A DNA stretch of 64,000 bases, taken from NCBI RefSeq assembly GCF_030684315.1, contig NC_081375.1, forward strand, positions 13,987,581 to 14,051,580, given 5' to 3'. Both the position numbers and the translations under genes were made by a program. Positions 1 through 64,000 of the stretch are shown here, piece by piece. The notes below the pieces were generated by a model. The model was given only the letters and a program-made list of their open reading frames with translations, was not told where the DNA came from and made no database searches. Origin of the DNA: Stegostoma tigrinum (taxonomy: Eukaryota). How positions within the stretch are numbered: position 1 is the stretch's first letter; every line of letters begins with the position of its first letter.

Positions 1-479
1 CAATAACTTTGCTCAACAAATTCTACAAATCTTCCAAATTTAGTTGTCACTGCATTATCTGATGATTTCCAGGTTTCCATCACCCCTTGTGTAAAACAAA
101 AATGCTTCTTTTCAGCGGCCCAACTCCAATTCAGAACTTCTACCTCTTGCTCTGGATGATGCCAGCAGGAGAAATAACTTCTCCATCTACTTTACTGAAC
201 CCCTTTGGCGTTATAGGTACCTCAGTTCAAGAGGACACAAATATATTTATGTAAACCGAGCTCATAATTTAACTACTTTCTTCTTCATTCTGGTACCTGC
301 ATATTAAGTATGAAAGTACACATATTCCTAATGTTACTTGTTTTGCTGTAGACCTGTTCTCTCACAAAGAATTTAACATTAAACTTTGTTTTTCTCAAAT
401 CTAAGGTGGATGAGCTCACATTTACCCACATGAATTGCTGTTTATGATAGATTTGCCCAAATCTCATGCCAGAAAGTTA

Positions 480-800
480 CACACACAGTTTAGACTGACA
501 TCCTCATGCAGTGATGACTGGATGCTGCGCTATTGGATGGGCCAGCTTTTAGATGAAACATTAAACCGAGGCCTTCTTTACTCTCTAAGGTACATCTGAA
601 GGATCCTATAGCACAACCAGGAAAAGGAAAGAGCAGGGTATTCTGTTCGTCTCAACATTTATACCAAAATCAACACAACTAAAAGCAGATTATTTAATTA
701 TTTTACTTATTTATAGTTTAGTGCATCATGTTTTGCAGACATTCGCTACATCTTGCGCCTATCTAAATGACTGCATCTCAATGTAATCCATTGTCTGCGA
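480..800 (+). mobile_element. Decayed DeuSINE (SacSINE1/AmnSINE1-like)
   Basis: Deu-domain-like motif gcagtgatgactggatgctgcgctattggatgggccagcttttagatgaaacattaaaccgaggcc, followed by a typical 3' tail. Confidence 0.6.
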
Positions 801-1120
801 GGGCCTTTCAGACCGCCATGCAAAAAGCACAATATAAAAATGAACTTTTTCTTTCTCTTACAGATACTTTGGATTTATTTTAAACCTCTATCTGGCTGCT
901 AACTTACATAATTTATTTTGAGTAAATTACAATTTCAAGACTCTGGACTCAATCTTTTGAACAAGTCCTGATGCTACATTTTAAGTTTAATGTTGTTGTT
1001 GAACAAACACAGTTATAAGCAAAATTAAATAGGAAGCACGGTTTCCTTCCAAGTGCTAATTCTCTCTAGAAAGTTTAATTAAGAAAAAAAGTAGCATTTT
1101 TCAACATATAGATAACTCAC

Positions 1121-1195
1121 TGGCATGTATGGGTCTGCCAAAACAGAAAGGAAATACTTGTGACCATTGTCCTTCACCAAGTCAGCCTGGCAAGA
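1121..1195 (-). CDS. RPTOR: RPTOR coding exon (~exon 14, 75 nt): SCQADLVKDNGHKYFLSVLADPYMP
   Basis: Manual translation; ttttcag| acceptor and |gtgagt donor; the gene continues beyond both window ends. Confidence 0.96.
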
Positions 1196-2679
1196 CTGAA
1201 AAATAAGAAAAAAGGTAAGCTGTGTTACTGGGTATAGACAGAAAAACAGTACTAGTCTGACTAAGCTATTGCTTAATTATAAATCATAAATATTATCAAG
1301 ATCTTCCTGTATTCATTATGGGAATGCCGTGCACAGCCATTTAATAGTTTTCTCTTTGAATGACAGACCTGATCATAGGCAAGAAAAAAACATTTATTTT
1401 GTAAGGTTACTTAGTGCCCATGACTTTCATCAAAAAACATTATAATTGACACCAGTGTAATTTTGTCAGGCTATAGGATCCATATCATAATAATTTAGAA
1501 ATAATCATGGTTGTTAACTAAACCATAACTGGTGAAAGAACTATTATGTTTAAAGAAATTAAGGGAATACTGAGTAATCTTTATCATGACAATCAAATTA
1601 AACTAATTAGTTATTCCTTTAAAATTTTACATTATTGGCTTAAAGCTATTGCAGTGAGATATAACAAGGTTCAAGCCACTTGTCACAATGGGCAAAGTGT
1701 AAAAATGCAGCTCATTTAAGGTAAAATGTAGAACGTACACGAGATTAAAAGGTGCTCAGAGAACTGACTTTGAACTCTTTTTGGATCCAAAAATCACTGG
1801 ATGTACATATTTCATGTTCTTGAACCTCATTACTTATTTAACAAAAAGTAGCATGAAATGTTTAAAATATGAAGCTGAGGATTGAAGACGCAAGACTTTG
1901 GTTTAAATTTGTTAAGGCCCTACTGCTGAAGATTAAAAGTGCAAGCATCAGTCATTTTTTCAATACGTTTCACTTGATTAAGCAAGTCAGAAATTAATCT
2001 ATATGATGCTTGACTGTAATTTGTTACAAAACACTTTCTGTAGGGAAGAACAGCCATATGACCAAGATCAAAAGACATGTGGTTTAACAGCAGTTTTTAT
2101 GGCCCATGTTAACAATGAAAATGTTTAGAGGTAATCAGTTTTTAAAGACCCAACAATGTTGTAACCTACTTTAGTGTTGCAATTTAAAGTAAGAGACTTA
2201 TGTATACTTGTTTTGAACTGTACGTATTTTGCAGTATCATATAATGGCGCTTTGTTACTTCAATGTGATTTTTGAAAGTAACTTTGTTAACTCATATCAG
2301 CAGTCATTATGGAGTCATTCATATTGTTTTTATTAAGACATTGATAGACTTTGAGGTTTTCTACAGTAATTAGTTGTATCAGTTAGAACATTTGGTGGGT
2401 AAAACTGCATACTCTCAAACATGTAAATTACTCCAGTGATGCCAGATTATCATGATAGCTCACTGACCTTTTAGACTTCTAAGTGAGATAAAAAGGGATT
2501 GATAGGTCATGGTGAATCAGGAGATAGTAGAATGTGATATCGATAGGATTACCAGCTCTTTTAAAATTGTGTCTATACTGTATGCAAGGTAAAAAGAAAT
2601 ACAGAGCATGTTTGTGCAGCATGTATCACAGCTCAATGCTCATAACATGTTATTTAATTAAATACATAAATAACTTATT

Positions 2680-2752
2680 TTACAAAAGTGAAGTACTAGA
2701 AATCTGAAATAAAAACAGAGTGCTAGAGACACTCAGGTCTGGCAGCTTCTGT
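2680..2752 (-). mobile_element. Old Penelope-derived terminal fragment (single partial arm)
   Basis: aaatctgaaataaaaacagagtgctagagacactcaggtctggcagc resembles the arms at 41500-41590 and 62090-62170. Confidence 0.45.
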
Positions 2753-2774
2753 TTATTTCTCTATCTCTATTTTG

Positions 2775-3540
2775 CACAGACCTAAACTAATGCAACATTC
2801 AAAGGTGCTTCACAGAAGCATTACAAGGCAAGAGCTACGCTAAGCCACATAGGAAGATATCAGGCAGAAGACTAAAAGCTTGATAAAAGGAGCAGGCTTT
2901 AAGAGGCATCATAAAGGACAGCAGAGGGATGGAGGGATAGAATTTCAGAGGTTGGGGCCTGGGAAACCAGTGGTGAGCCAACCACGATGTTAAGTTGAGT
3001 ACACAAGAGACCCAGGATTAGAAGTGTGCAGAGATATTGGAGGGTTGGAGGAGATTACAGAAATAAAGAGGGGAAGGTCATGGAGAGATGTGAAAACAAG
3101 GAGAATACTACAACTAAAATATCACTTGACTAGAAGTCGATGTAGGTCAGGACCTTGGGGTGGATAGGGGAATGGGACTTTGTTACGCCTTTTGATGACC
3201 AGTAGATGAGAAGAGAGCAGTGTATCAGTAAAGCCCAGCCGACAGGCAATGATGCCACGAATAAGGTTTTAGATGACAAGCTATGACAGGGCAAAGTTGA
3301 ACACAAATGGAGGTAGGAATAGGCTTTCCTAGAAATGACATGAATCAAGTCAGCAGTTTACCTTAGGATCAAATGTGAAACCATGATTGTGAATAAATTG
3401 GCTTAATTGTTGTCAGGGAGAGGGTAGATTTGACTAACACAGAAGACAGTTTGGACTATGGCCAAAAACACTGGCTTTAGTCTTCCCAATATTTAATTGG
3501 GCAAAGTTTCTGCTCATCCAGTGCTCAAAGTTTTCTGAGA
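2775..3540 (-). mobile_element. Highly decayed L2-like LINE 3' portion
   Basis: Purine-rich plus strand with L2-like 3' end (aaaggtgcttcacag...gagcaggctttaagagg); no intact ORF. Confidence 0.45.
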
Positions 3541-3655
3541 AGTTAGCTATTTTAACAAAAGAGTTTTCAAGACAGGTATATGTAAAATCTTTGATGGGAT
3601 TGTGCTATAGGCCCCCTCCAATAGTAACAGGGAAACTGAGAAACAAATACATAGG

Positions 3656-3976
3656 GAGATTAGATTAGATTCCCTAGAGTGTGGAAACAGGCTCTTCGGC
3701 CCAACAAGTCCACACCGCCCCTTGAAGCATCCCACCCAGACCCATCCCCCTATAACCTACACACCCCTGAACACTATTGGCAATTTAGCATGGCCAACCC
3801 ACCTATCCTGCACATCTTTGGACTGTGGGAGGAAACCGGAGCACCCGGAGGAAGGCCACGCAGGCACGGGGAGAATGTGCAAACTCCACACAGACAGTCG
3901 CCCGAGGTGGGAATCGAACCAGGGTCCCTGGCGCTGTGAGGCTGCAGTGCTAACCACTGAGCCACCGTGCCGCCCC
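3656..3976 (-). mobile_element. HE1-type V-SINE (tRNA-derived head, CR1-like tail)
   Basis: Minus-strand head GGGGCGGCACGGTGGCTCAGTGGTTAGCACT...GGTTCGATTCCC (A and B boxes), V-domain GTGTGGAGTTTGCACATTCTCCCCGTG, (CTAAT)n tail. Confidence 0.88.
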
Positions 3977-4039
3977 AGATCTCAGAAATACGCAAGCATA
4001 AGGTAAAAATAATGAGTATTTTAATTTTCCAAACATTGA

Positions 4040-6315
4040 ATGGGGCTACCATAGTGTTAAAGGTTTGAATGGTGGAGAATTTGTCAAATATGTTTAAGAA
4101 AATTCTTTATCAATAGATAGATGCTCCTACTTGAGGAGGAGCAAGACTAGACCTTCTTTTGGGCAATAAGGCAGGGCAGGTGACGGAAGGGGGGAACACT
4201 GTGGGTTTAGCAATCATCATTCTAATAGTGTCAAAATGGTTATGGAAAAGGATAAGCCTTCCATGAAAGTTAAAGGTTTTAATTGGAGTAAGGCAGACTT
4301 TAACGCTATGAGATAAGAACTTACAAAAGTTGATTGGAATAGACTGTTCGCAAGTAAAAGGACATCTGACAAGTGGGAAGCATTCAAGAGTGTGATGATC
4401 AGAGTTCAGAGGCATTTTGTTCCTGTTAAAGTGAGGGGTAAGGCTGGTAAGATTAAGGAACAATGAATGACTAAAGATATTGAGGTTCTAGTCAATAATA
4501 AGAGAATCTTATTTTAGACACAGATAACTTGGTTCAATTGAATCTTTTAGTCAATATAAAAAGAGTAGGGGCCTTCTTGAGAGAGAAATCAGGAAGGTAC
4601 AGAGGAATGGGATAGCACTAGCTATCCTGGTTAAGGATAATCCAAAGAGATACTACAAATACATTAAGAGCAAGACAATAACTAGACAGGGTAGGACATC
4701 TTAAAAGATCAACGAGGTGTCCTTGATTCTAAATGAATATTTCACTTCAAGGTTTACTGTGGAGAAAGAAATGGATCTAGACAATGCAGAGAAATAAATT
4801 TGGATGTTTTAAAAACAGTTCATGTTACAGAATAGGAAATTTGAGAGTTCTTAGAGAATATAAAGGTAGATTAATCTGTGGGACCTGATCTAATGTTTCC
4901 CAGAACGTTATGAGAAGTAAAGGAGGAAACTACAAGACTCCTTGCAGAAATATGTGCATCACTTATAACTACAGGTGACCTGCCTGATGACTACAGGGTT
5001 GTACCATTGTTTAAGAAATGTTGTGAGGAAAAATGAGGGAACTACAGACCTGAGAGTCTGACTACTACTGTGGGTAAAATGTTGGAGGCGATGATAAAAG
5101 ATGGGATTTATGGACATTTGGAGGGGGGAAAAAATTGATTAGGGATAGTCAGCATGGTTTCGTGCAAGGAAAATTGTGTCTCACAAACTTGTTAGTTTCT
5201 TTGAGGACATTAGCAAAAAGATTGATGATGGCAGAGCAACAGACATTGTTTATTTGGGTTTCAGTAAGGCCTTTGACAAGATTCCGCATGGTAGTTTAAT
5301 TAGGTCACAAGGGATTCACAGTGAGCAGGCCAATTGAATACAAAATTGACTTAAAGGCAGGAGGGGGAGAGTAATGGTGGAGAGCTGCTTTTCAGACTGG
5401 AGGCCTCCAACCAGCGGTGTTCCACCGGGATCAATTCTGGGTCCATTGTCATTTGTCATTTATATAAATGATTTGGATGAGAACATGGAAGGTATGGTTA
5501 GCAAGTTTGCAGATGACACCAAAATCGGTGGTTTAGTAGATGTGAAAAAAGTTTAATAGGATTACAGAGGGATCTTGATCAAATGGGTCAATAGGGTGAA
5601 AAACAGCAGATGGCGTTCAATCTGGATAAATGCAAGGAAACCAAGGGTGCAGGTAGAGAATTCTTTGAAGTTTGAGTCACATATAGACAGGATGGTTAGA
5701 AAGGCACTTGACATGTTTGCCTTCATTGCTCAGTCCTTTGAGTATAGGGAGTTGGCAAGTAATGTAGAGGTAGTACAGGATAATAGTGATGTCTCATCTG
5801 GAATACAGTGTCCAGTTCTGGTCACTCAATTATAGGAAGGATATTATCAAGCTGGAGGGGGTTCAGAAGAGGTTTACCAGGATGTTGCTGGGTATGGAAG
5901 TTTTGAGTCATAAAGAAAGGCTGGATAAGCTGGGACTTTTGCACTGGAATGTAGGAGGTTGAGAGGCCACCTGACAGAAGTTTATAAAATAATGAGAGGT
6001 ATAGACAGAGTTAGTGGAAGTTGTCTTTTCCCTAGGATGGGGGGTTTCAACACTACGGGGCACATTTTTAAGGTGAGAGGAGAGGGATTTTAAAAAAAGA
6101 CAAGGCAAATATTTTGCACAGAGGGAGGTTCGCATGTGGAATGAACTTCCTGAGGAAGTGGTGGATGCAGGCACAATTACATTTAGAAGACATTTTGATA
6201 AGTATATGAATAGGAAAGGTTTGGAGGAACAGACAGGTGGGTCTCGTTTAGTTTGGGATTATGCTCGACATGGACTGGTTGGGCCGAAGCGTCTGTTTCC
6301 ATGCTGTATGTCTCT
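4040..6315 (+). mobile_element. Decayed CR1 LINE ORF2 (linker, RT and 3' end)
   Basis: Fragments TSGVPPGSILGPLSFVIYINDLD, SKFADDTKIGG and WNELPEEVVDAG; CR1 3' terminus ttgggccgaagcgtctgtttccatgctgtat; many stops and frameshifts. Confidence 0.9.
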
Positions 6316-7277
6316 AAGTCACCAAGCCACAGCATGCAGAGGAGAGATAGGAGGACAGGCCAGGATTGATTCTTGGAGAAACACCAGAGTTAAATAGTGC
6401 AGGAGCACGCAGAGATGCCGAGAGAAACAAATGTAAAGGATTTGACATCACTCTCTTTTACCAGCTAAAAATATTAAATATTGCCCATCTTTATTTCAAG
6501 TACTAAATAAAGAACAACACAACAAACTGCTACTTCCTAAATGTTATAAAGTAACGATTGCACTGAGGATTATGTTAAATGCTATAAATACAAGGTTATG
6601 GTCAAACAAGGTCAAGATTAATTCAACACAAATTCAAAATTTCCTCAAAAGATACAGTGCCTATACAAATAATACACAAAAGTAAGGCTGAGCAAAATTA
6701 TCTATGTCCTCTAGCTGCAATTTTGTTTTGTACTTCAACTCACTTTCTCTATTGGTACCTCCTTCATTTTGCTCCACTAATCCCCAAAGTTATAATTCTT
6801 GAGAGAATATGATCAGGATAGTTTGAATGCTCCCTTATGTGAAAGCTTGTAGGTTCCCTGTTTCATTCAACAGAAGGCTTAATTTGGTGAGATTATTTTT
6901 TTTAGAAACAGAAGGTCTTCCCCTCACAATTTCATGGGTTAGAGTTAAATGTTAATTGAAGGCAACAAAGACTACTAAGGAATTCTCAATTTAGAGAAAA
7001 TAAATTATATTCTGGACACTTCAAGACTTAGTAGATTTAGGTTCTTCAGGTGAATGCTAATGATGACTTATGCAAGTTATCCTCAATGGAAACACTTAAA
7101 TATGCTCAAAATTTTCATATAATTTCAAATAGGAAGTCTCAAAACAAACTGAAAAGATAAAGTGAGAATGAACTTGAATTTAAATACTGGAAACTGCAGG
7201 TAGAGAATCCAATATCATGGGTCATCCAGTTTTCAGGAATCACACAAAGTCAACCGTCAATAATCCTGCCCACTTCA

Positions 7278-9884
7278 ATAGAACATAGAACAGTACAGGC
7301 CCTTTGGCCCATGATGTTGTGCCGATCTATTGTCCTGTAAGATCAATCTACCCTGCATACCCTACATTTTACTATCTGCCTATCCAGGAGTTGTTTAAAA
7401 GTCTCTAAAGTATCTGACTCCACTACCACTGCCAGCAGCGCATTCCACATGCCCACCACTCTCTGTGTGAAGAACCGACCTCTGACATCTCCTCTATACC
7501 TTCCTGCAATCACCTTAAAATTATGCCCCTCATAATAGTCACTTCTGCTGGGAAAAAAATCTCTGACCATTCACACTATCTATGCCTCATCATCTTGTAT
7601 ACCTCTAACAAGTCACCTCTCATCCTTTTCACTCCAATGAAAAAAGCCCTAGCTCCCTCAACCTTTCCTCATAAGACCTGCCCTCCAGTCCAGGCAGCAT
7701 CCTAGTAAATCTCCTTTGCACCCTCTCTAAAGCTTCCACATCTTTCCTATAATGAGGTGACCAGAACTGAACACAATATTTCAAGCGCAATCTAACCGGA
7801 GTTTTATAGAGGTGCAGTATAACTTCATGGCTCTTAAACTGCCAATGAAAGCCAACACACCACACACCTTCTTGGGTAGCTTGTATCCAGACAGCCAGAT
7901 TTCCCCGAATTCCATGCCTCCTTACTTTCTGAATGAGCGTACCATGTGGAGCCTTATCAAAATCCTTGCTAAATCCATATAAGCCACATCCACTGATCTA
8001 CCTTCATTGACGTGTTTTGTCACATCTTCAAAGGATTCAACAAGCCTTGTGAGGCATGACCTGCCCCTCATAAAGCCATTAGGACTATTTCTAATCAAAT
8101 CATGCTTTTCCAAATAATTGTAAACACTATCTCTCAGGATCCTCTCCAATAATTTGTCCATCACAGAAGTAAGACTGACTGGTCTGTAATTTCCAGGATT
8201 ATCCCTATTTTCTTTTTTGAACAAGGGAACGACATTCACCACCCTCCAATCTTCTGGCACTACTCCAGTGGAGAGTGAGGATTCAAAGATCATTGCCAAA
8301 GGGGCAACATTCTCGACCCTCGCTTCCCGTAGTAGCCTTGGGTATATCCCGTCTGGCCCACGCGATCTATCTATCCTCACGTTTTTCAAAATTTCTAGCA
8401 CATCCTCCTTCCTAACAACAATCTGTTTGAGCATATCTGCCTGCTTCATGCTGTCCTCACAAATGTCAAGTCCCACTCACTGGTGAATACTGAAGCAATG
8501 TATTTATTAAGGACCTCTCCTACCTCCTCTGACCACTCACACAAGTTCCCTCCACTATCCCCAACTGGCCCTACTCTCACTCTGGCCATTCTCTTGTTGC
8601 TCACTTAAGTATAGAAAGCCTTGGGGTTTTCCTTGATCCTACTTGAAAAGGTTTTCTCATACCCGCTTCTAGCTTTCTTAAGTCCATTCTTCAATTCCTC
8701 CTTCCTGGCTACCATCTAGACCTCTAGAGCCCTGTCTGATCCTTGCCTCCTCAACTTTAAGTAAGCTTCCTTCGTCCTCGACTAGGTGTTCCACATGTCT
8801 TGTCATTCAAGATTCCTTCTCCTTAGCATCCTTTCCTTGCCTCAGTGGGACAAACCTATCCAGTACCTGTGGCAATTGCTCCCAAAACAACCTCCACATT
8901 TTTATTGTGCATTTCCCTGAGAACATCTGATCCCAATTTATGTTCCGTAGTTTTTGCCTCATTGCATTGTAATTCCCCCTCCCCCAATTAAATACTTTCC
9001 CATAGCGTCTGCTCCTATCCCCCTCCATGACTATAGTAAAGGTCAGGGAGTTGTGATCACTATCACCAAAATGCTCGTCCACCGAGAGATCTGACACCTG
9101 ACCTGTTTCATTGCCAAGCACCAAATCCAATATGGCCTCCCCTCTAGTTAGGCCTATTTACACATTGAGTCAGAAATCCTTCCTGGACATACCTGACAAA
9201 ATCTGCTCCATTCAAACTATTTGCACTTAGGAAGTTCCAGTCAATTTTAGGGAAATTGAAGACACCCATGACAACAACCCTATTACTTCTGCACTTTTCC
9301 AAAATCTGTCTCCCAATCTGTTCCTCAGTGTCTCTGTTGCTGCTTCGGGGGGTCGACAGAAAACTCCCAATAAAGTGACTGCTCCTTTCCTGTTTCTGAC
9401 TTCCACCCAAACTGACTCAGTGATCTGTAGTTCTGGTTCCCATCCCCCTGATGAACGAGTTTAAACCCTCCTAAAGGACTCTCGCAGAACTCCTGCCCAG
9501 GATATTGGTGCTCCTCCAGTTCAGGTGCAACCTGTCCTTCATGTACAGGTCCCACCTTCCCAAGAAGGTATCCCAATTATACGCAAACCTGAAGCCCTCC
9601 GTCCTACACCAGCTCTGCAGCCAAGTGTTCAGCAGCATTCTCTCTATGTTTCTAGCCTCACTAGCCTGTAGCACTGGTAGTAATCCTGAGATTACTACTC
9701 TACTCGTCCTGGCTTTCAGATTCCATCCTAACTCCCTATATAATCACTTATCAGTTCTGCATACCGCTTCCTAGCTATGTCATTGGTGCTGATGTGTACC
9801 ATGACTTCTGGCTGCTCTCCCTCCCCCTTAAGAATACTGAATATTTGATCCGGGATATCCCTGACCCTGGCACCCAGGAGACAA
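7278..9884 (-). mobile_element. CR1 LINE with internal deletions: ORF1 SGNH-esterase remnant, APE endonuclease, RT and 3' tail
   Basis: ORF1-like WLQSWCRTEGFRF...WDLYMKDRLHLN; APE-like VVVMGVFNFPKIDW and EHFGDSDHN; RT GPDGIYPRLLRE...NYRPVSLTSV; RT middle deleted near 7865-7920; (atagaac)n tail at 7278. Confidence 0.92.
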
Positions 9885-9974
9885 CTTTAAGGAGAAGGTA
9901 AATATGATTGAAGTGGAGAAAGACTGCAGAAAGCAACAGCACCAAAGGATTTGAGAATCAACGTGGGGTATTAA

Positions 9975-10212
9975 CTGAGACGCTTCAGAGATAGCTTACC
10001 TACTATTTATCAAAATAGTGCTGTTTACATCCACCTAATAGATGGGGGCAGCTGAGGCCTTCATCTTTCATCTAAAAGAGTGTACACCTCTGACTGTGCA
10101 GCATCCTTCAGTATTGCACTGCACAACTTTTTGTGCTCAAGGTTGTGAAGGGAGACTTAGAACACTATTTTTTGATCTAGAAATAAGCATAGTATCAACC
10201 GAGCCAAAGCCA
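9975..10212 (-). mobile_element. Decayed DeuSINE
   Basis: acctctgactgtgcagcatccttcagtattgcactg...tgtgctcaag...gacttagaac...accgagccaaagc reads as a Deu domain plus tRNA-derived head on the minus strand. Confidence 0.6.
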
Positions 10213-13200
10213 GGCTCTAATAAACAGAGCAAGAAACTGAGTGCCAAATATAACGAAAAGCTTCCTGGCTCAGCAAAGTAATTAAAGACAGTGAATAATA
10301 TTACAATGCTTATCAATATTAGTTGAACGTGCTAATACTTGTCAGAAAGCAGCGACATGGGTCTTTACCTCAAAGGAAAAAAAAGCAGGGTTCAATTCTC
10401 CTTTAGCAATATACCGCAAGACATTGTACAGAAATATCACTCAACATGTTCAATCAATCTGATTGTATATATTCAAAATACATCTTTATATAACCAACTT
10501 TGGTATTTATAATGCTGCTTCAATACAAGAGATTTTGAATATCAATTATTGTAATAAGCAACAGGAAAAATTTAGTCTACAATTCCAATCCAATCTCATA
10601 AAAGTCAAACTATGGAGGACCTCGAGCACCATACCATTTTCAACTCAAGTCAGCAGCAGCACACTTAGTGGGCTGCACAATTTTATTTTAAAAGTGTCTG
10701 AGTGACCTACTCTGCATTTTGGGATTTCCAGTTATTTAAACGTGAAAGTTAAAGTTGCTATTCCCTCTCGCAATGTCATTCTAAGTTAGTCTGCTTTGCA
10801 GGGAAAAGCCGGAAATAACAGGATTCCAATGTTACGATGACTCGACACGCATTGCAGCGGGAAATACCAGCTACAGATTAGTAACTGCAGTTGAAGTGAA
10901 CCAAGGGCATGACTTTTTGACACCAGCATGAATGAAATATATAAAGTACCTGCATCATCCAAATTCAAACCTAATGCATTATTCAAATAGCACTAAGAAG
11001 TTTCTGCTCCTGTAGAAAAAAATATACAAAGCAACGCTAATCGCCCTTCAAGTTTCTTTACCATAATCAGAATTTTCAGACTTAAGTTCAAATTGGTTTT
11101 AACTGGTGGCAGGCTTTTCATACAAAATTAGCTGTTTTACATAAAAGATGATATTTAAGGGACATTGGCCATTGCACTGTATTCTCAAATCTCTTTATCC
11201 TGGAGATGAACACTGACTATATGAAATATTTAAAATAAAATATGTTCATTTGCGAGGTATTGTCAAAAAGAGCTGGAAGTAAAGTAAATTAATGTTTAAT
11301 GCCTTGCTGCAGTATCTCCTGATTTCTAGCCCTTAACTGCATCCCAGTGGAAGGATACACACTGCCCCAAGTGTCCAGGAATGCTGGTAGCTTTAAAAAA
11401 AACCAAGAAATGTGCAAATGCACAACAGGGCCAACATCATTTTAAAATGAAGTTCTCTCTTTGCCTTTCTGTAAACAATCTGTTCACAACTGCTTGCCTC
11501 CTCCTTTGAAGCATCTAAGAGATCAGAAAGTGTGTAAGAAGAACTGCAGAAGCAAAATACTGCTTGACAACTCCAGGGAATAGAGGCAGCTTGCCAACAG
11601 TATGCTGCAACTTTTCAGGGAGTGCAGCAGCAAGCTTATTGGCCAAAGCATAGAGAGTTTATTCAGCACAACTTTAATAATGGCACAAGACTTCATAGTG
11701 GAAAGATTCTTCATTCCCTAAATGGATGTCTACATAGATAGTAACAGTCAATGTTAAATATTAATTTACAGGCACATGGTTTATCGCCTTTCCTAAAGAT
11801 AACATTAGTTTCACTGTAATAGCTTGTACAAGCCTGTGATTCTAGCTACAAGTTAATAACCGGAAACATGGTTATACATCTGAGTGTTAGCTTTTCACAG
11901 TGTGACTGGAATTACATACATCCTATAAAGCATTTCCTTTCTCAAAGTGGCTATGATAAAACTCCCCATTTGTAAACTAAGTGGAAAACACAACAAAGGT
12001 CACTGTGACAGGGTGCATCAATTCTAGGGCAAATTGAAGTACATTGAACATATTTTGTTTCATCTCAGGCCCGTGGACCAATCATAATATAAATGAACAT
12101 GAGAGGATAGCATTTTAATAGCTCTGAGTTTTCTAGGACAGAAAGCATTTTCCATCTTCCTAATTAATTACATTAGGTATAATAACCTCCATTGCAAGTG
12201 CTTGCAGTTAGCAGCCAGCTGTCTTGGCTTATATCCAATTTTGACAGGCTTTTATTGACTTGGACCCTTATGCACACTTTTTCAAAATTTGAGTAAACCA
12301 TGGACTTCATGGTGATTTAAACTGCATCATCCTTCCCACAATACTGGCAGAATCAGATGAAAAGCAAAATGAAATTTGACCCCGTATTTGCTGCAATCGT
12401 TGGCATATGATAAAAACAAAACGACTGCTTTAACACAATTTTCACATGGCCATTTGATAATGAAGGTACTGCACTAAAAATGGCAACCGCCAGGTTACAG
12501 CAGCTTAGGTTCCAGAGAAAACCATGTAAAAGACCTCAAAGAGATATCAGTATAAAAATGTCAATATGGTAATCCTGATAAAAACAAATACCTGTTACCA
12601 ATAGCAAGTGTATTGGATTGTTTTAGCAGATGCAAAAATGATCTTAAAATATTTGCCCAACTTCCTTCTGGTCTTAAAACAAAGCCTACAGTATTTCCTT
12701 ATACAGGGCAGCAAAATAGTGGTAATCGACAACATGGATACGGAACTGAAAAATATGCACATTGAAATATTAGATTGTATTATCTCTTTCAATTTTAATA
12801 ATTTGATTAAAATGTGTTACAATATAGCAAGGTGAAGGATTGTGGGAGCACCATTTCACTTGACCAAGTTCTATCCTGGTTGATAATAATCACAGACAAT
12901 AAATCTTTGCTGTCAAATGAGGCAACAAAAATGACACTGCATCATTCAACTTCAATTGCAGTGGTTTTAAATTTTATTTCACTACATGTTCCAAGAAACA
13001 CAATGTAAGTAATTATGCATGAAATTAATATTTGTGATTGTAACTAAGCTGGGCATAAGCACTATAACTTTCTCATGCTGACGTTTATTAATTATGAAGA
13101 GATAAATAACAACTGAGTAGAAGTTATCAAATTGTCAATCTTTTAGTGCAAGCTTAAACTGAAGCAGTTGTCAGAATTAACATTCCCCAAAGTCAGCTTG

Positions 13201-13959
13201 GCAAAAAAAATGCCAGTGAAATGCAGCCACACCTGACCAACAATCCTGTAATGGAAGGCACAAATGGTCATAAAATCATGAAACAGGAAAATGAAGGAAT
13301 GTTTTATTTATGTTTGGTTTGTATTTTGATTTAAATGCCATTGTCTGTAAAAATCCAACTTGTTTACTACATAAGGAAAAGCAATTGCAGGGATTCTTTT
13401 TCCAAACAATGAGTAAAGTTTGGTCATGCCAAAGCAATCTTATCACTTTCAATAATCTAATAATTTTGTTTTTATTAAGCAGCAATCTTCACAGCATGCA
13501 ATGAGATAAAGTTCAGGCTAATCAATATTGAGTCCACAAAAAATAATTCTAGCTTCATTATCTCAAGGTATCCATTTAGTATTTGTCTGAAATTATTCTA
13601 AGTCATATATACATCAATGGCGATCCATTTTAAATGTCAGCTGAATGGTTATAGTTACACAATAGAACTAAAAGATAAATTTGTAAACTGAAGAAATTAA
13701 TTGAAATGGCACGTGCTTACAATACAAGTACTTCTTCACTCAAGAATGTCATTCGCTCCAATACAGGTTTTCAAAATGGTCAGTCATTTCCAATCAGCAT
13801 GCATAAGTGACTGATGCCAATTCCATTGTAAAGGCAAATGGTTAATAGAATTTGCAGCAGATATCCACCTGAAATGTTAGCTGGGGAGTAGCAAATGCTT
13901 CACTCCTTGAAATGAAGATGTTTGCAAATTTCTGACTTTATTGAATACAATGAAGGGGA

Positions 13960-14262
13960 GGTGTTGCTGCAGTGGTAACTTCGCCAGACTGGGAATCCAG
14001 AACCTTAGACTAATGTTCTGGAGTCATTCAAATAAATGAAGACTGGAATAAAAAGATGGTCTAATTTGTGACTCGTAACCACTGTCAATTGTTGTAAGAA
14101 CTCATCTGATGTCTTTCTTCCATTCTTACCTGGTCTGGTCTACATGTGACTCCAGACCCAGAGTAATGTGGTTCACCCTTAACTGTTTTCTGAGCAATCT
14201 GGGATGGGCAATAAACGTTGACCTAGCCAGAAACACCCAAACCTGTGAACAAATCTTTAAAA
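13960..14262 (+). mobile_element. Old SINE whose 3' tail is shared with the LINE remnants at 28660-28800 and 62510-63800
   Basis: Tail gagcaatctgggatgggcaataaacgttgacctagccag...tgtgaacaaatctttaaaaa. Confidence 0.5.
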
Positions 14263-14519
14263 AGTGGAAAAGTTGCAGTTTGCAATTCAAGTAATTCAAC
14301 TTTTAAATGAAGAAGGTTTTAAAAAAAAGACTGCAACTACTGAGAGACAACTACAATAATCTTCAGTCCTGTCACACTTCTATCAATGTTTTTTCTTCGG
14401 ATTCAACACCCAGCTCTCTCTTTATGAGAGTTGAAGATAACTCATGGTCTAAGGAGCCTGAAAAATCAACACGCTGGTTGACAGGTAGTTCGACATCATC
14501 AGCTCACACATGAAGGCTG

Positions 14520-14850
14520 ACAGCATGTCTGCAGAAGATAGCATCCAGGGGAAGCATGTGGGATGTGGGGAAGGTCAAGAACACATCCTTGGAGGCATTC
14601 CAAAGATGCTGGTGGTGTTTTTTTTTTGAAAGAAATCAGTCATTGATAAATGTCAGTTAAAATGAGGTGTGTAAGAAGTGCAAACAGAAATGAAGAATTG
14701 AGAGGTGATGGAGTCGGGTGGTGCCACAGTATCAATATAAGGCCGAAAGAGGTCAAGGAGAGCGCTCTAATCAAAGGTGTCTCTGTTTCTCTCTTTACAG
14801 GTGCTTCTACACCTGATGAGTTTGTCCAGCACACTGTTTCTGTCCGAAGC
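14520..14850. mobile_element. Very decayed Penelope-derived remnant
   Basis: Ends in ctctgtttctctctttacaggtgcttctacacctgatgagtttgtccagcacactgtttctg, similar to the other PLE termini in the window. Confidence 0.35.
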
Positions 14851-14860
14851 AGAGTAAGTA

Positions 14861-15526
14861 GCATTGTGTGTAAGATGAAGCCAATCCAAAAAGGATTTTA
14901 AACGTGGAGTTTTGAGAGAGTTGGGAGTGAATCAAACAGGTTTATGTAATATTCTTGTCCCACAACCAAGGTCACAATCTTCAACGTAATTCAAAAGTGC
15001 TGTTCAAGATCTTTCACAAAAATGAACCACCATAGAGACAATTTCGACAGGGTGAAAACATACACACACTCACTCCAAAGCATTTGGCAAAATATTCAAA
15101 GAGAAACTTTAAAGCAATGAGCTTAAAAAAAACCAGATTGTTCATCCAGCCTCACATTTTATTATCTTGGAATCTCCAGCATCTGCAGTTCCCATTATCT
15201 CTGATACTCACAGGTATGTTATACCAACTTTGGCCAGAATAACTGCTGCATTGTGTGTAAGATGAAGCCAATCCAAAAAGGATTTTAAACGTGGAGTTTT
15301 GAGAGAGTCGGGAGTGAATCAAACAGGTTTATGTAATATTCTTGTCCCACAACCAAGGTCACAATCTTCAACGTAATTCAAAAGTGCTGTTCAAGATCTT
15401 TCACAAAAATGAACCACCATAGAGACAATTTCGACAGGGTGAAAACATACACACACTCACTCCAAAGCATTTGGCAAAATATTCAAAGAGAAACTTTAAA
15501 GCAATGAGCTTAAAAAAAACCAGATT
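14861..15526 (+). repeat. ~279-bp near-identical direct duplication (14861-15139 and 15248-15526) bracketing a 68-bp Penelope 3' terminus
   Basis: Both copies run gcattgtgtgtaagatgaagcc...aaaaaaaaccagatt, with one substitution seen (gagttggg versus gagtcggg). Confidence 0.95.
15138..15206 (+). mobile_element. Extreme 3' end (with tail) of the young Penelope family
   Basis: tgttcatccagcctcacattttattatcttggaatctccagcatctgcagttcccattatctctgata is nearly identical to 39942-40010. Confidence 0.9.
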
Positions 15527-16689
15527 TTTCATTTCCCATTGTGCAGAATAAACACATCTACGGCACTCAACCTTTGAAAGCACTAGCAACAAACATCATT
15601 GAGGAATGCGACTAAAACCTTGGCTCTGTTGCTGAAACTTATTAAGCAAGCTCCTCTAAACAATTTTTCTTTGAGTTTCATCATTTTATTGCTTTTTTCA
15701 AAATAAATCTTTGAATAATGTTTCTGATAGATAGTGCCCCAACCAGATATCCTCCAGACCCCTCAGTACTCATTTCTACAGAAGGTACCTGAATAATTCA
15801 TTCAACTAGTGATCAGCTGCATTTAAATTTGCCGATTATTTTTTAAACTAACAATGGCCTTTTTAGCATTATAATGTTTATCAAAAGGGTTTTGACTTAT
15901 CAGTCATGATGCCAGTTCCAGGACTCAGGAACTTCGTTTATATGGATAGAGATGCTGTGCCCCGAGAGAAAAGGAGGCTCAGAGGAGATTTTCAAAGATA
16001 TCTTGGAAAGATATATCTTGGAAACCCATAAGACAACCAAGGTAATATAGTAAGTTAAAGAAGAAAGGAGCTTTGCCAGTGAGCAGTTGGTTAAAGCATG
16101 GAACTGAGCCGAGGGTTCTAGAGAAGATTGTCAACCAGAATAGCTTTAAGTTAGTCAACATTACATTTGCAGACAGACTCATATAGGATTCAATATCAAT
16201 GAAGAATAGCCAGCTAGCAGGCCTACAATAATGATACTCTAGAACACACAGAATTGGACATAATCTGCAAACACATGGAAGGTGATCATGGCTTGCAAAT
16301 GGAGCTACCCAAAAGTAGGAAGCAAGTGAGAAACAATAACAAGCAAAGGATTTAACCTTCATTTGATCTGGTATGTTAGAACAGAGATGCAGTGGAAATT
16401 CAGTGATTCTGAAGCGGAAATATAGAGATCAAAATGAAACGGGCAACATTACTAAACAAGGCAGAAAGATTGAGGATGGCAAGGCAGAAGAGATAAAACT
16501 GCCTTCATTCCAGATACAAAGTTCCCTTCCTCATAACTCCTCGAATATTCAGCCTTAAGTGTGATATTTTAAAAGCTGAACCTTGGAATGAAACATTTTC
16601 TGAGGATACCAGTATAATACGCTTAGGCATGCACGCAACATTTGTGAATTTCTTGATATCTTGGTTAAATTTGTGTAGAATTACAGAAC

Positions 16690-17100
16690 TAATTTAGAAT
16701 GTTTATAACAAAGGAGGCCATTCAGCCTGCAAAGTAGTCGCTAGCTGACTGCAAGAGTAATTTAGGTAGTCCTACACACCCATCCTTTTCTGTGACCCTG
16801 AAAACATTTTGTTTCAAATACCCATCTAATTCCCTCTGTGAGCGATGCTTGACTTTGCTTCTGTTTCCCTGTTGAGCAGTGCATTCCTGATTGCAACAAC
16901 TTGTTGTATTTAAAAGCTTTTATGTCACCTTTGATACTGTCAACAATCACCTAAAACTGGTGTTTCCCAGTTCTCAACATTCCCACCAATGGGAATGGTT
17001 TATGTCTACCCCTTCTGATTTTGAACACTATTATCAAATCTCCTATCAACATCCTATGCACCAAGAATAATTTCAACTTCTCCAATCTACCTGCGTAAAT
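16690..17100 (-). mobile_element. Old CR1 3' fragment
   Basis: aaaggaggccattcagcc terminus and a decayed RT C-terminal region. Confidence 0.55.
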
Positions 17101-17269
17101 CAAGTATGTTTAACCTTTGACAAAGCTGGTGTGCTCAATAGCTGTACTGAATAATACGCAAACAAATCCCAGTTGTTGCCAAACTAAACCAAAAGATAAT
17201 TTTAATGAGCATCCTTGTGAGGAAAATAAAATCATCTTTTCTGTAGAACGAAGCAACCACATTACTTAC

Positions 17270-17380
17270 ACTATCTACAGCCAAGATCTTTGCCCAAATG
17301 AAAACCAGGAGGGGCCTTAATTCTCGAGCTGAACTCTGAAGCAGTTTCAAAACATATGGGAAAATACCAACAGATAATGC
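17270..17380 (-). CDS. RPTOR: RPTOR coding exon (~exon 13, 111 nt): [37 protein letters not shown]
   Basis: Overlaps ORF 17135..17350; ttccttgacag| acceptor and |gtaagt donor. Confidence 0.97.
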
Positions 17381-17780
17381 CTGTCAAGGAAAAATACAGA
17401 TGAAAGAAAATGAGATGCTAAAGAAGTGGCCTGCATCAAAATCAACAACAGAATATCATTTAGCTTGCCAAGTCATTCCCAGTTGAGATTGCTCACTTTC
17501 CAGAAGTAGAATCCAATAAAATGCAACAAAATTTAACTTCTAGAAAGAAAGTAAAAAATAAACTTAACAAATAATGGTGGTCCGAGTGTCAAACTTACTT
17601 GTTCACAAGCAAAAAGAAAATACATTTTAGCACAAATTATCTAATGAGTCTTAAGTTCTGAAAATTCAAAGAATGGTGGATTGCAGTAGGAAAATACAAT
17701 GACCTCAACACAGTTATGATACATTGAATAGAAAGATGAATGAAATCCATTAAACCTTCATGTTAGAATATGGGACATAC

Positions 17781-17864
17781 TAGACTCACGGCCCAGGGAC
17801 CCAAATCTAAAAATCTTCCCAACAAATCCAGTGCTCGCAGCCGGTGGACCTGGCTAAGCAGCAC
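17781..17864 (-). CDS. RPTOR: RPTOR coding exon (~exon 12, 84 nt): [28 protein letters not shown]
   Basis: Manual translation; tctctctag| acceptor and |gtatgt donor. Confidence 0.96.
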
Positions 17865-18229
17865 CTAGAGAGAATAGGAAATAAATAATTAGCACAAGAT
17901 AGCAAAGTTCAAGTTTTTCCATTGGATATTGCGTATTGTGTACTAATCCACCATCCAGTTTCATTTGCTTTATGAGACAAACAACAGAATTAAATAGCAT
18001 GATATTCAAACCACGAATCAAATTAATTTCTGTTTACATTTTAAGTAACTGAAGTCTAAATTATGGTAGCAGCTAGCAACTTAGCATGTAATGGAAAAAA
18101 AAATGATCACTCAGTTTAATTCAGGAGACTTAATATAATAATATGATAATATAAATTCTTGCACAGGAACACAAAAGCACGATGAAGGGACTAAGTTAAT
18201 CGTTGCTAAATTTGCAGAATGCTCAATGA

Positions 18230-18725
18230 TGGGTAGAAGTTTAGAAGGATGAGAAGTAACATACTGAGACACACAAGGAGGGGATTTAATAGGGTGGATT
18301 CTGAAAGGGCATTTCCCTTTGTGAGAGAGGCTAGTTCTAGAAGACAGTTTAAAAATAAAGGGTCACCTATTTAGAACCAAGAGGAGTTCATTTTTCCCCA
18401 CACTGGATCATGAATCTTTAAAGTTCTCTTCCCTAAATGGTTGAGGAGGGATCACTAAAGATTTTTTAAGGCAGAGGTAGACAGATTCAGAACCAATGAA
18501 AGAGAATAAAATGCTATCACAGTCAGCAGGAATACAAAGTTCAGGTTACAATCAGATCTTAATGAATAGCACAGCAAGTGCAAGGGCCAAATGGCCTGTA
18601 CCACAATACGCAGGAGCAGAAGTAGGCCATTCACCCAAACAAGTCTGTTTTGCCATTCAAATCATGGCTTATTTGATAATCTTCAAATCCATTTTCCTGC
18701 CTTTTCCCCATAACCTTACTGATTG
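18230..18725. mobile_element. Two old CR1 3' fragments, tail to tail (plus 18230-18600, minus 18605-18725)
   Basis: aagggccaaatggcctg terminus followed by ggagcagaagtaggccattcaccc terminus. Confidence 0.55.
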
Positions 18726-19966
18726 AAGATGGACATTCCATGTTCATTGGTTAACTTCTAATATCTTACGCACACTCAAGAATTAAATTTACACAGAACA
18801 TAAGTCATCTATTGTCTTTAAAAAAATACACAATGGCAGGTCAGACCAAGCACCAGGAGTGCCTAAGTTGTGTGGGTTGAATCTGATCTGTTTCCTGATT
18901 TTGAAATGAGCCAAGGACAGTGTTAAATAATGTATGAACAATTGCTTGAAAATAAATCTGCAGGCTCAAAAAGCTGATGACTTTATCACTGTTAGCAGAA
19001 AATGCTGACACCAACCTGCCTCTGTCCCAGTTAGAATCTGCAATGTCATGCACAATAGTGTCTGAGAATGGACACCTGTCTCTAATCTGCTTATCTTCAG
19101 TTAGTCATCAACTTGTTCAACATCTAGTGCTACTACCTCACCTTGACTGTAGCTCCACAATCAGGATACATGAGAATAATGAGAGCAATATAAAGAGCAG
19201 AGAAAACAGGAGAATAGGGGAAGATACAAACACAAGGGAGGAACAACAAGACAGAAACAGAGCCAAACAACCAAACATTTACAGTGAGAAAAATATGGTC
19301 AGATAAGACTGGAGGTTCTGAAAGCTTGAGTACTTCCATGAAAAGCAGGCTGCCCTATTTCTATTATCAAAACTACTGCAAACAGAACTTAAGACCCAAT
19401 ATATTCCTCAAGTAAGAGATTTTTCAATCCAGCCAAAACTTTCTTTCAACAATAAAACTTGTTGGAAGATATCACTAAACTATGTAAGACTTATTTCAGG
19501 GCCCAGTTACCTAAAAATAGGCACTGGCTAAGTAATTCTAAGATAGTTTATTAAAGATATTAAGAAACAGATTTTGGTTTTTGCTGACAGTGTTGGTCTA
19601 TTTCAGTTCCAATGTCACAAAGCATTCGGTCACCTCCTCAACACAGCCGCCATACTAGTCCACTACCACACATCCAATGTACAGCTTTACTTCTGGGAGC
19701 CGATTTATCAGCTGTTTGAACCTTCTGGTCCAACAAATGTATGAAAACTACCCAGCATATCAGAATGTATACATAGCTCTCTGCCTATCACCCAAATGAG
19801 ATTAACTTTAATTCTTTTGGGATGCTCGAATGCACAAAACCCACAACAAAATTCCCTAGTGACAGATCAGAATTATACTGGATCTGCAACCTTGCTAATC
19901 TTTATCTCCATCAAATTGTTTATGTCTTTGTGAAGAGAGGGAATCAATGCTGCATGAGCTAAGTTT

Positions 19967-20947
19967 TCTTATGAAGTAGAGGGTGCCACCCCCACCCCAC
20001 ACCTGCCGAAAGCGAAAACCAAAACACCCAGAAAGGAGCACCTCACCTTATAATCTGTAAAAAGAAATGAGCAAATTGGTCTAACCTGCCTTTCAGCAGC
20101 TTCTGGTGGTGAAAATAAAATAAATCCCGGACACTCACTTTACAATCAACAAGTAACAATTCATCTAACTCTAAGTGAGCAAATTAATTAAACTTAACAA
20201 ACCCCCTTTTAACTACTAACTAATCCTGAATAAAACAAGATTTGAATGGTATGCTGTTCTAATAAATAGAAGTCCCACTTACATAAAATAAAACAATACA
20301 ATTTAGTCTCATGAAATTACAGCCAGGTTACGTGTGTTCCAGAATATTCTGTGAATTCTCTGTCAAATGTTCTGTTAGGAACTCTTTCTCCGTTGATTCT
20401 TCTGCCAGGAATATTAACTAGTTGTGCCATAGATACATTTGTTCTTTTGATGGTGGTTTCTCTAAGACTTTGAGAAGACTGTGAGAGCCAGCGATTCTTT
20501 CTTGAGAGCTATTAACTCCAGCAGATGACAGTTAGCCCTCCTGTCTTTGTCCCACTGCCCTCCTCTTTTATACCCTTGATGACATATTAATTTCCTACAC
20601 TAGAATAGGTTCTATGTTGTCAAAACCATCAGATTTAAACTTACTTAGTCTTTGGTATCTAAGTGCCTCATTCAAATTGATTGACTAAATTCAAAACTTG
20701 TCGACAAAACAAAATGGCTTGGCCCGTAAACTACGACCTTTTGATACAAATGTTTCAGTTTGAATGTTCTCTGTATTTGTAAACTTTCAAGCTGCACACA
20801 GATATTCTTTTCAAAATCTCTAAGCATGGAAACAAAACCACGTCAGCTTTTAAAGGGACCATGCAATGCTTTCTCCCCTAACATTTTACCAACACCAAAT
20901 TCTAACTTCCTGCCTCCCAATTCGCAAGCACTCTACCCAACTTCACA
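19967..20947 (-). repeat. 3' LTR of the Gypsy element
   Basis: Starts TGTGAAG directly after polypurine tract AAGGAGGGAGG (minus strand); aligns by eye with 24514-25580. Confidence 0.75.
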
Positions 20948-23548
20948 CCTCCCTCCTTAAAAAGGATGAACCATCATTATGAAAAGATGGCTTCTTTTTT
21001 TTCAAACCTTAACTCCACTATATTCCTAGATCCATAGTGGTTTATCTAGAATTACACATTTTACATCAATTCGTATATATACACAAAACATTGAACACCA
21101 CTGTTTCCATCTTATATAAACGTATTTCTTTTAAATCCGTGGTAACATTTTCATGGTCCACAAAATATGTGCAACCTGTAAATTAAATGCTTGTAATATG
21201 AGACACCAAAGAAATAATCTGGTGTTCTTGTCCTTAAATCATTCCAGAAATATCAAAGGATTGTGATCAGGACACACAATTGTCTCTGATGCATTGTTTG
21301 CAACATAAATATTAAAATGTTGTAAGACCATTACCAAACTCAATAACTCTTTTTCAATGGTTGAATACTTTCTTCCACTTCCTTATGAAGCTGGGCTGTT
21401 TTGTTAGGATTAAGCCTGTAGAGGTATTGTTTTATTGGAACAACATTCTTATGCCAACCTCATGTACGATGGCATTAGTCCCCCACATTCTAATCCTACA
21501 TATGTCCTCATAGCATTGTAACAAGTCTTTCAATTCAATTTTTTGTTCCTGGGGCAGATAGCTTACTACCTTATTCCATTCCTTAAGAACTTCCTCATCA
21601 TTCAATTTATTCTAAGGCACTTCAAAATCCAAATCATCTGGATTTGATTTCTCACTCCGAGCTGTAGTAAATAATATGTTTCCCCATTCCGTTTTCCTGT
21701 CATGGTAATGGTTCAGCATGATCACATAGCATACCTGATAAATGTTTTTTCTATCTGGCATCTTTACCGGATAATTCAACTGACTCAACTTTATCTCAAT
21801 CTGACAGTGACCACTAAACTTGCTTTAAGGGATCTCCTACCACTGGTAACAGCACCAATACTTTATCCCCACAGCAAATGTACAAACTTAAGATTTCTTA
21901 CCTGCTTTTTGCTTCCTTGGATCTTGTGCCACCTTCAAATGTTGTCTAACTAATTCAACTACTCTCTTTAATCTTTCTCTCACTTTAGACACATAATCCG
22001 ACTGTGATATCTCTGATTTCGTACCTATCAACTTTCCCTTAATTAATTTTAAAGGCCCTCTTACTTCGTGTCCAAATATCAATTCAAATGCAGTAAACTG
22101 AATTGATTTATTTGAAGCATTTATAATAGCAAATAATATAAATGGGATACCTTTATCCCATCATTTGGGTAATCCTAGCCTCAGCATTGCCTTTAGGGTC
22201 TGATGCCACCTTTCCAATGCTCCCTGGGATTCAGGGTGGTATGCACTTGATTTAAAAAGTGTTGGATGTCTGTACTATCCATGACCTCCTCAAATAATAT
22301 GGCAGTAAAATTTGACACTTGGTTTGACTTAATCTCCCTGTGTAGCCCATAATGGGTATAGAAAGCAAGCAATGCCTCTGCAATCTTTTCTATCTTAATA
22401 TTCTATAATAGAATTGCCTCCGGAAACCTGGTGGACACATCATTATGGTTAGCAAATACTAGTTCCTTCTTTTGGCTTTAGGGAGGGGATCTACACAATC
22501 AATTATAACTCGTGCAGAAGGTTTTGCAAATGTGGGAATCAGCATCAAAATTATTGGTTTTATTACTGCCTGTGGCTTTCCTACCATCTGACACGTATGA
22601 CAGATATGGCAAAATTCAACCATAACTCTACGTAATCCAGACCAATAGAAATGCTTCTGTATCTTAGCACAAGTCCTCCTCACTCCTACATGACCCTCTA
22701 CAGGTAATTTGCGTGCTATCTTTGGTTTAACTCCTCAGTATCTGGATTTCTGTCATCTTCTCCACTACAACGGTAATCACTCCCACCTTGGATTCTGCTC
22801 GGCCATTTCCAATAACAAAATATCTTCCTGGAACAGACCCTCCTTCAGTCACAACCTACTGTCAATTGCCCAGTCTTGATTCGACTTTCTAGCCTTAGCT
22901 TACACAGGGAACGCTAAATCTCTCTCCTTATATTCCACAGATTATCACTGTCTCCGGTAACATTTCAGAAGGAGAGCAAATATTTTCAACATTTACTATT
23001 AGAGACCGACCAGCTCGCGTAACTCTCAACATTGTAACTTCTTTACCTACTGCTCTTGTTCTACCTGAGTAAACCTTACCCACACAGGTGAAGTCTTTGA
23101 AAAGGTCAGGCATTATTTTGCTACCCAGCAGGTAACTCAGCTTTGTGCTCTCCTTCAGCTCCTCAACTTGTCTTGGAATTTCCTTTACGGCCTCAACTAA
23201 TCCTATTGGTTTAGCCTCTGTCACCTCATCCTTTTTCCCCAGTAGCTTTCTTAATCCACCAGCACTGTAACTTTGTGCGTCGCCCACGATTACGTGGAAA
23301 TACCAGAGGCCTTTTGCCATTGTTTCACCCACTTGGGTTTTATCCCCCCCACATTTGGTAAGCTGTTTCCAGTGTGATCTACTTATTGTATCTCATTGAA
23401 GGATCTCCGTTTTTCCCAATTTCTCTCTCTCACAGAATAAAATTGCTTTCAGAAGCTAGATTTCACTTTATGCACTAATATGTATTCACTTGCCATCTCT
23501 GCAGCTTTTCTCGCTGTTTTAACTTTCTGCCTCAACAATGAGTTCTTA

Positions 23549-23794
23549 TCAATATAGTGTGGAGCTGGAGGAACACAGCAGGTCAGGCAGCAGAGGAGGA
23601 GGAGGACAGTTGATGTTGTGGGTCCAGGCCCTTCATCAGGGCAGGGAAATCCAGTTCTGGGAAGCCCACCCCTGAGGAAGGGTCCCAACCTGAAACACTG
23701 ACTCTCCTGCTCTTCTGATGCTGCCTGATCTGCTGTGTTCCTCCAGTTCCACACTGTATTGACTGACTCCAGCATCTGTAGTTCTTGCTATCTC
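23549..23794. mobile_element. Short fold-back Penelope-derived insertion in Gypsy gag
   Basis: Inverted arms (gtgtggagctggaggaacacagcag / ctgctgtgttcctccagttccacac), tail on the right arm only, TSD atgagttctta at 23538-23548 and 23795-23805. Confidence 0.88.
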
Positions 23795-24492
23795 ATGAGT
23801 TCTTACCACTTCCGCAAGTGAGTTTTTAAACTCCTCCAGCAGAATAATCTCTCTAAGATCCTCATATGTCTTTTCTATCTTTAACGCTCTCGCCCATTTA
23901 GCGAATTTGCGATGTTAAACTCCTTTAAATTCAACAAGTCTGACACAAGTTCCTTCTTTATATTTCTGAACTGTTGACTATATGCTTCTGGTATCAATTT
24001 GTAGGCACTCAAAACAGCCTGTTTTACTTCGTCATATTCCCCTGACACCACCTTTGACAGCACTGCAAACACCTCTCCAGTCCTGCCTACCAAATTGGTC
24101 TGAATTAACATTACCCACAGTCTCTGGCCAGTTAATTTGGTTCGCCAATTTCTCAAAAGAAATGAAAAAGGCTTCTGCATCTTTTTCATCAAATTTTGGT
24201 AATGTTTTGACATATTTCAGCTTTCCTCTTACCCTGTTTGCAAAGTTTAAAAGTATATCCTTCCTCTGTCTTTCAAAACTTTCTTGGCAAATTTGGGGAG
24301 CATCTTCAAACCTCAGAATCTCTTCGGCAATGTTAAGAGCCATTTCACCAAATTTTGATTTAAACAACAAAATGTAACAGAAATTAAACAGATTTTCCAC
24401 TTCTCACCTAAGCTTTATTTAAAAATCTAGGACACTAATCCCAAGTCTGTTCAAATCTGTCCAAATCCAGATCCAATACACAAACTGGCCAG

Positions 24493-24513
24493 ATCCCAGG
24501 GCCAAGCCCCCCA
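24493..24513 (-). promoter_or_regulatory. Primer-binding site, tRNA-Pro-like
   Basis: Minus strand TGGGGGGCTTGGCCCTGGGAT versus canonical tRNA-Pro PBS TGGGGGCTCGTCCGGGAT, immediately after the LTR. Confidence 0.7.
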
Positions 24514-25580
24514 GTTACAAAAGGAGTGGTCGAAACCCCCTCTGATAACTAATTCTGAAATAGAGAAGCTCATCTTGCATCATAATCTATTAAAGAAGTG
24601 ATTAAGTGAAAGAAATTCCTGATATTCACTTCATAATCAACAAGTTACGATTTATTTAACTAACGCTAACAGTTAACATACAAGCAGAACTAACAAACTG
24701 AACAATTGCTACAAACTATTCCCAAATAAAACAAAATTGTAATGCAATGCCATTCCAATAGATAAAAGTTCCATTTATACAAACCAAATTAATAAAAAGA
24801 AAGGCTTAATTTCTCAAAATTACGGCTGGAATAAGTCTTCCGGAATGTCCGGAGCATTCTCCACTGTCCCCCATTCAGGAGCACCTTCCTCCAACGAATT
24901 TTTGAGTTAGGAATATTAGCCAAGAGTGCTGCAGTCCATTTATATCGATGGTGCTTACCTTGAGATCTTAGAAATTTCTGAGAGAGATAGGGATTTTCTC
25001 TTTTAGGGCTGACGGCTATTGAGAGCTATTCTCTTACTAGATGGCAGTTTGCCCTCTTCTCTTATACCTTTGATGATCTATTAATTTATTACAATAGGAT
25101 TGGTCTGAATTTGTCAAAACCATCAGGTTTAAATTTAATTGGGTTTGTCATCTAGGGCCTGGTTTAAGTCAATTAGCTAAATTCAAAAACCTGTTGTCTT
25201 GGTAACAATGTTGCTTTGTCTGTTAGCAGTATAGCCTTTTGATACAATGTTTCAATTTTACAACTCTTGTGTATCTGTGGCGGCCTGCAGACATTTATTT
25301 GTCATCTCCAAGCCTAAGAAAACACATCTTTTTAGAGGGACCACACACTCCTTTCCCCTATCATTTTACAAACAAATTCTCACGTCCTGTCTTCTAATCC
25401 ACAAATATTACACCCACTTCACAACAACAGTTGCTAACAGACATCCTTTTTAAATCTCTGAGTATAGCAAAAGCACGTCATCGTTTAAAAAGACCATACA
25501 ATGCTTTTCCCCTTAACATTTTACAAACAACAAATTATAATTTCCTGCCTCCCAATTCACAAACACTCCGCCCAACTTTC
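24514..25580 (-). repeat. 5' LTR of the Gypsy element (two candidate 5' starts, 25423 and ~25580)
   Basis: Homologous to 19967-20947 (e.g. ataatcaacaagt, tgtcaaaaccatcag, cttttgataca); directly precedes the PBS. Confidence 0.72.
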
Positions 25581-26186
25581 TGAAAGTTTTGTTTTCGGAA
25601 AATACACATTGAACAGGAAATGCTAGTTTTTGTTTTAAGGTCTTGATTTGCTTTCCCCACAACCAACATATCTCTTTCACATTATCACTGCATCTAGAAT
25701 CAATGAAAGAATTCAACAGAATGAACTTCTAATGAGAAAAGCCAACAGGAATTTCAAGCTCAAATGCCTCACCACGTCATGTTGCTCCTTCTCAACTATT
25801 TATTCCAACTGAATGGATACAGGTTCCATTCTGCAAGTTCACAGTTGCTACATGAACATTTTTCTTCATCACTGAATACTTCATGCTCCTGGCAATAACT
25901 TGATGTCTTCTAATCCCAGATGAAGCCAAAATGTCACCAGGCTAAAATCCTAAAATGAAGCCTCAAAGAATACATTTGTCAAGAATAATGAACCAATATG
26001 GTTTTTGAATGAATATTTACCCTGTGAAATCCAAACCAATTAATCAATATAATTTTTCCTCATGGTCAGTGACAAAAGACAGTCTGCACAGCTGTTAATA
26101 TTATAAAAGAACTACAATAATTTAGATCTGGTCATGCAATTTCTAAGTCACAGTAATTTTCATTTTAATACAGATAATACACTCAC

Positions 26187-26288
26187 CTGCAAGACGATTG
26201 GCAGCTGTTCTGGTGGATTCCTGTTCTCAACACCCATTGTCAGCCAGACCTGAAACGCTGTTAGCTGCTCAGCAAAGAATGGGCTATG
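26187..26288 (-). CDS. RPTOR: RPTOR coding exon (~exon 11, 102 nt): [34 protein letters not shown]
   Basis: Contained in ORF 26160..26453; ctcttttccag| acceptor and |gtgagt donor. Confidence 0.97.
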
Positions 26289-27019
26289 CTGGAAAAGAGG
26301 CAATTTATGGCCTTGAGCATCCATGCAATCAGCTGGAAAGATTTGTGCAATACCTAACTGCATCAGCACGAGCTGATAGTTAAACTGTATCAACAAGGGC
26401 TTTAAAATATATTTAATAGTGTTGAAAATCAGCAGGCCACAATGAACTGACATGAAACTTTCAGCATTTTAAGAGATTTAATGGACAAATACTATGAAGG
26501 AGCTATTTCTAAAAAGAGAACTCATTCCTTCAATAGATTCTGTACCATCTGTTTAAGTATAAAAGGTGAAAGAGTCAATTCAATAATCATTTCCTTTAAG
26601 GTGGTGAATAGTATTGTATTGACACTAAAGCTGCAGTACAAACATATCTGAGCCTTCCATTCATTGAGGGATGAGAAGAACTCAACAAATCTCATTTCAA
26701 CTGAAAGTGATTCATAAATCAAAAGTGCTGTTGCAACTTGTATAATGTGTCTATATGAACTGATACGAAAGCATGTCACTGTGATTGTACAGTATTCATT
26801 CATTTATAATTTCTCCAACACTGAAACTGTCTTTGCCCACATTAGCAATCATATATGGATTAATAAAGTAAGTCAGACTGCATAACGTCAGACAATGATC
26901 ATCTCTATCACAAGACAGAATCCAGTGACCTCTTTTACAGCATTCCCATAACTGAATCCCTCGCCATCAACATTTTAGCTGTTAGAACTGACAGTAACAC
27001 AATCAGCTTCGCTATTTAA

Positions 27020-28800
27020 AAACTATGATTCCAAAAACAGCTCACAGACTGAGAATTAACTGATTTCCTGGCCCCTCAAAGTTCGTCGAAATTATAGAAG
27101 ATACAAGCAGGTGTGTCACAGGATGCTCTCCACTTGCCTGGATGAGCACAGTTACAACAATATTCTACGAAGCTCGATATGATCTACACAGGCGGTCCAT
27201 ATGGTCAGCATCTAATTCACTGCCTTAAGTACTCACCACTTCCAGCACAAGTATACGGTGGCAGCAGCATGTACCATCTCTTAGCTGCTTTTAGCAATTT
27301 ACCATGCCACCCTCAATGACATCTTCCAAACCTTTAAATGATATCACCTAGAGGAGCCAGGACATAGGCACAGAAATACCGCCAACTGCAAGTTTCCCTT
27401 CAAGCTACACTTCATTCAAACTTGGCATTGCGTAGCTTTTCCTTCACTGTTGCTGGGTCAAGAATTCTGGAACTTCCTTCTCAACATAGAACATTAGAGC
27501 ACAGTACAGACCCTTCGGCCCTCGATGTTGTGCCGACCTGTCATACCGATCTCAAGCCCATCTAACCTACACTATTCCATGTACGTCCATATGCTTATCC
27601 AATGACGACTTAAATGTACCTAAAGTTGGTGAATCTACGACTGTTGCAGGCAAAGCGTTCCATTCCCTTACTATTCTCTGAGTAAAGAAACTACCTCTGA
27701 CATCTATCCTATATCTTTCACCCCTCAATTTAAAGCTATGCCCCCTCGTGCTCGCCGTCACCACCCTAGGAAAAAGGGTCTCCTTATCCACCCTATCTAA
27801 CCCTCTGATTATTTTATATGTTTCAATTAAGTCACCTCTCAACCTTCTTCTCTCTAATGAAAACAGCCTCAAGTCCCTCAGCCTTTCCTCGGAGGACCTT
27901 CCCTCCATATCAGGGAACATCCTAGTAAATCTCCTCTGAACCCTTTCTAAAGGTTCCACATCATTCTTATAATGCAGTGACCAGAACCGTACACAATACT
28001 CCAAGTGCGGCCGCACCAGAGTTTTGTACAGCTTCACCATAATCTCTTGGTTCCGGAACTCAATCCCTCTATTAATAAAAGCTAAAACACTGTATGCCTT
28101 CTTAACAGCCCTGTCAACCTGGGTGGCAACTTTCAAGGATGTGTGTACATGGACATCGAGATCTCTCTGCTCATCTACACTACTAAGAATCTTACCATCA
28201 GCCCAGTACTTTGCCTTCCTGTCACTCCTACCAAAGTGCATCACCTCACACTTGTCTGCATTAAACTCCATTTGCCACCTCTCAGCCCAGCTCTGCAGCT
28301 TATCTATGTCTCTCTGCAACCTACAGCATCCTTCGTCACTATCCACATCTCCACCGACCTTAATGTCGTCTGCAAATTTACTAACCCATCCTTCTACGCC
28401 CTCATCCAGGTCATTTATAAAAATGACAAACAGCAGTGGACCCAACACCGACCCTTGCGGTACACCACTAGTAACTGGTCTCCAGGATGAACATTTCCCA
28501 TCAACTACCACCCTCTGTCTTCTTTCAGCAAGCCAATTTCCGATCCAAACTGCTATATCTCCCACAATTGCATTCCTCCGCATTTTGTACAATAGCCTAT
28601 TGTGGGGAACCCTATCAAACGCCTTGCTGAAATTCAAACGCCTTGCTGAAATACATCATATGGCATCATAAGCGTAACTACCCACCACTAGACAGTAACA
28701 GCTCAAGACAGCTGTTCACTGGAATCTTACCAAGGTAATTAGAGTGGGATGACAAATACTGGCCTTTTGAGCAATGTTCACATCCTATGAACAGATTAAA
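27020..28800 (+). mobile_element. Old LINE 3' end (27020-27483 plus ~28660-28800) split by a young CR1
   Basis: ccttcactgttgctgggtcaagaattctggaacttccttc continues after the CR1 as ...acagctcaagacagctg...aaggtaattagagtgggatgacaaatactggcc. Confidence 0.6.
27484..28652 (-). mobile_element. Young 5'-truncated CR1 LINE with an uninterrupted RT C-terminal frame (356 aa)
   Basis: ORF 27567..28637: FSKAFDRVPH, SGVPQGSVLGPLLF, SKFADD, RPHLEYCVRFWS, LFSLERRRLRGDLIE; 3' tail (atagaac). Confidence 0.95.
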
Positions 28801-28874
28801 AGAACATTTCGTACACTTACAAGCAATACAATATTTTTCCATTCAGAAGATGACACACCAAGTCACATGAATGA

Positions 28875-29250
28875 ATTCTGGTTGCTCTTCTATAGGGAGG
28901 ATGTTGTTGCGAGGTTGCATAAAAGATTTACAAGGATATTGTTTGGATTGCATTATAGGAAGAGGCTGAATAGGCTGGATCCTTTTTCCCCTCGAGTATT
29001 GGAAGCTGAGTGATCTTATAGAGGTTCATAAAATCACAAGGGGCATGGGCAGGGTAAATAGCCAAGGTCTTTTTCCTAGTGTGGGGAGTCCAAAAATAGA
29101 GGCCATAGGTTTCAGGTGAATGGGGCAAGATTTAAAAAGGATCTGAGGAGTAACATTTTCACAGGATGGCACATGTACGGAACGAGCTGCCGGGGAAGTG
29201 GTGGAGGCAGGTACAATTAGAACATGTAAAAGGCATCTGGATGGGTATAT
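28875..29250 (+). mobile_element. CR1 3' fragment
   Basis: RLHKRFTRIL, RKRLNRL and VEAGTIRTCKRHLDGY remnants. Confidence 0.75.
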
Positions 29251-29274
29251 AAAAACCTACTTTTCTCAAGCTAC

Positions 29275-29412
29275 CATCAGTTTTGAGGAAGGGTCACAGA
29301 ATTGGAAACATGAACATTTCTCTCCACAGATGCTGCCAGAGTTGCTGAGCTTTTCCGGCAATTTCTGTTTTTGTTTTTTTTTGATTTCCAGCACCTGCAG
29401 TTCTTTCAGTTC
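29275..29412 (+). mobile_element. Penelope-derived single arm with a degenerate hammerhead core
   Basis: ttgaggaagggtcac...gaaacatg...ctctccacagatgctgccagagttgctgagc...gatttccagcacctgcagttc. Confidence 0.65.
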
Positions 29413-30329
29413 TCATTCAGGAAACGGAATGATGCTGGTCAGGATACTGACATTTCGATGCTCAGGGCACCTGACCTGACATATGATACTTTCAGTGCAC
29501 TGATGACAACTAGTATGCAACACAGAATATATGCCATCAAAAAATACGTATTGCACATCCAGAAAACTGATAACCATGCAAATGCTCAGGAATCACAGTT
29601 TGAAAATCTGTGATGGAAGTGATAAAAGGCTCATATATATTGCTATGGAGATAAATATTTTAAAAATCCATGTACTAGTTTTCTCCAGAAGGCTTCAAAT
29701 GGTTTTGAATTTACATACACATTCAATGTTTGTGCAGTAAATTAAAGAGGTTGCACACAGAAGGGCCTTTAGAAAAGCCAAGTGATGGTGTAATCACGTG
29801 GTTGTAACCATTTTCTAGAATTTGGTCATCATCTATCTGTTGGTTCAAATTAGTTTACTCCTTTAAGTAATTTTCTGTTGCCATAAAGGAGGCTGCTTTT
29901 CTGGAGGTACTGCTACTCTACTTTCAGATGTTCAGCAAAAATGTTTATGCACACACATTTTAGTTTCAAGAAAATGCACCCCCATCATTTTTAAAGATGA
30001 TAGTTTGTGCTGCTGAATCATCTTTCAAACACTACACTTTGTTCAGAGGATTTGTGTGTACTACAGAGCTCCATAAAGATGCAAAAGTGCAATTAATTAC
30101 CGGGAGAAGAGAAGTTGCTTATTGAGCATAAATAAATTTGGCAGGCATGAGATTTTAATGCTAAGACTAACAAGACTAACACACTCAAATGTTAAGATGC
30201 TTTCTCGTGGAGAAACACTGCTTTCACGATGGGTCATGGGATGGGATGGAGCAGCCACAAAGAATTTTGAACATGGAAAGTAATTTGTTTGAACTTGAAA
30301 TTCTAACAAGTTTTCCTTCTCCCCTCTTT

Positions 30330-31500
30330 GGATTGTCAGGAAGGAGGAATCCTACAAGGGGGAAAACATGCTGGCCTGAAGGCGAAGTTGAAACTATGCA
30401 GTTTCAAGACTCTCCTCCCCAGCGTACTCCTAGCAAATGTCCAAAATATCGAAAACAAAATGGATGAACTTAAATCTAGACGTCCCTACCAGGGGGAACT
30501 GAGAGATGGTTGTGTGCTGTGCTTCATAGACTTGGCTCACCCCTGCCGTTCCTGACTGTGCCCTACAAGCTGACAGGTTCACCATACACTAAACAGGCCA
30601 CACTGTGTCGTTGGGCAAGGCAAAGGGCAGTGGAATATGCTTCCTGATGCTCGGGCAGAGAGACCTTGGCAAGCCATTGCTCCCTGGACTAGCGAATAGA
30701 GTAAAATGCTGACTCTACTACATCCAACACTGCAGCCTCCCCAAGGATGTGTCCTTAGCCCCAACTGTACACACACAACTATGCTGCCAAATTTTGCTTA
30801 AATGCCATCTGCAAGTTCGTGGATGACACTGCCGTAGTGGGACAAATAGCTAACAAGGAGTCAAAATACGGAAGGGACATAGAGGGTTTGGTAAGGTGGC
30901 ACAATGAAAACAATCTGTCTCTTAACATCGGCAAAACTAAAGAACTGATCATTGGCTTCAGGAAGGAGGGAGGAGAACACGTCCCCATCTGCATCAACGG
31001 AACTGAGATTGGAGGGTGAAGAGCATCAGGTTCCTCAGAATGACAACAACCAATAACCTGTCCTGGACTTCCCACATGGATGCGGCAGTCAAGAAGTCAC
31101 AATAACACCTCTTCTTCCTCAGGTGGCTCATGAAATTTGCCAGGTCCATAAGGCCCCTCACCAACTTCTACAGATGCACCACTTAAAGCACACCATCTGG
31201 GTGCATAACGGCCTGGTATGGCAACTGGTCTGCCCAGGACCGTAAGGAACTACAGAAGGTGGTGTGCACAGTCCAGACCATCACAGAAGCCAACCTTCCA
31301 TCCATGGACTCTATTTACATGGCTCGCTGCCGTGGAAACACAGCCAATATCATCAAAGACCCATAGCACCCTGGTAATGACCTCCTCCAACCTCTTCTGT
31401 CAGCCAGAAGATACAGAAGTCTGAACGCTCATGAGCAGTTCAGGAACAGCTTCTTTCTGGCCATTACCACATTGTTGAATGAACTCGAGCCTCAAATAAT
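30330..31500 (+). mobile_element. Rex1/Babar-type LINE remnant (APE N-terminus fused by deletion to RT C-terminus)
   Basis: LPSVLLANVQNIENKMDELKSR..CVLCF; PQGCVLSP; KFVDDTAVVG..NNLSLNIGKTKELIIGFRK; 3' ...aggaacagcttctttc. Confidence 0.78.
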
Positions 31501-31520
31501 GTAACCTGCAATATAACCTG

Positions 31521-32320
31521 AGATAACAAAGTGTGGAGCTGGATGAACACAGCAGGCCAAGCAGCATCTCAGGAGCACAAAAGCTGACGTTTCGGGCCTA
31601 GACCCTTCATCAGAAAAGGGCTCTGAAATAAATAGGAAGAGAGAGGGAGGCGGGTCGAAGATGGATAGAGGAGAAGATAGGTGGAGAGGAGAATGACAAG
31701 TTAAAGTGGTAGGGATGGAGCCTGTAGAGGTGAGTATAGGTGGGGAGGTAGGGAGGGGTTGGGTCAGTCTGGGGAGGATGGGGGCAGGATGAGGTTAGTA
31801 GGTAGGAAATGGAAGTGCGGCTTGAGGTGGGAGGAGGGGATAGGTGAGAGGAAGAACAGGTTAGGGAAGCAAGGACGAGCTGGGCTGGTTTCAGGAACCA
31901 GTGGGGGGAGGGGAGATTTTGAAGCTTGTGAAATCCACATTGATACCATTGGGTTGTAGGGTTCCCAAGCAGAATATGAGTTGCTGTTCCTGCAACATTC
32001 GGGTGGCATCGTTGTGGCACTGCAGGAGGCCCAGGATGGACATGTCGTCTAAGGAATGCAAGGGGGAGTTGAAATGGTTTGCGACTGGGAGGTGCAGTTG
32101 TTTATTGCGAACTGAGCATAAGTCTTCTGCAAAGAAGTCCCCAAGCCTCCGCTTGGTTTCCCCGATGTAGAGGAAGACATAATGGGTACAGAGGATGCAG
32201 TATGCCACACTGGCAGATGTGCAGGTGAACATCTGCTTGATGTGGAAAGTAACTCATATTACGCTTGGGAATCCTGCAGGCCAATGGTATCAATGTGGAT
32301 TTCACAAGCTTCAAAATCAT
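31521..32320 (-). mobile_element. Penelope-like element 3' fragment (GIY-YIG endonuclease, pLTR) with a short inverted piece at 32250-32320
   Basis: YIGETKRRLGD..HLPVANHFN..EQQLIFCLGTLQPNGIN; intact hammerhead motif at 31584-31613. Confidence 0.9.
31584..31613 (-). ncRNA. Minimal hammerhead ribozyme motif
   Basis: Reverse complement reads ctgatgaagggtctaggcccgaaacgtcag. Confidence 0.72.
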
Positions 32321-32409
32321 CAATCACCAGTTCTGAGCTTATTTTCTGCAACAGCTCCCAACTTAAATCCCATCCTTCCAGTTTTCATTCTTTTCAAAGC
32401 AACACAGGG

Positions 32410-33360
32410 CCCTGAGCAGAGTGAAACTTCTTTACTCAGAATTGTTAGAATTTGGCACATCCTGTCTGGGAGAATGGAGGAGGTGCATTCCACAGCAGGA
32501 TTCAAAGAGAGCTGGATACATACTTGAAACTGATTAATTTTTAGGGCTACGGAGATAGAGCTGGAGAATATGACAAGCTTGGTAGCTCTTTTGGGTAGTA
32601 GATATAGGATGGGTCATATGTTCGGAGAACAGAGTCATCGAGTAATACAGCACGGACACAGGCCCTTCAGCCCCAACTGGTCCGTGCTGATCATGATGCC
32701 CATTCAGCTCGATCCAATTGCCTGCAACTGCCTGCATATCCCTCCAAATCATTCCCATCCATGTATCTTTCCAGATCTTTTTTACATGTTGCTGTTGTAC
32801 CTGCCTCAAACACTTTCTCCAGCAGACCATTCCATTTACACACACACACTATCTGCAAGAAGTGCCCTTCAGGTCCTTCTTAAATGTATCCACTCTCACC
32901 TTAAACATACGACATCTCGTTTTCAATTCCCCATTCTTGGGAAAAAGACTATGTATTCATCTTATCTAGCTCCTCATGATTTTATACACCTCAGTAAGGT
33001 CACCACTCATTCGCCTATGTTCTAAGGAATAAAGCGCTACACTGGCCAACTTCTCCCTATAAACTCAGACCTAATAGTTCTGGCAACATCCTTGTAAATC
33101 TTCTTTACACATTTTCCAGTTTAACTATGTCTTTACTAGAACAGGGTGACCAAAACTATACACAATACTCCAAGTGCAGCCTCACCAATGACTTATACAA
33201 CAGTAATTTAATTTCCCAACTCTTATATTCAATGCCTCGGCCAATGTAGGCCAGCATGCTAAATATCTTCTTCACCACCCTGTCCACTTGTGACGCTGCT
33301 TTCAATGAACAATGTACTTGTGCTTGTGCTTCTCTGTGCCTCTGTTCCACAATACTCCTC
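32410..33360. mobile_element. CR1 3' fragments (plus 32410-32600, minus 32630-33360)
   Basis: SQVDRVVKK..IGRGIEYKSW..LYKSLVRLHLEYCV; CR1 terminus cacggacacaggcccttcagcccc. Confidence 0.75.
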
Positions 33361-33699
33361 AGGGCCTCTTCCTGCTTAAGTTCTACCATGGTTAATGGCC
33401 TCCTTCTGTTTTATAAATTCAATGATTCTACTAGAAATCTGAAATATTAGTAATTTTAAAAAAGAACCTCATCGGGCCATCAGCACCAGGAATAAGGAAG
33501 TCTAACATTTTCAGTATGATTTTTATATTTCTGGTACATTCAATATTATTTCATGGAAGACTTCAAGCCCCATCAGGAACAATGCAGTTACACACAATTA
33601 ATAGACAAAAGATACGATAGATTAAAAGCAAAATCATAGAATTGGTCAATTCTACAGGGGTGAGGGTAAGAGGAAATTGGCTTGTAAATCTCTTCTCTC

Positions 33700-34035
33700 T
33701 CACTCACTCACACACACCAACAGGTGAATGGCTGCGCTCCCCGCACCCCCCCACCCCAACCTTCCAACCCCACTGCCAGTTGGTTAGCAAGTCATGAACC
33801 AAGATGACCAGGTGAATCTCTTCCCACATTCACAGCAGATTAACAACCTCTCCCCAGTGTGAACTGTCTTGTGAGACTTCAAGTCGGATAACTTGGTGAA
33901 TCTCTTCCCACACCAGGAGTAAGTGAATGGTCTCTCTGCAGCATGACTGAGGCAATGGGTTTCCAGCTTGGACAGGCACTGGTATCCCTTCCACAAATCT
34001 CTTCCACATTTCTACTGTTTCTCCATGTGCGTGTG

Positions 34036-34124
<89 letters not shown>

Positions 34125-34480
34125 CAAATGGTGCAATGATGTTTCAGAGTTGGTAACTGGTTAAAGTTCTTTCCATAGTGAGTTCACTAATTTAAAACTT
34201 TAGGAGGAGACAGAACAAACAAAAACAATGTTGCCTTCTAGATTTCTCCTTCTGGATTCAATGGCTGACGTGGATTCAATATTCATGTCCCAATGAACTT
34301 CATGACTTACATTTTCAGTTGAAGTTTAGTTTAAGATTTCCAAACACAAATGTTTACTCTCAGATATTCTGAATCAACTTTTCCAGAGTCTAATCCCTCA
34401 CATCCTCTCCCTTCAGTTGTCACTGATGAACAGTCTTCTCCCTCCATCCCAGGATCAGAAAATAAATGGAGATGAAGAGA
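33700..34480 (-). pseudogene. Degenerate C2H2 zinc-finger array remnant
   Basis: HAAERPFTYSWCGKRFTKLSDLKSHKTVHTGERLLICCECGKRFTWSSWFMTC: TGEKPF-like linkers with lost Cys/His ligands and stops. Confidence 0.75.
34037..34122 (+). repeat. Compound (TC)n(AC)n microsatellite
   Basis: Directly visible. Confidence 0.98.
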
Positions 34481-35038
34481 CATTGCTTTGATCCCAGATG
34501 TTGTGTATGACACAGATTACACTAGAACCTGATGAATCAGATGAGGTGTTGCTGTTACAACTACAGTGGATTTTTCTCTTCTCCTACCTAACACCATCTG
34601 TGCATCTTGATCAATGTATGCGCAGTTAAAGAGGAGTGTGTTACGTGTCTTTTCCTAAATATTTATCATTTATATTTAGTCCTAACATTACCCACCAACA
34701 GTACAATGACAAAACTTGTTTAAAAACTCTGCACCATGAAAGGGCTTGGTTACTACCGGAAGCTCCTTACAATCAGTGAAAGTCACAGTCATGCCTCATC
34801 AAACTGTTGAATTGAACATTGGATTAATTTGTTGTCCAATTCAGCATTAAAAACAGGTAAAAAGTTATATCAAGAGAACAAATAAAATCACCCTTTCGCA
34901 ATCTAGATTTTGCAGAGCTTCATCTTTGTCTCTTCCAATTAAGAGAGCACATGGAAAACCACATCCTGGGATTATCGCAGATTGACAGGAACGCATGCTG
35001 GGTCACACACACAACTTCAATAAGAACAAAATACTTGC

Positions 35039-35061
35039 ATATATATATATATATATATATA
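35039..35061 (+). repeat. (AT)n microsatellite
   Basis: Directly visible. Confidence 0.95.
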
Positions 35062-35173
35062 GCAGGTTGCAGACAATCAGGAATTTACAGCCAAAGAAAT
35101 ACTTATTAAGTGATAATAAAATGTGAGGCTGGATGAACACAGCAGGCCAAGCAGCATCTCAGGAGCACAAAAG

Positions 35174-35203
35174 CTGACGTTTCGGGCCTAGACCCTTCAT
35201 CAG
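35174..35203 (-). ncRNA. Minimal type-I hammerhead ribozyme motif (PLE-associated)
   Basis: CUGAUGA-A-GGGU(CUAG)GCCC-GAAA-CGUC: core boxes, helix II, palindromic ACGU helix III and GUC site. Confidence 0.75.
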
Positions 35204-37816
35204 AGAGGGGGATGGGGAGAGGGAACTGGAATAAATAGGGACAGAGGGGGAGGCGGACCAAAGATGGAGAGTAAAGAAGATAGGGGGAGAGAGTATAGGT
35301 GGGGAGGTAGGGAGGGGATAGGTCAGTCCAGGGAAGACGGACAGGTCAAGGAGGTGGGATGAGGTTAGTAGGTAGATGGGGGTGTGGCTTGGGGTGGGAG
35401 GAAGGGATGGGTGAGAGGAAGAACAGGTTAGGGAGACAGAGACAGGTTGGACTGGTTTTGGGATGCAGTGGGTGGGGGGGGAAGAGCTGGGCTGGTTGTG
35501 TGGTGCAGTGGGGGGAGGAGACGAACTGGGCTGGTTTAGGGATGCAGTAGGGGAAGGGGAGATTTTGAAACTGGTGAAGTCCACATTGATACCATATGGC
35601 TGCAGGATTCCCAGGCGGAATATGAGTTGCTGTTCCTGCAACCTTCGGGTGGCATCATTGTGGCACTGCAGGAGGCCCATGATGGACATGCCATCTAGAG
35701 AATGGGAGGGGGAGTGGAAATGGTTTGCGACTGGGAGGTGCAGTTGTTTGTTGCGAACTGAGCGGAGGTGTTCTGCAAAGCGGTCTCCAAGCCTCCGCTT
35801 GGTTTCCCCAATGTAGAGGAAGCCGCACCGGGTACAATGGATGCAGTATACCACATTGGCAGATGTGCAGGTGAACCTCTGCTTAATGTGGAAAGTCATC
35901 TTGGGGCCTGGGATAGGGGTGAGGGAGGAGTTGTGGGGGCAAGTGTAGCAATTCCTGCGGTTGCAGGGGAAGGTACCGGGTGTGGTGGGGTTGGAGGGCA
36001 GTGTGGAGCGAACAAGGGAGTCACGGAGAGAGTGGTCTCTCCGGAAAGCAGGCAGGGGAGAGGATGGAAAAATGTCTTAGGTGGTGGGGTCGGATTGTAA
36101 ATGGCGGAAGTGTCGGAGGATGATGCGTTGTATCCGGAGGTTGGTAGGGTGGTGTGTGAGAACGAGGGGGATCCTCTTAGGGCGGTTGTGGCGGGGGCGG
36201 GGTGTGAGGGATGTGTTGCGGGAAATACGGGAGACGCGGTCAAGGGCGTTCTCGATCACTGTGGGGGGAAAGTTGCGGTCCTTGAAGAACTTGGACATCT
36301 GGGATGTGCGGGAGTGGAATGTCTTATCGTGGGAGCAGATGCGGCGGAGGCGGAGGAATTGGGAATAGGGGATGGAATTTTTGCAGGAGGGTGGGTGGGA
36401 GGAGGTATATTCTAGGTAGCTGTGGGAGTCGGTGGGCTTGAAATGGACATCAGTTACAAGCTGGTTGCCTGAGATGGAGACTGAGGTGTCCAGGAAGGTG
36501 AGGGATGTGCTGGAGATGGCCCAGGTGAACTGAAGGTTGGGGTGGAAGGTGTTGGTGAAGTGGATGAACTGTTCGAGCTCCTCTGGGGAGCAAGAGGCGG
36601 CGCCGATACAGTCATCAATGTACCGGAGGAAGAGGTGGGGTTTGGGGCCTGTGTAGGTGCGGAAGAGGGACTGTTCCACGTAACCTACAAAGAGGCAGGC
36701 ATAGCTGGGGCCCATGCGGGTGCCCATGGCCACCCCCTTATTCTGTAGGAAGTGGGAGGAGTCAAAAGAGAAGTTGTTGAGTGTGAGGACGAGTTCAGCT
36801 AGGCAGATGAGTGTGTCGGTAGAGGGGGACTGGTCGGGCCTGTGGGACAGGAAGAAGCGGAGGGCCTTGAGGCCATCTCCATGCGGAATGCAGGTGTACA
36901 GGGACTGGATGTCCATGGTGAATATGAGGTGTTGGGGGCCAGGGAATTGGAAGTCCTGGAGGAGGTGGAGGGCGTGGGTGGTGTCACGGACGTAGGTGGG
37001 GAGTTCCTTGACCAAAGGAGAGAAAATGGAGTCCAGATAGGTGGAGATGAGTTCGGTGGGGCAGGAGCAGGCTGAGACGATGGGTCGACCAGGGCAGGCA
37101 GGTTTGTGGATTTTGGGAAGGAGATAGAAACGGGCCGTGCGGGGTTGGGGAACAATGAGGTTGGAGGCTGTGGGTGGGAGGTCCCCTGAGGTGATGAGGT
37201 CGTGAATGGTGTTGGAGATGATGGTTTGGTGCTCGGCTGTGGGGTCATGATCGAGGAGGCGGTAGGAGGTGGTGTCGGAGAGTTGGCGTCTGGCCTCGGC
37301 GATGTAGAGGTCAGTGCGCCATACTACCACTGCGCCACCCTTGTCTGCGGGTTTGATGGTGAGGTTGGGGTTGGAGCGGAGGGAGCGGAGGGCTGCCCGT
37401 TCTGCGGGGGAGAGGTTGGAGTGGGTGAGAGGGGTGGAGAGGTTGAGGCGGTTAATGTCTCGACGGCAGTTGAAGATGAAGAGGTCGAGGGAGGGTAGGA
37501 GGCCTGGGGGTGGTGTCCAGGAGGAGGACTTGTGTTGGAAGTGGGTGAAGGGGTCAGTGGAAGGACGGTTAGGTTCCCGGTTGAAGAAGTAGGCATGGAG
37601 GCGAAGACGGCGGAAAAACTGCTCTATGTCCAACCGTGACTGGTATTCGTTGATGTGTGGTTGTCGGGGGACAAAGGTGAGCCCCTTGCTAAGGACTGAC
37701 CGTTTGTCCTCAGTCAGTGGGAGGTCTGGGGGGATGGTGAAGATGCGGCAGGGCTGAGTGTGGCTGTCTCCTCTGGGGTTGCTGGCTGTGGAGGTTGTGG
37801 GCGGAGCGATGAGGTC

Positions 37817-37976
37817 GTCGGCCGTGGGCGGGGTTCTGTCGGCCGTGGGCGGGGTTCTGTCGGCCGTGGGCGGGGTTCTGTCGGCCGTGGGCGGGGTTCT
37901 GTCGGCCGTGGGCGGGGTTCTGTCGGCCGTGGGCGGGGTTCCGTCGGCCGTGGGCGGGGTTCCGTCGGCCGTGGGC
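37817..37976. repeat. 21-bp GC-rich tandem repeat (gtcggccgtgggcggggttct/c), ~7.6 copies, at the inversion junction
   Basis: Directly visible; encodes (R/G)TPPTAD repeats in the PLE frame. Confidence 0.97.
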
Positions 37977-39716
37977 CAAAATCCACAAACCTGCCTGCCC
38001 TGGTCGACCCATCGTCTCAGCCTGCTCCTGCCCCACCGAACTCATCTCCACCTATCTGGACTCCATTTTCTCCCCTTTGGTCCAGGAACTCCCCACCTAC
38101 GTCCGTGACACCACCCATGCCCTCCACCTCCTCCAGGACTTCCAATTCCCTGGCCCCCAACACCTCATATTCACCATGGACGTCCAGTCCCTGTACACCT
38201 GCATTCCGCATGGAGATGGCCTCAAGGCCCTCCGCTTCTTCCTGTCCCACAGGCCCGACCAGTCCCCCTCTACCGACACACTCATCCACCTAGCTGAACT
38301 CGTCCTCACACTCAACAACTTCTCTTTTGACTCCTCCCACTTCCTACAGACTAATGGGGTGGCCATGGGCACCCGCATGGGCCCCAGCTATGCCTGCCTC
38401 TTTGTAGGTTACGTGGAACAGTCCCTCTTCCGCACCTACACAGGCCCCAAACCCCACCTCTTCCTCCGGTACATTGATGACTGTATCGGCGCCGCCTCTT
38501 GCTCCCCAGAGGAGCTCGAACAGTTCATCCACTTCACCAACACCTTCCACCCCAACCTTCAGTTCACCTGGGCCATCTCCAGCACATCCCTTACCTTCCT
38601 GGACCTCTCAGTCTCCATCTCAGGCAACCAGCTTGTAACTGATGTCCATTTCAAGCCCACCGACTTCCACAGCTACCTAGAATATACCTCCTCCCACCCA
38701 CCCTCCTGCGAAAATTCCATCCCCTATTCCCAATTCCTCCGCCTCCGCCCCCACGATAAGACATTCCTCTCCCGCACATCCCAGATGTCCAAGTTCTTCA
38801 AGGACCGCAACTTTCCCCCCACAGTGATCGAGAACGCCCTTGACCGCGTCTCCCGTATTTCCCGCAACACATCCCTCACACCCCGCCCCCGCCACAACCG
38901 CCCTAAGAGGATCCCCCTCGTTCTCACACACCACCCTACCAACCTCCGGATACAACGCATCATCCTCGACACTACCGCCATTTACAATCCGACCCCACCA
39001 CCTAAGGCATTTTTCCATCCCCTCCCCTGTCTGTTTTCCGGAGAGACCACTCTCTCCGTGACTCCCTTGTTCGCTCCACACTGCCCTCCAACCCCACCAC
39101 ACCCGGCACCTTCCCCTGCAACCGCAGGAAATGCTACACTTGTCCCCACACCTCCTCCCTCACCCCCATCCCAGGCCCCAAGATGACATTCCACATCAAG
39201 CAGAGGTTCACCTGCACATTTGCCAATGTGGTATACTGCATCCACTGTACCCGGTGTGGCTTCCTCTACATTGGGGAAACCAAGCGGAGGCTTGGAGACC
39301 ACTTTGCAGAACACCTCCGCTCAGTTCGCAACAAACAACTGCACCTCCCAGTCGCAAACCATTTCCACTCCGCCTCCCATTCTCTAGATGACATGTCCAT
39401 CATGGGCCTCCTGCACTGCCACAATGATGCCACCCGAAGGTTGCAGGAACAGCAACTCATATTCCGCCTGGGAACCCTGCAGCCATATAGTATCAATGTG
39501 GACTTCACCAGTTTCAAAATCTCCCCTTCCCCTACTGCATCCCTAAACCAGCCTAGTTCGTCCCCTCCCCCCACTGCACCACACAACCAGCCCAGCTCTT
39601 CCCCCCCACCCACTGCATCCCAAAACCAGTCCAACCTGTCTCTGCCTCCCGAACCGGTTCTTCCTCTCACCCATCCCTTCCTCCCACACCAAGCCGCACC
39701 CCCAGCCACCTACTAA
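37976..39716 (+). pseudogene. Inverted second copy of PLE RT plus GIY-YIG (9-bp deletion, 1-bp frameshift, same TAA)
   Basis: ORFs 38077..39186 and 39183..39716 mirror the minus-arm protein. Confidence 0.9.
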
Positions 39717-39877
39717 CCTCATCCCACCTCCTTGACCTGTCCGTCTTCCCTATACTGACCTATCCCCTCCCTACCTCCCCACCTATACTCTCTCCACCTA
39801 TCTTCTTTACTCTCCATCTTCAGTCCGCCTCCCCCTCTCTCCCTATTTATTCCAGCTCCCTCTCCCCATCCCCCTCT

Positions 39878-39907
39878 CTGATGAAGGGTCTAGGCCCGAA
39901 ACGTCAG
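39878..39907 (+). ncRNA. Minimal hammerhead ribozyme motif
   Basis: ctgatgaagggtctaggcccgaaacgtcag. Confidence 0.75.
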
Positions 39908-40114
39908 CTTTTGTGCTCCTGAGATGCTGCTTGGCCTGCTGTGTTCATCCAGCCTCACATTTTATTATCTTGGAATTCTCCAGCATCTGCAGTTCCCATT
40001 ATCTCTGATACTTATTAAGTGAAGTCACTTTCATCATGTGGGAAACACGGCCGCTAACTTGCACACATTACAGTCCCACAAACAGCAACTAAATGAACAA
40101 GGTTATCTGTTTTA

Positions 40115-41594
40115 GACATAAACAAGAAATGCTGGAGAATGCCAAAAGCCTGACAAGACATGTGGAGAGGGAAACAGAGTGAATCTTTCAATTCTGGATT
40201 GACTATTCTTCAGAACTCTGAGTATGGATGAATTGTTTTATGAGGAAACCCTGAGGAGGGTGACCCTTTACCTATCAATATTTAGAAGAATATGACTGAA
40301 CATTACTAAAACATACAAGTGCCTAGGAGTTTGACAGAGTCGATAAGAAAGTGGTTTCCCTTACGGGAGGGTCCAAGGCTAGAAGGCATAATCACAGAAT
40401 AACGGGTTGCAGACCTAAGGCAGGGATAATGAGGAGGAATTATTTACCACAAACGGCTACTGAGGCTAAGTCATTAAGCATACTTAAAAGCTGAAAGACA
40501 GATTTTTAATCATTAAGGGTATCAAGGTGTCTGGGGGGCCAAAAAGGCATGAAAGTGGAGTAAAGGGTCATCAGATCAGTCATGTTCTTACTGAATGTCA
40601 GAACAGACTCGATGAGCTGACTGGCCTATATTTACTTCAATGTCTTACAGTCAAATGGAAGAGTTGTCATACTGGACTCAAAATATAACTGTTTCTAGTG
40701 AGTTTTGAGAAGATTTGTAGCTCAGGTTGAGGTTCTGGATGTGAGTTTGCTCGCTGAGCTGGAAGGTTCGTTTTCAGACATTTCGTCACCATTCTAGGTA
40801 ACATCATCGGTGAGCCTCCGATGAAGCGCTGGTGTTATGTCCCACTTTCTTATTTATCTGTTTAGGTTTCCTTGGGTTGGTGATGTCATTTCCTGTGTTG
40901 GTGTCATTTCCTGTTCTTTTTCTCAGAGGGTGGTAGATGGGCTCCAAATCAATGTGTTTGTTGATGGAGTTCCGGTTGGAATGCCATGCCTCTAGGAATT
41001 CTCGTGCATGTCTCTGTTTGGCTTGTCCTAGGATGGATGTGTTGTCCCAATTAAAGTGGTGTCCTTCCTCATCTATATGTAAGGATACGAGTGATAGTGG
41101 GTCATGTCGTTTTGTGGCTAGTTGATGTTCATGTATCCTGGTGGCTAGCTTTCTGCCAGTTTGTCCAATGTAGTGTTTGTCACAGTTCTTGCAAGGTATT
41201 TTGTAAATTACGTTTGTTTTGCTTGTTGTCTGTATAGGGTCTTTTAAGTTCATTAGCTGCTGTTTTAGTGTGTTGGTGGGTTTGTGGGCTACCCTGATGC
41301 CAAGAGGTCCGAGTAGTCTGGCAGTCATTTCGGAAATGTCTTTGATGTAGGGGAGTGTGGTTATGGTTTCTGGGTCCTTTTTGTCTGTTTGTTTGGGTTT
41401 GTTGCTGAGGAATCGGCAGACAGATGATGTTACCTAGAATGGTGACCAAACGTCTGAAAACGAACCTTCCAGCTCAGCGAGCAAACTTATATCCATAACT
41501 GTTTTTCCCTTCACAAATGCTGCCACACCCCCTGATTTTTCCAATACTTTCTATGCTTGTTTCAGATTTCCAGAATCTGCAGTATTTTGCTTTC
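40115..41594. mobile_element. Old fold-back PLE-derived element (arms ~40120-40218 and 40657-40694 plus 41495-41594) containing a CR1 3' fragment (~40270-40650) and a younger PLE
   Basis: Arms gaaatgctggag...ttcttcagaact and gaagagttgtcatactggactc...cacaaatgctgcc...cagatttccagaatctgcagtattttgc; TSD atctgtttta at 40105-40114 and 41595-41604. Confidence 0.7.
40697..41494 (-). mobile_element. Second-family Penelope-like element 3' fragment (GIY-YIG) with an inverted terminal arm
   Basis: ORF 40804..41328 NVIYKIPCKNCDKHYIGQTGRKLATRIHEH..REFLEAWHS; inverted arms 40737-40808 and 41423-41494; TSD ataactgttt at 40685-40694 and 41495-41504. Confidence 0.92.
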
Positions 41595-41998
41595 ATCTGT
41601 TTTAAATTCTGGCTGAGGAATAAATGTTGACCAGAACAGCAGAAGAACTCTCCTGCCCTCCTTTCAACAATACTGTAGGATTTTCTTTTCTCACCATCCT
41701 CAGAGGGCAGGCATCATTTAACAACTTTCGTAAATTTCAGCATCTTGGACAGTACAAAATGGAGTGTCAGCTTAATTTTGCTCCCAATGTTTTCCAAGTT
41801 CCACAACCTCTAACTCAGGGGCCATGAGTACTACTACTGAGCCATGGCTGACAAGTATTTATAGTTAAAGTTTAGGTTTTAGTTATTCCTTATTGTGTTA
41901 ATCAGAACATACAATGGCACTACAGGTTGCACTACAAAATGCCTACTACAAAAATGAACGGTAAACAAAAGCTTCTGGAAAAAAATTGATCAACTCAC

Positions 41999-42074
41999 CC
42001 GAAAAGCTGTTCCCTCTTCAATGATGGTAGGAAGCTGTGAAAGGCAAATATCCACTGCAAGGTCCCAAGCTTGC
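41999..42074 (-). CDS. RPTOR: RPTOR coding exon (~exon 10, 76 nt): (W)QAWDLAVDICLSQLPTIIEEGTAFR
   Basis: Manual translation; tttgcag| acceptor and |gtgagt donor; restores phase 0. Confidence 0.97.
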
Positions 42075-42239
42075 CTGCAAAGTGATGCACAGATTCACTG
42101 TGTTGATTCGATCTATGTATTGATGTTTATTTTGTTGCCAGCAACACTATTGACACAGCAATTTCCATTCCAGCATCTATTTTTAACATTTCTGAAACTG
42201 TTCTAGATTCACATATGCAATGCAGTCACTTAAAAGGGT

Positions 42240-42720
42240 TGCACGTTCAATAGCGTTCCTCCCGTCGGCCCTTCTTCACCTTTTTATCACCAAAAATCTG
42301 TCATCTGACACTACAAAAGATTCAAGCTTAAATTTTTTCAAAACCATCAACCCTTCACCAAAGCCCATCCACTAACTTGTCTCAACACCTCTGCATTTAT
42401 GACAGGTAACTTCCTTTCCCTCTCTCAAGACTTCAACAAACTACCACCTCTTATATCCAAGCCCAAGAACATAAGAGAAACAAAGGGCTGCAAGATCTCT
42501 TGAGCCGTGCAATATAAACAGTTGACTTTTGACTGCATATCACTGGAGTCCCTTAACGTCCAAATATCTGTGCTTAAATCCCTTCTCATCAAGTATTTTT
42601 TCTTACCCAACTAGTTTTGGACAAGCTGCCATTTCCTCTAATTGAGCATTGGGATGACCAAAGGTATTGTCTTCACCACCCACCCCTACAAACCTCTTAC
42701 CACTGGGTTGAATCAAACTA
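42240..42720 (+). mobile_element. Decayed L2-like RT fragment
   Basis: Pyrimidine-rich; ctggagtcccttaacgtccaaatatctgtg (GVPQGS-like remnant). Confidence 0.35.
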
Positions 42721-43364
42721 CTGGCAATCTCAGTACCTACTGAACCTGGATATAAAACATTAAGATCTAAAATACACTGTTATTTTCAAACAAAAAAAGG
42801 ATATTGAGGCTGCAGAGAAGTTACACGACAGATTCACCAGGATGTAGCCCTGTATAGCCAAGATTGTCCAGAAACCTACTATTCACTTCTTTGGTTCAGT
42901 ATCTATTTTTGCCTGATTACGAAGTTATAAGGGACTGTATTTCATATTAAAAACAATACATAAATGGGAGGTGCTTAATTTTCACATAGAACAGAAATTG
43001 TCAAAATTACAGGTTATAAGTAGTGGTAATTTACCCGACAAGTCACTTAGCAGAGTAAAAGCAACTTACCAACTAACAGGGCAATGAAGTTGCTGCTAAT
43101 GACAAACATGTCACAGTTACACACACTAACGTACAGTCATGTCGTTCATAAACACTGTCTCCCTTTCTTTATGGGCAAATGCTTCCATAAAGTTATTCAG
43201 CTCTGGCATCATCGCCAAATGTAATCTCCAGTTCATCTGATATCAACCATACTTCCAGTAATAATTACTAAATAACACTCAGCAGGAAACCTGGTTGACT
43301 TTCCTCTGTCTGACCAAAGGCACAGAAATTTTCCCCGGCTTAGCTTGGTTAACTAGCACAAAGT

Positions 43365-43575
43365 TGTCCACAAGCACTAGTCCAAAAATGTGCAGATTAG
43401 CTGGATTAGCTACGGTAAATTGCCCCATAGTGTCCAGTGACGTGCAGGCAAGGTAAAAGTGGGGTTACCAGAATAAGGTGAGAAGCTGGGTTTGGGTGAG
43501 ATGCACTTCGGAGGATTAGTACAGGCTTGATGGGCCAAATTGCTCTTCCCCCATTGTGAGATTCTATGATTCAAT
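43365..43575 (+). mobile_element. 3' half of an HE1-like SINE
   Basis: gtccaaaaatgtgcagattagctggattagctacggtaaattgcccc...gatgggccaaat...attctatgattc resembles the reverse complement of 3660-3830. Confidence 0.65.
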
Positions 43576-44589
43576 GAAGGTAGGACCATAAGCTTGGCAT
43601 CTTTGACTGGTTTGGTTTATTCATCTTGGTCGCTGGAGAGCTGGGCTTCCATTTTGGTGGCTGTAATAGGATTTAATGGAACTTATGTAGAAAAATGAAA
43701 TACACAGTGCCAATTCAAATGAGGAGGGAAATTGAAAAGATCACAGCATTTCCCACATAAATATCATATGCAGATACGATATCTCAATTAAAATTAGAAT
43801 TCAGTAAAGCTTTTCCTAAGCCTTTAAAATACCATTTTTCTCTCCAAGTGACATTTTGAATGCCTTGTTTACATAAACCGAGGAAAACTCCAGTTAAAGC
43901 AAATCCATTATTAAGACATCAAGCCAGCCAATAAATTTTGAAGTGTGTTCCATACAGAATAGTTTGCCTCACTATTTACTACAACTGTAAAGAGAATTTA
44001 ACACCACAGGACAAATACACATGTAAATCCTGAAGATTCACCAAACCAAAGATTTGTCAAAGTGCATGATTGTTTGCTGACACTGCAGGCATCAAATTGC
44101 AGTTACTTCAAACTGCTCATGCGTGTCTAGAATAACAATAGAGGATGCCATGTGACACTGAACAAGAAAAGATAATTTGAGATTTGCGTCACATATCCAT
44201 CTGGCCTTTTCTATTAAGTTGTTCAAATGCAAGCAAATGAAATACAAAGACAAGAAGCCTCCAACTTGAAAGGACCACCTACAATTCTGTGGAAATTTCA
44301 ATACCAATTCTTAGGAGCAGATAACTGGATTTTGAGGGGATTAGAAAACCATGGCGTAGAATTAAATTTTCATTCTGTATATGATCCTCAGAGAAGATGT
44401 ATACAGTTGTCCACACGTTCATTTTTGGAATTAAGGCACATCACAATTTTATTCAGCATGATCAGTTTCAGGAGTTGTACACTTGGGATTTGTTAAATAC
44501 ATCCCAAGTATCACATAACCAGCCAAAAGTTTCTAACTAAATATGGTTTTTTAAAATCTTTTAAAACTCAGATTTGTGCCTTTAGTTAC

Positions 44590-45240
44590 ACCTGAAGTGT
44601 AACGACCAGAACATGTACTGACCATTCAGCCTATCACCTCTGTGCCAAATCTTCGTTAAAGGAATCCAAAACTATGGTTATTGTCCTAATGTCTCCCCAA
44701 AACCCTGCTTTCTCCTCTGCTTCAAATATTCAAGTATTTATGCCTCAAAAATAGCCATAATTTCTACTTCAATTATTTATTATGACAAAGTATTTTTGCT
44801 TAAATGCACTGGGCAAAAATGTTATTGCCTTGCCTCAGGTTAACTTAATTCACCAATGCTGTCATTATTGATTCTCCAATTGCAAAAATATCATTCTCTG
44901 TTTGCTCCAACAGAGCCATTCATAAATTGTAAACAACTTTCATTAAATGTCCTTTTAGCCTTTACTACTTCAAAGAAAAAATTTAAGCTACTGTTTACAA
45001 TGACAGTTTTTCATTCCTGCTGTATGGCCTTAACGTCCTTTATATAACGAAGGGCCCAAGCACACTTACTGCGCTGGAAGTCTTAAACACTCCCTTTTTC
45101 CAAGATTATCATAATCTTATTACCACTGCACTCTGCAAATCAAATTCAAAATGTAAAGTATTTCCAGCTTTTTCCATGACTTCATCTGCCTGCATTCATA
45201 TTTTCAAAGTATTAGGTTGTCTAGGTTCCCTGCTATCTCC
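44590..45240 (-). mobile_element. Very old CR1 3' fragment
   Basis: gaccattcagcc terminus followed by decayed RT C-terminal sequence. Confidence 0.4.
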
Positions 45241-45262
45241 TCTAGGTATCACACATTGAGTT

Positions 45263-45484
45263 ATAGATGTTGATGGGTTCGCCAAGCTGGGAGGTTTGAT
45301 ATCAGATGAAACGTCTGCTTACTCGGTGACATCCTCAGTGCTGTAGTGTCTCCTCTGGATACTTCACAAGGGCCCTACAGCGCTCGTAAGGGGACGAAAC
45401 GTCTGCTATCAAACCTCCCAGCTTGGCGAACACACCAACATCTACAACCAGCATCCGAGCTACAAAATCTTCACTCAAATCTTG
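45263..45484. mobile_element. Short fold-back PLE-derived insertion (related to the 40.7-kb family)
   Basis: Arms tagatgttgatgggttcgccaagctgggaggtttgata / tatcaaacctcccagcttggcgaacacaccaacatcta; gacgaaacgtc core; tail on the right; TSD atcacacattgag (45248-45260) / atcatacattgag (45485-45497). Confidence 0.85.
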
Positions 45485-47126
45485 ATCATACATTGAGGTG
45501 GTCACAAGGCTTGTGTGATTTTATGAATCTAAGAGCTACATGGACAGGAGCATAACTCCTGGCAGAACCATAAAATACAGACAAGTGGAAAGGTATATGG
45601 GTCACCAAAGGCTGCCCACTGGCTCTCCTGGTGGAAGGTTGCAATTCAGGCCTGTGGCCTTTTCACATACAAAGTACCTTTCATTAGTGTCAATACAGAG
45701 ATAAAAATCAATCACTAACAGCTCAGGAGGTAAGGATGTCAAAGATCTACATATATAAACACTGCCTGCGCAAAACTACAAACTCCTGGATGCAATTCAC
45801 CATAATGCTTTGATACAATCTGACTTGTTCTGGATAGACAACAGCAGAATAAGCAGTTTGTCTCATATACCACTACGCACAGTAGGTTCTGACAAAAACC
45901 TATATTATATGCATCTTTCAATTGAGATCTCTCTCTTGTTCTTCTTCCACAAACATATTACTTTACAAAAATTTGGACTAAATATATTTACAACTTCTCC
46001 TGTTTCAGTCCTCTTTTCAGCTTGTTAAGAGCCCTATAGAGATGTGATAGATTTGATGAAATCATGCATTACGTTAGACAGAAAACTGGCCACCAGCCGG
46101 GAGACCTGAATTTTAATCTGTTTTATATAGATGAATTTCAGGTCTTCTTTCTGTTTCCTGCAAATATATGCTTGCCTAGTGTCAATCTAGTTTATACTGG
46201 ACATCTGCTTTGTTTACATGCATTTTTATGACATCTTTAACACAGAAAAATATCTCAAGGCACTTCAAAGACAATCAGAGCTAGGCTGCAGAAGTAGTGC
46301 TTTCTGAAGCTGGAGAGTATGTATAGTCAGCGATGACAAGTGAAGCTCCACTTGCCACATGAGAGAGTCACTACGGGTCAGCAAGATGAACGGAACAGAA
46401 TATTATTGTCATGTGTACTTTTACATGATACAAAAAAGTTTTCTAAGTTGTCCAACCATAGCACCGATATTAATGACTGAAGTCATACATAATTTTAAAA
46501 AAGTAAAATTAAGACAAAGTTCACCACAGTTCAGTTGATGACTCCTGGACATGGGAAAAGCCAATTAAGGAACAATGGGGTACCCAAAAGCCACAGCTGG
46601 ACAAGATCACTGCTCTAGGACACTGGAATTGACTTGTGGAAAGTGATCATGGAATACTGTCAAGGCGGCCAATGATTATAGCCAAAGACTGAAAAGGCAT
46701 GGATTCAGCAATAATTGAAACCAGGAGAAAGACAGAGGATAACAACATTTTGCGTTGGAAGGAAGTATTCTTGATGATGGAGAGGATGTTGAGTTTGAAG
46801 CTCAGTTCTGCGTTCAGCAGAATGACGAGGCTGCAGATAGCTAGAGACAGCATACAAGATTACCTGTCAAGAGTTAAACCACCTAATTGAAACATTTTAC
46901 AATTCATTTCCCACCCCAGTTAGGCAGTTCATCAGGCACTTGCTTCTCCAACTTTGACATAGTCTCAGGCCTGTTGCTGAAATTCTCCACAAAAACAGGA
47001 GAGATTCCTTAAACTACCTCCTGGCCATAAGCATGCAATTAGAAGGTGAGAATGACAATAAATGGACGTTCTCAATGAAATTTGGAGTATGACACTTGTG
47101 AAGCTGACAGATTTACTCACTATGAA

Positions 47127-47156
47127 ACATATGATCACATATGATCACATATGATC
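47127..47156 (+). repeat. (acatatgatc)x3 tandem repeat
   Basis: Directly visible. Confidence 0.9.
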
Positions 47157-47303
47157 TTCAGCTACATTGTGTGTTTTTTTTGTTAACAACTTGCACGTTC
47201 AACCTTTTCAGGTCTACAAGAGTGTGGTTCACTTTCAAATTAGCCAACAACATTGGGCTGAAATGTTAACATTCGGACTTCAGAAGAGTCACAGCTTACT
47301 CAC

Positions 47304-47448
47304 CACATAGCATGCATGTATGTTGGGGGCAGCCGAGGACTACTGACAGGGGTACAGTTATATGACCTCATGATCCTTTCAGCCAAGAGAAAGTTCCGGA
47401 ATAAACTGGCAACCAACAAGTCTTGCCTAAATAATTTTTGGAAGAGAT
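47304..47448 (-). CDS. RPTOR: RPTOR coding exon (~exon 9, 145 nt): [48 protein letters not shown](W)
   Basis: Manual minus-strand translation; ttctacag| acceptor and |gtgagt donor; continues the frame of the previous exon. Confidence 0.97.
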
Positions 47449-48161
47449 CTGTAGAAACAAAGTCATAATTATACTGATGTTAACATGGAATAAATTTACA
47501 TAAATGTTCGGACTAGCAAGATGATTTTTATCTGTGGTAAAACATTAAAAAATAAATTGTACAAAGATCCATGAGAACACTTAAAAACCAAAGGCTGAAC
47601 AAGTGTACAGGGAAAACATTTCCTCAGTTTTGCCACTAACTTTTTCAAGCATCTAAAAATAGTTATTAAACTATTTAAATAACAGGAGTGAAAGCAGTAA
47701 ACTGACTTTTTGCTAGCTAATTGTACAACTTGAATACCATAGTTTACAATTTCATTTACTGAGAAATACCAAGCTGATGATGCCTAGAGTAATGAAAATA
47801 CTGACGCCAAGAAGATTGTGTCTATTAGTCAGCTCACTGTTTGTGAAGTTCAACTCTAAGGTCATATATGATTGAAGGGGAACTGAAAATAACTCGCATC
47901 TCGCAAAACTGCCATAATGGATATCAGCATTAACAAGACAACAGCCACAGTCCTCACTCGAGCAAATGCTGCATGGATATCAGTCAACATCTAATTCATG
48001 CTTGCCCACTGCGAGATGGAATGAACCTTATGAGCAGTAACTACAATTGAGGAATAAACATGCCAACTCCTAACAAATCACTTCATACAGAAGCAGCATT
48101 GGCAATGAACTGGAAGCAGCTGACTTAGCTAGCCCACCGAAGATTATAGTAGATTTCTTAC

Positions 48162-48262
48162 CTCTTGGTAATACATTCCAAGCTATGGTGTCCGTTATGG
48201 CTGTAAAAATCCAATTGAGTTCTCCAAGGGGAGTTCGCCTGTCATTAAGTCTTCCTGGAATT
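48162..48262 (-). CDS. RPTOR: RPTOR coding exon (~exon 8, 101 nt): (K)[33 protein letters not shown](D)
   Basis: Translation matches vertebrate Raptor RNC-domain sequence as recalled; acceptor ttttcttttt caatatag, donor G|gtaag; phase fits the next exon. Confidence 0.97.
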
Positions 48263-51200
48263 CTATATTGAAAAAGAAAAATGGTAGTAATAAGCATTTT
48301 TAAAAAAGGATAGCCGGGATATATTGCACTCTCAGTCAGATTATAGAAGTACAGCAGATGACTTGGTAAGCCATGTCTTTCTACCAGTAGGTTTAACTAG
48401 GGGCATAAGCTTTAAAAATTCAAAAACAAGAATCAAAAATCGAAGACACAAGTAGATAGGTATTCCAATAACTTGCTTTCATTTGTATACAACTATTTAT
48501 ATTATTTCTGTACTTCTGACATGTGTAACATGCTATGTAATAAATCCAACTCTGCCATTATGTGAAGAAACCCAAAAATGCCTTTTTGAATTAATATTGA
48601 ATGCCGAAGGGAGCAAAAGATAATCAAACCAAACCTTTGGGAAAAATGCGGAAAAGCCGCCTGAGCCCCGAATAGACAATTTTTCTTTGTAAGAAAGGAT
48701 AACAGTATTATAACTAAAGTATTGTACTCTGCAGAAATCACAGTTTTAGAATGGAATTTACTTTCTTAAACTGAGAAGATGCTTAATACATTTTCTCCTG
48801 TATAACATGATGTTATACTGAGCCATGTCAAATCGAAGAGTTATTCATTCTAATCCAGTTCAGTAATATGCTGGTCAATCCTAGCCAGCTGATGCAAGTA
48901 GTTCTAATAAATTTAGGGAGTGGATTTAAAAAAAAAGACAAGTAAATTTATCAGGAAGACATTCTGATTGCTACCAGTGACCCTTTGCTGGAAGCACTTG
49001 TCAGACACTGGCAGCAGCTGCTCATTTTTTCAAGGTCACAATCATGCATTCATCACCCAGACAATAAACAGAAATGGTTCCTTGAACAAGGCACTGGTGA
49101 GCTTATGTCACAACAGAAATGCATTGCAAAGAGTTCTGTTAGCAATAGCATTAGGGAAAGTACTATGTTTTATCCTCTGTGGCTTGGACCACTCAGGTCT
49201 TTTACCATATCCGAATAGTTACACAGGTTGGAATTTGCCAACTCAGCACAAACCAAAAGAATTGACAAGAAACTTACTTGCTGTCACGATTGCAAGGTCA
49301 GTATTTTGGCTGGCTGTCCAGCAATCACAGCTGCAATTACATCAAATGTCTGCATTGAAGTAACACTGCAACTACCTTCTCCAGATCAAACAGTACACCT
49401 CATTATTGGTACTCACTTGTACTAAGAAATGGCATTACTAATTTGAGTACTGAAGCAGGTATGAGCAAATCTACTGTGTCAAATCTTAAAGTTGCTCTTA
49501 AACTTGCTCTCAAACCACCTCAAGCATGACAAATGGGTAGTCCAACTATAGACTGCCTGCCAGACTGAGTACTGTCTTTCTGAAGACAACAAATCTTGAC
49601 ATTAATTCCATGGGACACATCTCATTCTTTGATATTGTTGCATCTGCGACTTGTTCAAACTACAAACCAAAAATTAAGCTTTAAAATTGTGACTCAATCT
49701 GAACTCCAGCAAATTCTTTTGCCTGGGGCACCTTGAGTGATAGAAAAAAACTGCTAACCAACATCACAGCAGCTGCTGATCATACAAAATCTGTTCACTT
49801 TGGAATTCCCAGGACACAAACTGGTTATTTTTAAACTTGAAATTTGTGAATGAGATACAATGCATCCAATGTGCGATAAATGAATCTTCTTCAAATCAAT
49901 AATTTCATAATGTTGTACAGTCATAAAACTATCGGGTAACTAGATTATATTATACACACGATACTTGCTGATCGTTGAAAGTAAGGAGGGTGTCATAGTG
50001 ACATATTTAACTCCTTACATTCAATGATCAGCAAGAACACCAGCACATGTTCTCATTGCTCTTTAAAAGCAAAACTGAAATATTGCCAATTTAGGGCAAC
50101 AGAAGAAAACTGAAGGAAGCAATGATGAGACTATGTGGAAATATCAGTTGTGTCTCCCAGTTCAAAAATACAAAAGGATGAAGTGTTCATTGTTATTTTC
50201 CTTCATAACATTTGGTAATTCAGATAAGCACTATTTTTCTTATGGTGACCTGCAATTGTGCGGACCCTTTGCTGCTTAACAAGAGTCACTAATAACATAG
50301 CGACAGCATTCTATCCAATGTTACTGTTATAGTCACATCAGTAGGTTGAAGAGCTTAATCCTGACATGTGTATATTACTGCACAGACACACATTGCACTA
50401 AATATTAGCAAAGGCAGGTAGTTATGTTGCTTGTCAGGCTCCTGGCAGCCAGTTCTTGCAATCTGTAGCATTAAATTCATCTAAATCAGCGCAGCAGGTG
50501 GGTTGCCATCTAAGTTTGCTAGTCCCCAGATCTTTCCGGGTATTGGGGTTAATAATATAACATTTCATGAGGGCCTTTAAAGGCCCAGACACGATCTGAC
50601 TACAAATGGCACAAATCACAAATGCTTCATAAATGAAAGCCGATAATAACACAGTTATTGTGTTCATGAATTAAATGTGCACAATTTTAAGAGACTACAA
50701 AAAAACTCATTAGATACAGGAAGCTCATTTCTTTAAACAGTTTCCACAGATCTCTCATAACATTACCCACAGGTCTATACAAATGGAGATCTCCTTGTTG
50801 ACTCCAGTGGCCAATTCCTAACTTTATCTCTGATCACAGAGCCTGAATTCAGACTCAAGTCATAAGGTCATTGTGTGCTAACTCCCCATTAACATGGTGA
50901 TAAAGCTGCTGATGAGAAACTTTTGCCTCAAAGCCAGTAGTTAAACAGCCAAATCAATTAAAAAAAAACACATTAGCAATATAAGAAGTCATAAAATCCA
51001 TGTAAGGGAACCGTAATAACAAAAGTATTTAACAATATTTCAAACTTTAAAGGCAACAGAAAAACTATACCAGTTGTTAAATTCTCCATTTTCAGATAAC
51101 AGCAGAACTAAAGTTTTGTCAGCTTCGTGGTCCAATATTTTAACCTGACATGGCTCAATATAATCTGAATGTTTCCCTGCACATGGAAAACACGTACAAA

Positions 51201-53254
51201 TCCAGAGGCTGCTTGACTGGAAGTCAGGAAGTAGTTGGTGTCAGGATGAAGGATTGTATTTCTGTAATGTTAACCCATCTGCACTCTCCACTTTTGCCAA
51301 CTAGGCAAAAGTTTTAACAGCATTCTGTCTTTGCTTCTGAATCCGTGCCCTTTGCATTTGCTCTTTTATAATGCTATTTACCTTTACAGGGCTTGTAATG
51401 GAGTCACTGGTATGTGGCAGTGCAGAAAACATTTCTGCAATCATGTGGCAGATAGTGTTCCATCTTTTAACATTCATTTTAGAGAAGCCTTTGCAGAAGA
51501 TATGACAACAGAAAATGAGTATTTTTTGAGAAGGTTATCCAGCTTTGGAAGCAGAGGCCAAAGCATTCTAGAGGACCACCTCAGCCTCTATATTCTGTCA
51601 TGGGTGGTGGAATTAGCCGCAAGTGACAAAGTGGTTCAGTGGTATCATGATAAGTGTCAGAGCATCTGCAAATACTGCTGCACTATGTAATCATTCTGAA
51701 AGGGTTATTGTTAACATTACATCGGCTACAGCAATTCTCCTGATGTCTCTCACAGTTGATTTCACTGTGTTACGAAGGAATTCTACTTGAACTTTCAGAA
51801 GTAGTAAATACCAGGTCCATATAGTCTTAATAATTTTGCCTGACCAAATAGATCTTGTTGTTAGCTGAGACCAATGCCTCTTCTGTGTAGTTCCTACCAC
51901 AGGTCAACAGATTAGTCCACGCCAAAGCCAAGGAAAAGGAGGACTTGTGGCAGCAAATTACAGCAGACAACTTTTACTCAGTGTCACATATCAATACAAA
52001 TGGAAAATACACAAAGTACCTGAAGTGGTCTGCTGAGAAAAATCACATGGTTTCAGTGGTGCAGATCTGACCCACACCACACAGGATAATTCAGAAGACC
52101 CAGAAAACAATACCAATAAAGTGTATTATTGATTTAAGGCATAGACACTAACAGCTGACACAATTATTGATAAAAATTCTGCTTGACCTGCTGAGTGTGA
52201 CCATAAATGTCAACCTCAGCATTTGAAAGGGATAACTTCATTCAGAAGCTGGTAGGAAGCACTGGGGCAATACCATAGGTTAGGAAAAGAAAGAAGAGCT
52301 AGCCATATTTAGAAAACACAGAGGCTTTAAAAGCAAGCTCTAACTAGAGCAACGCAAGGCTGCAGGGGTAACATGAGACACCCCCATGGGAAAAGGGAAT
52401 AACTATGAAAATAAAACAGCAAAAAGACAAGAGAAGGCAAGGGTGTAAAGACTGTTCATGCTTCTCACAGCAAACAAGATTTTTGGGTCTACAAGGTGCA
52501 GCTACAAGGAACAGTGAAAGGGCAAATGAAAAACAAAAAAATTAGACCAGCTACATAATCAAGGCGGCCCCAGAATTTATCAAAGCTGAAAATGAACAAA
52601 TTTAAAGAAAACTAGTGAAAGAATGTAGCAGGAAAAAAGATAAAATTAAGGATTTAAAAAGAACCATTACTTGGTCATCAAGCCACAACTTCAGTAGGAT
52701 GATTTAGAAAAGCCATAGATAGACAACTTTATTTAAAAATGCGTGTAGCAAAGTACCTGGTATTTCAGACAGTGAAAGACAGGAAGAAGTCCACTTTGCT
52801 AAGGAGGAAGCAGGAAAATGCCAGCTTGGCTGCAGAAGGTGGGAAAACCCTAGAGGAAGCAGGTGGCCACCATTTTGTTCTTTTGAAACAATTGGGAAAA
52901 CCCTGAAAGTGGCAGGAAAATATCCAATAAGCAGCGCAGAGATACACTATTAAAAGAAACTGAATTTTGAAAGCATTATACAGAAAAGTCAGGCAGAAAA
53001 TTAAAGCTTTAGTGAAGAATTCAATTCAGTATTTCTGAAATAGAGTTAGAATAGTAGCAATTAAAGGAAACGCTGCAACACTTCTGAAGTACAGAATTTA
53101 GCAAACTCTGCAATCATTCAATTTAAAATAGCATCGGTGAGTACAACAATTCAAGATTAAAACACTTGAAATTATACAAATTTAAAATACCTTTATAGTA
53201 ATAAGATTAACCAGCACACTGAGAAGAAATGGAATAAATACTTATTCTTTCATT

Positions 53255-53360
53255 AATGGGTTGTGGGTGTCACTAGCTCAGCTGGCATTTATAACCCATC
53301 CCTAGATGACCTCAAGAATGCAGTGAGCCACCTTCTTGAACTACTACAGTCCATGCGCTT
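53255..53360 (-). mobile_element. 3' end of the old LINE family (as at 62510-62600)
   Basis: gtcactagctcagctggcatttataacccatccctagatgacctcaagaatgcagtgagccaccttcttgaactactacagtcc. Confidence 0.55.
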
Positions 53361-53399
53361 CCTAGTGGATTCAAGGTCAGTTAAAGACCATTCAGGACG

Positions 53400-54900
53400 C
53401 AAGATGGCCTTCGTGAAGATGATAAGATACAGGATTATCTCAAAACCGAAGTTTGACGAATTAACACATTACTCTGATTACAAATGACATTACCAGATAA
53501 AATATCAAAGAGAGTAAAGACACTTTTGAAGTTGTTCCAGAATCTTTTGGAAATTACTTCTATTTAATACAGCCAAGGTTTAACAATAGAATTCATAATC
53601 CAGGAGAGTCTGTGGACAATTTAGTTACTGATCACTGTCGGTTGAAAAACCGAACATGGAACTGTGAAATCTGAATTCACAAGAGATAGAAATGTCATCA
53701 CTGAAATTCTGGATGAAGCTTTGTCAGTTTTCATACAGACCAAGATAGATTTAACTTCGGAGAAAGCAATTCAAATTGTGAATGATGCAGAAATCAGAAA
53801 AACTCCAAACAGATCCTGAGAGAAGACCAGTTCTACCTAGAGTGGACAATTGATTATTTCAGGTTAACAGGGTGTAGAGCTGGATGAACACAGCAGGCCA
53901 AGCAGCAACAGAGGAGCAGGAAAGCTGATGTTTCAGGTCTGGACCCTTCTTCAGAAATTTCTTGGCCTGCATGTGTTCATCCAGCTCTACACCTTGTTGT
54001 CTCAGATTCTCCCGCATTGCAGTTCCTACTATCTCTGATTCCGTTAGATTTATAGGTTGTGGGCAAGCTAAGTACACAACAAGCCTGCACAGAGAACAAG
54101 AAAAATATTGAATGTCAAAGATATCAATGTCTGCGCCAGGGATCACAAGCACAGAAAATGGCTAGTCACAACTAAGGATTGTTATATTTGTAAAACTGAA
54201 AGTCACTTCCAGATGATGTACAGAAGATAGATAAAATTTCAGAACAGACGACGTTCTAGTAGTCGTATAAGTACAGAGGTCTACACAGTAGCACAGTCAC
54301 CATTGAAGGACGTGTCTGTATTTGATGAAATACCTCCACTAGTGAAGACACCTGAGGTATTCCTATGTAAACTAACTAATCCAGACAAGTCAAAAGAGCC
54401 AGAACATGTCTGTGCCAAATGAACATCCTGTTGATTTTGCGCTTCATTCAGGTCAAAGGAGAAAGTAACCAGTTGCCATGGGTGAAAAGTTTCAGCCTAC
54501 AGCAATGAGAATACATGACACAGGTAAAATAATTCTATCAGAAGCATAAGAATGGCGCAGGCTACATGATAATACAATGCACGAGGAGTCGAAAACTTGT
54601 ACTTCGTTCACAATTAACCAATTTCATTTTTAAGGCTGCAAGCATGTCTTGACTTGAACCTTATCAGACAAGCTGTAGGAGATCAACAACTTCTCAGAGA
54701 ACAACTGCCCCAAAAGCAAACAGCTGTCCATATACTGGTCAACCAACAAACAGTTATTGATCAACCAGTCAAGAATGAAGCTGAAGACTTCAATGGGCTT
54801 CCAAACCTCATGCTGGAACCTAGGCAGAAGAAACATCCCAATGGGATCACATACATGGCATCAGGGAGCTCTTCAGCATGGTACAGGAAGTCACCAATTT
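53400..54900 (+). mobile_element. Possible very decayed Gypsy gag/pol remnant
   Basis: gag-like DEALS..DLTSEKAIQIV..AEIRK near 53710-53805; no long ORF. Confidence 0.4.
53866..54038. mobile_element. Short fold-back PLE-derived insertion
   Basis: Arms ggtgtagagctggatgaacacagcaggccaag / cttggcctgcatgtgttcatccagctctacacc, plus tail; the left arm ends at cccttcttcag. Confidence 0.85.
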
Positions 54901-55134
54901 CAGTGTTCTGACATCGTAAGGTTAATTAACTAAGCTTGCCGGATGTACAGTACTGTAGATCAATCTTTGAATTATTCTAAGTTCGTACTATTTGTGACAA
55001 CTCGAAATCATCTGTGGCTTTAGAAAAATACACAAATCTAAACATGTTAGTTGATTTGTTTTCACTTCTAAAGAATACATTATATAGAGTTTATGAATTT
55101 CAAAATCTGAAGTCCATTAATATTCAATAAGGTG

Positions 55135-55765
55135 GGAAATGCTTGAAACACTCAGCAGGTCAAGCAGAATCTACAGAGAAAGAGTTACCTTGATATTCTT
55201 CAAAGCTGGTGAAGGTTTGCAATCGAACAGGCTACAACAATGCACAGAACCTAGGATGCACAGAAGGGAGAATAGGCTACAGAATAAAGGGAAAGATCTG
55301 TCATAAGGTGAAAGGCAAGTTTGTTTAAATCACAAAAGCAAAGAAATAGAATGGGAGTTGTGTGTGTGTTTGTAAATGGTAACAGCAGAATCATCACAAG
55401 CCAGGGGAATGTTCTAAAGTTACTGAATTTATCCTTTAGACCTGAAAGCTACATAATCTGCCTAACCCAAAAGATGCAGTATTGTTTCCTGAGCTTCACT
55501 GGAAATGTGTAGGCAGCCGAGGAGAGATCAAAGAGTTTGCAGAAAGGCTTTCGGTATTTTCCCCTCTTCCTCCACAGCCATGCTCCTAAATACCAATTAC
55601 ATTTCCCTCTTTTGCACTTGCTGATAAACTGTTACATCTGTAAGCTTTCCCAATTCTCCTGAAAAGTCAACCTGAAACATCAAACATCTCTACAAATGCC
55701 TGTCTAACCTGTTGAGTATTTCCAGCATTTTTCCTTATTGTGGATATCCAGCATTCGCCATATGT
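55135..55765. mobile_element. Old fold-back PLE remnant
   Basis: gaaatgcttgaaacactcagcagg ... acctgttgagtatttccagcattt arms around a decayed GIY-YIG C-terminal-like piece. Confidence 0.55.
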
Positions 55766-55839
55766 TGATGACTGCTAAAATGATAATTTAAGCAGTGGCC
55801 TCTTTAAGATCTGCCAAAATCAACATTTCTGGAACGCTA

Positions 55840-57249
55840 GATAATAAAATGTGGGGCTGGATGAACACAGCAGGCCCAGCAGCATCTCAGGAGCACAAAA
55901 GCTGACGTTTTGGGCCTAGACCCTTCATCAGAGAGGGGGATGGGATGAGGGTTCTGGAATAAATAGGGAGAGAGGGGGAGGCGGACCGAAGATGGAGAGA
56001 AAAGAAGATAGGTGGAGAGGAGAGTATAGGTGGGGAGTTAGGCGGGGGGGGATAGGTCAGTCCAGGGAAGACGGACAGGTCAAGGAGGTGGGATGAGGTT
56101 AGTAGGTAGGAGATGGAGGTGCGGCTTGGGGTGGGAGGAAGGGATGGGTGAGAAGAAGAACAGGTTAGGGAGACAGAGACAGGTTGGACTGGTTTTGGGA
56201 TGCAGTGGGTGGAGGGGAAGAGCTGGGCTGGTTGTGTGGTGCAGTGGGGGGAGGGGACGAACTGGGCTGGTTTAGGGGTGCGGTGGGGGAAGGGGAGATT
56301 TTGAAGCTGGTGAAGTCCACATTGATGCTATTGGGCTGCAGGGTTCCCAAGCGGAATATGATTTGCTGTTCCTGCAACCTTCGGGTGGCATCATTGTGGC
56401 ACTGCAGGAGGCCCATGATGGACATGTCATCTAAAGAATGGGAGGGGGAATGGAAATGGTTTGTGACTGGGAGGTGCAGTTGCTTATTGCGAACCGAGTA
56501 GAGGTGTTCTGCAAAGCGGTCCCCAAGCCTCCGCTTGGTTTCCCCAATGCAGAGGAAGCCACACCGGGTACACTGGATGCAGTATACCACATTGGCAGAT
56601 GTGCAGGTGAACCTCTGCTTACTACGGAAAGTCATCTTGGGGCCTGGGATAGGGGTGAGGGAGGTTGTGTGGGGGCAAGTGTAGCATTTCCTGCAGTTGC
56701 AGGGGAAGGTGCCGGGTGTGGTGGGGTTGGAGGGCAGTGTGGAGCGAACAAGGGAGTCACGGAGAGAGTGGTCACACAACCAGCCCAGCACAGTTCGTCC
56801 CCTCCCCCCACTGCACCACACAACCAGCCCAGCTCTTCCCCTCCACCCACTGCATCCCAAAACCAGTCCAACCGGTCTCTGCCTCCATAACCTGTTCTTC
56901 CTCTCACCCATCCATTCCTTCCACCCCAAGCCGCACCTCCATCTCCTACCTACTAACCTCATCCCACCTCCTTGACCCGTCCGTCTTCCCTGGACTGACC
57001 TATCCCCCCGCCTAACTCCCCACCTATACTCTCCTCTCCACCTATCTTCTTTTCTCTCCATCTTCGGTCCGCCTCCCCCTCTCTCCCTATTTATTCCAGA
57101 ACTCTCATCCCATCCCCCTCTCTGATGAAGGGTCTAGGCCCGAAACGTCAGCTTTTGTGCTCCTGAGATGCTGCTGGGCCTGCTGTGTTCATCCAGCCTC
57201 ACATTTTATTATCTTGGATTCTCCAGCATCTGCAGTTCCCATTATCACT
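55840..57249. mobile_element. 1.4-kb fold-back PLE of the young family (minus arm 55840-56773 with GIY-YIG, plus arm 56774-57249 with tail)
   Basis: Same sequence family as 35112-40009; TSD atttctggaac at 55825-55835 and 57250-57260. Confidence 0.94.
57122..57151 (+). ncRNA. Minimal hammerhead ribozyme motif (the partner at 55902-55931 has GAAA mutated to AAAA)
   Basis: ctgatgaagggtctaggcccgaaacgtcag. Confidence 0.72.
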
Positions 57250-58154
57250 ATTTCTGGAACCCTTCTGAGTTCTTTGGCATGCAGTGCTGCAGAAGTTTTC
57301 ATTATATTCAGCAAACACAAGTAAATCTTGTAAACAATCATTTGTAAGTGTTTCCATGAAATTTTCTGCTTCATTTTCTTTCACAGCCCCATAAGCTTTG
57401 GTGAGCCCATGTTCCATGACAGAGATTTAAATGTAAATAAGCAGTGCAGGTACTAATGTTGCAAACATCATTTGCGACCATTGCATGTGGCTGCAGTGGC
57501 CTGGATGTCTTAAACCAAAAGGGCAGTAATTTTACTTGCTGGACTCTTCATATTTGCTTTGGCAACATGCATAACTTACAAACTAGCAAAACCATTCTAT
57601 TGGCAGAACTCACACCTCTGGGTTCTGAGGCTAAGGAGACAGTACAACAAGCAAGGTTCTCGGTGCATGAACTAGATTAATATTTTAGCATGAAACTGGA
57701 GGACTGCAAAGTCTGAACGTCTTTTATATCAGGCAAAGGTCTGGCTGACCTAGTGGTCAAGCTGGACACTAAAAGATCTCATTTCATTGCTTGAAGAACA
57801 AACATTATCTGAACAAATTAATCTTCCACACAAATGTGACTCCAAAACAAAAAGAAATCCACCTGTAGTTTACCTTACCAATGTCTTACCACAATTGCGA
57901 GAAAGCATTCCAAAGGCTATTTACCATGAGACTATGTGAATTTACAAGCACAGACAATACTACATGAAAATCGTTTTATCATCAGCAAATGTCACATGAC
58001 AAAATCTGCCCTCCAAGTAAATGGGACAGCCTCACAATAATGAGACCAGAGGATAAATGGTAGGCCAGCAAGAACAGTCAATAGCATCCACAAAAATTAC
58101 TACCAAGTAAAGCATACATCACCATTTTCTCAGGATCCATTTGTACTTAAAATA

Positions 58155-58430
58155 CAAATACAGAAGCTTAATCACACGTATCAACACGTTCAAGAACAGG
58201 TTCTTCCCCACTGTTTTCATACTGCTGAATGGACCTCTCAAAATTTCAAATCTAATGTTGATCTTACTTTTGTGCAGCTCTTCTGCAGCCATAAGCTTGT
58301 ATGCCTCACTGTCTAAACACCCTACAATCTATTTGTCCTTGTATGTTGTTATGACCTGCTCGCACTGCACGCAAAACAAAAACTTTTCACTATACTTAGA
58401 TACATGTGGCAACAATAATTCAAATCAAAA
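58155..58430 (+). mobile_element. Rex1/Babar-type LINE 3' end
   Basis: KYRSLITRINTFKNRFFPTVFILLN followed by 3' UTR and caaatcaaa tail. Confidence 0.65.
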
Positions 58431-60699
58431 TTTCATCAAGCTTTGCTTCCCTGCAAAAGCATCCTTCTGAATTTTGTCAATATAAAGGCAATTCCTCAGG
58501 TGTGAGCTTTCACTGCCAAGTGGTTATATAGTAAATGTGGGCAAGTTGTCCAACTCTGGATGAAGGATCGCTTTATTTCAGCATCCACAAATTTACGGGT
58601 CTCTGACAGCAACTCAGAGTTGCTACTCTGGTCAATAATTCTTCACTCTAATCAAACACGTGTAGGGCCAAAACAACTGCATTGATTAAAGCTCATTTGC
58701 TCAGTTCAAGCTGGAAGCTTCTAGTCCTAATGCTGTAACAGAAGCCTTATACAAAAATCATTATAGACGTGCATTCTACACTTAGTCTATGCTGTCGCAA
58801 AGAATAAACACTTGAATTAGCTACTAGAAAATGTCTTCTGTAAAATTTTGGCAGCAGCAAGATTTTTGAAAAAAATAAACAGGGAAAGCAAGAAAGGCGA
58901 CAATGGTCGAGGAAGAATGACAGAAGGCCACAAGATAATTGAAAGAAATCCTTCAGGATTGAGATTTGGACTGCAGATTCATAGCATAGTCAAATAAAGG
59001 GAAATAAATATTGACTCCAATGGAACTACTTCCCAATTTGCAAAGCTGAATCACGGGTTTACACAGAAAACAGGAATGGAAAGGTTAAATCTGAACCAGA
59101 ATTAAACTGATGGTTCCTCCCCCTACTTAATCCCAAATTAAACATTCAGGACTAGAACTTCTATTAATATGCAGAAAATGCAAGGAAGCTGACAATGAAC
59201 AATGCATGTGTGAAGGAGCTCACCTAAACTTTCCTGAAATCACACTGCTTGGTGCATCCAGCCCGTAAAAATGACACAAGCTACTTTACAGCACCTCCAC
59301 CAAAGAGGAGAATGGATTTGTTGAGCTGAACAGTCTGATTTTGTACTGAATATCCTATATTATTATAGAGTTGGTTCAAAGTATTTTAATTTAGCAGTCT
59401 TCTACCACCACATATCCAATTACATTCCAGTGTAAGACAATTCAAAATGTCACAGCAAAAAAAAAATCACACTATGAAAGATCAAAAGAATGTAAACATT
59501 GAAAAGTTTTAAGTATGAGAGCATACACTTTGGGTTAAATCAGGCCCTGAAGTTTTTTTTAAAATGCACTATTTTAATTAGTAACCACCTTGCTCTATTC
59601 ATAGCATCCTAGCTCACTAATGTAACAGAGAAAGCAATTATTTTGTTTCCTATCTCAAAGTTCCTGAATAACAAGTTCTAAATAGCAGAGTGACTAATTA
59701 ATAACGGTACGAAGAAAACTTTCACGATCTGTATGGATTTAACCTCTACTGGAACTATTGATTTAGCAATTTAATGGCATATTTTTGTGCAACAGATCTA
59801 TTTGCAAACAGTCCAAACATTAAATGGCGGAGAACGGGCACCGTACATAAAAGATCAATAAATTGGCAACTGCTTTATAAGCATTTTTGCGAATTACGAT
59901 TAGCTCGTATTGCTAGACTCTGATTTACAGTGATAAAGAACCTATTACATACGCACATAATTAACATCCATAATATATTAAGACCAGATTTCAACTAGAA
60001 ACTAATTTAATTTATTTACTTAATTATTATTACTTAATTTATAAGCATATTGATTGCCTTCTGTTCGATACGAGAACAAAAAAAATCAAAGTTTCAGTAA
60101 TAATTGCTGGTGGTATAATCACTGCATTCAAATGGTTAATTTCAACCTTTAATGTCACAAATCGAAAACAAAGATATGGTTTTGCTTATTTAATTGACAA
60201 TTAGCAGGTCAGAAAAGTGCATCAAACCTTACTGTTAGAACAAATTTTTTTCTTCATTGAAATAATTCTGGTGTTTCCGAATAATGCTGAACATTTCACT
60301 GCAACTTTCAGAGTAAAAGCAGGCTTGACATTCTAAGTTCACAGGGAGTAAAGAGGCACATAAAGCAATATCAGGAATTAAAACGGAAAATAAAATTAGC
60401 AGAATGACACAAACTACTCTACAAGAGGTCTTAAGGATCAGTCCTAGTGAATAATCAATACATACAGGTTCTGAACTGAAATAAAGCAGAGAATGCTGGA
60501 GCAATTAAGCAAATCTGAAATGCTTGCTCATCACAGAAGTACAATTTCTGTCCTCATGTTCCCTTTAATTACTTGTAATTCATTGGATGTAACAATATTT
60601 CACAAGAAGCCATGAATTAGTTTTTCACACAAGGAATGATGGGCTCCACAACATGAATTTAAGTTTCAAAAAGAGGAAAAAAATGATGAAGAAATACTT

Positions 60700-60925
60700 A
60701 AAGATAGTAGGAACTGCCGATGCTGGAGAATTTGAGATAACGATGTGCAGAGCTGGATGAACACATCAAGCCAAGCAGCATCAGAGGAGCAGGAAAGCTG
60801 ACATTTCGGGACTAGACCCTTCTTCAGAAAAAATGAAGAAGAGCCTAGACCTGAAACATCAGCTTTCTTGCTCCTCTGATGGTTCTTGGCCTGTTGTGTT
60901 TGTCCAGCTCTATACCTTACTATCT
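60700..60925. mobile_element. Short fold-back PLE-derived insertion with two outward-facing degenerate hammerhead cores
   Basis: ...tttcgggactagacccttcttcag aaaaaa tgaagaagagcctagacctgaaacatcag...; tail on the left; TSD atgaagaaatac at 60686-60697 and 60926-60937. Confidence 0.88.
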
Positions 60926-61004
60926 ATGAAGAAATACAGTTTGCATTTTAGCGTTACATCTTGCCCTTAGTTTTTTTTGTCTTCCCTGAAACTTTGATCC
61001 AGTC

Positions 61005-61140
61005 ACCAGTTCTGACAGAAGATAAATCTGAAATGTGAACAATTCTTTTCTTCATAACATTGACTGACTGATCTGCTGAGTATTTCTGGCACTTTCTGCT
61101 TTTAATTCAGATTTCTGGTATCTGCAGTATTTAGCATTTG
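61005..61140 (+). mobile_element. Old PLE-derived single arm
   Basis: ttctgacagaaga..ctgaaatgtgaac...ctgatctgctgagtatttctggcactttctg...cagatttctggtatctgcagta. Confidence 0.55.
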
Positions 61141-61988
61141 TATCTCACAACCATAATTAGGCCGAATGCCTCTGTACCACGTTAGCCATTATTTTAAATG
61201 GGGAATTATACACAATTATACAAGGGATATATTCACAAGCTTTGAAAATCACATAGGCTCAGGTTGTCATTTAGCTTATTTAATTGCTGGAACTGATTCC
61301 CAGTGATTACTAAAATCAAATATACGTTGTCTACTAATGGCCTTCAATGCCAGCTACAATGTAAACTCTACAGATTTCACTAAAAATACTTTGACAAACA
61401 GATTCTGAAAGGTCACATATGGATGTAACAACAGTTATACTGAGTTTTTACTTAGTTGTCCTAATAATGAAGAAATCATCAGGGCTTGCTATTATTACAG
61501 GAAAAACTGACAGCAATATCTGCCATTGGCAGTTAAACACAGAAATCCATGATGACCGGCACCTCCACAGGTTACACTTTTGTAATCTTCATCAATGTAG
61601 TCTGCAATTTGAAATGCACATGATATTAATAGAAACTGGCTACAGTAGTACACAAGCAAATATATTATCTTATTAAAAAAGTAGCTCTGAAAACACAGGA
61701 TTTTCCAATAACTTATTACAATTGCAAATTAGCACTTTGAAGACAACTGCATTTCCTTCAACTGGCTAATTACAACAAAAAAAATCCATACTCTGACACT
61801 AGTTCTTAAAATGGACTTGATAATCTGTTAGCAATAATTAGTCTTCAAACAGGACCTCTAATTGGCATTGAGAGGTTTACACAAGGCTTCCACAAGGTTT
61901 ATTTTATGCCCATAACTATTTCTTAGATACATTATGACAAACTAAAAACTGCACTGGAACAGTCAAATTAAATAACGAAAACATTAAC

Positions 61989-62181
61989 ACAGAACTTCAA
62001 AGGTCTGGCAGCACTTGCGGAGAGAAAGCAAAGTCAATGTTTCGAGTCCAGTGACCTTGCATCAGAACTAGACCTGAAATGGTGACACTGCTCTCACCAC
62101 AGATGCTGCCAGACCTACTGATTTTCTCTGGCAATTTTTCTTTTTATTTCAGATTTTGATCATCTGCAGTTCTTGGTAATT
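61989..62181. mobile_element. Short fold-back PLE-derived insertion (older family)
   Basis: Arms aggtctggcagcacttgcggagag / ctctcaccacagatgctgccagacct; TSD aaaacattaac (61978-61988) / aaaacatgaac (62182-62192). Confidence 0.75.
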
Positions 62182-62509
62182 AAAACATGAACTATTTCAG
62201 TTTCCCTTCCAAACTGGGGTTTGCTCTCTAAAAAATAAAACCTCTGGACAACCTTTGTATAACAAAATACAAAGTTTAAGGGTGAACATAGCCCTCGGTA
62301 ATATGCTCTGGAAGAAACATGTAATAGATCGAAAGACTTTACAATTTTTCTTTTGCAGTGCCAGAACAAGGTATTAAAAGGAGGAATGGACTACAAACGC
62401 TCAAACCTGCTCTAGCATTCAACATCAACATCACTTTTCACACTATTCTCAAATTCACTAATTCCCATGGTGTCCAAAAATCTAATCAATCTCAATCTTG
62501 ATTTTATCT

Positions 62510-63800
62510 TTCTTTCAGGGTATCATTGGCAAGGTCAACATTTGTTGCTCATTCCTAACTGCCTTTGGAAAATGGTTCTGAGCTGCCTTGCAGAAGCGTC
62601 GTCGTCAATCTGATGCGGCAACAATTACTGCCCTGTTAGGAAGGGAGTCCCAAGATTTGACTACCAGTGAAGGAATAGCAATATTGTTCCAAGTCTGGAT
62701 GGTGTGTGGAGCAGAACTTGAAAGTCATTGTGGTCCTCTGTATCCGCTGCCCTCAGTCTTCCATGTGCTAGAGGTCACACGTTTGAAATGTGCTTTCAAA
62801 GGAATCTTGGCAAGTTGCCATATTGCATCTTGTATAGTTCAGAGTTGCATCTGTGCAGTGATGGATGAAGTGAATGAGATGGCAAAAAAGTGGACTCTGT
62901 TGTCCTGGATAGTGTTGGGCTCCAAGTGTAGAGTCATGATCAGCCAGATAATTGGACAATGTTTCATTTCACTCTTGGTTAATACCTTGCAAATGGTGAT
63001 AAAGCATTAGAAACTCAGGTAGTGAGTTACTCATCTCAGAATTTGCAACTCTAATCTGGTATTAAAGGTTCAGTATTTACACGGCTTGCCAATCAAAACC
63101 CCCAAGGATCAGTGGGGGAATTCAGCAATTGTCATGCTACTGAACATCATGAGGAGATGGCTCAATTCTCAGAGGCTGTCATTGCCTGGCACTTGTATGG
63201 CACAAATGTTAATTGCCCAAGCCTGAATGCTCTATAGAACATGCTGCTCCAGAGGAGTTCAGCATGGCACTGAACACTGCACAATTATCGGTGAACATCC
63301 TCATTTCTGGTCTAATGACGGAAGGAAGGTCATTCTTGAAACAGATGATGATAATGATTGGGCCTAGGACTGGAGGAGAATTTCCATACGACTTCAATTT
63401 TGTCAGAGCTCCTTGATGACAAACTTGATCAAATGCTGCTTTGAAGTCACTCCACCTGCCCTCTCAAGTTCAGTTCTTTTATCCATGTTTGGTACAACAC
63501 TGTAATAAGGTCCAGAGCAAAGGGAGCCTTCTGGGACTTAAATTGAGCATCAGTGAACAGAAAACTATTCTGCAAATGCTAATTTTGTAACACTGTGGAC
63601 CACAGCTTCTATTACATTGCTATAAGGAAAGGCTGCTGAGATGGCAATTAGCCAGATTGGATTTGTCTTCCTCTTGTAAACAGGATATAAGTGAACAATT
63701 TTCCACAATGCCATGAAGAAGCCAGTGCTGTAGCTGCACTGCCAGTCCTTTCAGTTGTCAGGACCCACAGCATTTGCAATATCCAATATAGTCAGTACAA
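62510..63800 (-). mobile_element. Old LINE (CR1/L2-clade) 3' portion
   Basis: SPPVLGPIIIIICFKNDLPSVIRPEMRMFTDNCAVF (SVLGP..NDLP..FADD-like); 3' terminus shared with 28700-28800. Confidence 0.7.
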
Positions 63801-64000
63801 GTTTTGTGTACAGAGATCCAAAGAGTCACAGATATGAACAAAGAAATTGTTCACTTCTGTCCTGGCTGACCCCTTATCCTCAGACTATGATCCTGTAGCT
63901 TTAGAAATGTAAGGTAATAGAAACTGCCTCTCAACATCTATCCAATCAAGTCTTCAAGTACTTTATACATTTCAATTAAATCCATCTTTCAGTTTTCTGA

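Follow-up and report, generated by a model that had tools for sequence, protein, structure and literature searches.

Canonical endonuclease-bearing (EN+) Penelope-like element (PLE) insertions carry head-to-head arms, a single tail of 30–40 bp, a target-site duplication (TSD), an adjacent inverted 5'-truncated copy, a hammerhead in the pLTR, and a reverse transcriptase (RT) with a GIY-YIG endonuclease at its C-terminus (PMC8557442, PMC3846280), an anatomy that the insertions described here resemble. In the portions of these accounts accessible to us, 5' truncation is general and no fixed breakpoint is given, whereas in two of the present families between a third and almost all of the arms end inside a 7-nt stretch, and the arms of a pair are coupled. 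The accessible text on the anole PLE enzyme (PAc, Poseidon of Anolis) describes an enzyme that nicks and extends both strands, starts reverse transcription at two internal sites delimiting the tail, and does not need hammerhead cleavage (PMC11167929), all of which parallels the scheme proposed below; the distance from core to tail is also similar. PAc belongs to the Poseidon clade, while here it is the Poseidon-type family that lacks a breakpoint spike, and that text neither maps an RNA 5' end nor explains the inverted joining. In Drosophila virilis Penelope, a 75-nt intron extends up to the hammerhead and the transcription start site is 46 nt upstream of this intron, so a core-edge start is no general rule. 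Non-LTR retrozymes are likewise short, non-coding, hammerhead-bearing and derived from PLE pLTRs, but they form head-to-tail arrays (10.64898/2026.07.22.740005), whereas the copies here are dispersed, lone or head-to-head, with TSDs. How PLE pLTRs, inverted ends and tails are formed, and what role the hammerhead plays, is an open question in the sections of the PLE literature consulted (PMC11167929, PMC8557442, PMC3846280).

Fold-back insertions in the window

The window, i.e. the whole 64,000-nt stretch of Stegostoma tigrinum DNA analysed here, contains nine fold-back insertions with inverted arms, all recovered approximately where the preliminary description had placed them and each with a tail on one arm only, as seen by eye. 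A further family A copy had been missed, and it is accompanied by a short inverted piece at 32244-32318 (Table 1). The statement that every insertion except that at 53866 has a clear TSD of 10–15 nt was too strong, since an exact TSD of this length was found in 6/9 and the other three are weaker. Assembly artefact was excluded as the source of the fold-backs, given that their arms differ by up to 20–30% and that they carry TSDs and one-sided tails; contigs from two sequencing runs at 60400-62500 covered the unique flanks, were broken by the repeats and spanned neither insertion.

Table 1. Coordinates of the fold-back insertions and of their parts in the window. Arm ends are given relative to the first C of CUGANGA.
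Feature	Position	Strand	TSD	Arms and other parts
Old family-A-type short fold-back	23549..23794		11 nt exact, 23538/23795	arms 23549-23646 and 23665-23762; cores 23639(-), 23672(+); tail 23763-23794
Additional family A copy	31519..32250	-		long untailed arm, core 31613
Young family A1 (probably Neptune-type) long inverted insertion	35112..40009		15 nt exact, 35099/40008	left (-) untailed, to about -2840; right (+) tailed, to about -1900; both arms with RT and GIY-YIG frames
Putative RNA 5' end (-4/-5, from junctions of other copies), then minimal hammerhead motif	39874..39907	+		core from 39878, stem II, GAAA, GUC
Tail between two 3' end classes	39969..40009	+		about +91 and +127/+132 from core
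Family B (probably Neptune-type) fold-back	40115..41594		10 nt exact, 40105/41595	left arm 40115-40217, ends -4, core 40213 (-); right arm tailed, about 40655 to 41594, interrupted by nested family C insertion; centre about 440 bp of other sequence
Family C (probably Poseidon-type) insertion nested in family B arm	40697..41494		10 nt exact, 40685/41495	left long, tailed, GIY-YIG frame; right short, from about 41420
Old family-C-like fold-back	45263..45484		8 nt exact; 11 nt allowing one mismatch (by eye)	arms 45260-45322 and 45386-45448; right from about +20, not at core edge
Family A2 short fold-back	53866..54038		none found	left arm ends -4, core 53954 (-); right arm tailed, starts about +50, without hammerhead
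Family A1 medium inverted insertion	55840..57249		11 nt exact, 55825/57250	untailed to about -840; tailed to -337
Family A2 short fold-back	60700..60925		12 nt exact, 60686/60926	left tailed, ends -3, core 60827 (-); right from about +1
Family B short fold-back (61989 in the preliminary description)	61974..62181		7 nt exact only, degenerate	left ends -4, core 62065 (-); right tailed, from about +15

Judged by their sequence, these fold-backs are genuine PLE insertions with the known anatomy of inverted copies, one-sided tail and TSD. An RVT_1 profile matched at E 4e-6, which is under Pfam's curated cut-off, and the endonuclease frames gave no Pfam match; the GIY-YIG motif with internal CCHH is legible in the translations of families A, B and C, so that the order of EN+ PLEs, RT and then, C-terminally, the GIY-YIG endonuclease, was found. 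The PLE layout was likewise found at locus L112, where a 3,528-nt unit lies between two pLTRs and an inverted copy is also present, and 37/40 fold-backs examined have a single tail. Neptune and Nematis clades have a CX2-5CxxC linker between RT and endonuclease, according to the accessible part of PMC8557442. A CX4CxxC linker is present in families A and B (the latter from L234), which we assign provisionally to the Neptune type, the linker alone fitting Neptune or Nematis; family C lacks it, as the L274 and L256 translations pass from the thumb straight to the endonuclease, and by this criterion it would be of the Penelope/Poseidon type.

The motif contains the elements of a minimal type I hammerhead (CUGANGA, stem II, GAAA and a UH site), with an A1 helix I that by eye spans just about 2 bp and a longer stem II in family C. 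As to cleavage capacity, the predicted A1 monomer fold would pair the core with the cleavage strand. An Rfam search of the window returned no hammerhead match, and its mir-607 match at 53.9 kb is due to chance. A class II (MITE) origin was rejected, as the arms are PLE 3' ends, the tail is at one end and the TSD varies around 11–16 nt. A tandem head-to-tail hammerhead array of the retrozyme kind was rejected as well: the window copies are lone or inverted, and one searched pattern of close direct core-to-core junctions gave 35 genome-wide, against 5,891 loci with two cores back to back.

Arm ends cluster just upstream of the hammerhead core

Positions were counted from the first C of CUGANGA, and genome-wide numbers are pattern counts. 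Among 100 young A1 arms, 34 end at 0 to -6 (12 at -5, 8 at -4), none at -7 to -20 and 10 at -7 to -100, an excess at 0 to -6 with a binomial p of 5e-31. The sample takes the first 100 among 87,638 exact matches, with one extra arm left out; every arm in it comes from the initial 3.1 Mb of contig C1, and for 30 the flank was limited to 1.5 kb. When family A arms were anchored downstream, 36/118 ended at -7 to +5, 18 at +6 to +30 and 4 at -8 to -30, thinning out from the edge into the motif. The edge was even more frequent among the anchored arms of A2 (24/30 at 0 to -7) and B (30/30 at 0 to -6) and absent from those of C (0/30), these samples being the first 30 of 788, 752 and 6,765 matches, respectively. 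Among family-B-like arms, 81/156 ended at -7 to +5 and 7/156 beyond -30. The offset is the same in A1, A2 and B despite different upstream sequence, and lone short copies with a TSD show the -4/-5 edge too (L189, L197, L234).

The clustering noted in the preliminary description is thus real, genome-wide and far beyond chance in families A and B. As had been proposed, it also falls immediately upstream of the core rather than at the GUC, since the cleavage position (+28) is the start of only 2/118 downstream-anchored family A arms and, by eye, of 2–3/35 direct junctions. The suggestion that three families share it does not hold, as family C has only 7 back-to-back loci genome-wide; the spike is lineage-specific, strong in the Neptune-type families A and B and absent in the Poseidon-type family C. 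Of the five breaks originally quoted at the core edge, four (40.2, 53.95, 60.8 and 62.07 kb) do lie at -3/-4, on one arm each, and the fifth, at 41.42 kb and about -1 to +2, comes from family C, which lacks the spike. The partner arms at 53.95, 60.8 and 62.07 kb start deeper (Table 1), and that at 40.2 kb is displaced by other inserts. No report of a PLE 5' breakpoint fixed at the edge of the hammerhead was found in our literature search, whose coverage left most subscription journals and Repbase/Dfam entries outside, and the text supplements of PMC11167929, as distinct from its figures, gave no match for the terms used.

The two arms of an insertion are coupled

Forty fold-backs were examined, being 40 of the 50 listed among the 5,891. 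Their arms were concordant at diagnostic sites in 31–34/35 loci, against 18–23 expected, and shared private changes within a locus, such as a 3-nt deletion in L174, which points to one RNA as the template of both arms; at L102, the arms come from two haplotypes. Among 49 paired insertions (L112 entered once), 21 were short/short, 25 long/long and 3 mixed, where about 24 mixed pairs would be expected if the arms were independent. In long pairs, the untailed arm reached further 5' in 7, the tailed arm in 10, and the two were about equal in 4. The two long copies of the window likewise have a longer untailed arm. That either arm may reach further indicates that both were templated by RNA. The 40 fold-backs had 22 distinct centres, a TSD-like match of at least 11 nt in 29/40 (mode 14, varying around 11–16 nt), and arm 3' ends in two classes, at about +91 and +127/+132 from the core.

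Probable run-off at a fixed RNA 5' end

We consider it probable (roughly 0.6) that the short arms end where a capped transcript begins, and that both arms would be copied from one RNA and then joined. The endonuclease would make a staggered cut of about 14 nt, as suggested by the observed TSDs, and the two target 3' ends would prime at two RT start sites about 35–40 nt apart, placed at +91 and +127/+132 by analogy with the anole enzyme. If priming took place on a pLTR near the RNA 5' end, whether that of a short lone-pLTR transcript or, in a full transcript, the upstream one, the two cDNAs would reach the end of their template at about 95 and 135 nt and frequently acquire a C opposite the cap. 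Their 3' ends would be trimmed and joined by microhomology into a palindrome with one tail, made anew each time, while the long inverted copies with their random truncation would stem from priming on the downstream pLTR. The hammerhead would be a position marker, with neither cleavage nor a block there. A discrete RNA 5' end combined with twin priming, one of the options raised in the preliminary description, is compatible with the junction data. Some upstream pLTRs continue past -5 (L112 to -51, L145 to -56), which under the run-off reading would need read-through or strand transfer.

Two established processes invite comparison. In L1 twin priming, a single RNA is primed from the two ends of a staggered cut, and microhomology joins the cDNA ends; the outcome there is an inversion without duplication, whereas here an inverted duplication would result, as both primers would copy the same stretch. 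In LTR elements, minus-strand strong-stop DNA is a short run-off product primed near the RNA 5' end, and a repeat at both RNA ends that could permit transfer is a further resemblance. The strong-stop primer is a tRNA, in contrast to the nicked target DNA proposed here, and transfer to the 3' copy is here only hinted at by aberrant jumps.

The bases at the junctions are consistent with a cap. Among the 35 direct core-to-core junctions, an untemplated G just precedes the arm in 17, the donor's own G in 9, and another base or none in 9 (by eye, without a statistical test), and 17/23 junctions with untemplated bases end in G, where about a third would be expected. RTs can also add untemplated bases without a cap. 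For L1, an untemplated 5' G is a possible cap signature in the accessible text of PMC9341517. The partner arm or the TSD accounts for many of the other Gs seen at junctions. Genome-wide, G precedes a -4 arm 2,045 times (preceding A excluded) against 2,370 for A/T, counts not used as proof because they are confounded by long-copy point mutations, partner arms and microhomology. By eye, the context of the -4 base is Inr-like in A2 and B and TCT-like in A1; such motifs, being short, readily turn up in pyrimidine-rich DNA. Within the hammerhead motif, a DPE-like word sits about 2 nt off the canonical spacing (by eye).

Alternative explanations

Short copies might propagate themselves as non-autonomous, SINE- or retrozyme-like elements, a lone arm that retains an internal promoter and the RT start sites being re-copied by the PLE enzyme. 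This possibility, to which we give appreciably less than even odds, is compatible with run-off and concerns the origin of most short RNAs. It would fit the short fraction (34/100 in young A1, 24/30 in A2, 30/30 in B, with few B-like arms beyond -30), the internal promoter of D. virilis Penelope, and the older-type variants that are commoner in short A1 arms (+76, p 0.03; +77, p 0.01; uncorrected). Yet the commonest A1 haplotype is common to short (17/34) and long (31/66) arms with no short-only clade evident, the differing centres indicate that hairpins are not copied as units, and the short copies do not form tandem arrays, in contrast to retrozymes. Short arms also sometimes jump into the element's coding region (L048, L244, L220), a pointer to full transcripts as template. 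The clade of pre-formed hairpin mini-elements envisaged in the preliminary description is therefore not borne out by the centres and the A1 haplotypes; in family B, where all anchored arms are short, there are few long copies for a clade comparison.

The fixed 5' end could instead be made by decay, if a 5'→3' exonuclease halted before a protein-bound hammerhead and the protected RNA of about 135 nt were copied twice. Exonuclease stalling leaves a few unpaired bases before an obstacle, which matches the -4/-5 offset and would account for its constancy in different sequences. The anole protein moreover needs this RNA region and assists the ribozyme (PMC11167929, accessible text). Ends made by decay are uncapped, leaving the extra G unexplained, and family C has the same RNP anatomy without a spike; we regard decay as rather unlikely.

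Folding back of one cDNA to copy itself, or self-priming of an antisense template, as proposed in the accessible text of PMC3846280, would make the second arm a DNA copy of the first. Such snap-back would explain the shared haplotypes and private changes, and short palindromic remnants occur at some junctions (L146, L048). In 7/21 long pairs and both long window copies, however, the untailed arm has 5' sequence that the tailed arm lacks, while the tailed arm has the tail, so that neither can have copied the other; for long pairs, snap-back is largely refuted. It also leaves unexplained why lone copies with TSDs have the -4/-5 edge; overall it appears improbable.

Still more doubtful is arrest or release of the RT at the ribozyme fold or at an upstream pyrimidine tract, the other option of the preliminary description. 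The 5' base of the predicted A1 hairpin is the core's first C, and A1 and A2 have a long pyrimidine tract upstream. But RT moves 3'→5' and the break lies past the fold, which makes arrest unlikely: it would be expected before the fold, at about +29, whereas the cDNAs end 4–5 nt after crossing the whole motif. Furthermore, family B has the sharpest edge although it cannot form the A1 hairpin (by eye), family C combines a stronger stem II with the lack of a spike, 66/100 A1 arms read through, and the folding z-score is -0.18.

It is highly improbable that the short copies result from cleavage by the hammerhead or from deletion of long palindromes after their insertion, for although centres are heterogeneous and older families are dominated by short copies, deletion would give neither 34 versus 0 arms across a 7-nt boundary, nor lone short copies abutting a TSD, nor an extra G, and cleavage predicts the rarely observed +28. 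Splicing was rejected as the source of the edge: by eye, A1 has acceptor-like sites at about -22 and B has them near -2, but the short copies have no common upstream exon.

Implications

Thousands of insertions made in vivo are recorded in these junctions, and they suggest that a single RNA is copied twice from the two nicks and that its 5' end is fixed, at a base that can be named, in one clade but not in another. Many hairpin-shaped repeats in such genomes would accordingly be retroelement products rather than MITEs or microRNA genes. More speculatively, Neptune-type PLEs may be transcribed from the 5' edge of their hammerhead and make a cDNA of the retroviral strong-stop kind twice per RNA, from both nicks; its homologous transfer to the downstream repeat would build the pLTR tandem, and failed transfers would be ligated into tens of thousands of palindromic mini-insertions that could seed SINE-like families. 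If this tentative view is true, each palindromic mini-insertion would keep a promoter and the RT start sites.

Fold-back insertions of the window and their families

Position 0 is the C that opens the hammerhead core CUGANGA, and upstream positions are negative; genome-wide counts refer to the 3.2-Gb genome, in which the window is G000:C26:13,987,581-14,051,580. Judging by its CR1-like and Penelope-like content, the DNA may come from a cartilaginous fish. All nine fold-back insertions of the preliminary description are present with inverted arms, and they sort into three families (A, B and C), in agreement with its minimum of three. The target-site duplications (TSDs), described as clear and 10-15 nt long in all but the insertion at 53866, are exact at that length in six of the nine, weaker in two and lacking in one. 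Among five breaks that had been placed at the core edge, four lie there on one arm (-3/-4), while the fifth belongs to family C. Translations of families A and B read with a CX4CxxC linker ahead of the GIY-YIG domain and those of family C without it; the accessible text of PMC8557442 gives this linker as a Neptune/Nematis mark that is missing in Penelope/Poseidon. A natural full unit of A1, the young subfamily of A, was found at the genomic locus L112, with two pLTRs 3,528 nt apart and a main reading frame from about +166, whereas the ORF of the anole element begins at stem II. The 285-nt duplication listed below is either a target duplication of unusual length or a tandem duplication that arose locally in connection with the insertion.

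Further features of the window and of L026, a sampled locus outside it
Feature	Position	Description
CR1-like RT fragment	7922-8476	
Direct duplication	14861-15532	285 nt, 99% identical (14861-15145 and 15248-15532), around a tailed family A 3' fragment (15139-15205)
CR1-like RT fragment	27567-28655	RVT_1, E 1e-21
Family B lone copy	29249-29417	extends to -34, at end of CR1-like stretch
Tenth family A insertion	31519-32318	long untailed arm, inverted remnant only 75 nt, no clear TSD
21-nt tandem repeat	37816-37976	N-terminal part of family A ORF; encodes seven-residue Pro/Thr/Ala/Asp repeat; adjoins inversion junction of 35112 insertion; also in L112
Upstream ORF	39881-39922 (+)	13 codons, ATG within hammerhead core, ahead of the main ORF
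Weak Rfam mir-607 match	53863-54001	38 bits, far under gathering score 94; caused by fold-back hairpin
Nested short arm	L026:1400-1620	core-edge arm within long inverted arm of same family; host sequence resumes on both sides with almost no duplication

A sharp breakpoint at the hammerhead edge

Exact copies of the A1 core 33-mer number 87,638 in the whole genome. Among the first 100 matches, which come from one contig end and were picked irrespective of upstream sequence, 34 arms end at 0 to -6 (12 at -5, 8 at -4) versus none at -7 to -20, and the other 66 end anywhere from -49 to past -2,600. The breakpoints thus cluster at the core edge, as had been claimed, rather than spreading evenly; if exact matches alone are counted, extrapolation from this one-contig-end sample gives roughly 30,000 short A1 arms. 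Across a contiguous 664 kb, 36/118 downstream-anchored family A arms start at -7 to +5 versus 4/118 at -8 to -30, with 18/118 at +6 to +30 (the last few rows of the 118 are weak anchors). Anchored arms of the older A2 and of B (first 30 matches each) end at 0 to -7 in 24/30 and 30/30 cases, and 81/156 B-like arms, a few A-type cross-hits included, fall at -7 to +5 in 1.45 Mb not chosen for B. The clustering did not extend to all families, however, since none of the first 30 anchored family C arms ends at the core edge; 4/25 unselected family C arms lie at -7 to +5, including the window's own copy and two from diverged relatives. Back-to-back core pairs at most 11 nt apart occur at 5,891 loci genome-wide; for family C, only 7 such loci stand against 6,765 cores, about 65-fold fewer per core than in A1. 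These counts reveal an edge that is real, sharp and lineage-specific. Fold-back PLE anatomy is already known; in the literature searched (most subscription papers and Repbase/Dfam excluded), we found no report of PLE copies breaking off at a fixed 5' position beside the hammerhead, nor of the clade specificity of this break, the extra G or the arm coupling described below.

Short copies as possible elements in their own right

Nearly all family B copies are short, with long ones rare yet present (7/156), so secondary SINE-like spread may have occurred in this family. In A1, older-type variants are somewhat enriched among short arms; the short-only clade that had been suggested is not evident, the commonest haplotype being found in 17/34 short and 31/66 long arms. 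Nor is there one centre junction common to the short copies: 40 fold-backs, among 50 listed of 5,891, have 22 different centres, which indicates that each hairpin was made anew. A retrozyme identity is at odds with the definition in the available portion of 10.64898/2026.07.22.740005, which demands tandem arrays. At the sampled loci L150, L196, L198 and L341-L350, jumps leading from the core edge to between +28 and +55 have made short repeats of the hammerhead region in direct orientation, with units of about 30-60 nt; these are possible seeds of retrozyme-like tandems.

Two arms from one template

Exactly one arm is tailed in 37/40 fold-backs, and 29/40 have a TSD-like match of at least 11 nt (mode 14). 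Both arms derive from one template: at four diagnostic sites they agree in 31-34 of 35 loci versus 18-23 expected, with private changes in common and L102 as an exception. Arm lengths are coupled as well, 49 paired insertions comprising 21 short/short, 25 long/long and 3 mixed pairs versus about 24 mixed expected. Of the long pairs, 7 have an untailed arm that extends further 5', 10 have a tailed arm that does so, and in 4 the two are about equal; in both long window copies the untailed arm is longer; neither arm is therefore simply copied from the other. This speaks against antisense self-priming, put forward in the accessible part of PMC3846280, and agrees with the anole PLE enzyme, which, according to excerpts of PMC11167929, nicks and extends both strands, with two internal start sites delimiting the tail. 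Lone short copies abutting their own TSD were also found, some tailed and some untailed. At L048, L150, L220 and L244, core-edge arms continue by jumps into other element parts, as expected if run-off cDNA seeks a new template.

Nature of the edge

RT arrest at the ribozyme fold, one of the explanations offered earlier, is unlikely, because RT, running 3'->5', comes to a stop only after passing the whole motif, and because family C, with its longer stem II, reads through. Hammerhead cleavage as the source of the edge is contradicted by the lack of enrichment at +28 (2/118 downstream-anchored arms), which bears out the earlier statement that the break is not at the GUC site.

The hard upstream limit, with trimmed ends tailing downstream, is the pattern that arises when RT runs off the end of its template and the products are then end-joined. 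A fixed template end just upstream of the core is very likely; RT would run off there, and the cDNA ends would then be trimmed and joined. Under a strong-stop scheme, run-off cDNA would jump seamlessly to the downstream repeat, and such transfer stays hypothetical because the jump would be traceless. Judging from sequence features, the edge is probably a capped RNA end, that is, a transcription start site. In A2 and B the -4 base is an A that follows two pyrimidines, and in A1 it is a C inside a pyrimidine run; these contexts resemble Inr and TCT initiators, respectively, a weak indication. At the 35 direct junctions genome-wide that place another motif copy of like orientation ahead of a core-edge arm, the base before the arm, classed by eye, is an untemplated G in 17, the donor's own G in 9 and something else in 9; an untemplated 5' G is a possible cap signature for L1 in the text available from PMC9341517. 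Overall, a capped RNA 5' end, with two joined cDNAs from one RNA, provides the best explanation, at a probability of about 0.6.

In D. virilis, Penelope starts further upstream, ahead of an intron ending at the hammerhead (PMC2377424, PMC4209133, accessible parts); by analogy, a start site further upstream may explain why the Poseidon-type family C has no spike. Fold-back hairpins of PLEs may also become mis-annotated as microRNA precursors.
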